Positions 1 to 64,000 are shown, counted from the stretch's first letter. The stretch is 64,000 nucleotides of DNA from an uncultured Acidobacteriota bacterium (GCA_963700145.1 OY969474.1:2624001-2688000), one strand, 5' to 3'. Notes: a model not told the origin generated them from the sequence alone. Program-made: numbers and translations.

Positions 1-459
1 GTGCGCGAGCGGGTCGGGCACTCCTTCATGAAGGCCACCCTGCGCCGGCGCAACGGCGTCTTCGGCGGCGAGCTGGCCGGCCACTACTACTTCCGCGACC
101 ACTTCTACGCCGACTCGGCGATCCTCGCGGTGGTCGAGGTGCTGAACCTGCTGCGCGAGACCGGGCAGCCGCTCTCGGCCCTCGTCGCGCCGCTCCGCCG
201 CTACGCCAAGAGCCCGGAGATCAACTTCGTCGTCGAGGACAAGGCGGGGGCGATCCGGCGGCTCGCCGAGCGCTACGCCGACGCCGAGATCGACTACCTC
301 GACGGCATCACCATCCGCTACCTGACTTGGTGGGCCAACGTCCGCCCCTCGAACACCGAGCCCTACCTGCGGCTGGTGCTGGAGGCGAACACGCCGGAGG
401 AGCTGGAGCGGCGGCGGCGGGAGCTGGAAGCGATTCTCGGCACGCCGGCCGAGGAGTGA
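1..459 (+). CDS. Phosphomannomutase/phosphoglucomutase, C-terminal part (5' truncated by window)
   Basis: GGELAGHYYF sugar-binding loop, DGITI...NVRPSNTEPYLRL C-terminal motif. Confidence 0.9.
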   Translation: MRERVGHSFMKATLRRRNGVFGGELAGHYYFRDHFYADSAILAVVEVLNLLRETGQPLSALVAPLRRYAKSPEINFVVEDKAGAIRRLAERYADAEIDYLDGITIRYLTWWANVRPSNTEPYLRLVLEANTPEELERRRRELEAILGTPAEE

Positions 460-2163
460 TCAGAACCGCGAAGCGGTGAGGCTGACGTCGGCGCGCGCCC
501 AGGCGCGCCGGAACTCCTTGTCGGCGGCGGCGGCCTCGGGCTCCTTCCCCTGCGCGCGCAACGCCTGCGCCAGACCGAAGAGCGACCAGCCGTTGGCCGG
601 GTTGAGCCGCAGGTCCTCGCGGTAGACCGCCTCCGCCTCGGCGGCGCGGCCGCCGGCGAGGAGCACCGCGCCCAGCGACTGGCGCACCGGGTAGTACCAG
701 GGCGGCGGCTCGGTGAACCAGTGGCCGTCCTGGGCCGCGGCCGCCGCCTCCAGGCGCCGCACCGCCTCCGCCGTGTCGCCGCGCTTGGCCGCCAGCTCGC
801 CGGCGAGCACGTCCTCGGCCAGCCGCAGCATGTCCACCGTCTTGAAGTATCCGGCGAGCGTGCGCGCCGGCGGGACGGCGGCGCGGTGCGCCGCCAGGGC
901 GTCGAGCTCGCCCTGCGCCTCGTCGAGCCGCCCGCCGGCGGCGAAGGCGAGGCCGCGGGCGTAGCGCCAGATGCCGGTCGTGTAGAGCAGCTCCGCCGGG
1001 GGCGCCGGCTCGCGCAGGACTTCCTCCCAGCGGCCGAAGCGGGCCAGGACGTAGAGCGGCGCCGCGGGCGCCACCTCCATGTCCGTCATCTGGCGAACGT
1101 CCTCGAGGCTGACCTCCGCCGCCAGCTCGCGCGCCGCCCGCAGCGCCTCGGCGCCGCGCCCCTCCATCGCCGCCGCCGCCCAGATGAAGTCGATGTTGTG
1201 CGGGTAGTAGAGCATCCGGTAGATCGGGCTGGGCTCGCGCCGCTGGAAGTAGGCGCGGTCGGCGGCGAGGGCGCGCTCGTTGACCTCGCCGGCCTCGGCG
1301 TAGCGCCCGACGCGGAAGTAGATGTGCGACGGCATGTGCACCATGTGGCCGGCGCCGGGCACGAGGCCGCGCAGGCGGTCGGCGGCCGCCTCGGCCCGCT
1401 TGGGGTCGGGCGAGGCCTCCAGCGCGTGGATGTAGAGGTGGTTGGCGCCGGGGTGGTCTGGGGCGGCGGCGAGGACGCGCTCGAGGGTGGCGATCGCTTC
1501 GGTGGTGCCGGGGTGGGGCTGCCCGTCGGGCTGCCAGAGGTCCCAGGGGCGCAGGTTCATCAGGGAGTCGGCGAGGAGCGTCGCGGCGTCGAGGTCGTCG
1601 GGGAAGCGCACCACGACGTCGCGCAGGGCGTCGGCGTAGGCGCGGTCGAGCGCCTTGCGGTCGGCCGCGGGGTCGGGCGAATGGCGCCGCAAGGTGGCGG
1701 CGATGAGCGCCCGCTCCCGCTCGCTCGCGCCGCCCGCCAGCGCCTGCGCGCGCTGGGCGGCTGCGTAGGCCGTCCGCTCGCGCTCCGGGTCGGTCGGGCT
1801 GTTGTAGTTCGAGCCGAGGGAGAGGGCGATCCCCCACTCGCAGAGCGCGCAGCTCGGGTCGAGCCGCGCCGCCTCGCGGAACGACGCCAGCGCCTCATAG
1901 TGGTTGAAGGAGTAGAAGAGCCGCAGTCCCTGGTCGAAGTACGCCTGGGCCTCGGGCGAGGCGGTGGTGATCTCGCGGTGGTAGCTGCCGAGATCGGTGA
2001 AGAGCGGCGGCGCCGCCTCGGCGGCGGCCGTTGCCGTGGGAGCGTGGACGTGCGGCTCAGGCGCCGGTGTCGGCCGGGCCGCGCAGCCGGCGCTGAGGAG
2101 CGCGGCGGCCAGCGGCCCGGCGGCGAGGAGCCGGAGCGGAAGCGGCGGGCGGGCCGGGATCAG
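460..2163 (-). CDS. TPR-repeat lipoprotein (probable CTG start)
   Basis: Lipobox-like LLSAGC, AQAYFDQGLRLFYSFNH, HPGANHLYIHALE, GHMVHMPSHIY, TPR-like helices; no ATG/GTG/TTG before the signal peptide; CTG at 2163 overlaps upstream TGA. Confidence 0.8.
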   Translation of the reverse strand: MIPARPPLPLRLLAAGPLAAALLSAGCAARPTPAPEPHVHAPTATAAAEAAPPLFTDLGSYHREITTASPEAQAYFDQGLRLFYSFNHYEALASFREAARLDPSCALCEWGIALSLGSNYNSPTDPERERTAYAAAQRAQALAGGASERERALIAATLRRHSPDPAADRKALDRAYADALRDVVVRFPDDLDAATLLADSLMNLRPWDLWQPDGQPHPGTTEAIATLERVLAAAPDHPGANHLYIHALEASPDPKRAEAAADRLRGLVPGAGHMVHMPSHIYFRVGRYAEAGEVNERALAADRAYFQRREPSPIYRMLYYPHNIDFIWAAAAMEGRGAEALRAARELAAEVSLEDVRQMTDMEVAPAAPLYVLARFGRWEEVLREPAPPAELLYTTGIWRYARGLAFAAGGRLDEAQGELDALAAHRAAVPPARTLAGYFKTVDMLRLAEDVLAGELAAKRGDTAEAVRRLEAAAAAQDGHWFTEPPPWYYPVRQSLGAVLLAGGRAAEAEAVYREDLRLNPANGWSLFGLAQALRAQGKEPEAAAADKEFRRAWARADVSLTASRF

Positions 2164-2852
2164 TCCCGCCGCCCTCCGAGAAGGCCGGCGCGGAGCAGGA
2201 AGTAGAGCAGCGTCATCAGGGTCGAGATCGCGGCGGCGACGTAGGTCAGGGCCGCGGCGTTGAGCACCCGGTCCATCCCCTCGCGCTCCTGCGCCAGCAC
2301 GATCCCCTGCTCGACCGCCAGCCGCTTGGCGCGCGCCGAGGCGTCGAACTCGACCGGCAGCGTGACGATCTGGAAGAGCAGCACCGCCGAGAACAGGACC
2401 GCGCCCAGGCCGACCATGTTCTGCGACTGCATGAAGAGGCCGAGCATCATCGTGATGTAGCCGACCGAGGAGCCGATGTTGGCCGTCGGCACCAGCGCCG
2501 AGCGCAGCCAGAGCGGCTTGTAGCCGACGGCGTGCTGGATGGCGTGCCCCGCCTCGTGACAGGCGACGCCGATCGCGGCGATCGACGGCACCTGGTAGAC
2601 CCCCTCGGAGAGGGCCAGGGTCTTGGTCAGCGGGTTGTAGTGGTCCGAGAGCATCCCCTGGTGGGGGACGACCTTCACGTCGTGGAGCCCGGCGGAAGAG
2701 AGCAGCCGCTGCGCCGCCTGGGCGCCGGTCAGGCCGGAGGCCGCCCGCACCTTCGAGTACTTCTTGAACGCCGAGCGCGTGCGCCAGCTCGCCCAGAGCG
2801 AGAGCGCCAGTGCCGGCAGGATGAAGACGAGGTAGACAGGGTCGAACATCAT
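2160..2852 (-). CDS. Membrane zinc metallopeptidase (YugP / Zn_peptidase_2 family)
   Basis: LSDHYNP, ACHEAGHAIQH (HExxH), TLPVEFDASARA, AALTYVAA. Confidence 0.9.
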   Translation of the reverse strand: MMFDPVYLVFILPALALSLWASWRTRSAFKKYSKVRAASGLTGAQAAQRLLSSAGLHDVKVVPHQGMLSDHYNPLTKTLALSEGVYQVPSIAAIGVACHEAGHAIQHAVGYKPLWLRSALVPTANIGSSVGYITMMLGLFMQSQNMVGLGAVLFSAVLLFQIVTLPVEFDASARAKRLAVEQGIVLAQEREGMDRVLNAAALTYVAAAISTLMTLLYFLLRAGLLGGRRD

Positions 2853-2910
2853 GGGGGTTCACACCCTCCTTCAACTCATCCTAACAGTGCCCCCGGAAGA
2901 GGCATTTCAG

Positions 2911-2979
2911 AAACGCCCGGGACGTGGCCCGGGCGCTACGGCGCCGATGCGTAGCGCCCGGCCTACGTGCCGGGCGTTT
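2911..2979. repeat. GTAG-family REP doublet (inverted pair, REPIN-like)
   Basis: AAACGCCCGGGACGTGGCCCGGGCGCTACG followed by inverted copy CGTAGCGCCCGGCCTACGTGCCGGGCGTTT; same family at 5753, 26636 and 59267. Confidence 0.85.
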
Positions 2980-3003
2980 TCGGGCGGGGGTTAGAGTACG
3001 CCC

Positions 3004-3732
3004 ATGACGGAAACGGACGGGCGGATCGCGGTCGTCACCGGCGGCAGCCGCGGCATCGGCCGGGCGATCGTCGAGGCGTTCCTCGGCGAGGGCTGGCGCG
3101 TCTACCTCTGCAGCCGCCGGCAGAGCTCGGTCGACCGCGCGCTCGGCGAGCTGGCCGGGAGCTACGGCGCCGGGAAGGCGGCCGGCCGCGCCCTGGACGT
3201 CGGGCGCGAGGAGGAGGTCGAGGACTTCGCGCGCTGGGTGCTCGGCGAGACCGGCGGCCGCGTCGATTGCCTGGTCAACAACGCCGGCCTCGCCCACTTC
3301 GGGCCGGTCGACGAGCTGACCGGCGAGCAGTGGCGCGACGTCATCGACACCAACCTCTCCGGCCCCTTCTACTGCGTCCGCGCCTTCGCGCCGGCGATGA
3401 AACGGCGCGGCACGGGCTGGATCGTCAACATCGCCTCGCTCGCCGCCAAGAACCCCTTCGCCGGCGGCGCCGCCTACAACGCCAGCAAGTTCGGCCTGGT
3501 GGGGTTCTCCGAGGCGTCGATGCTCGACCTGCGCCAGCACGGCGTGCGCGTGGCCTCGATCCTCCCCGGCAGCGTCGAGACCGACTTCGGGCACGGCCAG
3601 CAGTCCCGCGACGGCGGCTGGCGCCTGGCGCCCGAGGACGTGGCGGCGATGGTCCTCCACCTCCTCACCTATCCGGAGCGCGCCCTGCCCAGCCTGGTGG
3701 AGATGCGGCCGACTCGGCCGCCGAAGCGCTAG
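3004..3732 (+). CDS. Short-chain dehydrogenase/reductase (SDR)
   Basis: TGGSRGIG, NNAG, YNASK catalytic motif. Confidence 0.9.
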   Translation: MTETDGRIAVVTGGSRGIGRAIVEAFLGEGWRVYLCSRRQSSVDRALGELAGSYGAGKAAGRALDVGREEEVEDFARWVLGETGGRVDCLVNNAGLAHFGPVDELTGEQWRDVIDTNLSGPFYCVRAFAPAMKRRGTGWIVNIASLAAKNPFAGGAAYNASKFGLVGFSEASMLDLRQHGVRVASILPGSVETDFGHGQQSRDGGWRLAPEDVAAMVLHLLTYPERALPSLVEMRPTRPPKR

Positions 3733-4682
3733 AGGATCTTCAGCGGCTCGGCGCTCTTGAGCACCATCGGGCCGGTGGGCTGGGGGGCGCCGCCGGCGGG
3801 CTCGACGGTGATCGCGGCGAGCTCCGTGCCGGCGGGCATCGTCGGGGCGGAGAGGCTCGCCGAGGCGCCCGGCTCGAGGTCGAAGGTGCCGGCCGGCACG
3901 GGCTTCCCGTCCGCGATGAACCAGAGCTGGTAGTCCCGCTCCGGCCCCGCCGGCGGCAGGCCGTCCACCGACAGGAACCAGTGTTGGTGGTCGGCGGCGA
4001 CGTAGAGGACGCCGCGCGAGCGCGGCGGCGCCGCCGCCTCCCCCTCGACCGGCCGCAGCGGCATCACCTCGACCGCCGGGGAGGTGACGAGCCCCAGCCG
4101 CTGGCGCAGCGCCGCGAGCTCCTCGCCGCCGCCCTCGCTCTCCAACGAGGCGATCTGCTCCTGCAACAGGTTCCGCTCGGCCCGGAGCCTGTCGATCTCC
4201 GCCCTCTGCTCCTGGAGCCCGAGCCAGAGCCAGGCCGAGAGCCCGAGGCAGGCAAGCGCCACGCTCGCCGCCAGCGCCAAGGGCCACCGGCGCGCCGGGC
4301 GCCCGTAGGGCACGGCCGTCGCCGCCGGGTGCCGCTGCGACTGCGGCGGCTCGAGCGGCTGGCCGAAGAGCGTCGCGCCGGCGGGGAACGGCACCGGCGG
4401 CGGCTGGCGCTCCGCCGCCTGCGGCCCCTCGGGCTCGACCTCCATCGTCTCGTCGCCGCGCACCAGCGCCAGCACTTTCTCGCGCAGCGCGGGCGCGGGC
4501 GCCGCCGGCGGCGCGTCGTAGGCCACCAGCCCCAGCACCTCGGTGTAGAGGCGGACCAGCGTCTCGGCGTCGGCGCCGCGCGGGGCCTCCGCGCGCGGCT
4601 CCGCGGGCGCGGTCGGGTCGCGCTCGAGCGCCGCGAGGGCCTCGTCGATCAGCTCGTCTTCGTGGCGTTCGTCGTTCGTCAC
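3729..4682 (-). CDS. Anti-sigma factor, RskA family
   Basis: GTG start overlaps sigma stop (GTGA); single TM helix, coiled coil, YQLWFI and AITVEPAGGAPQPTGP RskA C-terminal motifs. Confidence 0.85.
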   Translation of the reverse strand: MTNDERHEDELIDEALAALERDPTAPAEPRAEAPRGADAETLVRLYTEVLGLVAYDAPPAAPAPALREKVLALVRGDETMEVEPEGPQAAERQPPPVPFPAGATLFGQPLEPPQSQRHPAATAVPYGRPARRWPLALAASVALACLGLSAWLWLGLQEQRAEIDRLRAERNLLQEQIASLESEGGGEELAALRQRLGLVTSPAVEVMPLRPVEGEAAAPPRSRGVLYVAADHQHWFLSVDGLPPAGPERDYQLWFIADGKPVPAGTFDLEPGASASLSAPTMPAGTELAAITVEPAGGAPQPTGPMVLKSAEPLKIL

Positions 4683-5287
4683 AGCAGCTCTCGGATCGCG
4701 GGACGCAGGGCCTGCCGCAGCTTCTTCATCGCCAGCAGCGACCGGGTCTTGACCGTGCCGAGCGGGATGCCGGTACGCCCGGCGATCTCGCTCTGCGACA
4801 GCCCTTGAAAGAAGGCCAGCTCCAGGACCTCCCGTTGTTCGGCGGGCAAAGCGGCCAGCTCGCTCCGCACCCGCTCCCGTCTCTCTCGGATCAGTACGTT
4901 CTCCGCCGCCTCGGGGGATGCATGGCCGCCGCCGGGGTTTTCCCGCTCCACGGCCTCCACCGTCCGCTCGGCGACGCGGCGGCTGCGCAGGCGGTCGATG
5001 GCGCGGCTGCGCGCGATGAGCACCAGCCAGGTCGAGACGGAGGAGCGCGAGGGGTCGTAGCGGTCGGCGCGGTTCCAGACCTGGAGGAAGACGTCCTGCA
5101 GCACTTCTTCGGCCTCGGCGCGGCTGCCGAGGATGCGCGCGGTCAGGCCGAGCAGGAGCGGGCTGAAGCGGTCGTACAGCTCGCCGAGCGCGTCCGGCCG
5201 CCGGTCCGCCACCTGGCGCACGAGCGCGGCGTCGCCCAGCGCGCCCAGGTGGTCCGCGAGAGACGTCGAGTCCGTGGTGAGGGCCAT
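4679..5287 (-). CDS. ECF sigma-70 factor (SigK-like)
   Basis: [47 protein letters not shown] (regions 2 and 4). Confidence 0.92.
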
Positions 5288-5325
5288 GCGGAAAGGTCAG
5301 CTTAGCACGCGGTAGCATGCGCCCC

Positions 5326-5769
5326 GTGAGCGAAGCGAGCGGCGAATCGAGCGGCGGCACCGGTCCGACCCAGCCGGCGATCCGGGTCATCATGATGCCC
5401 AAGGACACCAACGCCCTGGGCACCATCTTCGGCGGCATCATCCTCTCCTACATCGACCAGGCGGGCGCGGTGGAGGCGCACCGGCACGGCACCGGACGGC
5501 TCGTCACCGTGGCGATGAACGCGGTCGAGTTCCACGCCCCGGTCTTCGTCGGCGACCTGGTGAGCTTCTACACCGAGACCGTGCGCATCGGCCGCACCTC
5601 GCTTACCGTGCGCGTGCTGGTCGAGGCCCAGCGCGTGGAGACCGAGAGCCTCTACGGCACCCGCGGCGTCGGCAAGGTCAAGGTGACGGAGGCGGAGGTG
5701 ATCTACGTCCAGGTAGACAAGGACGGAAAGCCGCTGCCGATCCGAAGGGAAGAAACGCCCGGCACGTAG
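5326..5769 (+). CDS. Acyl-CoA thioesterase (hotdog fold)
   Basis: [33 protein letters not shown]; GTG start chosen from upstream TAGCAT -10 box. Confidence 0.9.
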
Positions 5770-5820
5770 GCCGGGCGCTACGTTGTTGTTCGTAGCGGCG
5801 GGCCTACGTGCCCGCCGTTT
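5753..5820. repeat. GTAG-family REP doublet between convergent genes, carrying both stop codons
   Basis: AAACGCCCGGCACGTAGGCCGGGCGCTACG ... CGTAGCGGCGGGCCTACGTGCCCGCCGTTT. Confidence 0.85.
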
Positions 5821-6382
5821 TTTTCTCGCCTTGGAACACCTCGTAGCAGCGCCGGCAGCGCGCCTCGTAGGCGTCGGTGTCGCCGATCTCGAGCTGCTGG
5901 CCGCCGCCGGCGATCCGCTGGCTGAAGCTCGCCGGCGCGCCGCAGCGCACGCAGACCGCGTGCATCTTGTCCACGTACTCCGCGCGCGCCAGCAGCTCCG
6001 GCATCGGCCCGAAGGGGCGGCGCAGGTAGTCGAGATCGAGGCCGGCGACGATCACCCGCACGCCGGCGTCGGCCAGCTCCTCGACCAGCGGCACGAGGTC
6101 GGCGTCGAAGAACTGCGCCTCGTCGATCCCGACGACCTCCACCTCCGGCTCGAGCCGCCGCCGCAGCTCGGCGCTGCCGGCGACCGAGACCGCCCGCAGC
6201 TCGCGGTTGTCGCGCGTCACCAGGAGCTCGGGGTCGTGGCGGCTGTCGGCCTGCGGCTTGAAGCACTGCACCTTCTGCCGCGCGATCGTGGCGCGGCGCA
6301 GGCGGCGCACCAGCTCCTCGCTCTTGCCGGAGAACATGCCCCCGGTGATCGCCTCGACGTGGCCGCGCGTCCCTTCGTCCAT
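5804..6382 (-). CDS. tdk: Thymidine kinase
   Basis: GGMFSGKSEEL P-loop, IDEAQFF, AGLDLDY, zinc-binding CVRC...YEARCRRC. Confidence 0.95.
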   Translation of the reverse strand: MDEGTRGHVEAITGGMFSGKSEELVRRLRRATIARQKVQCFKPQADSRHDPELLVTRDNRELRAVSVAGSAELRRRLEPEVEVVGIDEAQFFDADLVPLVEELADAGVRVIVAGLDLDYLRRPFGPMPELLARAEYVDKMHAVCVRCGAPASFSQRIAGGGQQLEIGDTDAYEARCRRCYEVFQGEKKTAGT

Positions 6383-6444
6383 GCGGCCGGGGATGGTATC
6401 GCAGCTACCTGGAGCCGCCGGCGGGCTTTGCTACCATGCAAGGC

Positions 6445-6798
6445 ATGGCGACGCGGCGCAGCGGCCGGCGGGTCTTCTCCTACGAGGAGGCGCTCGCCCT
6501 CTTCCCGGCGGTGCGCGACCTGACCGCGGCGGCGGTGCGGCAGGTCGAGGAGCTGATCCAGGAGGCGCGGAGCAGCGACGAGCCCGAGGACCAGGAGACG
6601 GAGCTCGAAGAGGCCTACGGCAAGGTCGTCCAGGCCTGGGCGGACGAGATCATCGCCCTGGGCTGCGAGGTCAAAGGCCTCTGGCTCGTCGACTGGGACA
6701 GCGGCGACGGCTACTACTGCTGGAAGTACCCCGAGGAGTCGATCGGCTTCTTCCACGGCTACGAAGAAGGCTTCCAGGGGCGGCTGCCGATCAACTGA
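6445..6798 (+). CDS. DUF2203-family protein
   Basis: FSYEEALALFP...GCEVKGLWLVDW...YYCWKYPEESIGFFHGYEEGFQGRLPI pattern. Confidence 0.8.
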   Translation: MATRRSGRRVFSYEEALALFPAVRDLTAAAVRQVEELIQEARSSDEPEDQETELEEAYGKVVQAWADEIIALGCEVKGLWLVDWDSGDGYYCWKYPEESIGFFHGYEEGFQGRLPIN

Positions 6799-7429
6799 GG
6801 CGGCGCTCGAGGAAGCCGGCGACCGCTTCGATCGCGGCGGCGAGGTTCTCCTTCTCGGTGCGGCCGGAGGAGGCGCGGGGCTTCAGGGAGTGGTCGCCGT
6901 CCTCGATCCAGACGACCTCGATGGCGGGTGAGAGGGTGTAGCCGGCGACCTCTTCCGCGGTGCCGAAGGGGTCGCGGGTGCCCTGGACGACGAGTGCCGG
7001 GGTGCGCAGGGCGGCGAGGTGCGCCGTGTGCAGCTTCTCGGGCTGGCCCGGCGGGTGGAAGGGGTACCCCAAGCAGACCAGGCCGCGGGCGCCCAGCTCG
7101 TCGGCGACCATGCTGGCGATGCGGCCGCCCATCGACTTGCCGCCGACGACCAACCGCTCGCCGCCGCCGAGGGCGCCGACCGCCTCCTTCCACGCCTTTT
7201 CCAGCACCGGCGCCGGGTTCGGCCCCTTCCGCGTGCCCTGCTCGCGCCGTGCCCGCATGTAGGGGAACTCGAAGCGCGCGACGCGGAACCCGCGCGCGGC
7301 GACGCCGCGGGCGACGGTGTTCATGTAGGGCGCGTCCATCGGCCCGCCGGCGCCGTGGGCGAGGACGAGGATGAGGGCGGAATCCTCGGGGCCGTCGAAG
7401 AGGAAGTACGGCTCTTTGGTCTCGGGCAT
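6791..7429 (-). CDS. Alpha/beta hydrolase (KANSL3/Tex30-like)
   Basis: LAHGAGGPMD, GGKSMGGR nucleophile elbow, GYPFHPPG, QGTRDPFG, DGDHS. Confidence 0.85.
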   Translation of the reverse strand: MPETKEPYFLFDGPEDSALILVLAHGAGGPMDAPYMNTVARGVAARGFRVARFEFPYMRARREQGTRKGPNPAPVLEKAWKEAVGALGGGERLVVGGKSMGGRIASMVADELGARGLVCLGYPFHPPGQPEKLHTAHLAALRTPALVVQGTRDPFGTAEEVAGYTLSPAIEVVWIEDGDHSLKPRASSGRTEKENLAAAIEAVAGFLERRLS

Positions 7430-7431
7430 GG

Positions 7432-7998
7432 CTACTCCACCTCTCTTTCGATTGCGGCGCGCAACGCCGCGATCCACTCCTCGGCCCCCCGGCGCCGCTC
7501 GGCGCCGAGGGCGGCGCCGCGGGGGGTGCGGTAGCGCTCGGCGGGCGGGCCGGGGTCGAGCAGGATAAGGGCGCGCGTCAGCGGCAGGCGCTTCTTGCCT
7601 GCCGTCATCAACCGCCCGGCCGCCGCCGCCACGCCCGCCGATTCCAGGAGGAGTGCGTCGTGGAGCAGCTCCTCCTCCGGCCCGCGCGGGTCGTCCGCCA
7701 GGCGCGGCAAGCCCGCCCGCGCCCGCCGCACCAGCTCCTCCGGCAGGCCCAGGCCCTTCAAGAAGAGGTCGAGCCGGCCGCCAGCGGCGAGCGAGCCTAG
7801 CCGGTCCACCACCCCGTGCAGCAGGAGGAGCAGCTCGAGGAGCGCCGCGTCCACCGGGTCCGGGCCGCGCAGCGCCGCCGCCCGCCGCGCCAGGCGCTCG
7901 ACGCGGTCGAAGGTCTGCACCCCGTCGAGGCCGGCGTAGAGCGGCCGCACGAACTGCTCGACGGCGCGGCGGGCCTCGGGCGTCAGACCCGCGCTCAT
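7432..7998 (-). CDS. Hypothetical protein, possibly degenerate HD-domain fold
   Basis: ATGA-coupled to upstream HAD gene; FDRVERL...LLLLHGV...LLHDALLLE resembles HD hydrolase spacing without the metal ligands. Confidence 0.6.
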   Translation of the reverse strand: MSAGLTPEARRAVEQFVRPLYAGLDGVQTFDRVERLARRAAALRGPDPVDAALLELLLLLHGVVDRLGSLAAGGRLDLFLKGLGLPEELVRRARAGLPRLADDPRGPEEELLHDALLLESAGVAAAAGRLMTAGKKRLPLTRALILLDPGPPAERYRTPRGAALGAERRRGAEEWIAALRAAIEREVE

Positions 7999-8687
7999 GC
8001 GAACAAGGCTTCCAGCCGCTCGGGCGTGAGCCCGGCCAGCGCCGGCACCACCGCGTGCGCCCCGCGCAGGTCCGCCGCGCCGTAGGTGTGGGCCACGCCG
8101 AGCGTCAGCAGCCCCGCCTCGCCCGCGGCGCGGATCCCCGCCAGGCTGTCCTCCAGCGCCAGGACCTCGTGCGGGTGGACCATCCGCTCGGGGAGCGGCG
8201 GCCGGGCATTGAGCGCCTCCAGGGCCAGCCGGTAGCCCTCCGGGTCGGGCTTGCCGTCGGAGACGTCCTCGGCCGTCACCAGCACCTTGAAGTGGCGCGC
8301 CAGCCCGAGCTGCCGCACCGCCCCCTCGACCTCCTCGCGCAGCGCGCCGCTGACGATCCCCAGGAGCCACCCCCGCGCCGCCGCCGCCCCGACCAGCTCG
8401 GCCGCGCCGGGGAAGACCGGGTAGCCGCCGGCGAGCATCCGCTCGCGGTAGTAGCTCGCCTTGCGCGTGATGAGCCGCACGAGCCGCGAGGGGGTGGCCT
8501 TCTCCCCCGCCGCCGCCAGCACCGCCGCGAAGCAGGCGCGGTCGTCGAGCCCGAGGTAGCGGCCGTAGTAGTCCTCCTCCGAGAGCCGGACCCCCTCCTC
8601 CCCGAGCACCCGCTGGAGAAGCTCGAGGTGGATCGGCTCGTCGTCCACCAGGACGCCGTTGAAGTCGAAGAGGAGGGCGCGGATCAC
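7995..8687 (-). CDS. HAD-family phosphatase (beta-PGM/CbbY-like)
   Basis: LFDFNGVLVD, KPDPEGY, LEDSLAGI. Confidence 0.88.
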   Translation of the reverse strand: MIRALLFDFNGVLVDDEPIHLELLQRVLGEEGVRLSEEDYYGRYLGLDDRACFAAVLAAAGEKATPSRLVRLITRKASYYRERMLAGGYPVFPGAAELVGAAAARGWLLGIVSGALREEVEGAVRQLGLARHFKVLVTAEDVSDGKPDPEGYRLALEALNARPPLPERMVHPHEVLALEDSLAGIRAAGEAGLLTLGVAHTYGAADLRGAHAVVPALAGLTPERLEALFA

Positions 8688-8784
8688 CGCCGAATCATAC
8701 GCCCCGGGGAATGGCGGAAACCCTTTTGCCGTTTGACTTTCCGGGCCCCCACCGCTAGGGTGGAGGGCGACGAGGAGAGAACCG

Positions 8785-9189
8785 ATGGAACCGACCCAGA
8801 CGACCCAGCCCGAGCAGCCCGAGACCCACGCCGCGGCCCAGCCGCTCCCGCCCGAGGACATGCCGGTGACCCTGACCCCGAAGGCGGTCGAGATGGTCAA
8901 GACGACGCGCGGGCAGGAGGGGCTGGATGACTCGCACGGCCTGCGCATCGCGGTGCGCGGCGGCGGCTGCAGCGGCTTCGAGTACGCACTCGACTTCGAG
9001 AGCGAGGCGCGGGACAACGACTTCGTCTACGAGCAGAGCGGGCTGACGGTGTACGTGGACGGCCTCTCGGCGCGCTACCTCCACGGCACGAGCATCGACT
9101 ACGTGATGGGGATGGCCGGCGCCGGGTTCAAGTTCCACAATCCCAAGGCCGCTGGGACCTGCGGCTGCGGATCGTCCTTCACCGTCTGA
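8785..9189 (+). CDS. Fe-S cluster assembly accessory protein (IscA/ErpA/HesB)
   Basis: GGGCSGFEY and TCGCGSSF conserved cysteines. Confidence 0.93.
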   Translation: MEPTQTTQPEQPETHAAAQPLPPEDMPVTLTPKAVEMVKTTRGQEGLDDSHGLRIAVRGGGCSGFEYALDFESEARDNDFVYEQSGLTVYVDGLSARYLHGTSIDYVMGMAGAGFKFHNPKAAGTCGCGSSFTV

Positions 9190-9194
9190 TCTAG

Positions 9195-10160
9195 CTAACC
9201 GCGAACGAAGGGGAGCGCCGCGACCGTGGCGCTCCCGCCCTCTTCCACCTCCAGCGCCGTGCCGGGCTCCGCGGCCCGCTTGTGGACGATCGCCAGGCCG
9301 ATCGGGCGGCCGAGCACCGGCGAGACGAGGGCGGAGCCGACGGCGCCGGCCTCGCGGCCGTCGTGGCGGAGCGCCGTGCCGCGTGGCGGCGGCGCGCCCC
9401 CGCCGAAGTCGAGACCCACGAGCTGCCGCTGCACGCCGCCGCGGTAGTGGATGCGCGCCACCACCTCCTGCCCGAGGTAGCACCCCTTCGTGTAGCTCAC
9501 CGCCTCCTCGATCCCGGTCTCCTGCGGGAAGTTGTCGGGCCCGAAGTCGGCGCCAAAGCGCTGGATGCCGGCCTCGACGCGGACGGCTTCGAGGGCGGCG
9601 AAGCTCGCGGGGACGGCGCCGCGCGCCACGAGGGCGGCGGCGAGGTCCGGCGCGAGCGAGGAGGAGACCCAGAGCGTCAAGGCGGGGACGCCGAGGCGCC
9701 CCTGCCGCACGAGGGTGACCTCGGTGCCGAAGACGGCGGCGCGGGCGTGGCTCCAGACCGCGTCGGGGAGGGGCGGCGCGCCGGCGGCGGCGAGGAGGCC
9801 CTCGGCGCCCGGCCCGGCGAGCGTGAGCGGCAGCAGCTCCTTCGCCGGCATCACCTCCACCCGGTCGGCGATGACGTACTTCCGGAGCCGCTCGGCGACG
9901 ACCGGCGCCAGCCCTTGCGGCACCTCCAGCCGGAGCCGGTCCTCCAGCGCCAGGACGACGGCGTCGGCCTGGATGCGCCCCTGTTTGTCGGTGAAGAACC
10001 CGTACGCCCCGCCCCCCGGCGCGAGCGTCTTGACGTCGCAGGTCAGGTAGGCGTTCAAGAACCGCTGCCGGTCGGCGCCGAGGACCTCGAGGCGCCCCAC
10101 CCAGGAGCGCTCGACGAGCGCGCAGCCGCCGCGCAGCGCCTCGTAGCCTTCGTCGCTCAT
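9195..10160 (-). CDS. Folate-binding YgfZ/GcvT-family protein
   Basis: YgfZ signature KGCYLGQEVVARI. Confidence 0.9.
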   Translation of the reverse strand: MSDEGYEALRGGCALVERSWVGRLEVLGADRQRFLNAYLTCDVKTLAPGGGAYGFFTDKQGRIQADAVVLALEDRLRLEVPQGLAPVVAERLRKYVIADRVEVMPAKELLPLTLAGPGAEGLLAAAGAPPLPDAVWSHARAAVFGTEVTLVRQGRLGVPALTLWVSSSLAPDLAAALVARGAVPASFAALEAVRVEAGIQRFGADFGPDNFPQETGIEEAVSYTKGCYLGQEVVARIHYRGGVQRQLVGLDFGGGAPPPRGTALRHDGREAGAVGSALVSPVLGRPIGLAIVHKRAAEPGTALEVEEGGSATVAALPFVRG

Positions 10161-10196
10161 GGCCGGAGTCTAGATGCTCCGCGTAAGATGCACCTC

Positions 10197-10586
10197 ATGG
10201 ACCCGCACTTCGACGGAGTGATCTTCCAGACCCACGCGGCCGAGCTGCGGCGCCGGCTGCCGCACCCGTGGCCGCCGTTCGTGGTCGTGGACGTGCGGCC
10301 GGAGGACGAGTACGAGAAGGGCCACATCCCCGGCGCGGTCTGGGGCGGGCACCTGGATTTCCCGCGCGCCGTGCCGGCTCTGGGGCACCTGCCCGCGCGG
10401 ATCGAGATCTTCGTCGTCGGGCGCGATTCCGCGGACCTGATGATCCGCGAGGCGAGCCAGGCGCTGCGCCGGCTGGGGGCGAAGCGGGTGGTCGAGCTGA
10501 CCGGCGGGATGGTCGAGTGGGCGCTGGACGGTGGCCCGCTCGAAGGCGGCGAGACCGGCGGTGGCGAGCTGCCGGAAGCGGCGTAA
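10197..10586 (+). CDS. Rhodanese-like domain protein (no active-site Cys)
   Basis: VDVRPEDEYEKGHIPGA and LTGGMVEW; expected Cys loop reads VVGRDS. Confidence 0.8.
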   Translation: MDPHFDGVIFQTHAAELRRRLPHPWPPFVVVDVRPEDEYEKGHIPGAVWGGHLDFPRAVPALGHLPARIEIFVVGRDSADLMIREASQALRRLGAKRVVELTGGMVEWALDGGPLEGGETGGGELPEAA

Positions 10587-10629
10587 CCGCAGGATCGCTC
10601 CGCCGAGCCCGCAGTCTTTCTCCCGGTCG

Positions 10630-11049
10630 TGGGAGCTTCCTCGGCGGCCTCCGGGACCTTCCGGCGGTGCCCGGGGATCTTCCCCCGGCAGCGGAAGATG
10701 TCTCCCCGAGACCGGAGGACAATCCGTCCCACCTCCGGGAACCTCCGCCGGTCCCCGGAGATCCTCCGGCGGCGCCCCGAGATGTTCCGGCAGCACCGGG
10801 AGATGTTCCGGATGCACCAGAAGATCTATCTTTTGCACCAAAAGATACATCTCCAGGCGCGGAAGATGTATCTCCATCTCTCGGAGATATATCTCCAGGG
10901 CCGGGAGATATATCTCCAGCCGCTCGGAATCTATCTCGAGGGCCTGGGAATCTATCTTTTGCACCTGGAGATACATTCCCGGTGCATGCCGGAACATCTC
11001 CAGGCACCGCCGGAACATCTCCAGGCACCGCGGCGGGATCTCCCGGCCG
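10630..11049. repeat. 21-bp-period degenerate tandem array (~20 units) with overall inverted symmetry (array 1)
   Basis: Units such as GGAGATATATCTCCAGGGCCG; perfect 14-bp palindromes at 10883 and 10904; GAGATGTTCCGG (10779, 10800) mirrored by CCGGAACATCTC (10989, 11010) about centre ~10900. Confidence 0.9.
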
Positions 11050-11138
11050 CCGGCGGCCAAAATGGCAGGATCGCGAGACTCCCCGCCCACCTTCCGCCTC
11101 TTACGCCTGCCCGAGGTCTCGCCTGCTAGAGTGTCGGC

Positions 11139-11345
11139 ATGTTCACCACGGTCGAAGCCGAGGTCGACGAGCAGGGGAACATCCGGCCCAAGGAGCCGCT
11201 GACCCTCGCCCCGGGCTCGCGGGTCCTCGTCACGGTGCTGGAACCCGAGGGCGCCGAGGCTTCGCTGCTGAGCGAGGCGGCGCTGGCCGCCGACTGGGGC
11301 CGTCCCGAGGAAGATGCGGCGTGGTCGCACTTGCCTCAGGGCTAG
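11139..11345 (+). CDS. Small antitoxin-like protein (AbrB/AF2212-like N-terminus)
   Basis: 68 aa, TVEAEVDEQGNIR...VLVTVL beta-hairpin pattern, SEAALAADWGRPEEDAAWSHL tail typical of PemK-associated antitoxins; TAGAGT -10 box upstream. Confidence 0.7.
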   Translation: MFTTVEAEVDEQGNIRPKEPLTLAPGSRVLVTVLEPEGAEASLLSEAALAADWGRPEEDAAWSHLPQG

Positions 11346-11377
11346 TAGTCCTAGTCCGGTTTCCCCCCTCGTCCTGA
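11321..11377 (+). pseudogene. Truncated PemK/MazF-type toxin remnant
   Basis: GTG-started VVALASGLVVLVRFPPSS* overlapping the antitoxin end; resembles the G-x-VVLVPFPFSD N-terminus of PemK toxins but stops after 18 codons. Confidence 0.55.
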
Positions 11378-11619
11378 AACGGCGGCCGGCTGTCGTCCTG
11401 GCTCACGCCGGTGGCGGCGATTGGGTTTCTCTGCCAACTCACCCACTCCTGCGAGCAGGAGTGCGGTGAGAGCGCCGTCCGACTGAGGTCTCCTTCGGCG
11501 CGAACTCTCGCCTCACCGCACGCGCCGTATGCAGAGTCGCAGCGGTAGGCACTGAAGAGGATGAAGTGGACGCGCGCGGCGCGCTGCGGAGCCGTTGGCC
11601 ATCATTTACCGATCGAGCG

Positions 11620-12132
11620 CTACACGAGTGCGATTCGCTCGATTTCTTGTCCTTTCTTTAAGCGGAGATAGTTGTTGAGTAGCTGTGTTCCGCCGTTCAC
11701 GAATACATAAGCCAGTAAGGCCGCGAGGAAGCTGTTCACCATTGGCGCGACTGTCTCCTTCACGACCAAAGAATAGGCTTCCACGGGTTGCGGAGGGCAT
11801 TTATCGCATCCCCCCTTAGCCTTCTCATCGAGGTACTTACCATACGCCGTCACCTTCGTGCCGTAGGCTTGGACCATCTGTGTATAGAGGAGAACTTGCT
11901 GCTTGTAGGTATCGACCCGTTGGCTCAATATTGCGGCCGACTCCTGGGGATCGATCCAGGTGACTTCCTTGATCGCCGGCGGCTCCGGCGGTTGTGGCAC
12001 CTCTCTTGGCTGAATTGCCCCGCCTGTGCCGAAAAGTAGACGTGAGCTAGGGATCAGGACTACTAGTGCGATCACGAAGAACCAGAGCAGGAGAACAATG
12101 CGGGCAATTTTCTTGAAAGTTGTTTCGTCCAT
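11620..12132 (-). CDS. Hypothetical two-TM membrane protein in low-GC island
   Basis: N- and C-terminal hydrophobic helices, CDKC motif, AAGGAG RBS, visibly lower GC than flanks. Confidence 0.7.
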   Translation of the reverse strand: MDETTFKKIARIVLLLWFFVIALVVLIPSSRLLFGTGGAIQPREVPQPPEPPAIKEVTWIDPQESAAILSQRVDTYKQQVLLYTQMVQAYGTKVTAYGKYLDEKAKGGCDKCPPQPVEAYSLVVKETVAPMVNSFLAALLAYVFVNGGTQLLNNYLRLKKGQEIERIALV

Positions 12133-12260
12133 AGTCTCTCCTTAGCCTCCTACAAGAGAGACGGACGTGACTCCGAAGTTCCTCCTATCTGTAGAAAACG
12201 GTTGTTCGGCAAACCCGGCGGCGCGCCTGCCCCACCGGCGGTGGTAAAGGCGGCCGCTAG

Positions 12261-12947
12261 CTAGCAGCTCAACAACGGATCGCACCCGCCAGCCGCGCCG
12301 AGGTCGGGGACGACCCAGGTGGCGCCGGCTGCCGCCAGGGCGGCGGCCGGCGTCCGGCCGGTGGCGACGGCGAGGCAGGGGATGCCGTGGGCGCGGGCGC
12401 AGGCGACGTCGTGGACGCTGTCGCCGACGATCAGGGTGTCCTCCGGTGCGAACTCCCGGCCGTGCGCGCGGGCCGCGCGGCCTAGGGCCACCGGCGGCAG
12501 CTCAGCGCGGTCCGCGGAGTCGCAGCCGTAGGCGCCGAAGGGGAAGAAGCGGTTGAGGTCGAAGCGCGCCAGCTTGGCGCGGGCGCCCGGCTCCCAGTTG
12601 CCGGTGAGGAGGCCGAGCGCCGCCTCGTCGGCCCGCCCCGCCAGCTGCTCCAAGAGCTCGACGACCGCCGGCAGCAGGCGCATCCGCTCGCGCGTCAGCC
12701 CGGCGCCCAGCCGCTCGAGGTAGAGCTCGCGGAAGCGCGGCAGGACGGCCTCGACCGCCTCGCGCTCGATGCCGGCGCCGGTCATCAGGTCGAGCACGAT
12801 CTGCGGGTCGGTCTTGCCGACGAAGTCGTAGCCGTCGACGTCGCCCGCGGTGCCGAAGACCTCGACGAGTGCCGCGCCGAAGAGCGGGCGCACCTGCGGC
12901 CCGCAGTCCACCAGCGTGCCGTCGATGTCGAAGAGGACGAGGCGCAT
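12261..12947 (-). CDS. HAD-family hydrolase (phosphoglycolate phosphatase-like)
   Basis: LFDIDGTL, LLTGN, VGDSVHD. Confidence 0.9.
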   Translation of the reverse strand: MRLVLFDIDGTLVDCGPQVRPLFGAALVEVFGTAGDVDGYDFVGKTDPQIVLDLMTGAGIEREAVEAVLPRFRELYLERLGAGLTRERMRLLPAVVELLEQLAGRADEAALGLLTGNWEPGARAKLARFDLNRFFPFGAYGCDSADRAELPPVALGRAARAHGREFAPEDTLIVGDSVHDVACARAHGIPCLAVATGRTPAAALAAAGATWVVPDLGAAGGCDPLLSC

Positions 12948-13015
12948 CCGGCGCTCCCGTAGGCGCGAAGGCTTTCGCGCCGGGCTCCTGAGCCGGCCGC
13001 TATCATAGCGGCCGC

Positions 13016-14143
13016 ATGTCCGCCGACCGGCGCCGGGACTTCTCGCTCGACGACGGGATCGTCTATCTCAACTGCGCCAACCTGGGGCCGATGCCCCGCG
13101 TCGCCGTCGAGGCGACCGAGCGGGCCCTCCATCTCAAGACCAACCCGCACCTGATCGACGACCGCTCCTTCTACGCGGTCCCCGACGACTTCCGGCGCGC
13201 CGTCGCGCAGCTCGTGGGCGCGGCGCCGTCCGACATCGCGGTGACCGACTCGACGACCTTCGGCGTCATGCTGGTGGTCAACGGGCTCGACTGGCGCGCC
13301 GGCGACCAGGTGGCGATCACGGCCCGCAACTTCCCCGCCAACCGCTTCCCCTGGCAATGGCTGGAGCGGCGCGGCGTCGAGGTCGTCGAGGTGCCCGACG
13401 ACCCCGAGGTCCCGGAGGTCGAGCGCTTCGCCGCCGCCCTGACGCCGCGCACGCGCGTCGTGTCGCTGGAGTGGGTGAGCTACCGCACGGGGGCGCGGCG
13501 CGACCTCGCCGGCGTCGGCGCGCTCTGCCGCGAGCGCGGCGTCCTCTTCGTGGTGGACGGCACGCAGGGGGTCGGCGGCCTGCACTTCGACTTCGCCGCC
13601 ACGCCCTGCGACCTCCTCGTCTGCTCGAGCTACAAGTGGCTGCTGGGGCCGGTCGGCGTCGGCTTCGCCTACGTGCCGCCGGCGACGGCCGAGCGCCTGG
13701 TGCCGCACAACGTCAACTGGTTCCGCGTCGCCGGCGCCGAGGACTTCAGCCGCCTCGCCGAGTGCGAGCTGGAGCTGGTGCCGGGCGCCACCCGCTTCGA
13801 CAAGAACGCCCCCGCCAGCTTCTTCGACCTCGCCGGCGCCATCGCCAGCGCCGACTACCTGGCCGAGGTCACGCCGCGCGCCGTCGAGGAGCACGTCCGC
13901 GGCCTCCTCGACCGGCTCGTCGCCGGGCTGCCCGAGGGCTACCGCGTGCTGGGGTCGCTCCAGCCCGAGCGGCGGTCGAACATTTTGTGCTTCGCGGCGG
14001 CGACGCCGGAGGCGACGCGCGCGGCGTACGAGCGGCTGCGGGCGGCGGGGGTGATCGTCAGCCTGCGCGACGGGGGGATCCGGGTGTCGCCGGGGATCTA
14101 CAACACAGAAGGGGAGATCGAGCGACTACTCCAACTCCTCTAG
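13016..14143 (+). CDS. Class V PLP aminotransferase (cysteine desulfurase/lyase-like)
   Basis: YLNCANLGP, VDGTQGVG, SSYKWLLGPVGVG (PLP lysine), IRVSPGIYNT. Confidence 0.9.
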   Translation: MSADRRRDFSLDDGIVYLNCANLGPMPRVAVEATERALHLKTNPHLIDDRSFYAVPDDFRRAVAQLVGAAPSDIAVTDSTTFGVMLVVNGLDWRAGDQVAITARNFPANRFPWQWLERRGVEVVEVPDDPEVPEVERFAAALTPRTRVVSLEWVSYRTGARRDLAGVGALCRERGVLFVVDGTQGVGGLHFDFAATPCDLLVCSSYKWLLGPVGVGFAYVPPATAERLVPHNVNWFRVAGAEDFSRLAECELELVPGATRFDKNAPASFFDLAGAIASADYLAEVTPRAVEEHVRGLLDRLVAGLPEGYRVLGSLQPERRSNILCFAAATPEATRAAYERLRAAGVIVSLRDGGIRVSPGIYNTEGEIERLLQLL

Positions 14144-14207
14144 CAGTACCTCGACCACTCTGCGGCCTGGTTCAGACCAGTCCAAGCGAAAGATGTCTAC
14201 CTAAGCA

Positions 14208-14969
14208 TTAAGCGGGCTCCTCCTCTCTTGAAGCCTCTCTCCCCGAAAGTTCTCTCTGGATCATGTTGAGAACCTCGACAGCGATTCGCGCTTCCTCCCT
14301 CCCGAGGCCAAGACCAGACCTGATCTCGTAACCAGGATGTACAAGATTCCGATATTCACGGACAGAATGAGATAGCTTCTCCGCTCCCACCGGGACTAAC
14401 CCAAGCTCAATACCCACGTTGATTAATTCGGAGATAGTCCACTTAGTGATTTCGGCAGCTGCCTTGCGCGCGGCCGTTGTTGTCTTTGCAGCGGCCGAAT
14501 TTTGAAGGGCAAGGTCAAGCAAACAGGCCTCGATCGCACTACCAGCCAAGATAATGACAGCCTTCCAACACTCTGCCACGAAAGCTCTCTGGATCTCCGG
14601 GTAATCTCTGTCCAAAAGCCTACGAAGACCAGTGTCCCTTACGAAGGAGAAGTCCCGCTCTTCAGTGATAGGGCTACTATCCGATTCCGGAATTTCAGCC
14701 CGTAGCCGCGCGAGTACTCTACCCAGATACATCGACAAAGCACGCGCAGAATAGCCGCCAAATGAGACGAAGGCGTCCCGGTCACAGGAAGGTACCAAGA
14801 ACGGAAAAAGCTCCCTGGCGCTTTCGACCTCATCCATTATCTGACTGAAGACATCCCCATCAACGTAGCTATGCGTACCGAGACGAGCATCGAGGAAGTT
14901 TTTCTGTTCCGCTAATGTGCTACCGAACAGGCGAAGTGACTTCAGTTCCCGCCGTTGGTCAAGTTTCAC
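14208..14969 (-). CDS. Hypothetical low-GC protein with HEPN-like C-terminal domain
   Basis: KAVIILAGSAIEACL helix and REYRNLVHP (RNxxH) motif; lower GC than neighbours. Confidence 0.65.
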   Translation of the reverse strand: MKLDQRRELKSLRLFGSTLAEQKNFLDARLGTHSYVDGDVFSQIMDEVESARELFPFLVPSCDRDAFVSFGGYSARALSMYLGRVLARLRAEIPESDSSPITEERDFSFVRDTGLRRLLDRDYPEIQRAFVAECWKAVIILAGSAIEACLLDLALQNSAAAKTTTAARKAAAEITKWTISELINVGIELGLVPVGAEKLSHSVREYRNLVHPGYEIRSGLGLGREEARIAVEVLNMIQRELSGREASREEEPA

Positions 14970-14978
14970 ATTCCCTCC

Positions 14979-15785
14979 TCACTCCCGCCAGCGGGGCGGT
15001 TGTTTGGTCTCGAGGAACGTGGCGATGCCGCGCTTGCAGTCCTCCGTCGCACGGGCGGCGGCGTTGGCTTCGGCGGCTAGGGCGAGGGCTTGGTCGAGGG
15101 GCTTGCCGAGGACTTCCAGGAGCAACCGCTTGGTGCGGGCGATCGACTCCGAGCTGGCGTTGGCGAGGATTTCCGCCGCCAGCTCGTCGCCCGCCGCGGC
15201 CAGGCGTTCGCCGGGCACCACGCGGTTGACCAGGCCGATCTCCAGCGCCCGCGACGCCGGCAGGGGGCGCGGGAAGAGGAGCAGCTCGCGCAGGTCGGAG
15301 CCGCGGACGCGCAGCGGCAGGAAGGTGGCGACGAGCGCCGCGACGAAGCCGATCCGCACTTCGCTGTAGAGAAAGGTCGCGGTCTCGGCGGCGACGACGA
15401 AGTCGTGCGCGGTGGCGAGGCCGCAGCCGCCGGCGACGCAGGCGCCGTGGACGAGGGCGATCGTCAGCGCCTCCTGCCGCAGCACCGCGTCGAAGAGGTC
15501 GCGCACGCGGCGGGAGTCGGCGAGGTTCTCCTCCGGGCCGGCGTCGCGCAGCGCGCGCAGGTGGTCGAGGTCGGCGCCGGCCGAGAAGTGCCGGCCGGCG
15601 CCCGAGAGCAGCACCGCCCGCACCCCGTCCTCGCGCAGCGGCCGCCGATAGAGGTCGGTCAGCTCCGCGACCATGGGCGGCGAGAGCGCGTTGGCGCGAC
15701 GCGGGTCGTTGAGCGTGACGCGCAGGAGGTCGCCGTCCTGCCGCACCTCCAGCGCCTCCCAGCGCGCCTCGGCGAGCGCGCTCAT
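14979..15785 (-). CDS. Enoyl-CoA hydratase/isomerase (methylglutaconyl-CoA hydratase-like)
   Basis: FSAGADL, AGGCGL, YSEVRIG crotonase motifs. Confidence 0.9.
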   Translation of the reverse strand: MSALAEARWEALEVRQDGDLLRVTLNDPRRANALSPPMVAELTDLYRRPLREDGVRAVLLSGAGRHFSAGADLDHLRALRDAGPEENLADSRRVRDLFDAVLRQEALTIALVHGACVAGGCGLATAHDFVVAAETATFLYSEVRIGFVAALVATFLPLRVRGSDLRELLLFPRPLPASRALEIGLVNRVVPGERLAAAGDELAAEILANASSESIARTKRLLLEVLGKPLDQALALAAEANAAARATEDCKRGIATFLETKQPPRWRE

Positions 15786-16129
15786 CCCTCCTCCTCCTCC
15801 GGCGGCACCAGCTCGTCCGGCAGCTCGACCTCCATCGCCAGGAGGCCCTGGGCGTGCGTCTTCCCCTGGGCGTCGGTCTTCAAGCTCTCGGTGCCGCCGC
15901 CGCCGAGGGAGTCGTGGAGGAGGAAGTTGAGGGCCAGGAGGTTCGGCACCTCGAAGCGCTCGACCCGGCCGCGGCAGACCTCGCGGAAGTGCTCGCGGAC
16001 GCGCTCCGCCGTCACCTCGCGGCGCAGCACCTCGTAGACCTTCGGGTCGAAAGCGATGAGGCCGACGTTCGAGGCGTCTCCCTTGTCCCCCGAGCGGGCG
16101 AGGGCGACGCGGCGCAGCGCGACCTTCAC
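15782..16129 (-). CDS. AtuA-related small protein (stand-alone AtuA C-terminal domain)
   Basis: ARSGDKGDASNVG, LGGGGTESLKTDAQGK. Confidence 0.85.
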   Translation of the reverse strand: MKVALRRVALARSGDKGDASNVGLIAFDPKVYEVLRREVTAERVREHFREVCRGRVERFEVPNLLALNFLLHDSLGGGGTESLKTDAQGKTHAQGLLAMEVELPDELVPPEEEEG

Positions 16130-16440
16130 GCGCCCACCCCGAAGACGGCGCGCACGCCGAGGTCGAGGTCCTCGCGGTGGACGGCCGCGAGCCCGGCGAA
16201 GGCCGCCAGGCCCACCGCGGCGAGGAGGGCGAGGCTCCCCCACCGGCGCCGCGGCTCCCAGCCGGCCTCGATCCCCTGCCGTAGCAGGACCGTCCAGAGG
16301 AGCGCGAAGGCGAGAGCCCAGCCGACGAAGACGATGCGGTCGGCGACGGCGCTGGCCAAAAAGCCGAGCAGCAGGATGGGGAGGAGGCCGCCCAGGAGCG
16401 GCGCGTACCAGCGGGCGACGAGCCCGCCGCCCGCCGTCAC
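16126..16440 (-). CDS. Small three-TM membrane protein
   Basis: GTGA overlaps at both ends; three hydrophobic segments. Confidence 0.65.
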   Translation of the reverse strand: MTAGGGLVARWYAPLLGGLLPILLLGFLASAVADRIVFVGWALAFALLWTVLLRQGIEAGWEPRRRWGSLALLAAVGLAAFAGLAAVHREDLDLGVRAVFGVGA

Positions 16441-17804
16441 GCCTCCTCCACCGACACCTCGATCTGCCGCTCGACCTCCTCGCGCGCCAGCAGCGCCGGC
16501 CAGTAGGCGACGATCTCCTGCGCCTTCGGGCGGCCGCCGGCGAAGCCGGTGACGCCCGGCGGGCCGGCGGTGATGAGCGGCGCGATCTCCATGCCGAAGC
16601 GCTCGACCTTGGCGCGGTCGGGGTCGCGCACGCCGAGGCGGAGGACCACCTCCGGCGGGTCGGGCGGCACGGCGAAGATGCCGGGGAGGCAGACGCCGAG
16701 GCCGAGGACCTCGGTCGACTTCTGCTCCGGCTCGAAGGTGACGCCGGCGCGCTCCAGACGCTTCCAGACGGTCTCGGCCGCCAGCTCCGCCTTGGCGGCG
16801 GCCTCCGGCCCGCAGAGGGTGATCTGCCCGCTCGTCTTGTAGCCGGCGAGGTAGGAGCCCGAGACCTTGAAGAACGGCGTCTTGGGGCGGCCGCGCACGC
16901 CGGAGACCTCGACCCGGTCCGGCCCGTCCTGGCGCAGGCGGATGGTGGTGAAGTCGGCGGTCACGTCGGGGGTGATGTACTCCTCGGGCCGCCCCATCTC
17001 GTAGAGGAGCTGCTCGGCGACGGTGGCGACGGTGACCATGCCGCCGGTGCCGGGGTGCTTGGTGACGACGAAGGTGCCGTCCGGGCGCGCCTCGACGATC
17101 GGGTAGCCGACGTTCCAGAGGTCGGGCACCTCCCGCCAGCGGCTGTAGTTGCCGCCGGTGCACTGGGCGCCGCACTCGATGATGTGCCCGGCGACGGTGC
17201 CGGCGGCGAGGCAGTCCCACTCCTCCGGCCCCCAGCCGAACTCGTGGATCATCGGCGCCAGCGCCAGCGCGGTGTCGGTGACCCGGCCGCAGAGGACGAT
17301 GAGGGAGCCCTGCTGGAGCGCCTCGCACACCGGGCGGGCGCCCAGGTAGGCGTTGGCGCTTGCCATGCGGCCGACGACCGGCGCCAGCGGCTCGCCGGTG
17401 TCCATGTTCTTCAGCTCGTGGCCGGCGGCGAGGAGCTCGGGCAGGCGCGGCAGGACGTCGTCCCCTTCGACGACGCCGACGCGCAGGCCGGTGATCCCGA
17501 GCTCGCGCGCCACCTCGAAGATGCGGGCGCGGCAGGCGTGGGAGTTCAGGCCGCCGGCGTTCGTGAGGACGCGGACGTTGCGCTCGACCAGCTCGGGCAG
17601 GACGCGGCGGACGAAGCCGATGAAGTCGGTGGCGTAGCCCAGGCGCGGGTCCTTGAGCTTCTGCCGCATCATGATCGACAGCGTCACCTCGGCCAGGTAG
17701 TCCATGCCGATGTAGTCGATCGGCCCGCCGCGCAGCAGCTCCACCGGGGCGTCGACGTTGTCCCCCCAGAAGCCCTGGCCGTTGCCGATGCGGACGGTGC
17801 GCAT
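16437..17804 (-). CDS. Acyclic terpene utilization AtuA family (DUF1446)
   Basis: RIGNGQGFWGD, DYLAEVT, AGHIIECGAQCTGGN, EQLLYE. Confidence 0.92.
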   Translation of the reverse strand: MRTVRIGNGQGFWGDNVDAPVELLRGGPIDYIGMDYLAEVTLSIMMRQKLKDPRLGYATDFIGFVRRVLPELVERNVRVLTNAGGLNSHACRARIFEVARELGITGLRVGVVEGDDVLPRLPELLAAGHELKNMDTGEPLAPVVGRMASANAYLGARPVCEALQQGSLIVLCGRVTDTALALAPMIHEFGWGPEEWDCLAAGTVAGHIIECGAQCTGGNYSRWREVPDLWNVGYPIVEARPDGTFVVTKHPGTGGMVTVATVAEQLLYEMGRPEEYITPDVTADFTTIRLRQDGPDRVEVSGVRGRPKTPFFKVSGSYLAGYKTSGQITLCGPEAAAKAELAAETVWKRLERAGVTFEPEQKSTEVLGLGVCLPGIFAVPPDPPEVVLRLGVRDPDRAKVERFGMEIAPLITAGPPGVTGFAGGRPKAQEIVAYWPALLAREEVERQIEVSVEEA

Positions 17805-17865
17805 GCGCGAGGGAGCGTAGCAGAGCGCGCCGCGGGCGCCGCCCGCTAGACTACGCGCCGTCCCG

Positions 17866-19887
17866 ATGAAGAAACCGCGAATCGAGAGCCGCTGGAACGA
17901 GCGGGAAGCGCGGCGGTGGCGGGAATCGACGCCCGACCCGCTGCTCGGGCTGCGGGTGTACACCTCGCGCCTCCTCGGGGCCGATCCGTCGCTCGTGCTC
18001 CACGGCGGCGGCAACACCTCGGTCAAGTCGACGGCGCGGGACGTCCTCGGCGAGGAAGTGGAGGTCGTCTGGGTCAAGGCCAGCGGCTGGGACCTGGCGA
18101 CGATCGAGGCCCAGGGGTTCGCGCCGCTCGAGCTCGGGCGGGCGCGGCGCCTGCTCGACGCGCCGGCGCTCTCCGACCTCGAGATGATGCGCGAGCTGCG
18201 GCGCTGCCGGCTCGACCCGCAGGCGCCGGACCCCTCGGTCGAGGCGCTCCTCCACGCCTTCCTCCCCCACCGCTTCGTCGATCACACCCACGCCGACGCC
18301 GTCTTGGCGCTGATCCAGACGCCGGACGGCGCGCGGCGGGCGCGCGACCTCTTCGGCGGCGAGTTCCTCATCGTGCCGTACGTCAAGCCGGGCTTCGACC
18401 TCGCCGTCGAGTGCCGGCGGCGCTGGCTCGCGGCCGTGCGGGAGGGCTTCGAGGCGCGCGGCATGATCCTCCTCAACCACGGCGTCTTCACCTTCGACGA
18501 CGACCCGCGCGCCAGCTACGAGCGGATGCTCGCCGCGGTCGCCGCCGCGGCGGCCGAGCTGCCGCGCCCCGAGCGCCGCGCCGCCGCCCCCCGCCGCCGC
18601 CGCGCCGCCGCTGCCGATGCCGCCTGGACGCCGGCCGCGATCGCCGGCCTGCGCGCCGAGCTGTCGCGCCTCGCCGGGAACCCGATGATCCTGACGCTCG
18701 ACACCGGCGAGGAGGCGCGCCGCTTCGCCGGCCGCCCCGACCTCGACGCCGTCGCCGGCCGCGGCACCCTCACTCCCGACCACGTGCTGCGTACCAAGCG
18801 CGTCCCCGCCGTCGTGCGCGACCCGGAGCGCGCCGCCCGCGACCTCGACCGCTACGCCGCCGCCTACCGCCGCTACTTCGAGCGCCACGTGGACGGCCGC
18901 CCGCTCGCCATGCTCGACCCGGCGCCGCGCATCGTGCTGGCGCCGGGGCTCGGCTTCTTCGCCGCCGGGCGGACGGCCCGCGACGCGGACATCGCGGCCG
19001 ACGTCTACCGCCACACGATCGGCGCGATCGAAGCCGCCGAGCGGCTGGGCGGCTTCCGGCCGCTGCCGGCGCGCCACCTCTTCGAGGTCGAGTACTGGGA
19101 CCTCGAGCAGGCGAAGCTCCGGCGCGGCGGCGCGCCGGCGCCGCTGGCAGGACGGGTGGCGCTGGTGACCGGCGCGGCCAGCGGCATCGGCGCCGCCTCC
19201 GCCGCGGCCTTGAAGGAGCGCGGCGCCGCGGTCGTCGGGCTCGACCTCCAGCCCGCACCGGACGGGCGCGCCGATCTCCACCTCGTCGCCGACGCCGCCG
19301 ACGCCGCCGCAGTGCGCGCCGCCGTGGCGCAAGCGGTCGAGCGCTTCGGCGGCATCGACGCGGTAGTGAGCTGCGTCGGCGTCTTCGCCGCCGGCCCGAC
19401 GGTCGAGGAGCTGGACGACCTCACCTGGGCGCGGGTCATGGACCTGAACGCCCGCTCTCACTTGACGCTCCTGCGCGAGACGATCCCGCTGCTTCGCCGG
19501 GCCGCCGGCGGCGGCTCGGTCGTCCTCATCGGCTCGCGCAACGTCGCCGCCCCCGGCCCCGGCGCGGCGGCCTACTCCGCCTCCAAGGCCGCGCTGACCC
19601 AGCTCGGCCGCGTCGCGGCGCTCGAGCTCGCCGAGCACGGCGTCCGCGTCAACGTCCTCCACCCCGACGCGGTCTTCGACACCAACCTCTGGAGCCCCGA
19701 GCTGATCGCCTCGCGGGCCGAGAAGTACGGCATCTCCCCGGAGGAGTACCGGCGCCGCAACCTGCTCGGCGTCGAGGTGCGCGCCGCCGACGTCGGGGCG
19801 CTCGCCGCCGCCCTCTGCACCGACCTCTTCTCCCGCACCACCGGCGCGCAGATCCCGGTTGACGGCGGCAACCCGCGGGTTATCTAG
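17866..19887 (+). CDS. Bifunctional class II aldolase / short-chain dehydrogenase (RhaD-like)
   Basis: HGGGNTSVK, PSVEALLH, DHTHAD, NHG; C-terminal TGAASGIG and YSASK. Confidence 0.9.
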   Translation: MKKPRIESRWNEREARRWRESTPDPLLGLRVYTSRLLGADPSLVLHGGGNTSVKSTARDVLGEEVEVVWVKASGWDLATIEAQGFAPLELGRARRLLDAPALSDLEMMRELRRCRLDPQAPDPSVEALLHAFLPHRFVDHTHADAVLALIQTPDGARRARDLFGGEFLIVPYVKPGFDLAVECRRRWLAAVREGFEARGMILLNHGVFTFDDDPRASYERMLAAVAAAAAELPRPERRAAAPRRRRAAAADAAWTPAAIAGLRAELSRLAGNPMILTLDTGEEARRFAGRPDLDAVAGRGTLTPDHVLRTKRVPAVVRDPERAARDLDRYAAAYRRYFERHVDGRPLAMLDPAPRIVLAPGLGFFAAGRTARDADIAADVYRHTIGAIEAAERLGGFRPLPARHLFEVEYWDLEQAKLRRGGAPAPLAGRVALVTGAASGIGAASAAALKERGAAVVGLDLQPAPDGRADLHLVADAADAAAVRAAVAQAVERFGGIDAVVSCVGVFAAGPTVEELDDLTWARVMDLNARSHLTLLRETIPLLRRAAGGGSVVLIGSRNVAAPGPGAAAYSASKAALTQLGRVAALELAEHGVRVNVLHPDAVFDTNLWSPELIASRAEKYGISPEEYRRRNLLGVEVRAADVGALAAALCTDLFSRTTGAQIPVDGGNPRVI

Positions 19888-20645
19888 GCGCCGATGCGCT
19901 CGGGCGGGTAGATCCGCACCTCCACGCCCGGCGCGGCGTGGACGAGTGGCGGCGCGTCGGGGCGGGTGACGCCGGCGGCGGCGAGAAGGGTCTCCTCCAG
20001 GCCTTCGAGCGCCGTCTCCTCCTGGAGCGGGTAGGCCTCGTGGTGGACCTGGCCGCGCCAGAGGGTGCCGTCCTCGCCGGCGGCGTAGAGGAAGTAGCGC
20101 TCGACGAGGAAGAAGTCGAGCGAGCGGAAGGCGGCCGGGTGCGTGCCGCCGCGGGTCGTCCAGCGCAGGTCGCAGCCCGGCGGCGGCGCCGGCGCCCGCC
20201 GCTCGGAATGGAAGTGGTAGCGCGCCGGGTCGCCGGGCTCGACGTCGAACTGCATCCGCGCGTCGTAGTAGGGCAGCCGGTAGACGGCGCGGGCGCCGGC
20301 CACGGCGAGCAGGCTCGCCGCGTCGAGGCTGAAGAACCAGACGCCCGGGTCGCGCCCGCCGTGGTGGACGTAGGTGCGGACGTTGACCTCGTGGAAGTCG
20401 GAGACGAAGGGCACCGGCGGCGTGAAGGGGGCGCGGCTGCCGGTGATGGTGAAGGGGATCAGGCCGACCCAGGCGCGGCCGTCGAAGAGGTCCAGCTCGA
20501 GCCCGGCCGGCACCAGCGGCCGCAGCACCTCCGGCGGCAGGTCCCAGTGCAGGAAAAGCAGGTGGTGCCAGCTCTGGCGCAGCAGCGGCGCGCGCTCCGG
20601 CCGCAGGGTCGGCGTGGTGCGGTCGATCTCGGCGGAGCGGTCCAC
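19884..20645 (-). CDS. DUF2071 (YqjF) family protein
   Basis: QSWHHLLFLHW, EVNVRTYV, PGVWFFSLDA, FFLVERY. Confidence 0.9.
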   Translation of the reverse strand: MDRSAEIDRTTPTLRPERAPLLRQSWHHLLFLHWDLPPEVLRPLVPAGLELDLFDGRAWVGLIPFTITGSRAPFTPPVPFVSDFHEVNVRTYVHHGGRDPGVWFFSLDAASLLAVAGARAVYRLPYYDARMQFDVEPGDPARYHFHSERRAPAPPPGCDLRWTTRGGTHPAAFRSLDFFLVERYFLYAAGEDGTLWRGQVHHEAYPLQEETALEGLEETLLAAAGVTRPDAPPLVHAAPGVEVRIYPPERIGA

Positions 20646-20654
20646 GCCGCGAGG

Positions 20655-21476
20655 CTAATACATGATGCCGCAGTGGTACTCGACGATCTGCTCGTCGCTC
20701 TCGCCGAGCACGTGGTTCGGCCAGGCGATCCGCGCCGTGCGCCGGAAGAAGCCTCCGAACTTGGTGTAGACGAGGACCTCCACTTCCGCGAAGTCCCCCG
20801 CCCGGCGGACGACCGGCGCGAGGTCGTACTGCCGCAGGCGCTCGCGCTCCCCGGGAGTGACGCCGTCGATCATGCTCGGCCCCTCCGGCTCGTCGGGGAG
20901 CGTCCCCACGAGCTGCTCCAGCCGCTCGGGCGTGCAGACGTACTCGGTGTCGAAGTAGTTGTCGTGCCAGTGGAGGTAGAACTTCTGCCCCTCGAGCGCG
21001 AGGAGGGAGAGCTGGAAGGCCCCTTCGGGGGAGCGCTCGGCGGAGAGGCGCCAGAGCCAGGGGTGGACGCCGGGCTGGTTGCCCCAGGGGAAGTGTCGGC
21101 TGTACTCGTCGGGCGTGGTGAGCGGCGGCGCGTCGCGGCGGCGCGGGTAGAGGAGCGGCGAGCCGCCGTTGCCCCAGTAGCTGTAGACGTAGTCGAGGTC
21201 CCAGCCGTCGTCGGGGCGCAGGCGGTCGAAGACCTCGAAGTAGCGGTTGGGATCGAAGCGCTCCTCCGGCGGCAGCCAGGGACGCGGCTCGTCGAAGATG
21301 CTGGTGTGGGCGTCGGGCATCTCCGCGTGCTCGCGCCGCAGCGCCGCGAGCGCGGCGAGCACCCGCGCCGCCTCGTCCGTCGTCACCCGGCTCGTCTCCT
21401 CGGGCACGAACGGCTCGGGAAACGGCAACGGCGACGGCGGCCGCGGGGGACGGCCGAAGAGCGAGCGGAGGCCCAT
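20655..21476 (-). CDS. Hypothetical protein
   Basis: Host-like codon usage, aromatic-rich (FYLHWHDNY), ends EYHCGIMY; TAGCCT -10-like box upstream. Confidence 0.65.
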   Translation of the reverse strand: MGLRSLFGRPPRPPSPLPFPEPFVPEETSRVTTDEAARVLAALAALRREHAEMPDAHTSIFDEPRPWLPPEERFDPNRYFEVFDRLRPDDGWDLDYVYSYWGNGGSPLLYPRRRDAPPLTTPDEYSRHFPWGNQPGVHPWLWRLSAERSPEGAFQLSLLALEGQKFYLHWHDNYFDTEYVCTPERLEQLVGTLPDEPEGPSMIDGVTPGERERLRQYDLAPVVRRAGDFAEVEVLVYTKFGGFFRRTARIAWPNHVLGESDEQIVEYHCGIMY

Positions 21477-21525
21477 CGGCGGAGAGGCTAGCACCGGCCC
21501 GGCGCCGCTGCGCTACGCTGCGCGG

Positions 21526-22893
21526 GTGCCTCGCCGCGCGCCTTGCGCCCTCGCCGCCGCGCTCCTCGTCGTGGGCTGCGCCGGCGGCGGCGCGGCGGGC
21601 TGCGCCGGCGACGGCGAGCCGCGGCCGCTCAACGTCGTCCTCGTCCTCGTCGACACCCTGCGCGCCGACCACCTCGGGGCCTACGGCTACCCGCGCCCGA
21701 CGAGCCCGGCGCTCGACGCCTTCGCGCAGGAGGCGGTCGTCTTCACCGACGCGCGCAGCCAGGCCGGGTGCACCTTCCCTTCGGTCAACTCGCTCCTCAC
21801 CTCGCAGCTCCCCGAACGCTTCCTCGGCCAGCCGGAGGGCAGGATCGGCATCCCCGACGGCCTCCCGACCCTTCCCGAGCTGCTGCGCGCCCGCGGCTGG
21901 ACGACCGCCGCGGTCTCGGCCAGCTCGGTCGTCCGCCGCCGCCCGAGCGACCTCAACCCGCACGGCGGCTTCGGCCGCGGCTTCGACCTCTTCTTGGAGG
22001 ACTGCGTCTGGAAGTCGGCGGCCTGCGTCAACCGGCAGGCGCTGCCGCTCCTCCAGAGCCTGCCGCGCCCCTTCTTCCTCTACCTCCACTACCTCGACCC
22101 GCACGCCCCCTACCAGCCGCCGCGCGCCCACCCCCGCCGCTTTGCGCACGGCTGGTCGGACAAGCGCTTCGTCCGCCGCGGCAATCCCAAACCGATCGGA
22201 CGCTGGCTCTACCAGGGGGCGCCCGACCCGGGGGTGACGGCCGCCGACCTCCGCCTCCTCGTCGACTGGTACGACGAGGAGATCGCCTTCTGGGACAGCG
22301 AGCTCGCGCGCCTGCTCGGGGCGCTCGCGCGGGCCGGGCTCGACGAGGAGACGGTGGTGGTCGTCGCCGCCGATCACGGCGAGGAGCTCCTCGAGCACCG
22401 GCACGTCCAGCACTGCCGCACGGTCTTCGACAGCTCGATCCGGGTGCCGCTCCTGGTGCGGGCGCCCGGGCTGGAGGCGCGGCGGGTGGCGGCCGGGGCG
22501 CAGAACCTGGACGTCCTGCCCACGCTGCTCGACCTCTTGGAGGTGCCGGCGGAAGGGGTCGCCTTCGCGGGGAGGAGTCTGCGGCCGGCGTTGGAGGAAG
22601 GCCGGCGGGTGAACGGGCGGCAGGTGAGCGCGCAGGGCGCGTACCACGCCGTCGTCGGCCCGCGGCACAAGCTGATCGCCGACCTGGCGAGCGGGAAGGC
22701 TTGGCTCTACGACCTCGAAGCGGATCCCGGCGAGACGCGCGACCGCCTCGCGGCAGAACGCCGCGCCGCCGCCCCTCTTCGCGCCGCCCTCCGTACCTGG
22801 CTCGCCGCAAGCGCCGCCGGCGACACCGCCGCCCTCCTCGACCGCTCCCGCGAGGCCGAGGAGCGGCTGCGTGCCGTCGGCTACATCGAGTGA
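21526..22893 (+). CDS. Sulfatase-like / alkaline phosphatase superfamily lipoprotein
   Basis: VDTLRADHLG, HYLDPH, ADHGEE, LYDLEADPGE, LRAVGYI; nucleophile motif TFPSV rather than C/SxPxR. Confidence 0.85.
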   Translation: MPRRAPCALAAALLVVGCAGGGAAGCAGDGEPRPLNVVLVLVDTLRADHLGAYGYPRPTSPALDAFAQEAVVFTDARSQAGCTFPSVNSLLTSQLPERFLGQPEGRIGIPDGLPTLPELLRARGWTTAAVSASSVVRRRPSDLNPHGGFGRGFDLFLEDCVWKSAACVNRQALPLLQSLPRPFFLYLHYLDPHAPYQPPRAHPRRFAHGWSDKRFVRRGNPKPIGRWLYQGAPDPGVTAADLRLLVDWYDEEIAFWDSELARLLGALARAGLDEETVVVVAADHGEELLEHRHVQHCRTVFDSSIRVPLLVRAPGLEARRVAAGAQNLDVLPTLLDLLEVPAEGVAFAGRSLRPALEEGRRVNGRQVSAQGAYHAVVGPRHKLIADLASGKAWLYDLEADPGETRDRLAAERRAAAPLRAALRTWLAASAAGDTAALLDRSREAEERLRAVGYIE

Positions 22894-22908
22894 GGAACGA
22901 GCGCCCAA

Positions 22909-22914
22909 TATAAT
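22909..22914 (+). promoter_or_regulatory. Consensus -10 box 7 nt upstream of ATG (leaderless promoter)
   Basis: TATAAT-TGGCCGG-ATG with no SD; one of many such TANNNT boxes in the window. Confidence 0.6.
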
Positions 22915-22921
22915 TGGCCGG

Positions 22922-24661
22922 ATGTGGCGTTTGACGTTGGTCGTCCTGTCGTCCTGTCTTTTCTCCGGCGTCGCGGCCTTCGCGCAGTCCGCGCAGCCGG
23001 AGCCCCGAACCCTCCAGCGGGCGCGCCTCGGGCACGCGGCGCGGCCGCAGCTCCGCCACGATCCCCGGCACCTGCTGGTGCGGCTGGCCGCCGGCGTCGA
23101 GGCGGCGAAGGCCCTACCGCCTGGCTCGCGCCCCATCTTCGGGCGCTGGTTCACGGTGCCAGCCGGCCCCGGGCTGACCGCCGGCCAGGCGCTGGAGAGC
23201 TGGCTCGACCGGCCGGGCGTCGAGACGGTCGAGCTCAACTACGTGGCGCGGGCCCGGCCCTCCCCCTCCGGGCCGCGCGCCGCCCCAGCCGCCGCCACCT
23301 TCACGCCGAACGATCCGCTCTACCCCCTGCAGTGGCACCTGAAGGCGATCCAGATGCCGGCGGCCTGGGGCCTCTCGCGAGGCGAGGGCGTGCGCGTCGC
23401 GGTCATCGACACCGGGGTCGCCCGCGGCGGCAAGGATCTCAAGTGCCAGGCGTTCCCCGCCGAGTACGACGCTTTCCTCGACGTCGAGGGGCCGGGCGCG
23501 GCGGCGCGCGACGTCCTGGGGCACGGCACGCACGTCGCCGGCACCGTCGCCCAGTGCACCCACAACGCCGAGGGCTTCGCGGGCGTCGCCTTCGCCTCCA
23601 CCCTGCTGCCGATCGTCGCCGCGGACCCGGAGGACCCGCAGGACCTCCCGAACGACGCGCTGGCGCGGGGTGTCGTCTGGGCGTCCGAGCACGGCGCGCG
23701 GGTGGTCAACATCTCGGTGGGCACCGACTGCGACGGGCTGGAATGGCCGGAGTGCTCCTCCTCCATGCTCAACGAGGCGCTGGAGCTGGCGGCCGCCCGC
23801 GACGTCCTGGTCGTCGTCTCGGTGGGCAACTCGGAGCAGGACTCGGTGGCGCACCCGGCCAACCACCCCGACGTCGTGGCGGTGACGGCGCTCGACCTCG
23901 ACGGCCTGGCGCCCTACCCCAACCGCGGCGAGGCCGTGGACCTCGCCGCGCCCGGCGGCAACGTCCGCCAGGACCTCGACGACGACGGGCACCGCGACGT
24001 GGTCTTCCAGGAGACCCTGGGCAGCTTCTGTGTCAGCCCCAAGGAGTACGTCTACTGCGGCAGCGAAGGCACCTCGATGGCGAGCCCTCACGTCGCCGGC
24101 GCCGCCGCCCTGCTGCGCTCCCACCGCCCCGCCGCCACCGCCGTGCAGGTGCGGCGGGCGCTCGAGGAGTCGGCGCAGGACCTGGGCGAGCCCGGCCATG
24201 ATCCAGTCTTCGGTAATGGTGCCCTGCGGGCGCATGACGCGCTGCTGCGGCTCGACGAGCTGCTCCTCGACGACGCCGCGCAGCCCTGTCAGCCCGGCCC
24301 GACCACGCTCTGCATCGACGACCAGCCCGGCGACGGCCGCTTCCGCATCGAGGTGACGTTCGCCACCAGCCAGGCCGGAGGCGTCAGCGGGGAGGCGCGG
24401 GCGATCCCGCTAGCGGGGCTGGGGGTGTCGGCCGGCGGCCTCTTCTGGTTCTTCGGCCAGGAGAACCCCGAGATGCTGGTCAAGGTCCTCGACGGCTGCG
24501 GCGTCAACGGCAACTACTGGGTGTTCTACTCGGCCGGCACCAACGTCGGCTTCACCGTCACCGTCGACGACACCGCCACCGGCCGGCGCAAGACGTACGA
24601 GAACGAGGACCGCACGCCCGCCCCGCCGGTCCAGGACACCGCGGCGTTCTCGTGCAGTTGA
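22922..24661 (+). CDS. Secreted S8 (subtilisin-like) serine protease with Cys-containing C-terminal module
   Basis: Signal peptide; IDTG, HGTHVAG, GTSMASPHVAG triad; C-terminal LFWFF..NPEMLVKVLDGC..NGNYWVF..TNV module. Confidence 0.92.
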   Translation: MWRLTLVVLSSCLFSGVAAFAQSAQPEPRTLQRARLGHAARPQLRHDPRHLLVRLAAGVEAAKALPPGSRPIFGRWFTVPAGPGLTAGQALESWLDRPGVETVELNYVARARPSPSGPRAAPAAATFTPNDPLYPLQWHLKAIQMPAAWGLSRGEGVRVAVIDTGVARGGKDLKCQAFPAEYDAFLDVEGPGAAARDVLGHGTHVAGTVAQCTHNAEGFAGVAFASTLLPIVAADPEDPQDLPNDALARGVVWASEHGARVVNISVGTDCDGLEWPECSSSMLNEALELAAARDVLVVVSVGNSEQDSVAHPANHPDVVAVTALDLDGLAPYPNRGEAVDLAAPGGNVRQDLDDDGHRDVVFQETLGSFCVSPKEYVYCGSEGTSMASPHVAGAAALLRSHRPAATAVQVRRALEESAQDLGEPGHDPVFGNGALRAHDALLRLDELLLDDAAQPCQPGPTTLCIDDQPGDGRFRIEVTFATSQAGGVSGEARAIPLAGLGVSAGGLFWFFGQENPEMLVKVLDGCGVNGNYWVFYSAGTNVGFTVTVDDTATGRRKTYENEDRTPAPPVQDTAAFSCS

Positions 24662-24664
24662 GGG

Positions 24665-26110
24665 CTACTCGTAGACGATGAACCCGGGCGCGAGGATGCC
24701 GTCCGGGTCCCAGCGCTTCTTGGCGGCCTGGACCGTGGGCCACCGGTCGCCGAAGTGCTGCGCCCAGCGCTCGGCGGTGTCGAAGCTGATGTAGCCGGAG
24801 AGATAGCGCTTGCCGCCGTAGTAGATCGACAGCTCGCTCGCCATGTCGAGCTTGGCGAGCCCCTCCTCCAGGAACTCGCGCGGCACCGCGCCGAGGATCC
24901 CCCAGCCCATCACCACCTCGCCGCCGGGGTGCATGAAGAGCGGCACGTCCGAGCAGTCGGTGCGCGAAGGCCACAGCAGGACGTGGCCGCCAGCCCCGAG
25001 CGCCCCGGGCGGGAGCTGCGCCAGGATGCTCTCGATGAACTCCTGCGACCCCTCCCAGGGGAGGATCGTCTCCATCCAGGGGTGCGGGTGTTCCCAGTAG
25101 CCGGTGCGCCGCCAGAGCTCGAACATCGGCTCCATGCGGCGGCAGAAGTCGAGCTGCGTCGTGTCCTCGGTGTGGGCGTGGCGGTGGAAGCGGAGGCCGG
25201 CGAGGAGCGCCGCGTCGTCCGGCTCCTCGCCGGGCGCGAGCTCGGTCGAGAGGAACATCGGGAAGACCCAGTGCGCGAACCCCAGGACCCCCACCCCCAG
25301 CTCCAGCCCCTCGCCGATCGAGCGGAAGCCGAGCGGCGCCGGCGAGCAGATGCCGCCGAGGCTGTGGAAGGAGCGGTCGGCCGGGTCCATGATCCGCCGC
25401 GCGTCCTCCATGAAGAGGTCGAGCCGGTCGTAGACCAGCGTGAACATCCGCACCCGCGGCCGGCAGCGGCGGAGCTTGAGCGTCGCCCGGGTGATGATGC
25501 CGAACTGCCCGAGGCCGCAGCGCACGACGTCGAAGAGCTCGCGGTGGCGCTGGCGCGAGCAGACGACGATCTCGCCTTCGCCGGTCACCACCTCCAGCTC
25601 CAAGACGTTGTCGGCCTGCGTGCCGTAGCGGAAGCTCGCCACGCCGAGCCCGGCCATCGAGAGCGTCCCCGCCACCGTCACGCCGAGGTTGTTGGTGAGG
25701 ACCGGCGGCACCAGGTCCTGCGCCGTCGTCGCCACGACCAGGTCGCGCCAGACGACGCCGCCGTCGACGGTGGCGGTCAGCGCTTCGGCGTCGATCGCGT
25801 GGATGCGGTTGAGCGGCGCGGTGTCGAGCACCACGCCGCCATCGGAGGTGGCCTGGCCGGTCTGGGTGTGCGCCTGGCCGCGCGGCACGATCGGCACCCG
25901 CAGCTCGCGGCAGCGGCGCACCACCTCGGCCACCTCCTCGGCCGAGGCGCAGAACGCCACCGCGCCGGGCAGGCGGTCAACGAGACGGCCGAAGTCGCTG
26001 CGGTAGCGGGCGCGCACCTCGGGGTCGAGGCTGATGCGGCCGCCGAGCGCCGCCTGCAGCGACTGCAGGGCGCCGGCGGCGGCGGTCGGGTCGGACGTGT
26101 GGACGGTCAT
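24665..26110 (-). CDS. FAD-linked oxidoreductase, cytokinin dehydrogenase-like
   Basis: DFG, PRGQAHTQTGQA, TVAGTLS, GLGQFGIITRA, WEHPHPW, KKRWDPDGILAPG. Confidence 0.85.
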   Translation of the reverse strand: MTVHTSDPTAAAGALQSLQAALGGRISLDPEVRARYRSDFGRLVDRLPGAVAFCASAEEVAEVVRRCRELRVPIVPRGQAHTQTGQATSDGGVVLDTAPLNRIHAIDAEALTATVDGGVVWRDLVVATTAQDLVPPVLTNNLGVTVAGTLSMAGLGVASFRYGTQADNVLELEVVTGEGEIVVCSRQRHRELFDVVRCGLGQFGIITRATLKLRRCRPRVRMFTLVYDRLDLFMEDARRIMDPADRSFHSLGGICSPAPLGFRSIGEGLELGVGVLGFAHWVFPMFLSTELAPGEEPDDAALLAGLRFHRHAHTEDTTQLDFCRRMEPMFELWRRTGYWEHPHPWMETILPWEGSQEFIESILAQLPPGALGAGGHVLLWPSRTDCSDVPLFMHPGGEVVMGWGILGAVPREFLEEGLAKLDMASELSIYYGGKRYLSGYISFDTAERWAQHFGDRWPTVQAAKKRWDPDGILAPGFIVYE

Positions 26111-26601
26111 CGTTCCTCCGGCGGCGGGTCCGGCCGCGGTCCCGCCGGCTGCGGCGGCTGCGGGGTCGGCGGCGGGCTCTCGACGGCGAGGACGGTGTCG
26201 AATCCCTCCTCGACCCAGGCCGCGAAGCCGCCGTGGATCAGGATGGCGTCGCGATAGCCGCTCGCCATCAGGAACTCCATCGCCTGCTCGCCGCAGGCCG
26301 CGTTCCGACAGTAGACCAGGAAAGTCTGGTCGCGGTAGGCGCTGATGTCGAGCAGGAGCCGGCGGAGGCGGTCCTCCTCGATGTTGATCGCCCCCTTGAC
26401 GTGCCCCTCCGGACCCCGGAACTCCTGCGGCGGCCGCAGGTCGAGGATCAAGATGTCCGGGCTGTCGCGCAGGATCTCGTAGGCCACCGCCGGACGCACC
26501 TTGCGGAAGGGCGGCGGCTCGCTGCGCCCGGAGCGGCAGGCGGCCGCGGCGCAGGCCAGCGCGAGGATCGGGACGAGCTTGGGGAGGAGCGGTGCGGTCA
26601 G
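26107..26601 (-). CDS. Rhodanese-domain lipoprotein (probable CTG start)
   Basis: LDLRPPQEF..GHVKGAINI, VYCR, GGFAAW; in-frame signal peptide/lipobox LALACAAAAC lies upstream of the first GTG. Confidence 0.75.
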   Translation of the reverse strand: MTAPLLPKLVPILALACAAAACRSGRSEPPPFRKVRPAVAYEILRDSPDILILDLRPPQEFRGPEGHVKGAINIEEDRLRRLLLDISAYRDQTFLVYCRNAACGEQAMEFLMASGYRDAILIHGGFAAWVEEGFDTVLAVESPPPTPQPPQPAGPRPDPPPEER

Positions 26602-26635
26602 GGCTGCGGCCTCGGAGCGGGAGTCTAGCAGCGAG

Positions 26636-26703
26636 AAACGCCCGGCACGTAGGCCGGGCGCTACGAATCGTCCCGTAGCGCCCGGGCTACGTCCCGGGCG
26701 TTT
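26636..26703. repeat. GTAG-family REP doublet
   Basis: AAACGCCCGGCACGTAGGCCGGGCGCTACG ... CGTAGCGCCCGGGCTACGTCCCGGGCGTTT. Confidence 0.85.
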
Positions 26704-27736
26704 CTTCCAGCTCGAGGTCGGGCACCACTTCGCCGACGACGAGGCCGCGGGCGTTGGTGAGGACCGGGCGGTAGAAGGGGGCGAGCTCGGCGAGCTCCTC
26801 GCCGGCCAGCGAGCCCATCTGCCGCAGCAGGTCGAGCACCGCGCCGTCGCGGCAGCGCTCGCCGCCGTCGGCGACCTTGAGCGCGATGCCGAGCGCCACC
26901 GGCCCGCGCACCGCCAGGGCGTAGAACCCCTCCGCCCCCTCCTTGGCGACGACGCGGCCGCCGGTCGCCTCCATGAGGCGGGTGGTGAAGCGGCCGCGGC
27001 CGGCGACCATCGCCGGCGCGTGGGTCATCGCCGCGGCGATCCGGCCGAGCGCTTCGGCCGGCGCGGCGTCCACCCCGGCGGCGGCGGGATCGGCCAGCGC
27101 CGCGTAGCCGCGCGCCGCGGCCTCGACCGGCAGGTGGAAGGAGACGGCGCTGCAGCCGTCGACGCCTTGGCCCATCCGCTCGGGCGCGACGCCGCAGAGC
27201 CGCGCCACCCAGCCGGCGATGTCGCGCTGCAGCGGGTGGCCGGGGGCGACGTACTCCGCCGGTGGGTAGCCGAGGAGCCGGCAGGCGAGGAGCATGCCGG
27301 CGTGCTTGCCCGAGCAGTTGTTGTGGAGCGGGCTCGGTTCGCGGCCCTGACGCACCAGCTCGGCCGCCGCCTCGGCGTCGTACGGCGGGTGGGCGCCGCA
27401 GAGGAGGTCGTCCACCGAGAAGCCGCCGCGGTCGAGCAGCGCCGCGGCGCGCTCGGCGTGCTCGGGGCAGCCGGCGTGCGAGGCGCAGATCAGGGCGAGG
27501 TCGGCCTCGTCGAGGGCGAAGCGCTCGATGCCGCCGGCCAAGACCAGCGGCAGGGCCTGGAACGGCTTGGCCGCCGAGCGCAGGAAGGTCGCGACCGTCG
27601 GGTCGCCGAGGCGCGCGACCAGCCGCCCCTCCGGCGTGACGACCGCCGCCATCCCGGAGTGCCAGGACTCGGGCAGACCGCCGCGGGTGACGACGGCGAG
27701 GGGAGCGAACAGGAGTCGGCGGCCTCGGCGCGTCAG
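26687..27736 (-). CDS. L-asparaginase II family (probable CTG start)
   Basis: RSAAKPFQA, CASH, NNCSGKHAG, DGCS, AKEGAEG, KVADG; conserved N-terminal VTRGGLPESWH lies upstream of the first ATG. Confidence 0.88.
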   Translation of the reverse strand: MTRRGRRLLFAPLAVVTRGGLPESWHSGMAAVVTPEGRLVARLGDPTVATFLRSAAKPFQALPLVLAGGIERFALDEADLALICASHAGCPEHAERAAALLDRGGFSVDDLLCGAHPPYDAEAAAELVRQGREPSPLHNNCSGKHAGMLLACRLLGYPPAEYVAPGHPLQRDIAGWVARLCGVAPERMGQGVDGCSAVSFHLPVEAAARGYAALADPAAAGVDAAPAEALGRIAAAMTHAPAMVAGRGRFTTRLMEATGGRVVAKEGAEGFYALAVRGPVALGIALKVADGGERCRDGAVLDLLRQMGSLAGEELAELAPFYRPVLTNARGLVVGEVVPDLELEETPGT

Positions 27737-28071
27737 GCGTGGGCGGCCATCGCCGCCTCGACCGTCTCGTAGGTGGGGAAATGCTCGGCGAGGCGGGCGA
27801 CCTCGAGGAGCTTGCGGATGCGCTCGTTCGGCTGGACCAGGATCAGGGCCCGGCGGGCGCTCTGGAAGCGGCCGAGGTAGCCGACCAGCTCGCCGATGCC
27901 GGTCGAGTCGATGTAGTTGATCCGCGAGAAGTCGACGATGACGTGCCCGCGGTCCTCGTCGAGGGTGCGCTCCAGGGTCTGGGCGAAGAACTTGGCGCTC
28001 TCCCCCAGCTTGATCACCCCCTCCACCTCGAGGACGGTGAACCCCTGGTCCTGGCGTTTGGCGACGATCAT
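27733..28071 (-). CDS. STAS-domain anti-sigma factor antagonist
   Basis: VDFSRINYIDSTGIGEL phosphorylation-site motif. Confidence 0.9.
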   Translation of the reverse strand: MIVAKRQDQGFTVLEVEGVIKLGESAKFFAQTLERTLDEDRGHVIVDFSRINYIDSTGIGELVGYLGRFQSARRALILVQPNERIRKLLEVARLAEHFPTYETVEAAMAAHA

Positions 28072-28112
28072 GGGCGGGGCGGCCGGCGAGGTGGCGAAGC
28101 TTAGCACCCGCC

Positions 28113-28862
28113 TCAGCCGCGCTTTTGCGCCACGACGTAGAGCTCGCTGGCGCCGAGCGTGAACGGCTGGCGGTCGGTCGAGCCGTAGAGGGCGATCGTG
28201 TCGAGCTTGGAGCGCGCGAGCATGCGCTGGATCTCGGCGGTGGTGTAGACCCAGTGGACCGACTCGCGGACCTCGGTCTCGCCGCCGCGGGCGAAGGTGT
28301 ACTCCTCCTCGACGCAGCTCGCCGCGGTGTTGTAGCGGCTGTCGATCGTCATCTCCACGTCGCCGATGGTGAACTCCTCGTGCTCCTGGTGGCGCGGCAG
28401 GACCGACTCGGCGGCCATGCCGGTCGCGACGACGACGCGCGCGCCCGGCCGCAGCAGGCGCGCCAGGCGGTCGAGGAAGCTCTTCATGCCGGGCCCGTCG
28501 AGGTAGCCGAAGCTGTTGCCGAGGCAGTAGGCGCCGTCGTAGGACGCGGGGTCGCCCTTGAGGCGCCCCATGTCGCCGAGCTTCCACTCGACGTCGAGGC
28601 CCGCCGCCGCGGCGCCGGCCCGCGCCTCGGCCAGGAACTCCTCGGAGATGTCCACGCCGGTCACGCGGTAGCCGCGCCGCGCCAGCTCCAGCGCGTGCCG
28701 GCCGTTGCCGCAAGGGACGTCGAGCAGGCGCCCGCCGGCGGGCGCGCCGAGCTCGGCGACGAGGAAGTCCACCTCCGCCGCCGTCGGCTGCTCGGCGATC
28801 ACCTCGCGCCAGACGTCGAGCGCCACGCCGCGGAAGAAGTCCTGGTACCAGTTCGTGCGCAC
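28113..28862 (-). CDS. Class I SAM-dependent methyltransferase
   Basis: LLDVPCGNGRH, GVDIS, GNSFGY. Confidence 0.9.
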   Translation of the reverse strand: MRTNWYQDFFRGVALDVWREVIAEQPTAAEVDFLVAELGAPAGGRLLDVPCGNGRHALELARRGYRVTGVDISEEFLAEARAGAAAAGLDVEWKLGDMGRLKGDPASYDGAYCLGNSFGYLDGPGMKSFLDRLARLLRPGARVVVATGMAAESVLPRHQEHEEFTIGDVEMTIDSRYNTAASCVEEEYTFARGGETEVRESVHWVYTTAEIQRMLARSKLDTIALYGSTDRQPFTLGASELYVVAQKRG

Positions 28863-28915
28863 GGCGCGGCGGAGCATAGCAACGGCTGGTATCCTCGCCG
28901 GCGCCAGCGAGGAGG

Positions 28916-30232
28916 ATGTTCATGCCCCAGCCCCGACCGTCGCAGCTCCCGTCGACCTACGCGCTCCTGAGCGGTCTCGTCTTCGCCCTGGCCGCCCCCG
29001 CACTGGGTGCCGCCGCCGGCTTCGGGCTCTTCCAGCACGGCGCCCGGGCGATCGGGCAGGCCGGGGCGCTCACGGCGCGCGGGCACGAGCCCTCGACGGT
29101 GACCTACAACCCGGCGGCGATGACCCGCCTGCCGGGCCTCCAGCTCCAGGCCGGGCTCGACTTCTCGAATGCCGAGGACCGCTACGTCAGCGCCAGCGGC
29201 ACGCACGAGGCCAAGCACACGATCCAGTTCCCGCCGGCGGTCTACCTCACCTGGCGGACGCCGCAGGACTACACGCCGATCGCTTTCGGGCTCGGCATCG
29301 ACGCCCCCTACTGGCACAACCAGGACTGGCACTCGGCGCTCTTCCCCGGCCGCTTCCTGACCCGCCGCTTCTCGCTCGAGGTCTTCGAGCTCCACGCCGC
29401 CATGGCCTACGAGGTCGCCGAGGGCTGGAGCCTGGGCGGCGGCGTGCGCTACGTCTTCGGCGGGCTCGAGCAGGCCGACAACGCGTTCGCCGACGTCTTC
29501 GTCCCCAGCCTCTCGCGCACGGTCCCGGTCGAGATCCAGCGCGACGCCGACGCCGACGTGGACGCCCTCGGGTGGGACCTGGCGCTGCACTACGCCGCGC
29601 CGTCCTGGGGCTGGGGGACGGTCTTCCGCAGCGAGGCCGAGCTGGAGGGCAACGGCGAGGTGAGCTACGCGCCGCGCGACGTGGCGATCTCGGAGGTCCT
29701 CCCCCTGGTCGCCGCCCGCTTCGTGCCGGGCCGCGCCGGGCAGTCGTTCACCCTGCCGTGGGAGCTGCGCGCCGGCACCTGGTTCGCGCCCTACCCGGAG
29801 CTGCGCCTGGAGGTCGACATCGCCTACCAGAACTGGTCGACGCTCGAAGACACCGTGGTCACCTTCTCCCCGGACCCGCTGCTCGGCACCGGGCAAACCG
29901 TCCGGGAGCGCAACTGGAAGGACACCGTCTCGGTGCGGCTCGGCGCCGAGGGCGAGCTCACCGACAACTTCCAGCTCTTCGGCGGCATCGGCTGGGAGCC
30001 CTCGCCGGTGCGCGGCAACACCGTCGAGCCCGGCTTCCCGCGCGACGACGCCTACGTCTACGCCGCCGGCTTCGCCTACAACTTCCCCCACATCTCCTTC
30101 GACCTCGCCTACTCCTTCCACGACCACGGCAACCGCGGCGCCTCGGAGCAGGAGCCGCGCAGCCCGGACATCTCCGGCAGCTACACCGGCCGCGAGCAGG
30201 TCTGGGGCTTCTCGGCGCGGTGGAGGTTCTAA
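28916..30232 (+). CDS. OmpP1/FadL family outer-membrane transporter
   Basis: Signal peptide, AGFGLFQHGARAIGQAGA, YNPAAM, beta-strand pattern, terminal WRF. Confidence 0.88.
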   Translation: MFMPQPRPSQLPSTYALLSGLVFALAAPALGAAAGFGLFQHGARAIGQAGALTARGHEPSTVTYNPAAMTRLPGLQLQAGLDFSNAEDRYVSASGTHEAKHTIQFPPAVYLTWRTPQDYTPIAFGLGIDAPYWHNQDWHSALFPGRFLTRRFSLEVFELHAAMAYEVAEGWSLGGGVRYVFGGLEQADNAFADVFVPSLSRTVPVEIQRDADADVDALGWDLALHYAAPSWGWGTVFRSEAELEGNGEVSYAPRDVAISEVLPLVAARFVPGRAGQSFTLPWELRAGTWFAPYPELRLEVDIAYQNWSTLEDTVVTFSPDPLLGTGQTVRERNWKDTVSVRLGAEGELTDNFQLFGGIGWEPSPVRGNTVEPGFPRDDAYVYAAGFAYNFPHISFDLAYSFHDHGNRGASEQEPRSPDISGSYTGREQVWGFSARWRF

Positions 30233-31260
30233 ACGGCATCCTGGCGAAGACAGCGCGGCGCGTTGCCGTCGCGCTGACGCTTTCGATCGGTGTCGGGCTC
30301 CTGCTGTTGACTCACTTGAAGAGTCCGCCGTCCTCACTCCTCCTCCGCGCCATCACCCTCGGCCTGGCGGCGACGACGGTCTTTGCCCTCTTCGAAGTGT
30401 GGCCCCGGAGGCTGCCGCGCTGGATCGAGCGGTGGGTACTCCAGGTCGTTGCCGTCGGCGTGTCCATGCCGATCACGATCATCGCGATGTACCTTCCGGT
30501 CACCCCGGAAGGTGCACCGTCATTCTGGGAGCACAACGACTGGATGCTCCTCACGTTCGCCGCCGTCCTGGTCGCGCCCTGGACGGCGCTCGCGGCGATC
30601 GTTCGGCAGAAGGAAGCCTTCGCGCGCCATCAGAAGCTCGCCTTCGCGCTCGAGCGCAGTGAGCTCGAGCGACAGGCGCTCGACGCGCGTCTGCATCTGC
30701 TGCAGGCGCAGGTCGCCCCGCATTTCTTGTTCAATACGCTCGCGAACGTGCAGGCGCTCGTCGATGCGGGCTCGCCGCATGCGTCGACGCTGCTGCGGAG
30801 CCTCATCGAGTACCTGCGCGCGGCGGTGCCGCTGCTCCACGAGCCGGCGGCGACCATCGAGCGCGAGCTGCGGCTGGTGCGGCCGTATCTCGAGCTGATG
30901 CAGATGCGCATGCCCGATCGCCTGCAGTACGCGATGAACGTCGACTCGTCGGCGCTCGAGGTTCGCTGTCCTCCGACCACACTGTTGACGCTGGTCGAGA
31001 ACGCCGTGCGCCACGGGATCGACCCCAGCGAAGAAGGAGGCCGCATCGACATCGACATCGAACGGCTTGGTGAACGCTGTGTCGTCCGCGTCACCGACAC
31101 CGGCGCCGGGCTCCAGCCATCGGCGAACGGTCTCGGCACCGGGCTGACGACTCTGCGCGAGCGGCTGCAGCTCATCTTCGGCGATGCCGCCGAGCTGCGC
31201 CTGATCGCCGGCGCCCCCCGCGGCGTCGCGGTCGAAGTCGAGATGCCGGCACAGACATGA
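30220..31260 (+). CDS. LytS-family sensor histidine kinase (start uncertain)
   Basis: TM helices, LQAQVAPHFLFNTL, LVENAVRHG, DTGAG, GTGL. Confidence 0.88.
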   Translation: MEVLNGILAKTARRVAVALTLSIGVGLLLLTHLKSPPSSLLLRAITLGLAATTVFALFEVWPRRLPRWIERWVLQVVAVGVSMPITIIAMYLPVTPEGAPSFWEHNDWMLLTFAAVLVAPWTALAAIVRQKEAFARHQKLAFALERSELERQALDARLHLLQAQVAPHFLFNTLANVQALVDAGSPHASTLLRSLIEYLRAAVPLLHEPAATIERELRLVRPYLELMQMRMPDRLQYAMNVDSSALEVRCPPTTLLTLVENAVRHGIDPSEEGGRIDIDIERLGERCVVRVTDTGAGLQPSANGLGTGLTTLRERLQLIFGDAAELRLIAGAPRGVAVEVEMPAQT

Positions 31261-32045
31261 ACGCCCGCGCGACCGCCTTGATCGCCGACGACGAGCCGCT
31301 GCTGCGCGAGGCGCTGCGGCGCCAGCTCGCGAACGTCTGGCCCGAGCTCGAGATCGTGGCCGAGGCGCGGAACGGGCGGGAGGCGGTGCGGTTGTTCGAC
31401 GAGCGCCATCCCGACATCTGTTTCCTCGACGTCCACATGCCGGGCCTCTCCGGTGTCGATGCCGCGAACCACATCGGCCGCCGCGCGCATCTGGTGTTCG
31501 TCACCGCGTACGACCACTACGCGGTGCAGGCCTTCGCGCAAGGCGCGCTCGATTACCTGCTGAAGCCGGTCGAACCGGCGCGGCTCGCGGAGGCCGTGAG
31601 CCGCCTCCAAGAGCGTCTGCAGTCCTCGCGGCCGGCGATCAACACCGAGCAGCTACTGCAGCAGCTCAGCGCCCAGCTCGCGAAGCTGCAAGGCGGCGGG
31701 AAGGCCGAGCCGCTGCGCTGGATCCGGGCGCAGGCGGGGAAGACCGTGCGCCTCATCGCGATCGAGGACGTCGATTACCTGCGGTCGGACGCGAAGTACA
31801 CGCTCGTCGCCTGGCGCGATGGAGGGAAAGCCGCGAAGGCGGTGGTCCGGACGCCGCTCAAGGACCTCTACGAGCAGCTCGATGCCGAGCAGTTCGCGCA
31901 GGTCCATCGCTCGGTCGTCGTGAATCTGCGCGCGATCAGCCAGGTGCGGCGACACGACAACGAAACCGCGGAGATTCACCTGAAGGGCCGCGAGGACGTG
32001 CTGCCCGTCAGCCGCCACTACGTTCACCTGTTCCGGCAGATGTAA
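31257..32045 (+). CDS. LytTR-family response regulator
   Basis: IADDE, FLDVHMP, VTAYD, DYLLKP, QVHRSVVVNL, LPVSR. Confidence 0.93.
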   Translation: MNARATALIADDEPLLREALRRQLANVWPELEIVAEARNGREAVRLFDERHPDICFLDVHMPGLSGVDAANHIGRRAHLVFVTAYDHYAVQAFAQGALDYLLKPVEPARLAEAVSRLQERLQSSRPAINTEQLLQQLSAQLAKLQGGGKAEPLRWIRAQAGKTVRLIAIEDVDYLRSDAKYTLVAWRDGGKAAKAVVRTPLKDLYEQLDAEQFAQVHRSVVVNLRAISQVRRHDNETAEIHLKGREDVLPVSRHYVHLFRQM

Positions 32046-32078
32046 CCGCCGTTCGTCCGCGCGAATCCGCCTTTCGTC
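32046..32078 (+). promoter_or_regulatory. Putative LytTR binding site (direct repeat, 21-bp spacing)
   Basis: CCGCCGTTCGTC (32046) and CCGCCTTTCGTC (32067); resembles the AlgR-type CCGTTCGTC site, directly after the LytTR gene and before candidate target genes. Confidence 0.7.
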
Positions 32079-32125
32079 GCAATCTGCTTGTTCGCGCGCA
32101 CGTGTGCCGCCACCATGGTGGCGCA

Positions 32126-32503
32126 ATGAAGGAAAACACAATCCTGGTCGTCACGTCTCTGCTCTCGATCCTCTTGCTGACGCTTCACATTACAGACGAC
32201 ATCGTCCGTGGGATATCGAAGGCCGAGCCCTCAAACATTGCGCTGCTCGTCCTCGTGGTCTTCCTGTACGGGACGCTCGTGCTCGCCGAACGGCGATCGG
32301 GGCACGTCATCATGCTGCTCGTCGGGTTGTTCGCGGCAGGCATGCCCGTCATCCACATGCGGGGCGCACATTACGGCGAGATCGCCAGCTCCACCGGCGG
32401 CTTCTTCTTCGTCTGGACGCTGTGGGCGCTCGGCGGGCTCGGGGGCCTCACCTTCATCCTCTCGGCGCGCGGACTATGGAGTCTGCGGGCCCGCTCCCGG
32501 TAG
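32126..32503 (+). CDS. Small four-TM membrane protein
   Basis: Four hydrophobic helices, LHITDD motif; downstream of LytTR site. Confidence 0.75.
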   Translation: MKENTILVVTSLLSILLLTLHITDDIVRGISKAEPSNIALLVLVVFLYGTLVLAERRSGHVIMLLVGLFAAGMPVIHMRGAHYGEIASSTGGFFFVWTLWALGGLGGLTFILSARGLWSLRARSR

Positions 32504-32509
32504 GCTGCC

Positions 32510-33247
32510 ATGGAACCGATGGCAGATGCTTCGGCGCGCGGCTTTCGCCCGAGGTTCATTGGCAGGATGGTGGGCGCCGGTTATCTCCTCATGCTGGCGT
32601 CGGGATTCGACCTGTTCTACGTCCTCGCCAAGCTGTACGTCCGTGGCGACGCTGCCGCCACCGCAGCCAACATCAAGGCGCATGAAGGACTGTTCTTGGC
32701 GGGCTTTGCCGGCGCGCTGATCGGGGTCGCGTCCAGCCTTGTGGTAACGGCTCTCTTCTACCGCCTGTACGAACCGGTCAACCGGACGCTGTCTCTCTGC
32801 GCGGCGTTGTTCGGCCTTACCGGATGCGTCATCCAAGGCATCGCCCTGATCTTTCACCTGATGCCCGTGCTCGTTTTGGCCGATCAGCCCTACCTGAGCG
32901 CCTTCACGCTGGACCAGCGGCAGGCGCTGGCGCTCGTCCTTCTGCGTTCGTATGGGCAGGCCTACAACATAGGCCTGGTGTTCTTCGGCTTCTACCTGCT
33001 CCAGCTGGCCTATCTCACGTACCGTTCGGCATTCCTGCCCCGCTGGCTGGGAGTGCTCGTAGCGCTCGGCGCGGGCTGGCTCGTCTTCCTGTATCCGCCG
33101 CTCGCAAGTGCCACCCCTCGCTACGTCGTGTTGGCCAGCCTCGGAGAAGTTCTTCTGGTGCTGTGGCTCTCAGTCAAGGGCGTGGATGAAAAACGCTGGC
33201 ACGAGCAGGCCACTGCGGGCCTGCATGACTACGGTCGGTCGGCGTAA
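32510..33247 (+). CDS. DUF4386-family membrane protein
   Basis: GDAAATAANIKAH, LYEPVNRTLS, GLVFFG, FLPRWLG, WLSVKGV. Confidence 0.8.
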   Translation: MEPMADASARGFRPRFIGRMVGAGYLLMLASGFDLFYVLAKLYVRGDAAATAANIKAHEGLFLAGFAGALIGVASSLVVTALFYRLYEPVNRTLSLCAALFGLTGCVIQGIALIFHLMPVLVLADQPYLSAFTLDQRQALALVLLRSYGQAYNIGLVFFGFYLLQLAYLTYRSAFLPRWLGVLVALGAGWLVFLYPPLASATPRYVVLASLGEVLLVLWLSVKGVDEKRWHEQATAGLHDYGRSA

Positions 33248-33265
33248 GAGCGGTCCGCTCACGTC

Positions 33266-35263
33266 CTAGGTCGTGGCCTCGACCAGCGCTTCCTTGAACA
33301 TCCCCGGCGTGTAGGGCGTGATCTTGCCGGTGAAGGCGGAGGCGGCGACGGTCAGGGGGGAGGCGAGCCAGAGCTTGCCGGGGCCGGAGCGGCCCTTGTA
33401 GTTGCGGTTGATCGCCGAGACGGTGACCTGGTCGGTGGTCTCGGAGACCCCCGGGCCGCAGCCGATGCAGGCGCCGCACCCCGGGTGGATGACCTCGACC
33501 CCCGCCTGCGCGAAGGTGTCGAGCAGGCCGTGCTGGCGGCAGAAGTCCTCAACCGCCGCCGACCCGAACTGGATCAGGAAGCGCACGCCGGGCGCCACCT
33601 TGAGCCCGGCGTCCACCGCCTCCTTGACGACCTGGTGGTAGAAGACGAGGTCGTCGATCTTGCCCGCCGTGCAGCTCCCGCCGTAGGCGATCTCGATCGG
33701 CACCTCGCCGATCTCGTCGACGAAGGCGCCGTTGGTGGGGTCGGAGGGGATGCCGTGGTCGGGGTCCCCGGGGTGGGCCACCATCGGCCGGATCCCCGAG
33801 AGGTCGATCGTGTGCACGCCGCCGTCGTAGACGGCCCCCGGGTCCGGTGCTACCGCCCGCGCCCGGTACTGCTCGGGGTCGGTCCCGCGCCAGGCGGCGA
33901 GCCAGCGGAACGTCTCCTCGTCGGCCTCGACGATGGCGGTCCGCGCCGAGCACTCGGTCGCCATGTTGGTCAGGGTGGCGCGCTCGTCCATCGACAGGCC
34001 AGAGATGCCGGGGCCGGTGAACTCCATCACCCGGTTGAGCGTCGCCTGCGGCCGGGCGTAGTTGAGCAGGATGTAGAGCATCAGGTCCTTGGCAGTGACC
34101 CCTACTCCGAGCTTGCCCTTGAGCTCGAAGCGGATCGACTCCGGCACCTCGACCTGGGTGAAGCCGGAATGGATGAGGTTGGCGTACTCGGTCGCCCCGA
34201 CCCCCCAGGTGAGCGCGTTGTTGACGCCCCCCATGCAGGTGTGGCTGTCGGTCGCCTGGATGAAGTCGCCGGGCTCGACCAGCACCTCGCGCGCCACCTC
34301 GTGACAGATGCCGGGCGAGATCCCCTCCTTGGCCGAGAAGTCGCGCACTCCGGTGTGACGCTGGAACTCGCGCTGGAGCTGCCGCAGGACTTCGATCTTG
34401 TCGGCGAAGGCGCGCATCTTCGGCACCTCGTCGGCGTAGACCAGGTGGTCCTCGAAGACGGCGAACTTGGCGGGGTTCTTGATCTTGTAGTCCGGGCCGT
34501 ACTCCTCCTGCAGGAAGTGGTGGACCTGCGCGGTCGTGAATTCGTGGGTGTAGCCGCCGTCGACGTCGACGAGCACCGCGTCGCCCGGCTTGACGAACTT
34601 GGGCCCATCGCCGAGGAGATGGCGGGCGAGGATCTTCTCGGCCATGGTCATCGGCCGCGGGCCGGTGTCGGGGCGCGGCAGCTCGATCCCGCCGGCGGCG
34701 AGCGCCTTGGCGAAGGGGAAGAGTCCGCCCTCGCGCACGATGAGCCGGGTGATCGGGTCGCAGTCGCGGCAGAACTCCTCGAGCGGCACGCCCTCGCCGT
34801 CCTGCAGGCGCCGGAGCTGGTCGTGGTCCCCCATCAGCACGCCCTGGGCGTGGTTGTTGGCGGCGTGGATGGGGGCGAAGGAGGCGGCCACCGCGAGCCG
34901 GATCCCCGACCACTTCTCGGCCTGGACGGCGGTCTCGCGCGAGCTCCCCACCCCCTTGCGCAGCCCCGAGACGATGACCTCGAAGTTGCCGTTCTTGAGC
35001 GCGTCACGCTCGAAGAGGCGCTTGCCGTCCACGATCAGCCCGGCGTAGGCGTCGCGGGCCAGCTCCTCCGGCTTGTAGGCGAAGCAGACCCAGGCCGGGG
35101 TCATGGCGTCGGTGTTGATGTCGTCGAGGAGGTCGTCGACGGTTAGGTCCGCCATCCGCAAGTCCAGCTCCCCGGCGAGCTGCCGGCGGATGAGGTCCGG
35201 GTCCTTGGTCAGGAAGAGGACCCGCTTGCCGGGGGTTAGGCGGATAGTCTCGGGTGGTTTCAA
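33266..35263 (-). CDS. Single-chain aconitase-family hydratase (LeuD-like swivel fused N-terminal to LeuC-like domain)
   Basis: DDINTDAMTP and GSSRE (swivel), then MTMAEKIL, DH, GICH, DSHTCMGG, GSCT, GCGACIG, NRNYKGR; TTG start after GGAG. Confidence 0.88.
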   Translation of the reverse strand: MKPPETIRLTPGKRVLFLTKDPDLIRRQLAGELDLRMADLTVDDLLDDINTDAMTPAWVCFAYKPEELARDAYAGLIVDGKRLFERDALKNGNFEVIVSGLRKGVGSSRETAVQAEKWSGIRLAVAASFAPIHAANNHAQGVLMGDHDQLRRLQDGEGVPLEEFCRDCDPITRLIVREGGLFPFAKALAAGGIELPRPDTGPRPMTMAEKILARHLLGDGPKFVKPGDAVLVDVDGGYTHEFTTAQVHHFLQEEYGPDYKIKNPAKFAVFEDHLVYADEVPKMRAFADKIEVLRQLQREFQRHTGVRDFSAKEGISPGICHEVAREVLVEPGDFIQATDSHTCMGGVNNALTWGVGATEYANLIHSGFTQVEVPESIRFELKGKLGVGVTAKDLMLYILLNYARPQATLNRVMEFTGPGISGLSMDERATLTNMATECSARTAIVEADEETFRWLAAWRGTDPEQYRARAVAPDPGAVYDGGVHTIDLSGIRPMVAHPGDPDHGIPSDPTNGAFVDEIGEVPIEIAYGGSCTAGKIDDLVFYHQVVKEAVDAGLKVAPGVRFLIQFGSAAVEDFCRQHGLLDTFAQAGVEVIHPGCGACIGCGPGVSETTDQVTVSAINRNYKGRSGPGKLWLASPLTVAASAFTGKITPYTPGMFKEALVEATT

Positions 35264-35383
35264 CCAGGCTCTCCTGCGACGAACACCCCCGCCGCCGGGC
35301 GGCGAGGGACACTCATTGTAACCCTCACCGCCCCAGCGCACCTTCCCCGGGAACGCCCTGGTGTTGCGCCCGCTGTACGAGGG

Positions 35384-36541
35384 TTAAGGCGACCCGCCTG
35401 TAGCGCTCAGAATTGGTGCCGTTTCCCAAATGGATCCCATGCGGAGGCAGAAGTGGCCCACCTTTGCCACGGCGAGGATGTCGTCGCCATCGGGAGCGTC
35501 CTTTGTACCCTTCACGTTCCATAGTACCCAGAGGCCGATGTGGGCTGGGATGAGGTCCTTCGGGATTCGCTCGTCGCGCTTGAACATGAACGTCAGAAAG
35601 TCGGCGACTGCCTCGCGTAGGAGTGGATTTTCCTCCCTTAGCAGACGATCGACTGCATCCACCATACCTGCGCTGTCTCGCTCTCGAGTGGTTGCGAGGC
35701 CGATGCTCGCAGCTGTAAGGCACAGGCGCCAGACGTCCAGCCGACTGAAGACCCACTGGGGTGGGGAGTCAGCGTCGACGAGATCGAGCGCCGATGCCGT
35801 GACGCCAGCCTCAACGGCGCCGATGAGACGTTGAGCTCGCTCCGTTGGCTGGACGGGCGAGATCTTGCCCGCTGCCTCCATGGACTGCAGCCGCCTCCCA
35901 GTGACCTGACGTCGAACCGTCCGGCCTGAGGATGAAGGCAATTCGAGCTCGACTCGCTTGCCGAAGAGACGGTCCCAGAGATTGACAGAGAGCTTGGTCG
36001 AGTTCTCCAACAGCGTTCGGAGATCGGCCGATGAGCGGTGGCGCCAGCCGTCCACTCGATCGTTGGCCGTCTTCTGCCAATCGGAAAGAGCTTGTGCAAT
36101 CTTGCTTCTGAGGTCGTCTGGGTTATCTACTTCGTGCAGGACATATGTCTCACGATGCTTCCTCCGCCACTCCGATACCCATGGATCAGCTGCCAACTTA
36201 CTTTGGGGTTCAGCAGTATGGAATATAAATATGGGTATTCTGGCTTTCTTCGCTGTCTCATATTCAAGAGATGTGAACGATGAGTCCTCTAGTCCTGCCA
36301 GCCTTGGCGTCGATCCGCGAGAGGAGGAAACTACAAGAATGCACGCATCCGCATCGTTTACCCTCGACTTGCAGATCTCTACAACCTGCTCATCGCTGAG
36401 ATCCGTAAGCGGCTCAAGAACGTCTGCTTCCATACCCACTGCCGCAATTGCAAGCGCAGCTGCTTGACGAAACGGCAGTAGGTCCCGGATAGTAGAGGCG
36501 ACGAAGATCTTCTTGGTCCTAACCTTTGTATCGTGTGTCAT
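35384..36541 (-). CDS. DUF4062-domain protein with unknown C-terminal region (low-GC island)
   Basis: KIFVASTIRDL..R, C...V..AD, SFTSLEYETA..IPIFIF match the DUF4062 (NDT/TIR-like) pattern. Confidence 0.7.
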   Translation of the reverse strand: MTHDTKVRTKKIFVASTIRDLLPFRQAAALAIAAVGMEADVLEPLTDLSDEQVVEICKSRVNDADACILVVSSSRGSTPRLAGLEDSSFTSLEYETAKKARIPIFIFHTAEPQSKLAADPWVSEWRRKHRETYVLHEVDNPDDLRSKIAQALSDWQKTANDRVDGWRHRSSADLRTLLENSTKLSVNLWDRLFGKRVELELPSSSGRTVRRQVTGRRLQSMEAAGKISPVQPTERAQRLIGAVEAGVTASALDLVDADSPPQWVFSRLDVWRLCLTAASIGLATTRERDSAGMVDAVDRLLREENPLLREAVADFLTFMFKRDERIPKDLIPAHIGLWVLWNVKGTKDAPDGDDILAVAKVGHFCLRMGSIWETAPILSATGGSP

Positions 36542-36619
36542 ATCTCTTGCCTCGGCCAACCTCTGTTCCGAGGACTCGCCGCGGCTTGCGTATCGCGGCA
36601 TAGGCGACAGGTGTATGTC

Positions 36620-36683
36620 GTCTATGCTCCGACGCCTGACCGCCCCCGAACCTCCGTGGATGTGGCTTCTCAGCTAGTTAGAC
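36620..36683 (-). other. Degenerate attC-like site
   Basis: Minus strand GTCTAAC-TAGCT-GAGAAGCC ... GGCGTC-GGAG-CATAGAC; good R'' box, poor R' box. Confidence 0.3.
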
Positions 36684-36830
36684 ACTATAACAGGGTGTCC
36701 CCGAGGATCTGGAGGTCCCCGAGCTGCTGAGAGCGCGGCGGGACCTGCCTCGCGGCCGCCTTGGGGCGGCGGGCGCGGCGGGAGTGGAAGCGGGAGCGGG
36801 TGCGGTTGATCGGCCGCACACCGGAGCGGC

Positions 36831-37271
36831 CGAATGGAGTGGGTCGGCAGGCGAATGGACCGGGTTGACAGCTCAATGGACTGGGTTGACGGCCGAACCG
36901 GGTGGGTTGGCGGCTGAATGGACTGGGTCGGCGGACGATTGGGCTGGGTTGGCCGCCGAATGGACTGGGTCGGCGGGCGAACCGAGTGGGTTGGCGACCG
37001 AATGGACTGGGTCGGCGGCCGATTGGGCTGGGTTGACCGTCGAATGGACTGGGTTGGCGGACGAACCGAGTGGGTCGAGCCGCCGACCCATCCCAATGGG
37101 CCGCCGACCCAGTCCATTCGGTCGCCAACCCAGCCCAATCGCCGCTCGAATCACGCCAATGGCGCGCTGACCCACTCCAATCGCCGGCCGACCCAGCCGG
37201 TCGACCCGCCTACCCAGCCCATCGGTCGCCTGACCCACACGATCCACCGGCCGACCCACTCAGTTCGCAGC
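36831..37271. repeat. 21-bp-period tandem array, 12 forward + 9 inverted units (array 2)
   Basis: Consensus CGAATGGACTGGGTCGGCGGC with an 84-bp super-period, switching at ~37080 to reverse-complement units such as CCGACCCAGTCCATTCG. Confidence 0.92.
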
Positions 37272-37294
37272 GCGCCGGAGCGAGAGCTCTACGT

Positions 37295-37372
37295 GCTTAA
37301 CACCGATCCCGCCGCCGACACGCCGATCAGCGCCCCGGGCTGAATGCCGGAACGGCAAGTGCCGAGTTAGAC
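37295..37372 (-). other. attC-like integron recombination site (78 bp)
   Basis: Minus strand GTCTAAC (R'', contains the ORF stop) TCGGC ACTTGCCG ... CGGCGGGA TCGGT GTTAAGC (R'). Confidence 0.55.
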
Positions 37373-37744
37373 GCCGGTTCGGAGCGACTGGATTGCTTGG
37401 CGAGTTCTTGCCCAATCGCCGCTTCGCAGGAAGAGGAGGTGAACGAAACCAAGCCGAAATCTGAACCGCCGTCTCATGCGATTCATGATCTTTTCCTCGA
37501 GCCAACCTTGATCGAAGCCAGCCCACTCACCAGCTACGGAGAGGAGATTCCAGCTGCAGATAGGACAGACCTCGTAGACCAGAATCCGTTCCAATTCGAC
37601 GATCGAGTATGGAGAAGCTGCGAGGGTCTTGGCGCGATACTCAAGATCCAAGGAAGCATCGGTGTCGAGAAACAAGGTCGAGAGCGCAGTCCAGACAGGA
37701 CGTCGAACTTCGATCTCCGCAGCCGACAGAGGCTCTGGATTCAT
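37367..37744 (-). CDS. Hypothetical cassette-like protein (DUF7079-like)
   Basis: RRPVWTALSTLFLDT...EVCPICSWNLLSVAGEWAGFD; ATG 7 nt after GTTAGAC and stop inside GTCTAAC. Confidence 0.75.
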   Translation of the reverse strand: MNPEPLSAAEIEVRRPVWTALSTLFLDTDASLDLEYRAKTLAASPYSIVELERILVYEVCPICSWNLLSVAGEWAGFDQGWLEEKIMNRMRRRFRFRLGFVHLLFLRSGDWARTRQAIQSLRTGV

Positions 37745-37753
37745 GGTCGGCGT

Positions 37754-38353
37754 CTAACGTTCAGCATCAGCGGCGGCGCCGCGATGTCCTCGCACCTCGT
37801 AACGAAGCTCCACCATGCCGCTTTTGTAGGCTTTGACCTCCGCCAGGTGGAGGGGGATGTCTCTGTCGAGCTTCTCGAAGAACGGGATCCCATCACCAAT
37901 CAAGATCGGCAGGATCGAATAGCGAACTTCGTCGGCCAGCCCGAGGCGAAGGCACTCGGCGGAGACGACGCCGCCCCCAACAAACCAGATGGTGCGGAAC
38001 GTGGGCCGTAGGCGCCCATTCACGAATTGCGCGAGATCGCCTGAGTGGAACTCGACGGTATCCCGGGTCCGTGGTAGTTCGCGACGAGTGAGGACGAAGG
38101 TGGGTTTGTCGCCGTACGACCACCCCAGCCCTTGGGCTTCAAAGCGAAGCGCGGTCTCATAGGTTCGCGATCCCATGACGTAGCAGTCGATCGTCTTGAG
38201 GAACGCCTCGACGAAGCCTGGGTCCATTGTGTCCCCGCCTACGAATTCGTCTGAGGTCTCGAGCCAGTCGACGCGCCCGTCCTTTCGAGCGATGAAGCCG
38301 TCGAGGCTCGCCGCCATGTGGATCGTTACGCGAGAGTCAGGGATTGCCACCAC
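37754..38353 (-). CDS. Dihydrofolate reductase-like / RibD C-terminal domain protein
   Basis: MAASLDGFIA, MGSRTYE, WFVGGG, LADE, PILIGDGIPFF. Confidence 0.88.
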   Translation of the reverse strand: MVAIPDSRVTIHMAASLDGFIARKDGRVDWLETSDEFVGGDTMDPGFVEAFLKTIDCYVMGSRTYETALRFEAQGLGWSYGDKPTFVLTRRELPRTRDTVEFHSGDLAQFVNGRLRPTFRTIWFVGGGVVSAECLRLGLADEVRYSILPILIGDGIPFFEKLDRDIPLHLAEVKAYKSGMVELRYEVRGHRGAAADAER

Positions 38354-38765
38354 TGCCGACTCGAGAGAACCCCGTGACTATTGCGCCCCACCAGCAGCGT
38401 TCCAGCTTGCCAATCTCCGCCACCTGCGAAGGATCGTCAGCATCTTGGACCAAGAAGTCAGCGACCAAGCCGCATTGAGCGGTCAGCTGAGCGGCCGGGT
38501 CGCCCAATGGACACTGGCCACCCGTGAGGTAGTAGTACTGACCTGGCATGGGTGACTGGGTTGGTGCCCCCATGATTCGGTCCACGGAGCTCTTCGAAAG
38601 GCCGAGGTGAAGTTGGTCGAGCTTGCGCGGCGCGAGATGGAGTGGACCTTCGATGAGGCAATCGCCGGGAGACGTGTCGGGAAGGGGCTGGCACGACGCG
38701 CACACCATCGCGAGCACAAGCGTGGCGACGCCGCACGTTCTCTTCGCGATTCTTACAATTGTCAC
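38337..38765 (-). CDS. Hypothetical Cys-rich lipoprotein (SmpA/BamE-like motif)
   Basis: Lipobox-like CASC; LHLGLSKSSVDRIMGAP resembles the SmpA/OmlA motif; lower GC. Confidence 0.55.
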   Translation of the reverse strand: MTIVRIAKRTCGVATLVLAMVCASCQPLPDTSPGDCLIEGPLHLAPRKLDQLHLGLSKSSVDRIMGAPTQSPMPGQYYYLTGGQCPLGDPAAQLTAQCGLVADFLVQDADDPSQVAEIGKLERCWWGAIVTGFSRVGSGGNP

Positions 38766-38827
38766 TGGTGGTTCTCCCGACGCCTGACCTCTGTTTCGAC
38801 GACTCGCCGCGGCAGATAGAGTACGCC

Positions 38828-39532
38828 ATCCTCGCAGGAACTCGAACCAGACAGGCGCTCGCGGCGCTGCTCGTGCTGGCCGTCGGCCCGGCCGGGTGCA
38901 GTCGGCCGCCCGACGCCGGCGGCGAGGCGACCGTCGACATCGAGCCGCGCCCCGGGCTCCCCTTCCCCGACAGCGACGCCGGGCGCGCCGTCGCGGCGCA
39001 CCTCGACGCGATGTTCGCCATCGGTCCCAACGCCGACGCGAGCTACCAGGCGTCGCTTGCGGACCTGCGCGCGCGAGGCGGCGAAGCGATCGCGGCCCTC
39101 GTCGCCACCTACAACCAGGCCGACAAGACGCTGTACAACGAGCGCGCGGCCCTCGTCGAGACGCTGGCGGTGCTGTGGCTGCCCGAGGCGCGCGACGAGC
39201 TGCTCGCGATCGCCAACGAGCCCCTGCCCGAGCGCGTCCCGGCGCCCGACGGCACCGTGCCGCCGATCGGGCCGGAGATCGTCACCCGGACGACCGCGAT
39301 CCGCGGCCTGGGGAACCTCGCCGAGCGCGACGACGCCGCGGCCCGGGACCTCGCCGCGCTGGCGGAGCATCGCGAGCCGGCGCTGCAGGAGGAGGCCAAG
39401 CAGTCCCTGGCCAACGTCATCGCGCAGGAGAAGGACCGGCTGCGGCGCCAGCGGCTGATCCAGCTCTTCCCGGGCGAGCTCCCGGACTGGCTGCAGCTCC
39501 AGGACCTCGCGCCCCCGGCGCCGACCCGGTGA
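38828..39532 (+). CDS. Hypothetical HEAT-like helical lipoprotein (start uncertain)
   Basis: [11 protein letters not shown] lipobox; host-like codon usage from ~38855; helical repeats; no canonical start directly before the signal peptide. Confidence 0.6.
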
Positions 39533-39556
39533 CAAGAGGCCCCCCCTTTTGTCACC
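39528..39556. terminator. Stem-loop between lipoprotein gene and sulfate operon
   Basis: GGTGACAAGAGG...CCTTTTGTCACC inverted repeat over the stop codon; no clear U-tract. Confidence 0.4.
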
Positions 39557-39601
39557 GCCCTACGACTGACCCCGTCACCGGCGGCTCCCTAGAGTTCCCG
39601 G

Positions 39602-41383
39602 GTGTCGATCGCCCTCGAGCACCTCACCAAGCGCTACGCCGGGCAGCCGGTGGTGCACGAGGTGTCGCTGGAGGTCGCGGCCGGGGAGCTGTTCGTGCTG
39701 CTCGGGCCCTCGGGGAGCGGCAAGAGCACGCTGCTGCGGATGATCGCCGGCCTCGCCGAGGTGGACGCCGGGCGGATCCTGCTCCACGGCCGCGACGTCA
39801 CCTCTCTCTCGCCGCAGGCGCGCGGGGTCGGGTTCGTCTTCCAGCACTACGCCCTCTTCCGCCACATGACGGTGGCCGAGAACGTCGAGTTCCCGCTCGC
39901 CGTGCGCAAGGTGGCGGCGCGCGAGCGGCGGCGGCGGCGCGACGAGCTGCTCGAGCTGGTCGGCCTGGCGGGGCTCGGCGCCCGGCTGCCGCGCCAGCTC
40001 TCCGGCGGCCAGCAGCAGCGGGTGGCGCTGGCGCGGGCGCTGGCGCACGGCCCCGAGGTGCTCCTTCTCGACGAGCCCTTCGGCGCCCTCGACGCCCGCA
40101 TCCGCCTGGAGCTGCGCGGCACGATCCGCCAGATCCAGCGCGAGGTCGGCATCACCACGCTCTTCGTCACCCACGACCAGGAGGAGGCCTTCGAGCTGGC
40201 CGACCGGCTGGGGGTGATGAGCTTCGGGCGCCTGCTCGAGACCGGCCCGCCACGCGAGCTGTACCTGCGGCCGGAGACCGAGTTCGTCGCGACGTTCCTC
40301 GGCAGCGCCAACCTGCTGGTCGGCGCCTCGACCCCCGGCGGCCTCTCCGTCGGCCCGGTCGAGTTCCCGCAGCCGACGCTGACCTCCGATGGCAGCGAGT
40401 CGCGGCGGGTACAGGTGCTCTTCCGGCCCGAGGACGTGGCGCTGGAGGCCTCGGCCGAGGCCGTCGCCGCGCCGGTCCTCGGGCAGGGGGTCGTCGAGAG
40501 CGGCTCCTTCGTCGGCGCCTTCGAGCGGCTGCGCCTGCGCCTGCCGGCGCTCCCCGGCGTGCGCGCCATCGCGCCGGCTGTCCCCTTCGGCGGCGACTAT
40601 CTGCTGGTCGAGGCCACCCGCACGCAGCACCAGGCGCGGCGGCTGCCGCTGGCGCCGGGGGACTCCGCCTGGGTCGGCGTGCGGCGGGTCCACGCGCTGG
40701 CCCATCCGGGGCTCTCGTTCCTGATCTTCAGCGACGGCTCGCCGGCGACGGAGCCGGCGGTCGGCTTCGGCGACGCCCTGGCACGGCGGACGCACGCCCG
40801 CGTCGAGAAGCTCTCCTACCGCGCCGAGAGCGCCGCCGAGACGATCTCCCTGGAGGCCGGGCGGCGGGCGGCGGACCTCGTCGTGGCGCCGCTGCCGCGC
40901 GAGGGGCTGGTGCTCGCCGAGGCGGCGCTCGCCGCCGGCGGCCACCACCTGCTGCTGGTGCCGGGGCCGGCGGAGACGCCGACGCGCCTCCTCATCTGCG
41001 TCGCGGTCGGCGAGCCGGGCAAGGAGGACGTCGGCTTCGCCGGCCGGCTCGCCCGCCACCTCGGCGCCGAGGCCACGATCCTCACCGTTCTCCCCGCCGC
41101 GGAGGGGACGGGCATGGCGCGCGCCCTGGCCGAGCGCTTCCTCGCCGCCAGCGCCCGCACGCTCGGCCGCATGGGAGTGCCAGCCAAGACCGCGATCCGC
41201 CAGGGGGCGCCGCGCGAGGAGATCCGCGCCGAGCTCGCCGAGGGGGGGCACGACCTCCTGGTCCTCGGCGCGCCGCTGCCGCAGCCGGACGGGCGGGTGC
41301 GCCTGACCGGTGTTGTGGCGCGCCTGCTCACCGACGCCCAAGGCCCCGTGCTCATCGTCCGCTCGTCACGGGGAGCCGTCTGA
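39602..41383 (+). CDS. cysA: Sulfate/thiosulfate ABC ATPase CysA with C-terminal universal-stress-protein domain
   Basis: [41 protein letters not shown]; C-terminal GAPREEI..HDLLVLG..PVLIV USP pattern. Confidence 0.88.
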
Positions 41384-41395
41384 AAGGTGGGAGAC

Positions 41396-42670
41396 ATGAA
41401 AGCACTCGTTCTCGCCCTCGGGCTCGCCCTCACCTTGGTCGCCGCCCCGGCGGCCGCACAGGAGAGCGCCGAGCCGGCCAAGCCGCAACCCCCCGTGATC
41501 ACGGCCGGGAAAGACGGCTTCAGCCTGAAGTCCGCCGACGGCGCCTTCGTCCTCCGGTTGCGCGGTTACGTCCACGCCGACGGCCGCTTCTGGCTCGGCG
41601 ACGACGAGCGCCCGGCGACCGACACCTTCCTGCTGCGCCGCCTGCGGCCGATCTTCGAGGGGACGCTCTACGAGTTCGTCGACTTCCGCATCATGCCGGA
41701 CTTCGGCGAAGGGCAGACGCGGCTCTTCGACGGCTACATCGAGGCCCGCTTCACACCCGCCGCGAAGCTGCGCGCCGGCAAGTTCAAGCCGCCGGTGGGG
41801 CTCGAGCGGCTGCAGTCGGCGACCGACATCGTCTTCGTCGAGCGCGCGCTGCCGAGCAACCTCGTCCCCAACCGCGACGTCGGCGTGCAGCTCGCGGGGG
41901 ACCTCGCGGCGGGGCGGCTGGCCTACGCCGTGGGCCTCTTCAACGGTGTGCCCGACGGCGCCAGCGCCGACCTCGACAGCAACGACTCCAAGGACGTCGC
42001 CGCCCGCCTCTTCGCGACGCCGTTCGCAAAGGCGGAGGGGCCGCTCAAAGGGCTGGGCTTCGGCCTCGCCGCGAGCCGCGGCAACCAGCGCGGCACGGCC
42101 GCCGCGCCCGCCCTCCCGAGCTACCGCACGCAGGGCCAGCAGACTTTCTTCGGCTATCGGACGGACGGCGTCGCGTCGGGCGGCCCGACCCTCGCCGACG
42201 GCGCGCGCGAGCGTCTCTCGCCGCAGGGCTACCTCTACCGCGGGCCGCTCGGCCTGATGGCCGAGCACGTCCGCTCGTCGCAGGAGGTGCGGCGCGGGAC
42301 GACGCAGGCGGAGCTGACCCACGACGCCTGGCAGCTCGCGGCCTCCTGGGTGCTCACCGGCGAGGACGCCTCCTACCGCGGCGTGACGCCGCGCGCGCCG
42401 TTCGATCGCGAGACGGGCGCCTGGGGCGCCGTCGAGCTGGTCGCCCGCTTGAGCGCCCTCGACGTCGACGACGACGCCTTCCCGTTCTTCGCCGACCCTG
42501 CCGCCGCCGCCAGCGAGGCCACGGCCTGGGGGGTGGGCGTCAACTGGTACCTCGCCCGCGGCATACGGCTCGGCGCGAACTACGAGACCACCAGCTTCGA
42601 GGGCGGCGCCCCGACGGGCGACCGCGAAGACGAGCGGGTCCTCCTCACCCGCCTGCAGATCAACTTCTAG
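41396..42670 (+). CDS. OprO/OprP-family anion-selective porin
   Basis: Signal peptide, [36 protein letters not shown], terminal F. Confidence 0.85.
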
Positions 42671-42684
42671 GAAGGAGAGCCGCC

Positions 42685-43716
42685 ATGCGCCACCACAACC
42701 TCGCCGGCATCCTCTGCGCTCTCTCCCTGGGCCTTGCCGCGGCCGTGCCGCCGGCCTTCGCGGCTCCCGCGCCCAAAGCTCCGGCCAAGGTCGAGCTGCT
42801 CAACGTCTCCTACGACCCGACGCGCGAGCTCTACACCGACTTCAACGCCGCCTTCGCTCGGCGCTGGAAGGCGAAGACCGGCCAGACCGTCACCGTCCAG
42901 CAGTCGCACGGCGGCTCGGGCAAGCAGGGGCGGTCGGTCATCGACGGCCTCGAGGCCGACGTCGTCACCCTCGCCCTCTCCTGGGACGTCGACGCCGTCG
43001 CCAACGCCGGGCTCGTGCCCAAGAGCTGGCAGGCGCGCCTCCCCAACAACAGCGCCCCCTACACCTCGACGATCGTCTTCCTGGTGCGCCAGGGGAACCC
43101 GAAGAAGATCCGCGACTGGGGGGACTTGGGGCGCCCGGGCGTGGCGGTCGTCACGCCCAACCCCAAGACCTCCGGCGGCGCGCGCTGGAACTACCTCGCC
43201 GCCTGGGGCTGGGCGCTGCGCCAGCCGGGGGGGAACGATGCCAAGGCGCGCGCCCTCGTCGCCCGCATCTTCAAGAACGTGCCGGTGCTCGACACCGGCG
43301 CCCGCGGCTCGACCGTCACCTTCGTCGAGCGCGGCATCGGCGACGTGCTGATCGCCTGGGAGAACGAGGCGCTGCTGGCGGCGCGCGAGCTGGGCAAGGG
43401 GAAGTTCCAGATCGTGGCGCCGTCGCGGTCGATCCTCGCCGAGCCGCCGGTCGCGTGGGTGGACAAGGTGGTGCGCAAGAAGAAGACCGGCGCCGTCGCC
43501 CAAGCCTACCTGCGGCACCTCTACACCCCCGAGGGGCAGGAGATCGCCGCCCGCCACTACTACCGGCCGCGCAACAAGGCCGTGCTGGCGAAGCACGCCG
43601 CGAAGTTCCCCAAGATCGAGCTCTTCACGATCGGCGACTTCGGCGGCTGGGCCAAGGCGCAGAAGACCCACTTCGCCGACGGCGGGGTGTTCGACCAGAT
43701 CTACGGCGGGCGCTAG
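42685..43716 (+). CDS. sbp: Sulfate ABC transporter substrate-binding protein
   Basis: [51 protein letters not shown]. Confidence 0.95.
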
Positions 43717-44580
43717 GTGGCGGCAGCCGCGCGTCCCCGCCGCCGCCGCACGCACGGCGTCCTGCCGGGCTTCGGCCTGTCGCTGGGGTTCACGCTGCTC
43801 TACCTGTCGCTGATCGTCCTGATCCCGCTGTCGACGCTCTTTCTCAAGACCCTGACGCTCTCCTGGGACGAGTTCTGGTCGACCGTCACCGCGCCGCGCA
43901 CGCTCGCCGCCTACCGCCTCTCCTTCCTGGCGGCGGGCGCCGCCGCGGTCGTCAACGGCGTCTTCGGCCTGCTCCTCGCCTGGGTGCTCGAGCGCTACAC
44001 GTTTCCCGGCCGGCGGCTGCTGGACGGCTTGGTGGATCTCCCCTTCGCCTTGCCCACGGCAGTCGCCGGCATTTCCCTCGCCTCACTCTGGGCCAAGAAC
44101 GGCTGGCTGGGCCGCTGGGTCGAGCCCTTCGGGATCGAGGTCGCCTACACGCCGCTCGGCGTCGTCGTGGCGCTGGTCTTCGTCGGGCTCCCCTTCGTCG
44201 TGCGCACCGTGCAGCCGGTCCTGCGCGACCTCGACCCGGCGGTCGAGGAGGCCGCGGCGAGCCTTGGCGCCGGGCGGCTGGCGACGCTGCGGCGGGTGGT
44301 GCTGCCGGAGCTGCGGCCGGCGGCGGTGACCGGCAGCGTCCTCGCCTTCGCCCGCGGCTTGGGCGAGTACGGCTCGGTCATCTTCATCGCCGGCAACATG
44401 CCGATGCGCTCGGAGATCACGCCGCTGCTCATCATGATCGAGCTCGAGCAGTACGACTACGCCGGCGCCACCGCGATCGCCCTGCTCTTCCTCCTCGCCT
44501 CCTTCGCCCTGCTCCTCGGCCTCAACTTCCTCTCCCGCTGGCAGGCGCGCGCGCACACGGCCGTCGAGGAGGAGCGGTAG
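43717..44580 (+). CDS. cysT: Sulfate ABC transporter permease CysT
   Basis: [44 protein letters not shown]. Confidence 0.93.
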
Positions 44581-44582
44581 AG

Positions 44583-45419
44583 ATGGCGGCCGCGGCGCCG
44601 GCGCGCGTGCGGCCGCTCGAGGAGCCGCGCCTCGTCCGCTGGCTCCTCCTGACGCTCGCGCTCGCCTTCGTCGGCCTCTTCCTCCTCGTGCCGCTCGTCG
44701 CCGTCTTCGTCGAGGCCTTCGCCGAGGGCTGGGCGGTCTACCGCGCCGCGGTGACCGACCCGATCGCCCGCGCCGCGATCCGCCTGACGCTCACGACCGC
44801 CGCCATCGCGGTGCCGGCGAACCTCCTCTTCGGCCTCGCGGCGGCCTGGGCGGTGAGCAAGTTCCGCTTCCGCGGCAAGGGCCTGCTGGTGACGCTGATC
44901 GACCTGCCGTTCAGCGTCTCGCCGGTCATCTCCGGCATGATGTTCGTCCTCCTCTTCGGCGCCCAGGGCTTCCTCGGCCCCTGGCTCGCGGCGCACGACT
45001 GGAAGGTTATCTTCGCCCTCCCCGGGATCGTCCTCGCCACCGTCTTCATCACCGCGCCGCTGGTGGCGCGCGAGCTGATCCCGCTGATGCAGGCTCAAGG
45101 CAGCGAGGAGGAGGAGGCCGCGCTCACCCTCGGCGCCAGCGGCTGGCAGACCTTCCGCCGCGTCAGCCTGCCGAAGATTCGCTGGGGCCTCATCTACGGC
45201 GTGGTGCTGTGCAACGCGCGGGCGATGGGGGAGTTCGGGGCGGTGTCGGTCGTCTCGGGGCACATCCGCGGGCGCACGACGACCCTGCCGCTGCACGTCG
45301 AGATCCTCTACAACGAGTACCAGTTCGCCGCCGCCTTCGCGGCCGCCTCGCTGCTGACGCTGCTCGCGCTCCTCACCCTCGGGGTCAAGGCCCTGGTGGA
45401 GTGGCGTACGGCCCGGTAG
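44583..45419 (+). CDS. cysW: Sulfate ABC transporter permease CysW
   Basis: [43 protein letters not shown]. Confidence 0.93.
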
Positions 45420-45431
45420 TACAGTGCCCGG

Positions 45432-46583
45432 ATGCGCTGGTTCGGGAGGAGGGAGCGCGAGCCGGACGAGGAGATGGAGCGCCGTCTCCTCGCCACGACG
45501 GCGGAGCTGCGCCGCCGGCAGGCGGAGACCGACGCCGTGCTCGGCGGCATCGTCGAGGGGGTCTACTCGGTCGACCGCGACCGCCGCGTCCGGTACCTCA
45601 ACCCGCAGGCGGCGGAGCTCCTCGGCGTCACCCGGGAGGAGGCGCTCGGCCGTTTCTGCGGCGACCTCCTGAACCCGCAGGGCCCGGACGGCGTCCGCCC
45701 CTGCGAGACGAGCTGCCCGATCGTCCACGCGCGCTCGCGCGGCAGCTCGCGCGCCACCGAGCAGCTCCTGCTGCCCGGCGGCGGCCGGCGCACCGTCGTC
45801 CTGACCAGCGCGCCGCCGGCCGAAGGCAGGCAGGTGCAGGTGCTGCGCGACGAGACGGAGGTCGAGGCCAGCCGCCGCCAGCGCGACGCCGTCCTCGCCA
45901 ACATCTCGCACGAGTTCAAGACCCCGCTCGCCGCCCAGCTCGCCTCGATCGAGCTGCTGCGCGACAGCCTGGAGGCCGGTGACGGCGCCGGCAGCCGCCA
46001 GCTCGTCACCGCGCTGGCGCGCGGCACGCTGCGGTTGACACGGCTAGTGGACAACCTGCTCGAGAGCGTGCGCATCGAGGCCGGCCAGGACGCCCTGCGC
46101 CTGCGGCCCGTGGCGGTCGACCAGGTCGTCGAGGAGGCGGTCGAGCTGACGGCGCCGCTGCTCGAGCAGCGCGGCCAGCGGCTCGCGGTCGAGCTCCCCT
46201 TCCCGCTGCCGCGGGTGCAGGCCGACCCGCCGCGTCTGGTCCAGGTCTTCGTCAACCTCCTCGCCAACGCCAACAAGTTCGCGCCCGCCGAGTCGACGGT
46301 GCGGATCGGCGGCGAAGCGACCGACGGCACGGTGACGCTTTGGGTGGAGGACGAGGGGCCGGGGGTGCCGGCGCCGGCGGAGGGCTCGATCTTCGACCGC
46401 TTCTACCGCGCCGGCGGCGAGCCGGAGCAGACCGGCTTGGGGCTCGGGCTCTGGATCGTCAAGTCGATCGTTGAGCGGCACGGCGGCCAAGTCGCCGCCG
46501 CGAGCGGCGGCCGCGAGGGGCGCGGCGCCCGCCTCTGCGTCACCCTGCGGCGAGCGGCGGACGATGAAGATCCTGGTCGTTGA
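45432..46583 (+). CDS. Cytoplasmic PAS histidine kinase
   Basis: PAS with C-x14-C-x3-CP, SHEFKTPL, NLLANANKF, DEGPG, GLGLGL; no TM segment. Confidence 0.9.
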   Translation: MRWFGRREREPDEEMERRLLATTAELRRRQAETDAVLGGIVEGVYSVDRDRRVRYLNPQAAELLGVTREEALGRFCGDLLNPQGPDGVRPCETSCPIVHARSRGSSRATEQLLLPGGGRRTVVLTSAPPAEGRQVQVLRDETEVEASRRQRDAVLANISHEFKTPLAAQLASIELLRDSLEAGDGAGSRQLVTALARGTLRLTRLVDNLLESVRIEAGQDALRLRPVAVDQVVEEAVELTAPLLEQRGQRLAVELPFPLPRVQADPPRLVQVFVNLLANANKFAPAESTVRIGGEATDGTVTLWVEDEGPGVPAPAEGSIFDRFYRAGGEPEQTGLGLGLWIVKSIVERHGGQVAAASGGREGRGARLCVTLRRAADDEDPGR

Positions 46584-47271
46584 CGACGACCTCGACCTGC
46601 TGGGGCTGGTGTCCTACGCGCTGCGGCAGGGCGGCTACCTGACGGTCGAGGCGGTGGACGGCGAGGCCGCCCTCGCCGCCTGGGAGCGCGAGCGCCCCGA
46701 CCTGGTGATCCTCGACGTCAACCTGCCGAAGCTCTCCGGCTTCGCCGTCCTCGAGCGGCTGCGGGCGAAGTCGCGCGTGCCGGTCATGATGCTCACCGTG
46801 CGGGCGGCGGAGGAGGACGTCGTGCGCGGCCTCGACCTGGGCGCCGACGACTACCTGGCCAAGCCCTTCAGCCCGCGGACGCTGCTGGCCCGGGTGCGGG
46901 CGCTGCTGCGGCGGGTGGGAGTCGAGAAGCCCGGCGAGCTGGCGGCAGGGGACCTGGCGCTCGACCAGGAGCAGCACTTGGTACGGGTGCGCGGCGGACA
47001 AGCGGTGCGCCTGACGCCGTTGGAGGCGCGTCTCCTCCAACTCCTCCTAGCCAACGCCGGCCGCGCCCTCCCCGCCGAGCGCCTCCTGTCCCACGTCTGG
47101 GGCCGCCGCGGCGAAGGCGACCGCCAGCTCCTCAAACAGCTCGTCCACCGGCTGCGGCAGAAGATCGAAGAGAACCCCGCGGCACCGCGGTATCTGCAGA
47201 CGGAAAGCGGGGTCGGGTACCGGCTGGAGCCTGGGTCTCCGTCATCCTCGAACTCGGGACTACCGCGATGA
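46564..47271 (+). CDS. OmpR-family response regulator
   Basis: ILVVDDD, LDVNLP, GADDYLAKPF, RLRQKIE, GVGY. Confidence 0.93.
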   Translation: MKILVVDDDLDLLGLVSYALRQGGYLTVEAVDGEAALAAWERERPDLVILDVNLPKLSGFAVLERLRAKSRVPVMMLTVRAAEEDVVRGLDLGADDYLAKPFSPRTLLARVRALLRRVGVEKPGELAAGDLALDQEQHLVRVRGGQAVRLTPLEARLLQLLLANAGRALPAERLLSHVWGRRGEGDRQLLKQLVHRLRQKIEENPAAPRYLQTESGVGYRLEPGSPSSSNSGLPR

Positions 47272-47738
47272 AGCCGAGGGTCTACGTAGAAACCAGCGTG
47301 ATCAGCTACCTGGCGGCGATGCCGAGCCGTGACGTCGTCACCTTGGCGCATCAGCAGCTCACGTTCGAATGGTGGTCAGAGAGCGGCCGCTTCGATCTCT
47401 ACGTCTCGGACGCAGTTCTCGCCGAAGCTGCGCGCGGCGATCCTGCAGCTGCGGCACGCCGCGTCGCGGTGCTTCAGGATCTCCCGGTACTCGAGGTGAC
47501 ACGAGAGGTGTCGGAGCTCGCCGGTCGATTTCTGAATGCCGGTGTGCTGCCTGCGGCGGCCTTGGTGGACGCGGTTCACGTCGCCGCTGCCGTCGTCCAC
47601 GGAATGGACTACCTGCTGACCTGGAACTGCGCGCACATTGCCAACGCTGCGGTTCGTGCTAGCTTGGAAAGAGCGTGCCGGGAATACGGTTTCGAGCCGC
47701 CGATCATCTGCACGCCCGAGGAGCTCACGGAGGGCTGA
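47268..47738 (+). CDS. PIN-domain (VapC-like) toxin
   Basis: VYVETSVISY, DAVHVAAA, LLTWNCAHIAN, ICTPEEL. Confidence 0.88.
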   Translation: MKPRVYVETSVISYLAAMPSRDVVTLAHQQLTFEWWSESGRFDLYVSDAVLAEAARGDPAAAARRVAVLQDLPVLEVTREVSELAGRFLNAGVLPAAALVDAVHVAAAVVHGMDYLLTWNCAHIANAAVRASLERACREYGFEPPIICTPEELTEG

Positions 47739-47741
47739 CGC

Positions 47742-47927
47742 ATGGAGCGAGATCCGATCGTCGAGGAAGTGCGCGCGATTCGAGACGCCTTCGCGCGCGA
47801 GCACGGCTACGATCTGGAGTCGATCGTGACCGCCCTCCAGGAGGAGCGCGCGAAGAGCGGACGCCAGGCTATTTCCCTGCCGCCAAAGCGACTGCAGAAG
47901 ACCAAGGCCGAGCGCAAGGCCGGCTGA
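47742..47927 (+). CDS. Small PIN-associated protein (putative antitoxin, downstream of toxin)
   Basis: 61 aa, DPIVEEVRAIR...HGYDL pattern typical of partners of this PIN subfamily. Confidence 0.7.
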   Translation: MERDPIVEEVRAIRDAFAREHGYDLESIVTALQEERAKSGRQAISLPPKRLQKTKAERKAG

Positions 47928-47944
47928 CGCGACCGAAGAATGCC

Positions 47945-48340
47945 CCGAGCGGGTTGCCGGGAAGAGCCTCGGAGCAAGCGTCCGACACGCTCCGTCAAAC
48001 GGGAAAACGTCCGAGACAAGTGGGAATCAGGCCGGTACGAGCGGGAATCGTAAAAGTACGCGGTACCGCAGGCCGAGGCAAACGGGAGTTGTAAAAGTAC
48101 GTCTGTACCGAAGCCTGGGGCAAGCGGGAATCGTAAAAGTACGGCGTCCTTTCCCGATTCCCGCTTGTACCGAGCGTTTCCCCTCTTGTACGGAGCATTT
48201 TACCGCTTGCACGGGGCGTGAGTCCGTTCGTCCCCGGCCTTTTCCCCTTTGCACCGGCCGTGCGGGCGTTTGACAGGAGCCTTGGCCCGTTTGCTCCGGG
48301 CCTGCGGACGATCGTCCCGCGCCGCGGGGCGCTTGCTCTA
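47945..48340. repeat. 21/42-bp-period degenerate array with inverted second half (array 3)
   Basis: CAAGCG/CAAACG/CAAGTG/CGAGCG at 47975, 47996, 48017, 48038; CGGGARTYGTAAAAGTACG x3 at 41-42 bp spacing; CAAGCGGGAATCG (48121) mirrored by CGATTCCCGCTTG (48155), then inverted 21-bp units. Confidence 0.8.
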
Positions 48341-48351
48341 GGAGGTTCCCC

Positions 48352-49362
48352 TCAGCTCCCCACCAGCCGGCTGAACTCCGGGCGGGTGAACTTGCCGTCC
48401 TGGTAGTAGCCGCTGTTGATCAGCAGGTCGAGCTGCGGCGGCGCCGCGAAGCCGCCGACGAGGAAGAGCGAGGTGGAGTCGGCCGGGACGAGCCCGCCGT
48501 GGCGGATGCCGCAGGGGGCCAGGGTGCAGTCGTAGGAGTGGGTGGGGAGCCAGCGGTCGCCGATCCAGACCTGGTCGCCGCCGAACCAGTTGACCACGCA
48601 CTCGTCCGACACCGGATGGGTGTGGATGTCGGCCGTCACCCCCGCCGCCATCGAGGAGAAGTTGAAGCCGGTGGCGCCGGTGCCGAAGCCGGCGAAGAGG
48701 ATGAGGAGCATGGCCGGCGGGCCTTCCGCCGCGCCTTGGACGAGGCCGGTCAGGGCGCCGCCGTAGAAGCAGTTGAAGAGCGCGCCGCCGCGCCGGATGT
48801 CGTCGTTGGCCAGGTTCCAGGCACGGACCTCGGAGTGGCTGTCGTGGAAGGCCATCTCGTTCTTGTTGGCGTACTCGACCCGCTTGGTGTTGAGCTTGGC
48901 GTAGTCGATGGCCTCGAAGTTCATCACCTTGTGAGTGGCGTCGTAGAAGCCCGCCGGCTGGTAGAGGTCGAACTGCGGCGGCGTGGTCTGGATCACCACG
49001 ACGAAATCGTCCGTGTTGTCGGCGGAGTTGCGCAGGCCGCGCTCGGTCGTCTGCGGGTAATAGACGATGTCCCCGGGCTCGACGTCGAGCCACTGCCCGC
49101 GCAGGTAGACCTCCCCCTTCCCCTTGAAGACGACGATCGCCTCCTCAGCCATGTCGTAGACCCAGCTCTCGCTCGCCTGCCCTGGCTTGACGGTCAGGAC
49201 GTGGACGGACTCGGTCAGGAAGCCGTTGCCCGGCCAGGCGATCGGCCGAGTGTCGATGCCGTGGGTCGTGATCGGGATGCCGTCGCCCAGGTTGCTGAGG
49301 GCGCCGAACTGCCGGATCTCGGTGTGCGTGAGGTATCTCTCCCAGTAGTCCTCGAGCTCCAT
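48352..49362 (-). CDS. Bicupin-domain protein
   Basis: EEAIVVFKGKG...VEPGDIVYYP (cupin 1, no His ligands); HTHPVSDE...APCGIRH (cupin 2 metal site). Confidence 0.75.
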   Translation of the reverse strand: MELEDYWERYLTHTEIRQFGALSNLGDGIPITTHGIDTRPIAWPGNGFLTESVHVLTVKPGQASESWVYDMAEEAIVVFKGKGEVYLRGQWLDVEPGDIVYYPQTTERGLRNSADNTDDFVVVIQTTPPQFDLYQPAGFYDATHKVMNFEAIDYAKLNTKRVEYANKNEMAFHDSHSEVRAWNLANDDIRRGGALFNCFYGGALTGLVQGAAEGPPAMLLILFAGFGTGATGFNFSSMAAGVTADIHTHPVSDECVVNWFGGDQVWIGDRWLPTHSYDCTLAPCGIRHGGLVPADSTSLFLVGGFAAPPQLDLLINSGYYQDGKFTRPEFSRLVGS

Positions 49363-49371
49363 GGCTCCTCC

Positions 49372-50160
49372 CTATCCTTCCCCTAGCTCCATGCCCATCA
49401 CGTGATAGCCGGCGTCGACGTAGACGGTCTCGCCGGTGATGCCGGCGGCCAGCGGCGACAGCAGGTAGAGGCCGAGGTTGCCGACGTCGTCCTGGGTGAC
49501 GTTGCGGCCGAGCGGCGCCAGCGCGGCGACGCGCTTGTACATCTGCATGAAGCCCGGGATGCTGCGCGCCGCCACCGTCCTCACCGGCCCGGCGGAGACG
49601 GCGTTGACCCGCACCCCCTTGGGCCCCAGCTCGTAGGCCAGGTAGCGGACGCTCGCCTCCAGCGCGCTCTTGGCGATCGCCATGACGTTGTACTTGGGGA
49701 CCACCTTCTCGGAGGCGTAGTAGGTGAGAGTGACGATGCCGCCCCCCTCGCGCAGCAGCGGCTCGGCGGCGCGCGCCGTCGCCACCAGGGAGTAGGCGGA
49801 GACCTCGAGGGCGGTGCGCCAGTCCTCGCGCGTCGTCTCGATGTAGCGCCCGTCCATCGCCGCGCGCGGCGCGAAGGCGATGGCGTGGACCAGGTAGTCG
49901 AGATGCCCCCAGGCCTCCTTGAGGTCGCCGAAGGTCGCGGCCAGCTCCGCTTCGCTGAGCACGTCGCACTGGTAGAGGCGGCGCCCGGGGAGGTCCTTGG
50001 TCAGCCCCTCGAGATCTTCCCGCAGCCGCTCCCCCTGGTAGCTGAAGGCGAGCTCCGCGCCGGCCTGGTGGAGCTTCTCGGCGATCGCCCAGCCGAGGCT
50101 GCGCGCGTTCGCGACGCCCATGACGAGGCCGCGCTTGCCCGTCAAATCGATGGGGATCAT
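49372..50160 (-). CDS. fabI: Enoyl-ACP reductase FabI
   Basis: GVANARSLGWAIA, HAIAFAP, YNVMAIAKSALE, SAGPVRT, YVDAGY. Confidence 0.93.
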   Translation of the reverse strand: MIPIDLTGKRGLVMGVANARSLGWAIAEKLHQAGAELAFSYQGERLREDLEGLTKDLPGRRLYQCDVLSEAELAATFGDLKEAWGHLDYLVHAIAFAPRAAMDGRYIETTREDWRTALEVSAYSLVATARAAEPLLREGGGIVTLTYYASEKVVPKYNVMAIAKSALEASVRYLAYELGPKGVRVNAVSAGPVRTVAARSIPGFMQMYKRVAALAPLGRNVTQDDVGNLGLYLLSPLAAGITGETVYVDAGYHVMGMELGEG

Positions 50161-50184
50161 GGCGCGCTACTCTAGCAGCCCGAA

Positions 50185-51192
50185 ATGGACCTCTTCGCTC
50201 TTACGCGCGCGCTGGTGGACATCGACTCGACGACCGGCCGCGAGCCGGCGGCGACGGAGCTCCTCGCCGGGTATTTGGAGCCCTTGACGCGCGACGACGG
50301 CGGCGTGCTGGAGCGCTGGCCGGTCGAGGGCGCGCGCGAGAACCTCTTCGCCGCCTGGGGCGAGCCGGTGGTCGTCCTCTCGACGCACCTCGACACGGTG
50401 CCGCCGTTCTTCCCCTCGTCGGAGGACGGCGAGCGGATCGGCGGCCGCGGCGCCTGCGACGCCAAGGGGATCGCGGCGGCGATGGTCAAGGCGGTCGAGG
50501 GCCTGCTGGCGGAGGGAGGGCGCGGCTTCGGGCTCCTCTTCGTCGTCGGCGAGGAGACCGACAGCGTCGGCGCCATCGCCGCCAACCGCACGCCGCGCGG
50601 CTCGCGCTTCCTGATCGACGGCGAGCCGACCGAGAACCGCCAGGTCGTCGGCCACCGCGGCGCGCTCTGGCTGGCGCTGGAGGCGGCGGGGCGGGCGGCC
50701 CACTCCTCCACTCCCGAGCTGGGGGACTCGGCGATCGAGCGGCTGCTCGACGGCCTGGCCGCGCTCCGCGCCCTGCCGCTCCCCGAGGACCCGCTGCTCG
50801 GCACGACGCTCCTCAACATCGGCACGATCGCCGGCGGCCGGGCGCCGAACGTGATCGCCGACGAGGCGCGCGCCGAGGTCATGCTGCGCACGGTCGGCGA
50901 CACGACGGAGTGGAAGCGGGCGCTGCGGGCGGCGCTCGGGCCGAGCGGCGTGCGGGTGGCGGACGAGCGGGAGATCCCGCCGATCGTGATGCGGCCGCTG
51001 CCCGGCTTCCCGACCGAGGTCGTCCGCTTCACCACCGACATCCCGCGCCTCTCGGCCTGGGGGGAGCCGTTCCTCCTCGGGCCAGGGAGCGTGCGTCTCG
51101 CTCACACGGCGGAGGAGCACGTAGAGAAGAGGGAGCTGGTCGAGGCGGTGGGGCTCTATCAGAGGATGGTGCGCTTGCTGCAAGCGGAGTGA
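50185..51192 (+). CDS. M20 metallohydrolase (ArgE/DapE family)
   Basis: STHLDTVPP, GRGACDAKG, VGEE, DGEPT, GRAAHS, AHTAEE; first gene of the dap operon. Confidence 0.88.
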   Translation: MDLFALTRALVDIDSTTGREPAATELLAGYLEPLTRDDGGVLERWPVEGARENLFAAWGEPVVVLSTHLDTVPPFFPSSEDGERIGGRGACDAKGIAAAMVKAVEGLLAEGGRGFGLLFVVGEETDSVGAIAANRTPRGSRFLIDGEPTENRQVVGHRGALWLALEAAGRAAHSSTPELGDSAIERLLDGLAALRALPLPEDPLLGTTLLNIGTIAGGRAPNVIADEARAEVMLRTVGDTTEWKRALRAALGPSGVRVADEREIPPIVMRPLPGFPTEVVRFTTDIPRLSAWGEPFLLGPGSVRLAHTAEEHVEKRELVEAVGLYQRMVRLLQAE

Positions 51193-51210
51193 CGGCGGAG
51201 GGGAAGCGCG

Positions 51211-52275
51211 ATGGCAGCGGACGCGGCACACGGCAAGATCGAGGTGGGCATCCTGGGGGCGACGGGGACCGTCGGCCAGCGCTTCGTGCGCCTCCTCGAA
51301 GATCACCCCTGGTTCGTTCTCCGCTGGGTGGCGGCGAGCGACCGCAGCGCCGGCAAGCGCTACGCCGAGGCCATGACCTGGCAGCTCGAAGGGGCGCCGC
51401 CGGCGGGGGCCGCCGACCTCCGCCTCGACGACTGCACACCCGGGCGCGCGCCGCGCCTCGTCTTCTCCTCGATGAGCTCGGACGTGGCCGGCGAGATCGA
51501 GCGCGCCTTCGCCGCCGCCGGGCACGTCGTGGTCTCCAACTCCAGCAGCTACCGCATGACCCCGGACGTGCCGCTCCTGGTGCCCGAGATCAACCCCGGG
51601 CACCTCGGCCTCCTGCCGGCGCAGCGGCGCGAGCGCGGCTGGGAGGGGGCGCTGGTCTGCAACCCCAACTGCGCCGCAGTGGTGCTGGTGATGGCGCTGG
51701 CGCCGCTGGCGCGTTTCGGCCTGCGGCGCGTGGTGGCGACGACCTTCCAGGCGGTCTCCGGCGCCGGCTACCCCGGGGTGCCGTCGCTCGACGCGCTCGG
51801 CAACGTCATCCCCTTCATCCGCGGCGAGGAGGAGAAGCTCGAGCCCGAGACGCAGAAGATCCTCGGCAGCCTCGACGGCGACCGCGTGCGGCCCTTTCCG
51901 GTGACCGTCTCGGCGCACTGCAACCGGGTGCCGTCGCTCGACGGCCACCTGGTGGCGGCGAGCGTCGAGCTGGAGGAGAAGCCGCCGCTCGACGTGGTGC
52001 GCGCCGCCCTCTGCGCCTTCCGCGGCCTGCCGCAGGAGCGCCGGTTGCCGTCGGCGCCGGAGCGGCCGATCCACCTGCTCGACGCCCCCGATCGCCCCCA
52101 GCCGCGCCGCGACGCAGGGCTCGAGAACGGCATGGCCACCGCCGTCGGGCGGGTGCGCGAGTGCCCGGTGCTGGGCTACAAATTCGTGGCGCTGTCGCAC
52201 AACGTCCTGCGCGGCGCCGCGGGGGCGGCGGTATTGAATGCCGAATTGATGCACTCGGAAGGGCTGCTCGAATGA
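51211..52275 (+). CDS. asd: Aspartate-semialdehyde dehydrogenase
   Basis: LGATGTVGQRF, NPNC, QAVSGAG, EEEK, CNRVP..DGH, HNVLRGAAG. Confidence 0.95.
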   Translation: MAADAAHGKIEVGILGATGTVGQRFVRLLEDHPWFVLRWVAASDRSAGKRYAEAMTWQLEGAPPAGAADLRLDDCTPGRAPRLVFSSMSSDVAGEIERAFAAAGHVVVSNSSSYRMTPDVPLLVPEINPGHLGLLPAQRRERGWEGALVCNPNCAAVVLVMALAPLARFGLRRVVATTFQAVSGAGYPGVPSLDALGNVIPFIRGEEEKLEPETQKILGSLDGDRVRPFPVTVSAHCNRVPSLDGHLVAASVELEEKPPLDVVRAALCAFRGLPQERRLPSAPERPIHLLDAPDRPQPRRDAGLENGMATAVGRVRECPVLGYKFVALSHNVLRGAAGAAVLNAELMHSEGLLE

Positions 52276-52282
52276 AGAGCGC

Positions 52283-52373
52283 TGTCATCCTGAGCGCAGC
52301 GAAGGATCTGGGGGCGGGAAGGTCGTGCACCGCCTCCCCCCGCCCAGATCCCTCGCTTTCGCTCGGGATGACA
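52283..52373. repeat. Second REP family (GTCATCCTGAGCGCAGCGAAGGATCT), inverted doublet
   Basis: TGTCATCCTGAGCGCAGCGAAGGATCTGGG...CCCAGATCCCTCGCTTTCGCTCGGGATGACA. Confidence 0.85.
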
Positions 52374-52405
52374 TGCAAGGGGAACCCCGAGAGGCTGAAA
52401 GTTCC

Positions 52406-53788
52406 ATGATCGTCATGAAGTTCGGCGGCAGCTCGGTGGAGGCGGCGCCGGCCATCGAGCGGGTGGTGGGGATCGTGCGGGCGCGGCTCGGGCGGCGGCC
52501 GGTGGTGGTGGTGTCGGCGATGGGGAAGACGACGCGGCGGCTGCTCGAGATCGGCGACGCTGCGGCGCGCGGCGACCTTGGGCGCGCCCTCGAGCTGGTG
52601 GACGAGCTGCGCGACTTCCACGCCCGCGAGGCGGCGGCGGTGACGGCGGAGGCCGACCGCGCGCGCCTCGACGCCGCCCTCGCCGGCCGCTTCGGCCAGC
52701 TCCGCCAGACGGTCTCCGAGATCGTCGCCGCGCGGGCGCTGGCGCCGCGGCTGGCCGACGAGGTCGCCGCCTACGGCGAGCTGCTGGCGAGCGAGGTCCT
52801 GACCCTGGCGTTGCGGCGCGGCGGCGTGGACGCCGCCTTCCTCGACTGCCGGCGCCTGATCGTCACCGACGACCGCTTCACCCGCGCCGAGCCGCTCTAC
52901 GAGGCGACCGACGAGCGCCTGCGCGCCGCGGTGCCGCCGCTGGTCGACGCCGGCCAGGTGCCTGTCCTCGGCGGCTACGTCGGCGCGACGGAGGAAGGGG
53001 TGACGACGACGCTCGGGCGCGAGGGCTCGGACTTCACGGCGGCAATCGTCGGCGCCGCGCTCGACGCCGAGGAGGTGCAGATCTGGACCGACGTCGAGGG
53101 CATGCTCACCACCGACCCGCGCCTGGTGCCGGCGGCGCGGCTCATCCGCACGCTCTCCTTCGCCGAGGCACTGGAGCTGGCCTCGGCCGGCGCCAAGGTG
53201 CTCCACCCCGGCACGCTCGGGCCGGCCGGGCGCAAGGGGCTGCCGGTGCGGATCCTGAGCTCGCGCCGGCCGGTTGATCCGAGCCGGGGCTCAGACGACG
53301 GCGCCGGCACGCTGATCGGCCGGCGCGGCGCGGCGCCGCCGCACGTCAAGTCGATCGCCTTCCGGCGCAACGCCTACCTGCTGCGGGTGACTTTCGAAGA
53401 CGGCGCGGCGATGCGCGATCTGGCGAGGCTCCTGGCGCCCACCGTTCTCTGGCTGGGGGAGGAAGGAGGGGCGGCGCTCCTGGCGCTCGATCGCGCGGAC
53501 CGGCTCCCCGAGGTCCTCGACCAGCTCCTGCAAGTCGCGCGCGTCGAGGTGCAGCCGGGCCGGCCGGTGGTGTCGCTGGTTTCGGAGGACCTCGCCGATC
53601 ACGGCCCGCTCGCCGGCGAGATCCTGGAGGCCGCCGCGGCGGCGGGCGCTCGCGAGGCGCGTCTGGTCGCCGATGGTGCCGCCTGCGCCGCCGTGCGGGT
53701 CCTCGCGGACGAGGAGGGCATGGCGGACCTCGTCGCCGCTCTCCACCAGAAAGTCTTCGCCAGCTCCTCCGGGGAGGCGGTGCCGTGA
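52406..53788 (+). CDS. lysC: Aspartate kinase (divergent C-terminal ACT region)
   Basis: MKFGGSSV, VVSAMGKTT, TTLGREGSDFTA, IWTDVEG, GAKVLHP. Confidence 0.92.
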   Translation: MIVMKFGGSSVEAAPAIERVVGIVRARLGRRPVVVVSAMGKTTRRLLEIGDAAARGDLGRALELVDELRDFHAREAAAVTAEADRARLDAALAGRFGQLRQTVSEIVAARALAPRLADEVAAYGELLASEVLTLALRRGGVDAAFLDCRRLIVTDDRFTRAEPLYEATDERLRAAVPPLVDAGQVPVLGGYVGATEEGVTTTLGREGSDFTAAIVGAALDAEEVQIWTDVEGMLTTDPRLVPAARLIRTLSFAEALELASAGAKVLHPGTLGPAGRKGLPVRILSSRRPVDPSRGSDDGAGTLIGRRGAAPPHVKSIAFRRNAYLLRVTFEDGAAMRDLARLLAPTVLWLGEEGGAALLALDRADRLPEVLDQLLQVARVEVQPGRPVVSLVSEDLADHGPLAGEILEAAAAAGAREARLVADGAACAAVRVLADEEGMADLVAALHQKVFASSSGEAVP

Positions 53789-54483
53789 GCGCCACGCGTC
53801 TCGCTCTGATCGGCTACGGCAAGATGGGCAAGCTCGTCGAGCAGCTCGCGCCGCAGCACGGCTGCGAGGTCGTGGCCCGCGTCGCCGGCTCCGACGGCGG
53901 CGCCGCGGCGATCGCTGCCGAGCGCCTCGCCGGCGCCGAGGTGGCGATCGACTTCTCGGTCGCCTCGGCGGTGGCGGAGAACGCCGAGCGGCTGGCGGCG
54001 CTCGGCCTCGACTTGGCCATCGGCACGACTGGCTGGGGGGAGGTGCTGCCGCGGGTGCGGGCGGCGGTCGAGCGGCACGGCGTGGGGCTCGTCCACGGCG
54101 CCAACTTCTCGGTCGGCGTGCAGGTCTTCTACGGCATCGTCGAGGCGGCGGGGAAGCTCCTCGCCGACGAGGCGGCCTACGGCGCCTGGGCCTACGAGAT
54201 CCACCACGCGGCCAAGCGCGACGCGCCGTCCGGCACTCTCAAGGAGCTGCTGCGGGTGCTCGAGCGCGCCGGTTACGAGCGGCCGGTGGACGCGGCCTCG
54301 AACCGCGCCGGCGCGGTGCCCGGCACGCACCTCCTGGGCTTCGATTCCGAGGCTGATACCATCACCCTCCAGCACACCGCCCGCAGCCGCGCGGGCTTCG
54401 CCCACGGCGCCCTGCGCGCCGCCCGCTGGGTGGTTGGGAAGAAGGGCGTCTTCGAGTTCCGAGAGATTTGGCGCGAGGTGTGA
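53785..54483 (+). CDS. dapB: 4-hydroxy-tetrahydrodipicolinate reductase
   Basis: IGYGKMG, IDFS, GTTGW, ANFSVG, EIHHAAKRDAPSGT, GFAHGA. Confidence 0.95.
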   Translation: MSATRLALIGYGKMGKLVEQLAPQHGCEVVARVAGSDGGAAAIAAERLAGAEVAIDFSVASAVAENAERLAALGLDLAIGTTGWGEVLPRVRAAVERHGVGLVHGANFSVGVQVFYGIVEAAGKLLADEAAYGAWAYEIHHAAKRDAPSGTLKELLRVLERAGYERPVDAASNRAGAVPGTHLLGFDSEADTITLQHTARSRAGFAHGALRAARWVVGKKGVFEFREIWREV

Positions 54484-54487
54484 ACCG

Positions 54488-54524
54488 TTCCCCCGCCCAG
54501 ATCCTTCGCTGCGCTCAGGATGAC
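54488..54524 (-). repeat. Single copy of second REP family
   Basis: CCCAGATCCTTCGCTGCGCTCAGGATGAC, reverse complement of the 52284 unit. Confidence 0.8.
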
Positions 54525-54544
54525 GTGATCGGAGGAGGATCCCC

Positions 54545-55507
54545 ATGAAGTTCAAGGGCTGCGGCACGGCGTTGGTCACCCCCTTCCGCCGCGATCTCTC
54601 GCTCGACGAGGACACCCTCCGCCGGCTGGTGCGGCGGCAGATCGAGGGGGGCATCCACTTCCTCGTCCCCTGCGGCACGACCGGCGAGAACCCGACGCTC
54701 AGCCGCGGCGAGCACCTGCGGGTGGTCGAGATCACGCTGGAGGAGGCGAGCGGCAAGGTGCCGGTGCTCGCCGGCTCGGGCGGCAACGACACGCGCGAGG
54801 TGGTCGGGCTGGCGAAGGAGCTGGCGGCGCTCGGCGCCGACGGCCTGCTGGTGGTGACGCCGTACTACAACAAGCCGACCCCCGAAGGCCTCTTCCAGCA
54901 CTACGCGGCCATCGCCGCCGCCACGCCGCTGCCGATCGTGGTCTACAACGTCCCCGGGCGCACAGGCCTCAACGTCGATCCCGCGACGCTGCGGCGGCTG
55001 GCGGAGATCGACCGCGTGGTGGCGGTCAAGGAGGCGTCGGGCAACATCTCGCAGATGGCGGCGATCTGCCAGACGCTGCCCGAGGACTTCGCGGTGCTCT
55101 CCGGCGACGACTCGGTGACCCTGCCGCTCATCGCGCTCGGCGGCGTCGGCCTCATCTCGGTCGCCTCGAACGAGGCGCCCTACGCCATGGCGCGGCTCTG
55201 CAGCCTCGCCCTCGACGGCGACTTCGCCGCGGCGCGCGAGGTCCACCGCCGCCTCTTCGAGCTGATGGAGGTCAACTTCGTCGAGGCGAACCCCGGGCCG
55301 GTCAAAGCCGCGCTCGGGCTCATGGGCCTCCTCGAGCCGGTCTTCCGCCTGCCGCTCGTGCCGCCCAAGCCGGCGAGCCTCGAGAAGGTCCGCGCGGCGC
55401 TGGTCGGGCTCGGGCTGCTGCCGGGCGAGGGCGACGAGGCCGGTACCGGTACGGTGGGCGCCGGGATCGCCGTGCCCGAGCCCGCCGCCGCGGCCGCCGC
55501 GACGTGA
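54545..55507 (+). CDS. dapA: 4-hydroxy-tetrahydrodipicolinate synthase
   Basis: ALVTPF, GTTGE, PYYNKP, YNVPGRT, KEASG, SGDD. Confidence 0.96.
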   Translation: MKFKGCGTALVTPFRRDLSLDEDTLRRLVRRQIEGGIHFLVPCGTTGENPTLSRGEHLRVVEITLEEASGKVPVLAGSGGNDTREVVGLAKELAALGADGLLVVTPYYNKPTPEGLFQHYAAIAAATPLPIVVYNVPGRTGLNVDPATLRRLAEIDRVVAVKEASGNISQMAAICQTLPEDFAVLSGDDSVTLPLIALGGVGLISVASNEAPYAMARLCSLALDGDFAAAREVHRRLFELMEVNFVEANPGPVKAALGLMGLLEPVFRLPLVPPKPASLEKVRAALVGLGLLPGEGDEAGTGTVGAGIAVPEPAAAAAAT

Positions 55508-56370
55508 GCGCGGAAACGCTCGCCGAGCTGGCGGACGCCATCGACCGCCTCTTCGCCGAGCCCCCGACCTACACCGCCGAGGACCGCGCCCTCTTCGCCC
55601 GCTTCAAGGAGGCGCTCAACCGCGGCGAAGCGCGCGCCGCCGAGCCCGACCCCGCCTCCCCCACCGGCTGGCGCGCCAACCCCTGGGTCAAGCGCGGCAT
55701 CCTGCTCGGCTTCCGCATGGGGTCGATCGTCGACATGACGGTCGGCCCCCCCGGCGGGCCGCACCTCCCCTTCTTCGACAAGGACACCTACCCGCCGCGC
55801 GAGCTGGCGCCCGGCGACGGCGTGCGGCTGGTGCCCGGCGGCTCGGCGATCCGCGACGGCTGCTACCTCGGGCGCGGCGTGACCTGCATGCCGCCGATGT
55901 ACGTCAACGTCGGCGCCTGGGTGGACGACGGCACGCTGATCGACTCGCACGCCCTGGTCGGAAGCTGCGCGCAGGTCGGCAAGCGCGTGCACCTCTCGGC
56001 CGCCGCGCAGCTCGGCGGCGTGATCGAGCCGGTCGGCGCGCTGCCGGTGATCGTCGAGGACGACGTCCTGGTGGGCGGCAACTGCGGCGTCTACGAGGGG
56101 ACGGTGGTCAAGCGCCGCGCGGTCCTGGCGGCCGGGGTGGTGCTCACCCGCTCGACCCCGGTCTACGACCTGGTGCGCGAGACGATCCACCGCGCGAGCG
56201 AGAGCGACCCGCTGGTGATCCCGGAGGAAGCGGTCGTCGTCCCCGGCGCCCGCGCCGTCACCCGCGGCGCCGGCAAGGAGTGGGGGCTGTCGCTGGCGAC
56301 GCCGGTGATCGTCAAGTACCGCGACGCGGCGACGGACGAGCGGGTACGGCTGGAGGACTGGCTCAGGTAG
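55504..56370 (+). CDS. dapD: Tetrahydrodipicolinate N-succinyltransferase
   Basis: WVKRGILLGF, FFDK, YVNVGAWVD, VGSCAQVG, GGVIEP hexapeptide repeats. Confidence 0.93.
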   Translation: MSAETLAELADAIDRLFAEPPTYTAEDRALFARFKEALNRGEARAAEPDPASPTGWRANPWVKRGILLGFRMGSIVDMTVGPPGGPHLPFFDKDTYPPRELAPGDGVRLVPGGSAIRDGCYLGRGVTCMPPMYVNVGAWVDDGTLIDSHALVGSCAQVGKRVHLSAAAQLGGVIEPVGALPVIVEDDVLVGGNCGVYEGTVVKRRAVLAAGVVLTRSTPVYDLVRETIHRASESDPLVIPEEAVVVPGARAVTRGAGKEWGLSLATPVIVKYRDAATDERVRLEDWLR

Positions 56371-57226
56371 CGGCGGCGGCGGCTTCCAGCTCGTGCAGCA
56401 GGAGCGCCTGCGCGAAGGCGGGCGGGGAGCCGATGAGGGCGCGGAGGAGGGTCTTGGCCTTGCTTTCGATCGCCGCGGCGAGGTCGCTTTCGGGCGGGAA
56501 GGGGAAGGTGAGGAAGCCGACGCCTTCGCCGGCGGCGTCGACCTTGACCGGGAAAAGATTCGGGTGGAGAGCGGCGAGGCGCCAGAACGCCGACGGCGAG
56601 GGCTCGCCGTCGGCGACGATGACGGCCAGCGGGCGGCGGGCGGCGATCGCGGCTAGCCGGGCAAGAGGCGCACCGTCTTCGCCACCCAGAACCACGAGCG
56701 CCGGCTTGCCGTCCGCTTCCCCACCCAGCTCTTCCAGCCCCACCCGCCGGGCGCCGGTGCGCAGCGTGAACGTCGCTGCGTAGTCCTCGGGCGCGTCCGC
56801 CGGCAGCGCCACGCACGTCCCCTCGCCCGCGAACAGCTCCGCCGCGATCGCCAGGGCCTGCACACGCCCGGCGGTCACCAGCGGCAGCGTGGAGAGGAGT
56901 TCCTCCGCCACGCCGCGCCGCTGCCGCTCCCGCCACCGCCGGCGCAGCTCGAGGAAGCCCTCGACTGGCGAGTAGAGGAAGGCGCGGCTCCGCTCGGCGT
57001 CGCTCAGGTCCGTAATCGCCGCCGCCATCGCCGGCAGCGGCACGGCGCGGCCGTGGCCGTCGGTGATCTGCCCGATCGTGGCGTTGAACGGCTTGCCGCG
57101 CGCCTCGGCGCTCTGCTGCGGCAGGAAGTTGGCGGGCTGGCGCAGGCGGCGGCCGAGCGGCGAGAGGCACTCCCAGAGCGCCGGGCAGCCGCGGCGGATC
57201 GCTTCGTCGGCGGGGGAGAGGTCCAT
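56363..57226 (-). CDS. Shortened class I/II aminotransferase-like protein lacking an obvious PLP-lysine motif
   Basis: LSPLGRR, FNATIGQITD, YSPVEG..ELRRRW; KVDAAGEGVGFLTF where homologues have a longer K-containing ...RVGF segment; only 287 aa. Confidence 0.65.
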   Translation of the reverse strand: MDLSPADEAIRRGCPALWECLSPLGRRLRQPANFLPQQSAEARGKPFNATIGQITDGHGRAVPLPAMAAAITDLSDAERSRAFLYSPVEGFLELRRRWRERQRRGVAEELLSTLPLVTAGRVQALAIAAELFAGEGTCVALPADAPEDYAATFTLRTGARRVGLEELGGEADGKPALVVLGGEDGAPLARLAAIAARRPLAVIVADGEPSPSAFWRLAALHPNLFPVKVDAAGEGVGFLTFPFPPESDLAAAIESKAKTLLRALIGSPPAFAQALLLHELEAAAAAT

Positions 57227-57317
57227 GGCGCGGCCGATCCTATCCGGCAGGCCGCCTGTACAATGCCCGTCCCGCTTGCGCGCCCGCCGCGCACCCGTCC
57301 TGCCGGAGGAGATCCCC

Positions 57318-59261
57318 ATGGCCGCCCACGTCGAAACGCTGCCGTTCCAGGCCGAGACCCGGCAGCTGCTGGACCTGATGATCCACTCGCTGTACTCGCA
57401 CAAGGAGATCTTCCTGCGCGAGCTGATCTCGAACGCCTCCGACGCCCTCGACCGCCTGCGCTTCGAGGCGCTCACCCGCCCGGAGCTCCTGGCCGGCGAC
57501 GAGACGCTGGAAATCCGCCTCGAGGCCGACCCCGCCGCCCGCACCCTCACCGTCCGCGACAACGGCATCGGCATGAGCCGCGAGGAGGTGATCGCCAACA
57601 TCGGCACGATCGCCAAGTCGGGGACGCGCGAGCTGGTGGACCGGCTGCGGGAGGGCGAGCCGAAGGAGCTGGTCGCCGAGCTGATCGGGCAGTTCGGGGT
57701 GGGCTTTTACTCCTCGTTCATGGCCGCCGAGCGGGTGGTGCTGGAGACGCGGCGCGCCGGCGAGGACACGGCGACGCGCTGGGAATCGACCGGCGACGGC
57801 ACCTACACCGTCGCGGACGCCGAAAAGCCGGGGCGCGGCACGACGATCACCCTGCACCTGAAGCCCGCCGACCCCGAGAACGGCCTCGAGGACTACGCCG
57901 ACCGCTGGGTGCTGTCGCGCATCGTCCGGCGCTACTCGGACTTCGTCGCCTACCCGATCGTGCTGCGCGCCGAGAAGGACCCCGAGATCGAGGACCTGGC
58001 GGCGGAGCGGGAGGGCAAGCCGCGGCCGCGCGAGATCGAGGAGAAGGTCCTCAACTCGATGAAGCCGATCTGGACGCGGCCGCAGGCCGAGGTCGAGCCC
58101 GAGGAGTACCGCGAGTTCTACCGCCACATCAGCCACGACTGGAACGAGCCGCTCAAGCACCTCTCGCTGCGGGCCGAGGGGCGGGTCGAGTACCAGGCGC
58201 TCCTCTTCATCCCCAAGCAGGCGCCCCACGACCTCTACTACGTCGGCGCCAAGGCCGGCCTCCAGCTCTACGTGCGGCGGGTGCAGATCATGGAGCGCTG
58301 CGAGGACCTGCTGCCCCACTACCTGCGCTTCGTGCACGGCATCGTCGACTCGCCCGACCTGCCGCTCAACGTCTCGCGCGAGATGCTGCAGCAGGACCGC
58401 CACATCGCCCAGATGCGGAAGTGGCTGACGAAGAAGGTCCTCGAGGCCCTCGACGAGACGCGGCGCGACCAGCCCGAGGAGTACCTCGCCTTCTGGGGCG
58501 AGTTCGGGCGCGCCATCAAGGAGGGCGCGAGCAGCGACCACGAGAACAAGGAGCGGCTCCTGGAGCTGCTCCTCTTCCACTCCTCGCACGACGCCGAGAA
58601 GCTGACCTCACTCGCCGACTACGTCGGGCGCATGCAGCCGGAGCAGAAGGAGGTCTTCTACCTGACTGGCGAGTCGCTGGCGCAGGTCGGGACCTCGCCG
58701 CACCTCGAGGCCTTCCGCGCCAAGGGGATCGAGGTGCTCTACCTGATCGACCCGGTGGACGAGCTGCTGGTGCAGACGCTGCCCGAGCTCCAGGGCAAGA
58801 AGCTCAAGTCGATCGGCAAGGGGACGGTGGCGCTGGGCAGCGAGGAGGAACGCAAGGAGGCCGAGGCGTCGCTCAAGGAGCGGGAGGAGGCGCTCAAGCC
58901 GCTCCTCGACGCCCTCCAGCAGCGGCTCGACGAGCACGTCAAGCAGGTGCGGCTCACCAACCGGCTGACCAGCTCGCCGGTCTGCCTGGTCGGCGCCGAG
59001 CACGACTACAGCCCGCAGCTCGAGCGGCTACTGCAGAAGGGGAAGGGGGGCGGCCCGAAGCAGCGGCGGATCCTCGAGCTCAACCCGCAGCACGAGGTGC
59101 TGGCGCGCCTCGAGGAGCGGTTCGCGCGGGACGCCACCGACCCGTTGCTCGACGACTACGCCGACCTGCTGCTGGGCTACGGCCTGATCGCCGAAGGCTC
59201 GGAGCTGCCCGACCCGGCGCGCTTCAACGGCGCGGTGGCGAGGTTGATGGTGCGGGCGTAG
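57318..59261 (+). CDS. htpG: Molecular chaperone HtpG (Hsp90)
   Basis: FQAETRQLLDLMIHSLYSHKEIFLRELISNASDA, DNGIGM, IGQFGVGFYS, LNVSRE, LELNPQH. Confidence 0.97.
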   Translation: MAAHVETLPFQAETRQLLDLMIHSLYSHKEIFLRELISNASDALDRLRFEALTRPELLAGDETLEIRLEADPAARTLTVRDNGIGMSREEVIANIGTIAKSGTRELVDRLREGEPKELVAELIGQFGVGFYSSFMAAERVVLETRRAGEDTATRWESTGDGTYTVADAEKPGRGTTITLHLKPADPENGLEDYADRWVLSRIVRRYSDFVAYPIVLRAEKDPEIEDLAAEREGKPRPREIEEKVLNSMKPIWTRPQAEVEPEEYREFYRHISHDWNEPLKHLSLRAEGRVEYQALLFIPKQAPHDLYYVGAKAGLQLYVRRVQIMERCEDLLPHYLRFVHGIVDSPDLPLNVSREMLQQDRHIAQMRKWLTKKVLEALDETRRDQPEEYLAFWGEFGRAIKEGASSDHENKERLLELLLFHSSHDAEKLTSLADYVGRMQPEQKEVFYLTGESLAQVGTSPHLEAFRAKGIEVLYLIDPVDELLVQTLPELQGKKLKSIGKGTVALGSEEERKEAEASLKEREEALKPLLDALQQRLDEHVKQVRLTNRLTSSPVCLVGAEHDYSPQLERLLQKGKGGGPKQRRILELNPQHEVLARLEERFARDATDPLLDDYADLLLGYGLIAEGSELPDPARFNGAVARLMVRA

Positions 59262-59266
59262 CGGAC

Positions 59267-59296
59267 AAACGCCCGGGACGTGGCCCGGGCGCTACG
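59267..59296. repeat. Single GTAG-family REP
   Basis: AAACGCCCGGGACGTGGCCCGGGCGCTACG, identical to 2911-2940; its GTAG end supplies the uppS stop. Confidence 0.85.
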
Positions 59297-60050
59297 GCAT
59301 CCAGAACGGCAGGACATTGCCCCGCCCGCCGGCTGTCGCGCCGGCAATGGCGGGCGCCGCCGCCGCTCCCACCCGCCCGAAGCGGCGCTCGCGACGGCGG
59401 AACTCCTCGACCCCCGCCGCGAGATCGGCGCCGTCGAAGTCCGGCCACATCCGGTCGGTGAAGACCAGCTCGGCGTAGGCGCACTCCCAGAGCAGGAAGT
59501 CCGAGAGCCGCTTCTCGCCGCCGGTGCGGATGAGGACATCCACGTCCGGCACCGGCTCGCCGCCGTGCGCCTGGGCGAGGAGGCGCGAGAAGGCCTCGCG
59601 CGAGACGTCGCCCGAGCCGGGGAGGCGGCGGGCGGCGTGGAGGATGGCGTCGCGCGCCGAGTAATCCACGGCGATGCGCAGCAGGAAGCGCGTGCCGCCG
59701 GCGGTCTGCGCCTCGGCGCGCTCGATGGCGCGCCGCAGGCGCGCGTCCAGCCGATCGCGGCGGCCGATGACCGTGATCCGCACCCCCTCCTCGGCGCAGC
59801 GCCCCGCCTCCTCGGAGAGGTAGTGGCGGAAGAGGCGCATGAGGTGCGTGACCTCGCCCGCCGGGCGCTGCCAGTTGTCGGAGGAGAAGGCGAAGAGGGT
59901 GAGGGTGCCGATGCCGAGGTCGGCGGCCGACTCGACGGTCCGCCGCACCGCATCGGCGCCGGCGCGGTGCCCCTCGGCGCGGGTCTTGCCGCGCGCCGTG
60001 GCCCAGCGGCCGTTGCCGTCCATGATGATGGCGACGTGGAGCGCGCTCAT
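59292..60050 (-). CDS. uppS: Undecaprenyl diphosphate synthase (cis-prenyltransferase)
   Basis: [52 protein letters not shown]. Confidence 0.93.
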
Positions 60051-60064
60051 CGTCCTCCCACCCC

Positions 60065-60460
60065 CTAGCTCAGCCGCGTGGCGTGGATGATCGCTTCCAT
60101 GTGATCGAGGTAGCGCTCGAGCGCCTTCCGGCCCGACGCCGCCAGCCGGTACTCGGTCTTCGGCACCCGCCCCTCGAAGCGCTTGTCGCAGACGACGTAG
60201 CCCGCCTCCTCCAGCTTGCGGGCGTGGACGCTCAAGTTCCCGTCGGTCGTCTTGAGCAGGCGCTTCAAGTCGTTGAAGCTCAGCCGGTCGTTGACGGCCA
60301 AGGCGCTGACGATGCCCAACCGGATGCGCTCGTGGATCAGCCGGTCGAGGCCCATCGCCTCGCGCTCGCCGCCGTGGCGCGGGCCCTCCGGACCCTTCCC
60401 TTCCGACGGCCCGGGCCGGTGCGCGTGGTCGGCGGCGGCGAGCGGCTTGCGCCTAGCCAC
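60065..60460 (-). CDS. Winged-helix transcriptional regulator (ArsR/MarR-like)
   Basis: [42 protein letters not shown]. Confidence 0.88.
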
Positions 60461-61067
60461 CGTGCCGCCGCGCGATGATCGCGCCGAAGAGGAGGTGGAG
60501 GCCGCCGAAGCCGGCGGCGAGGAGCGCGTCCCCCCAGGAGTGAGGCGCGAAGAGGGCGAGGGCGCCCAGGGCCATGAACGCCAGCCCCATGACCGGCACG
60601 ATGCGCACCGAGAAGGCACCGCCGGTGGCGATGCCGGCGCCGTAGAGGAGGAGCCAGACGCCGGGCAGGAACCCGACCCGGCCGGCGTCGAAGAGCGCGG
60701 CGGTCAGGAGCGCGCCGGCGAGGAGCGGCGGGAAGAGGCTCAGCAGGAAGCGCCGGCCGGGGACCGAGAAGAAGCTCCCCTCCAGCCGCTGCGCCTTCCA
60801 GAGCGACGCCCCGACGGTGAGGATGAAGGCCAGCGCCGCCTCGCCGAGCCAGGTGGCGAGCCAGGTCTCCGGCGTCGTCTGCCGCGCGGCGAGCCAGGCG
60901 GCGCCGATCGCCGTCGCGCCGACCGCCATCTCCCCCGCCCCGGAGACGGCGGTGAAGCAGGCCGCCCCCTCCATCGTCTCGCGGATGTAGCGCAGGTTGT
61001 CCATCGCCCGCGCGTGCAGCTCGCGCGGCGGCTGGAAGCGGAGGGGCGGCGTCGGGGTGGAGCTCAC
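60453..61067 (-). CDS. Multi-TM membrane protein
   Basis: AMDNLRYIRETME followed by six hydrophobic helices; overlaps the regulator. Confidence 0.8.
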   Translation of the reverse strand: MSSTPTPPLRFQPPRELHARAMDNLRYIRETMEGAACFTAVSGAGEMAVGATAIGAAWLAARQTTPETWLATWLGEAALAFILTVGASLWKAQRLEGSFFSVPGRRFLLSLFPPLLAGALLTAALFDAGRVGFLPGVWLLLYGAGIATGGAFSVRIVPVMGLAFMALGALALFAPHSWGDALLAAGFGGLHLLFGAIIARRHGG

Positions 61068-61100
61068 GACAGGAGAGTGTAGGAGGAGAACGGGCCGACG

Positions 61101-61562
61101 TCAAGTACTTTGCAAAGCAAAGCCCTGCGCCTGCCGCGCCGCGTTGCGGACCATCGAGACCATCGCCATCAGGCCCATCGACTTGCCCATCGACAGCTCG
61201 TCGCCGAAGAGGCGGTAGACGACGTCCTGCGGCACCGCGGCGACCTCGGCGAGCGGCGCGCCCGAGAGCCCCTCGTCGAGGATCACCGCCAGCGCCTTGG
61301 CCGAGATCCCCTGCGGGTTCTCGACCGCGAAGTGGAAGTCGAGCCGGCCGTCCGGCCGCCGCTCGGCCCAGACGTAGGCCTGCGACTCGCAGGCCGGCAC
61401 CTTGTTCTCCTCGGCGAAGGGGCGGGCGGCGATCCGCGGCGGCACCTCGCGGAAGCGCTCGGCGATGTCGATCAGGAGCTGGATGCGGTCGGCGCGGTCG
61501 GGCACCAACGCCAGCGTGTCGACGATCTCGCCCAGCTTCTCGGGCAGCGCCGCGGTCGCCAT
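61101..61562 (-). CDS. SufE-family sulfur acceptor
   Basis: KVPACESQAYVW, AKALAVIL..GLSG. Confidence 0.85.
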   Translation of the reverse strand: MATAALPEKLGEIVDTLALVPDRADRIQLLIDIAERFREVPPRIAARPFAEENKVPACESQAYVWAERRPDGRLDFHFAVENPQGISAKALAVILDEGLSGAPLAEVAAVPQDVVYRLFGDELSMGKSMGLMAMVSMVRNAARQAQGFALQST

Positions 61563-61580
61563 CTCCTCAGCTCGCCCCGC

Positions 61581-62447
61581 TCATTTCTCGATCGGCACCC
61601 CGACCAGGTTGCCCCACTCCGTCCAGCTGCCGTCGTAGTTGCGGACCCTGGGGTAGCCGAGGAGGCGGGTGAGCACGAACCAGGTGAGGCTGCTGCGCTC
61701 GCCGATGCGGCAGTAGACGATGACGTCGTCGTCTTTCTTCAGCTTGGCCTCGCCTTCGTAGATCGCGCGCAGCTCGTCGGCGGTCTTGAAGCTGCCGTCG
61801 TCGGGGTTGACGGCGCGCGCCCAGGGGATGTTGGCCGCCCCCGGGATGTGGCCGCCGCGCAGCGCCCCCTCGTTGGGGTACTCCGGCATGTGCAGCCGCT
61901 CGCCGCTGTACTCCTGCGGGCTGCGCACGTCGACGAGCGGCCCCTTCTTCCCCGCCACCTGCCCCAGCACCTGCTCGCGGAAGGCGCGGACCTTCTCGTC
62001 GTCGCGCTCCGGGGCGCTGTAGTCGGTCGCGGGGTAGCTCTTGACGTCGCGGGTGAGCGGCCGCTTCTCCTTGTCCCACTTGATCCGCCCGCCGTCCATG
62101 ATCTTGGCCTTGTCGTGGCCGAAGAGCTGGAAAACCCAGAAGGCGTAGGTGGCCCACCAGTTGTTGCGGTCGCCGTAGAAGATGACGGTGGTGTCGCGGG
62201 TGGCGCCGATCCGCCGCATCAACGCCTCGAAGCCTTCGCGGCCGAGGTAGTCGCGCCGCACCGGGTCGTTGAGGTCGCGCGTCCAGTCCACCTCCACCGC
62301 CCCCGGGATGTGCCCGCTCGAGTAGAGCAGCGGGTCCTCGTTCGATTCGACGATCCGCACCTCCGGGTCGTCGAGGTGCTCAGCCACCCAGTCGGTCGAG
62401 ACCAGCGCCTCCGGGTGGACGTACCCACGATCGGCTATGTCGCTCAC
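61581..62447 (-). CDS. Tandem-rhodanese sulfurtransferase (SseA/CysA-type)
   Basis: LVSTDWV, GHIPGA x2, YCRIGERSS active site, YDGSWTEWG. Confidence 0.93.
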
Positions 62448-62498
62448 GGTCGCTCTCCTTTCATCTCTCTAGTGCTGCGAGAGCGACAATCTAGTCCT

Positions 62499-63998
62499 CT
62501 AGCCCGAGGTCTTCAACCAGCCGCGCAGCACCTCGGCCACGCTCCAGGCCTGGGCGACGCAGCCACGGGCGCGGTAGGGCTCCTCGGCGTCGAAGACTTC
62601 GGAGATCGACCCCAGGCAGACGTCCCCGAGGTGGGGCAGGAAGCCGGCGAGGAGAGCCTGCGCGCCCTCCCGGTCGGAGGGGTGGAGCTTGAGCCAGGCG
62701 TCGACGAAGGGGCCGATCAGCCAGGCCCACACCGTCCCCTGGTGGTAGGCGGCGTCGCGGGAGCGCAGGTCGCCGTCGTAGTAGCGCTGGTAGTCGGCGT
62801 GGTCGGGGGCGAGCGAGCGCAGCCCGACCGGCGTCAGCAGCTTCTGGCGCACCGTCTCCATCACCGGCGACCAGCGCTCGCGCGCCAGGATCGGGTGCGG
62901 CAGCGAGATGGCGAAGACCTGGTTGGGACGGCAGGCCGGGTCGTCGCCCTTCTCGCCGTCGACGACGTCGTAGAGGTAGCCGCCCGCCTCGTACCAGAAG
63001 CGGGCGTTGAAGCTGTGGTAGGCGCGCTCGGCGTGGCGGGAGAGGCGGCGCGCCGCCGCGATGCCGCGCCCCTCGCGCATCCAGCCTTCGAGCAGGCGCA
63101 GCGCGTTGTACCAGAGGGCGTTGATCTCGACCGCCTTCCCCCGCCGCGGCGTCACCACCCAGTCGCCGACCTTGGCGTCCATCCAGGTGAGCTGGTAGCC
63201 CTCCGCCCCCTGCCGCAGGAGGCCGTCCGCCGGATCGACGCAGATGCCGAAGCGGGTGCCGTTCAAGTGGCGCTCGACGATCTGGAGCAGCGCCGGCAGC
63301 AGCACCTCGAGGGTGGCGTGGTCGTCGCTCGCCGCGACGTAGCGGTCGAGGGCGTGGAAATACCAGAGGGTGGCGTCGGCGGTGTGGTAGAGGCCCTCGC
63401 GCTCGCCGTCGGGGAAGAAGTTGGGGATCAACCCGTCGCGCACGTGCGCGGCGAAGGTGCGCAGGACGTAGCGCGCCTCCTCCAGCCGGCCGGTGGAGGC
63501 GGTCAGCCCTTCGAGGCTGATCATCGTGTCGCGCCCCCAGTCGGTGAACCAGTGGTAGCCGGCGATGACCGTGCGCGGCTCCTCGCCGGCGGCGTGGGCG
63601 CGCACGGCGTCGCCCTGGCGCTGAGGCGCGATCAGAAACTGGTCGGCGGCGAGCACCAGCTCGGCGGGCGGGCCGCTGCGGGCGAGCGGGTGGGCGGCGG
63701 CGAGCAGGCGCACCCGCCGCTCCTGGTCGAGCTCGAGCGCCTCGCGCGGCGGCAGCGACAGCGCCTCCTCCCACGAGGCGGTCGAGGCCACCAGCGCCGC
63801 CTCCTCCCCGACCGCCAGGTCGACCGCGAAGCTGCCCGGGCTCCAGGCGTCGCCGACCGCGTCGTAGCCGCGCGCCGCCTCGACCCGGTAGTGGAGCCCG
63901 GCGATCTCGCGCGGCCCGTCGGTGAAGACCGCCGCGCCGCCGAGGACGGCCAGGCGCAGCGCGGGGCGGCCGCGCCGGTCGACGAGCGCCGGGTCGGC
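62499..63998 (-). CDS. Amylo-alpha-1,6-glucosidase / glycogen debranching family (5' end beyond window)
   Basis: IAGYHWFTDWGRDTMISLEG, QLTWMDA, AVEINALWYN, YHQGTVWAWL, SEVFD, QAWSVAE; frame stays open to the window edge. Confidence 0.93.
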   Translation of the reverse strand, partial: ADPALVDRRGRPALRLAVLGGAAVFTDGPREIAGLHYRVEAARGYDAVGDAWSPGSFAVDLAVGEEAALVASTASWEEALSLPPREALELDQERRVRLLAAAHPLARSGPPAELVLAADQFLIAPQRQGDAVRAHAAGEEPRTVIAGYHWFTDWGRDTMISLEGLTASTGRLEEARYVLRTFAAHVRDGLIPNFFPDGEREGLYHTADATLWYFHALDRYVAASDDHATLEVLLPALLQIVERHLNGTRFGICVDPADGLLRQGAEGYQLTWMDAKVGDWVVTPRRGKAVEINALWYNALRLLEGWMREGRGIAAARRLSRHAERAYHSFNARFWYEAGGYLYDVVDGEKGDDPACRPNQVFAISLPHPILARERWSPVMETVRQKLLTPVGLRSLAPDHADYQRYYDGDLRSRDAAYHQGTVWAWLIGPFVDAWLKLHPSDREGAQALLAGFLPHLGDVCLGSISEVFDAEEPYRARGCVAQAWSVAEVLRGWLKTSG

Positions 63999-64000
63999 GG

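What the first reader, a model, noticed from the sequence alone, without database searches (positions are those of the whole stretch)
10630..48340. Family of three sequence-unrelated 21-bp-period fold-back arrays, each beside a toxin-antitoxin or cassette island
Seen: three ~400-440 bp intergenic elements (10630-11049, 36831-37271, ~47945-48340) share one design but no primary sequence. Each has ~20 degenerate 21-bp units (two helical turns, 7 codons) that switch orientation midway, so the element can fold into one long imperfect hairpin. Their consensi differ: GGAGATATATCTCC+7, CGAATGGACTGGGTCGGCGGC and CAAGCGGGAATCGTAAAAGTA. Each abuts accessory DNA: an antitoxin plus truncated PemK-like toxin, the attC/DUF4062 island, and a PIN toxin pair. 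They are not CRISPRs (no unique spacers) and not REPs. Inference: the same period and fold-back in three different sequences points to a shared generating mechanism (slippage or repeat synthesis with a template switch) or a shared function (phased protein-binding scaffold, long dsRNA/ssDNA hairpin, recombination or insertion hotspot). I cannot match this to a named element.
Basis: partly seen in the sequence, partly recalled or inferred. Interest (0 to 1): 0.85.

Follow-up and report, generated by a model that had tools for sequence, protein, structure and literature searches.

The report
Phased 21-bp arrays, orphan copies
The three odd repeats are members of a population of about 110 non-coding arrays of two-helical-turn units in this soil bacterium, a design whose home position is just in front of one uncharacterised gene family, which points to an undescribed DNA element and partner gene rather than a curiosity of three loci.

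Summary
All three elements are real 21-bp-period arrays with fold-back potential (single-strand DNA fold z -16, -12, -6). They are not a family of three. The genome holds 109 such arrays, all with a 20- or 21-bp period; control lags give 1-6 loci. 107 of 109 are intergenic, and they are typically 200-490 bp long. Each unit has a near-invariant, mostly dyad-symmetric 10-14-bp core and a variable spacer. Only about 7-12 arrays are fold-backs.

New here: an uncharacterised 130-140-aa protein family (A141) has 16 genes in this genome. Every one lies just downstream of such an array, and each array has a different core. The same pairing occurs in at least five other genera of the same taxonomic family, with periods of 20, 21, 41 and 61 bp, and in two loci with a sigma-70-like promoter between array and gene.

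E1-E3 are orphan copies of multi-copy families. They sit in fast-changing intergenic DNA, enriched beside low-GC islands, PIN toxin genes and insertion sequences.

Best reading: these are phased, one-face protein-docking DNA, with fold-backs as secondary inverted duplications. The binding protein is unknown. No RAYT, Tas or integron integrase was found. Earlier notes of this scan had flagged single arrays of this kind elsewhere in the same genome.

The parts
10745..11057 (.). E1, conserved body. About 15 units of 21 bp with core GGAGATATATCTCC. The left units read GGAGATGTTCCGG and the right units CCGGAACATCTCC, so the orientation switches near 10890.
   Evidence: It is 85-86% identical over 280-313 bp to two copies at other sites in sister species G004.
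10630..10744 (.). E1, decayed left extension. About 5 degenerate 21-bp units (GGGAnCTTCC-like), still in register.
   Evidence: Identity to the G004 copies falls to about 45% here. Homology with the G004 orthologous flank ends at about window 10612.
36826..37077 (+). E2 left arm. 12 forward units of 21 bp (CGAATGGACTGGGTCGGCGGC type) with an 84-bp higher-order period.
   Evidence: The unit number is the same in the G004 orthologue.
37084..37267 (-). E2 right arm. About 9 reversed units, 71% complementary to the left arm, with 6 nt between the arms.
   Evidence: G004 has one 17-bp deletion here, and also lacks 37262-37364 just beyond the arm.
47945..48143 (+). E3 left arm. Degenerate 21/42-bp units (CAAGCGGGAATCGTAAAAGTAC), best preserved next to the centre.
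   Evidence: 89% identical in the G004 orthologue.
48145..48340 (-). E3 right arm, reversed units (GTACTTTT..CCCGCTTG type) that decay outwards.
11139..11345 (+). Small gene 82 bp downstream of E1 (68 aa). It is context, not part of the array.
   Evidence: Only a weak AF2212-like antitoxin match, E 0.036, below the family cut-off.
35384..36601 (-). DUF4062 protein gene in the low-GC island to the left of E2 (context).
   Evidence: Pfam DUF4062, E 2.3e-11.
37367..37744 (-). DUF7079 gene to the right of E2, the first of several small low-GC genes (context).
   Evidence: Pfam DUF7079, E 9.7e-31.
47280..47621 (+). PIN-domain toxin gene 324 bp to the left of E3 (context).
   Evidence: Pfam PIN 25.4 bits against a cut-off of 23.6.

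Best explanation
E1, E2 and E3 are orphan members of one class of non-coding DNA element found in a family of Thermoanaerobaculia. The class consists of arrays of about 10-20 units, each spanning two helical turns (20 or 21 bp). Each unit has a conserved, mostly dyad-symmetric 10-14-bp core and a variable spacer.

The home position of this design is immediately upstream of an uncharacterised gene family, here called A141, and its operon. I read the arrays as phased docking DNA. Every core lies on the same face of the helix, so dimers of a sequence-specific protein could bind side by side and wrap or stiffen 200-450 bp upstream of a promoter.

Arrays evolve like satellite DNA: they expand by slippage or unequal exchange, show higher-order repeats and decay at the edges. 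In this genus they have also been copied, as whole arrays with ragged pieces of flanking DNA, into about 90 other intergenic places. Those places are preferentially the fast-changing spots that also collect toxin-antitoxin pairs, cassettes and insertion sequences. A fold-back arises when part of an array is duplicated in inverted orientation.

Shown: the period, the core and spacer anatomy, the genome-wide census, the link to A141, the turnover between species, and the enrichment beside accessory DNA.

Inferred: protein binding, the identity of the protein, wrapping, and the copying mechanism.
For: Period.
- Only lags 20 and 21 and their multiples are enriched: 98 and 16 loci against 1-6 at control lags.
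- Periods of 20, 41 and 61 bp occur in other genera. That corresponds to 10.0-10.5 bp per turn and excludes codons as the cause.

Anatomy.
- In 40 of 101 arrays, divergence between units is concentrated in the spacer (p<0.01) while the core is nearly invariant.
- The exact core GGAAGCTTCC at 21-bp phasing is kept in all 5 genomes of the genus while the spacers differ.
- Cores occur almost only inside arrays: GGAAGCTTCC occurs 79 times inside and 8 outside, with 13 expected.

DNA level rather than transcript level.
- 107 of 109 arrays are intergenic, in tandem (48), convergent (32) and divergent (27) settings.
- There is no orientation bias relative to neighbouring genes.

Gene link.
- All 11 tblastn loci of A141 lie 0-72 bp from an array.
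- Of 16 HMM hits, 14 have a strict-list array within 110 bp upstream. The other two have TRF arrays 27 and 167 bp upstream.
- A141 is present in 17 of 18 other genomes of the taxonomic family and in 0 of 12 genomes of other families of the order.
- Upstream arrays were found at 9 of 10 loci in the genus and 9 of 19 loci in other genera. The downstream control gave 0 of 10 and 3 of 19.
- A sigma-70-like promoter lies between array and gene in two loci of another genus, matching 11 of 12 and 9 of 12 positions.

Orphans derive from such loci.
- The families of E1 and E2 include A141-linked arrays.
- In the one family aligned in full, all 8 copies carry at least the 3' end of the upstream small gene at their left edge, and 3 of them also keep the ribosome-binding site and start of A141 on the right. 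Both ends are ragged.

Turnover.
- The orthologous E1 site in G004 holds an array of another family.
- E1-like copies (85-86% identical) sit at non-orthologous sites.
Against: - No binding protein is identified.
- A141 paralogues that are 70-77% identical carry unrelated arrays (Spearman 0.14, Mantel p 0.15), so A141 is unlikely to read the cores.
- The neighbouring HTH gene lies within 2 kb of an array at only 6 of its 9 loci.
- Nine or more clusters of cores would need many specificities.
- 32 arrays lie between convergent genes, where no promoter is served.
- In this genus the array ends 0-72 bp before the A141 start, and no sigma-70-like promoter was found there.
- In 10 of 19 loci of other genera no upstream array passed my threshold.
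- Only two loci per genome were examined outside G000.
- The core conservation could equally be kept by a core-dependent copying process rather than by a host function.
Confidence: 0.45

Rival explanations
1. Selfish or neutral satellite-like DNA. The arrays have no host function. They expand by slippage, are copied to new intergenic sites by array-triggered replication template switching or break repair, and persist where insertions are tolerated. The A141 upstream region is only the oldest or most permissive site. The cores are kept because units with an intact palindrome are the ones that get amplified.
For: - Orphan copies are abundant in one genus. The phased GGAAGCTTCC triple occurs in 5 of 5 genomes of the genus, 0 of 1 in a sister genus and 0 of 200 other genomes of the class.
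- 400-kb samples hold 9 arrays in G004 against 0 non-coding lag-21 arrays in G006 and G025.
- Higher-order periods of 42, 63 and 84 bp and decayed edges are seen.
- Of the 9 arrays in the 400 kb sampled from G004, 6 lie at or inside segments that differ from G000.
- Copy ends are ragged and no target duplication or terminal repeat is evident.
- Arrays are enriched beside low-GC DNA, PIN genes and insertion sequences.
- Cores occur nowhere else in the genome.
- 32 arrays lie between convergent genes.
Against: - The array upstream of A141 is conserved in design across at least six genera while its sequence is replaced. That is hard to explain without selection for the design.
- The period is held to two helical turns, including mixed 20+21 units.
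- Cores are kept exactly while spacers randomise.
- Orthologous arrays are as stable as their flanks: E2 is 95% identical with the same unit number in its left arm.
Confidence: 0.28
2. RNA-level element. The arrays are transcribed and act as multi-hairpin or long-hairpin RNA, for example a processed repeat RNA partnered with A141 (helical protein with a basic tail), in the manner of array-plus-effector systems, or as intercistronic stability or processing signals.
For: [quoted passage not shown]
- In full modules the array lies between two co-directional genes, so it must be transcribed.
- E1-E3 and the eight-copy family fold far better than shuffles as single strands.
Against: - There is no orientation bias of units relative to neighbouring genes.
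- Most arrays are orphans far from any A141 gene.
- A141 similarity does not track array similarity.
- The consensus fold of 10 copies shows 3 of 116 pairs with double changes and a covariation term of +2.8, which is no support.
- There are no Rfam matches in the window and no Nop-domain protein in the genome.
- In two loci of another genus a promoter lies downstream of the array.
Confidence: 0.1
3. Recombination sites. The fold-back arrays are oversized attC-like or other structure-specific recombination or insertion sites that delimit mobile cassettes, which would explain the neighbouring islands.
For: - In several comparisons with G004, homology breaks within about 25 bp of an array edge and different DNA follows.
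- E2 lies among small low-GC genes with GTTAGAC/GTCTAAC junction motifs, and G004 lacks 103 bp ending exactly at one of them.
- In the aligned fold-back family a stop codon sits inside GCGTAAC, and the two ends can pair (my reading).
- Insertion sequences sit in or beside arrays: 7 of 25 IS256-like and 5 of 9 IS3-like copies lie within 2 kb.
Against: - 69 of 111 loci are direct arrays that cannot form a site hairpin.
- No integron integrase scores over the family cut-off; the best is 137 bits against 265, on a 125-aa fragment.
- Arrays are 200-490 bp, against about 60-140 bp for attC sites (recalled).
- Most of the roughly 65 variable segments between G000 and G004 in 400 kb have no array.
Confidence: 0.07
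4. Protein-coding heptad repeats (7 codons per unit), or an assembly artefact.
For: - 21 bp equals 7 codons.
- Open frames run through many arrays, and in several loci they are in frame with A141.
Against: - 16 arrays have a 20-bp period, and other genera use 20, 41 and 61 bp.
- 107 of 109 arrays are intergenic by codon-usage gene calling.
- The orientation switches inside arrays.
- A conserved ribosome-binding site and start codon follow the array.
- Open frames are expected by chance at 71% G+C.
- Against an artefact: orthologous copies exist in independent assemblies, and a short-read contig of run X1 matches 35972-36904 without a difference.
Confidence: 0.02

Closest known systems
Plasmid centromere and iteron arrays (R1 parC with ParR, F sopC with SopB, tubC with TubR; theta-plasmid iterons)
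   Same: They are tandem, helically phased short repeats, often with dyad symmetry. They lie directly upstream of the operon they belong to and are bound cooperatively by small dimeric proteins into a wrapped complex. Sequences differ between paralogous systems while the design is kept. For R1 parC I saw the abstract in the listing (PMC2241845): two sets of five repeated iterons bound by ParR. For PMC5016525, PMC2910045 and PMC6009700 I saw the listings only. Unit sizes are recalled.
   Different: - These arrays are chromosomal, with about 110 per genome, most of them far from any partner gene.
- They have 10-20 units rather than 3-12.
- No ParA, ParM, TubZ or Rep-type partner was detected. 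The module proteins have no Pfam, NCBIfam or PADLOC family.
- A141 is helical and is not a recognised ribbon-helix-helix or HTH protein.
REP / BIME / REPIN and SMAG-type extragenic palindromic repeats
   Same: They are short palindromic units confined to intergenic DNA, in several families per genome, sometimes clustered head to tail, and used as targets by insertion sequences. I saw the listings and abstracts of PMC3116915, PMC3733652 and PMC2613905.
   Different: - No RAYT (Y1 transposase) gene is present in this genome.
- Units are 20/21 bp in strict helical phase rather than 20-40-bp hairpins at loose spacing.
- Arrays are mostly direct and 10-20 units long.
- They are linked to a specific downstream gene family.
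Neisseria dRS3 repeats and intergenic mosaic elements
   Same: They involve 20-bp dyad-symmetric repeats (ATTCCC-N8-GGGAAT, recalled). They form intergenic mosaics beside variable genes and are used as integration sites. PMC1797815 appears in the listing; I did not read its text.
   Different: In Neisseria the 20-bp repeats flank 50-150-bp segments (recalled) instead of forming contiguous phased arrays. They occur in a different phylum, and no A141-like partner is known.
Satellite and minisatellite DNA with higher-order repeats; foldback elements of eukaryotes
   Same: These arrays show higher-order periods (42, 63, 84 bp), homogenised centres with decayed edges, and sequence families that turn over while the period is kept. 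Fold-back forms have arms made of tandem repeats. The comparison rests on general knowledge (recalled).
   Different: These are prokaryotic and only 200-490 bp long. The unit length is tied to two helical turns, the cores are kept under constraint, and no transposase lies between the arms.
CRISPR, TIGR and VIPR arrays
   Same: [quoted passage not shown]
   Different: - The variable segments are 7-11 nt and are decayed copies of each other, not unique spacers.
- The period is 20/21 bp rather than 60-79, 18 or 5.
- No Nop-domain protein is present.
- There are about 110 dispersed arrays, against 16 partner genes.

Membership tests
CRISPR array | Identical repeats separated by unique spacers of similar length | tested here: not met
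   Units are 20/21 bp. The variable part is 7-11 nt and related between neighbouring units. TRF consensus units cover the whole period.
REP/REPIN with RAYT | A cognate RAYT (IS200/IS605-like Y1 transposase) gene in the genome | tested here: not met
   PF01797 gave 0 matches in G000 (95% complete). The control rang in 6 of 14 reference genomes.
TIGR-Tas | A Tas protein with a Nop domain beside the array, and an 18/36-nt period | tested here: not met
   PF01798 gave 0 matches in G000. The period here is 20/21 bp.
Integron attC site | An integron integrase in the genome | tested here: not met
   TIGR02249 gave no match over the cut-off. The best is 137 bits against 265, on a 125-aa open frame.
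Integron attC site | An imperfect palindrome of about 60-140 bp with R''/L''-L'/R' boxes | tested here: inconclusive
   Arrays are 200-490 bp and 69 of 111 are direct. AAC...GTT-type ends were seen by eye in one fold-back family only. No attC model was available.
Plasmid-type centromere or iteron array | Phased tandem repeats directly upstream of the operon they serve | tested here: met
   All 16 A141 genes in G000 are preceded by an array. The same holds at 9 of 19 loci in other genera.
Plasmid-type centromere or iteron array | A partner NTPase (ParA, ParM, TubZ) or Rep initiator, and a known centromere-binding fold | tested here: not met
   The module proteins A141, F16, F7, F4 and F6 have no Pfam, NCBIfam or PADLOC family. 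The A141 model has no PDB match at E<=0.001.
Protein-coding heptad repeat | A period that is a multiple of 3, inside a gene, in one reading direction | tested here: not met
   Periods of 20, 41 and 61 bp occur. 107 of 109 arrays are intergenic. Orientation switches inside arrays.
Satellite-like tandem DNA | Higher-order repeats and decayed edge units | tested here: met
   TRF best periods are 42, 63, 84 and 105 at many loci. Identity falls from centre to edges in E1 and its copies.
Structured RNA family | Base pairs kept by compensatory changes; a match to a curated family | tested here: inconclusive
   There were 0 Rfam matches in the window. Across 10 copies of one fold-back family, 3 of 116 pairs show double changes and the covariation term is +2.8. 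There is little variation to test with.

The most novel reading that the evidence does not exclude
The array and A141 together form an undescribed chromosomal system of one Acidobacteriota family. It would consist of a sequence-variable but geometry-fixed two-turn repeat array that nucleates a wrapped nucleoprotein or RNA-protein complex with the coiled-coil, basic-tailed A141 protein and its operon partners. The roughly 90 orphan arrays of this genus would be additional loading or titration sites, which would make them a dispersed set of architectural or insulating landmarks at the borders of mobile DNA.
Probability: 0.15. Interest if true: 0.85.

Novelty: new variant of a known kind. Interest (0 to 1): 0.68.

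Why it matters
If the arrays are phased docking DNA for an unknown protein, about 0.6% of the genome and nearly 4% of its intergenic DNA is a dispersed set of one-face binding platforms. They sit at the edges of fast-changing regions. That would be a form of bacterial chromosome landmark not described in the literature I could search.

The fixed pairing with one uncharacterised gene family gives a concrete handle. There are 16 natural array-gene pairs per genome, with different cores but the same geometry. This allows direct tests of what reads the cores and of why two helical turns are kept.

If the arrays are instead selfish, they are a rare prokaryotic case of satellite-type DNA with higher-order repeats and family turnover. 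They would be useful for studying how repeats spread without a transposase. They also matter for short-read assembly, since contigs break at them.

Tried and rejected
- RNA evidence. No RNA holder was listed for window 36001-46000. The four DNA runs laid gave only short contigs that end at or near the arrays. This says nothing about expression.
- Rfam. There were no matches in the window.
- RAYT, Nop/Tas and integron integrase searches were negative.
- Promoter and terminator scans of E1 and E3 found nothing above the shuffles.
- Replication-strand bias. The cumulative GC skew is monotonic over the contig, so no origin or terminus could be placed, and the test was dropped.
- The search for related loci with the A141 alignment was not possible because no conserved stretch was found. 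The genome search with the same alignment was used instead.
- The A141 structure search found no PDB match at E<=0.001. The Atlas returned only unnamed Acidobacteriota clusters.
- The IS1-like transposase beside one E1-family array is an ordinary insertion sequence, not an array enzyme.
- Single-linkage clustering of consensus units at >=15 of 21 joins 47 arrays. About 5 chance links are expected, so common descent of all cores is only suggested.
It stays open how many orphans outside the one aligned family carry such remnants.
- Literature. Searches found no description of such arrays in Acidobacteriota or elsewhere. The library misses most subscription journals.

Full report
**The observation**

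- TRF finds period-21 rows through 10735-11031.
- For E2 it finds 36826-37065 (11.4 copies) under an 84-bp higher-order period (86% matches), and 37079-37238.
- For E3 it finds 48028-48214.
- Printed 21 bases to a line, E1 keeps register over about 20 units. E2 shows 12 forward and 9 reversed units.
- Inverted-repeat arms are 184 nt (71%) in E2, 58 nt (81%) in E1 and 71 nt (72%) in E3.
- As single-stranded DNA the three fold with z-scores of -16.2, -12.3 and -5.8 against 100 shuffles each.
- E3 is clearly the weakest.
- E2 and E3 are present at the orthologous sites of a sister species in an independent assembly, at 95% and 89% identity. They are therefore not assembly artefacts.

**Genome-wide picture**

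The window lies in a 5.46-Mb, 71.5% G+C single contig. Earlier notes of this scan call the organism a soil Thermoanaerobaculia bacterium; I did not check that name.
- I scanned self-identity at every lag from 10 to 45. Only lags 20 and 21 and their doubles stand out.
- At >=0.60 identity in 147-bp windows, lag 21 gives 98 loci and lag 20 gives 16. Lags 18, 24 and 27 give 3-6. Lags 19, 22 and 23 give 1, and that one is a 400-bp poly-G run.
- After merging and dropping the poly-G run there are 109 arrays. Median length is 306 bp (5th-95th percentile 208-491), 34.9 kb in all.
- With a home-made codon-usage gene caller (4081 genes, 83.6% of the genome), 107 of 109 arrays are intergenic. 48 lie between tandem genes, 32 between convergent genes and 27 between divergent genes, and many fill the whole gap.
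- Three arrays in a 64-kb window is close to the genomic density of one per 50 kb.

**Anatomy**
- Only a minority of arrays are fold-backs. Comparing array halves gives 69 direct, 20 ambiguous (the unit itself is palindromic), 15 weak and 7 clear fold-backs of 111 loci, with the poly-G run counted twice.
- Unit-by-unit traces add a few off-centre switches.
- In 40 of 101 arrays with at least 6 good units, differences between units are significantly concentrated in 7-11 spacer positions. A core of 10-14 bases is almost invariant.
- Most cores have dyad symmetry, for example GGAAGCTTCC, GGAGATATATCTCC, CGGATGTATCCG, GGTATC..GATACC and CACGACCGTCGTG.
- Cores occur almost only inside arrays. GGAAGCTTCC occurs 79 times inside and 8 outside, with 13 expected in the genome.
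- Consensus units of 86 lag-21 arrays fall into 9 single-linkage clusters, of 47, 18, 6, 5, 3, 3, 2, 1 and 1 members. About five chance links are expected at the threshold used, so the large cluster only suggests common descent.
- E1 and E2 belong to the two largest clusters.
- E1 has 9 related loci in this genome. E2 has 11, two of which are full-length fold-backs at 74-76% identity. E3 matches one related array.

**Distribution and dynamics**
- Three phased copies of GGAAGCTTCC occur 33 times in this genome and 4-37 times in each of the four other genomes of the genus. They do not occur in a sister genus or in 200 other genomes of the class.
- 400-kb samples hold 9 lag-21 arrays in sister species G004. 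G006 (another genus) has none at lag 21 and one at lag 20. G025 (another family) has only coding repeats.
- At the orthologous E1 site, G004 carries an array of a different family. Copies 85-86% identical to E1 over 280-313 bp lie at two non-orthologous G004 sites.
- In the alignment of those copies, identity is highest in the A+T-richer centre and decays towards both edges.
- Of 9 arrays in the G004 sample, 6 lie at or inside segments that differ between the species. However, about 65 such segments exist in the 400 kb, and most have no array.
- One fold-back family (core CGGAACCTCCTGCGC) has 8 copies at 84-91% identity. Their ends are ragged. All 8 include at least the last codons of a small upstream gene, and 3 of them also include the ribosome-binding site and first codons of the downstream gene.
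- No terminal repeat or target duplication typical of transposons was seen.

**Association with accessory DNA**

- A flank under 63% G+C occurs at 24 of 109 arrays, against 114 of 2090 control intergenic regions (Mann-Whitney p 1e-10).
- 15 of 48 PIN-domain genes lie within 2 kb of an array, against 11.5% of all called genes (p 2e-4). 12 of 110 arrays have a PIN gene within 1.5 kb.
- 7 of 25 IS256-like and 5 of 9 IS3-like copies lie within 2 kb of arrays, and some split an array.
- Beside the three elements themselves, Pfam confirms DUF4062, DUF7079 and RibD_C next to E2, and PIN (25.4 bits) next to E3.
- Beside E1 there is only a sub-threshold AF2212-like match and no PemK remnant.

**The gene link**

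I clustered all ORFs within 2 kb of arrays. One family of about 130-140 residues, which I call A141, lay next to 12 arrays with 12 different cores.
- All 11 tblastn loci of A141 lie 0-72 bp from an array, and the array is always on the 5' side.
- An HMM of 12 paralogues finds 16 genes in the genome. 14 have a strict-list array within 110 bp upstream. The other two have TRF arrays 27 and 167 bp upstream.
- In the best-kept copies the gene order is: a small secreted protein, a zinc-finger/TPR protein, a divergent Cro/C1-type HTH gene, a small gene, the array, A141, and then three further genes.
- Only the HTH and TPR parts match any Pfam, NCBIfam or PADLOC family.
- The A141 model has two helices (6-23 and 28-87) and a disordered basic, Pro/Thr-rich tail, with mean pLDDT 80. 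It has no PDB match.
- A141 occurs in 17 of 18 other genomes of the same taxonomic family and in 0 of 12 genomes of other families of the order.
- At the two best loci per genome, arrays of period 20, 21, 41 or 61 bp precede the gene in 9 of 10 loci of the genus and 9 of 19 loci of five other genera. The downstream control gives 0 of 10 and 3 of 19.
- In two loci of another genus a sigma-70-like promoter (11 of 12 and 9 of 12 matches) lies between array and gene. No such promoter was found in a locus of this genus.
- A141 paralogues 70-77% identical carry unrelated arrays, and protein identity does not track array similarity (Spearman 0.14, Mantel p 0.15).
- The families of E1 and E2 include A141-linked arrays, but E1-E3 themselves are orphans.

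**Reading**

The period set (20, 21, 20+21, 20+20+21) corresponds to 10.0-10.5 bp per helical turn and cannot come from codons. Three further facts argue for a DNA-level element in which dyad sites lie on one face of the helix: the core and spacer anatomy, the lack of orientation bias towards genes, and a home position upstream of a promoter. This is the layout of iteron, centromere and operator arrays.

I therefore favour phased protein-docking DNA belonging to the A141 operon. The orphans would be secondary copies, and the fold-backs would be inverted duplications of direct arrays. The binding protein is not identified, and A141 itself is an unlikely reader of the cores.

The main rival is satellite-like selfish DNA kept by a core-dependent copying process. 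It explains the orphans, the ragged ends and the genus-level bloom as well or better. It does not explain the conserved design in front of A141 across genera.

RNA-level, attC-like, coding and artefact readings are less likely, for the reasons given under the rivals.

**Comparison with known systems**

Membership of CRISPR, REP/RAYT, TIGR-Tas, integron attC and coding repeats fails on tested features. The architecture matches plasmid centromere and iteron arrays, but no partner NTPase or initiator was found.

Four literature searches found no description of such arrays. A 2026 preprint that mined periodic intergenic arrays reports bands at 60-79, 18, 5 and 10 nt, and the passages I read mention none at 20-21.

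Earlier notes of this scan had described single arrays of this kind elsewhere in this genome. The genome-wide census and the gene link are new here.

Noticed in passing
G000:C1:2348003-2348438 (outside the window): A run of about 400 G. It is the single locus that scores at every lag. In G004 the matching place shows a 57-bp gap against 2.8 kb in G000. It may be an assembly or masking artefact.
   Followed up: partly
G000:C1, 25 loci (e.g. 1826612-1827901): An IS256-family (Mutator) transposase is present in 25 loci, 21 of them 99-100% identical at the protein level, so the element is recently active. An IS3-like element (118+281 aa) has 5 identical copies, 4 of them within 800 bp of an array and at least two splitting one.
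   Followed up: partly
G000:C1:2562900-2570700 (outside the window): A 7.8-kb insertion relative to G001 lies between two E1-family arrays. It carries a TIR-domain protein, DUF429, an SDH-type protease and an IS1-like transposase. G001 has a single array at that place.
   Followed up: partly
window 36672-36700, 37297-37373, 37745-37760: GTTAGAC / GTCTAAC motifs sit at the junctions of the small low-GC genes around E2, once with the stop codon inside the motif. G004 lacks window 37262-37364, ending exactly at one GTTAGAC. The region looks cassette-like, but no attC model was run.
   Followed up: partly
G000:C1:4669500-4671300 (outside the window): An array plus a VapBC-like pair is flanked by duplicated fragments (about 55 and 140 bp) of both neighbouring genes, as if it had been inserted by a duplicative, template-switch-like event.
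   Followed up: no
G000:C1 whole contig: The cumulative GC skew rises almost monotonically (minimum at 28 kb, maximum at 5.29 Mb), and only 47% of called genes are co-oriented with the inferred direction. No origin or terminus signal is visible.
   Followed up: no
G000:C1:2336421-2336864 and G004:C53:7792-8318: This is one of the two strict-list arrays that lie inside a called gene. It has a 21-bp period (CTGCTGCCG.CCAGCTC type) and is conserved in the sister species within a 4.9-kb block at 89% identity. It is probably a true coding repeat and not part of the class.
   Followed up: no
L113, L130 (G011) and L126 (G006): In three loci of other genera a 20-bp-period array (self-identity 0.74-0.79) lies 300-1000 bp downstream of the A141 homologue instead of upstream. 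I did not look at what follows it.
   Followed up: no
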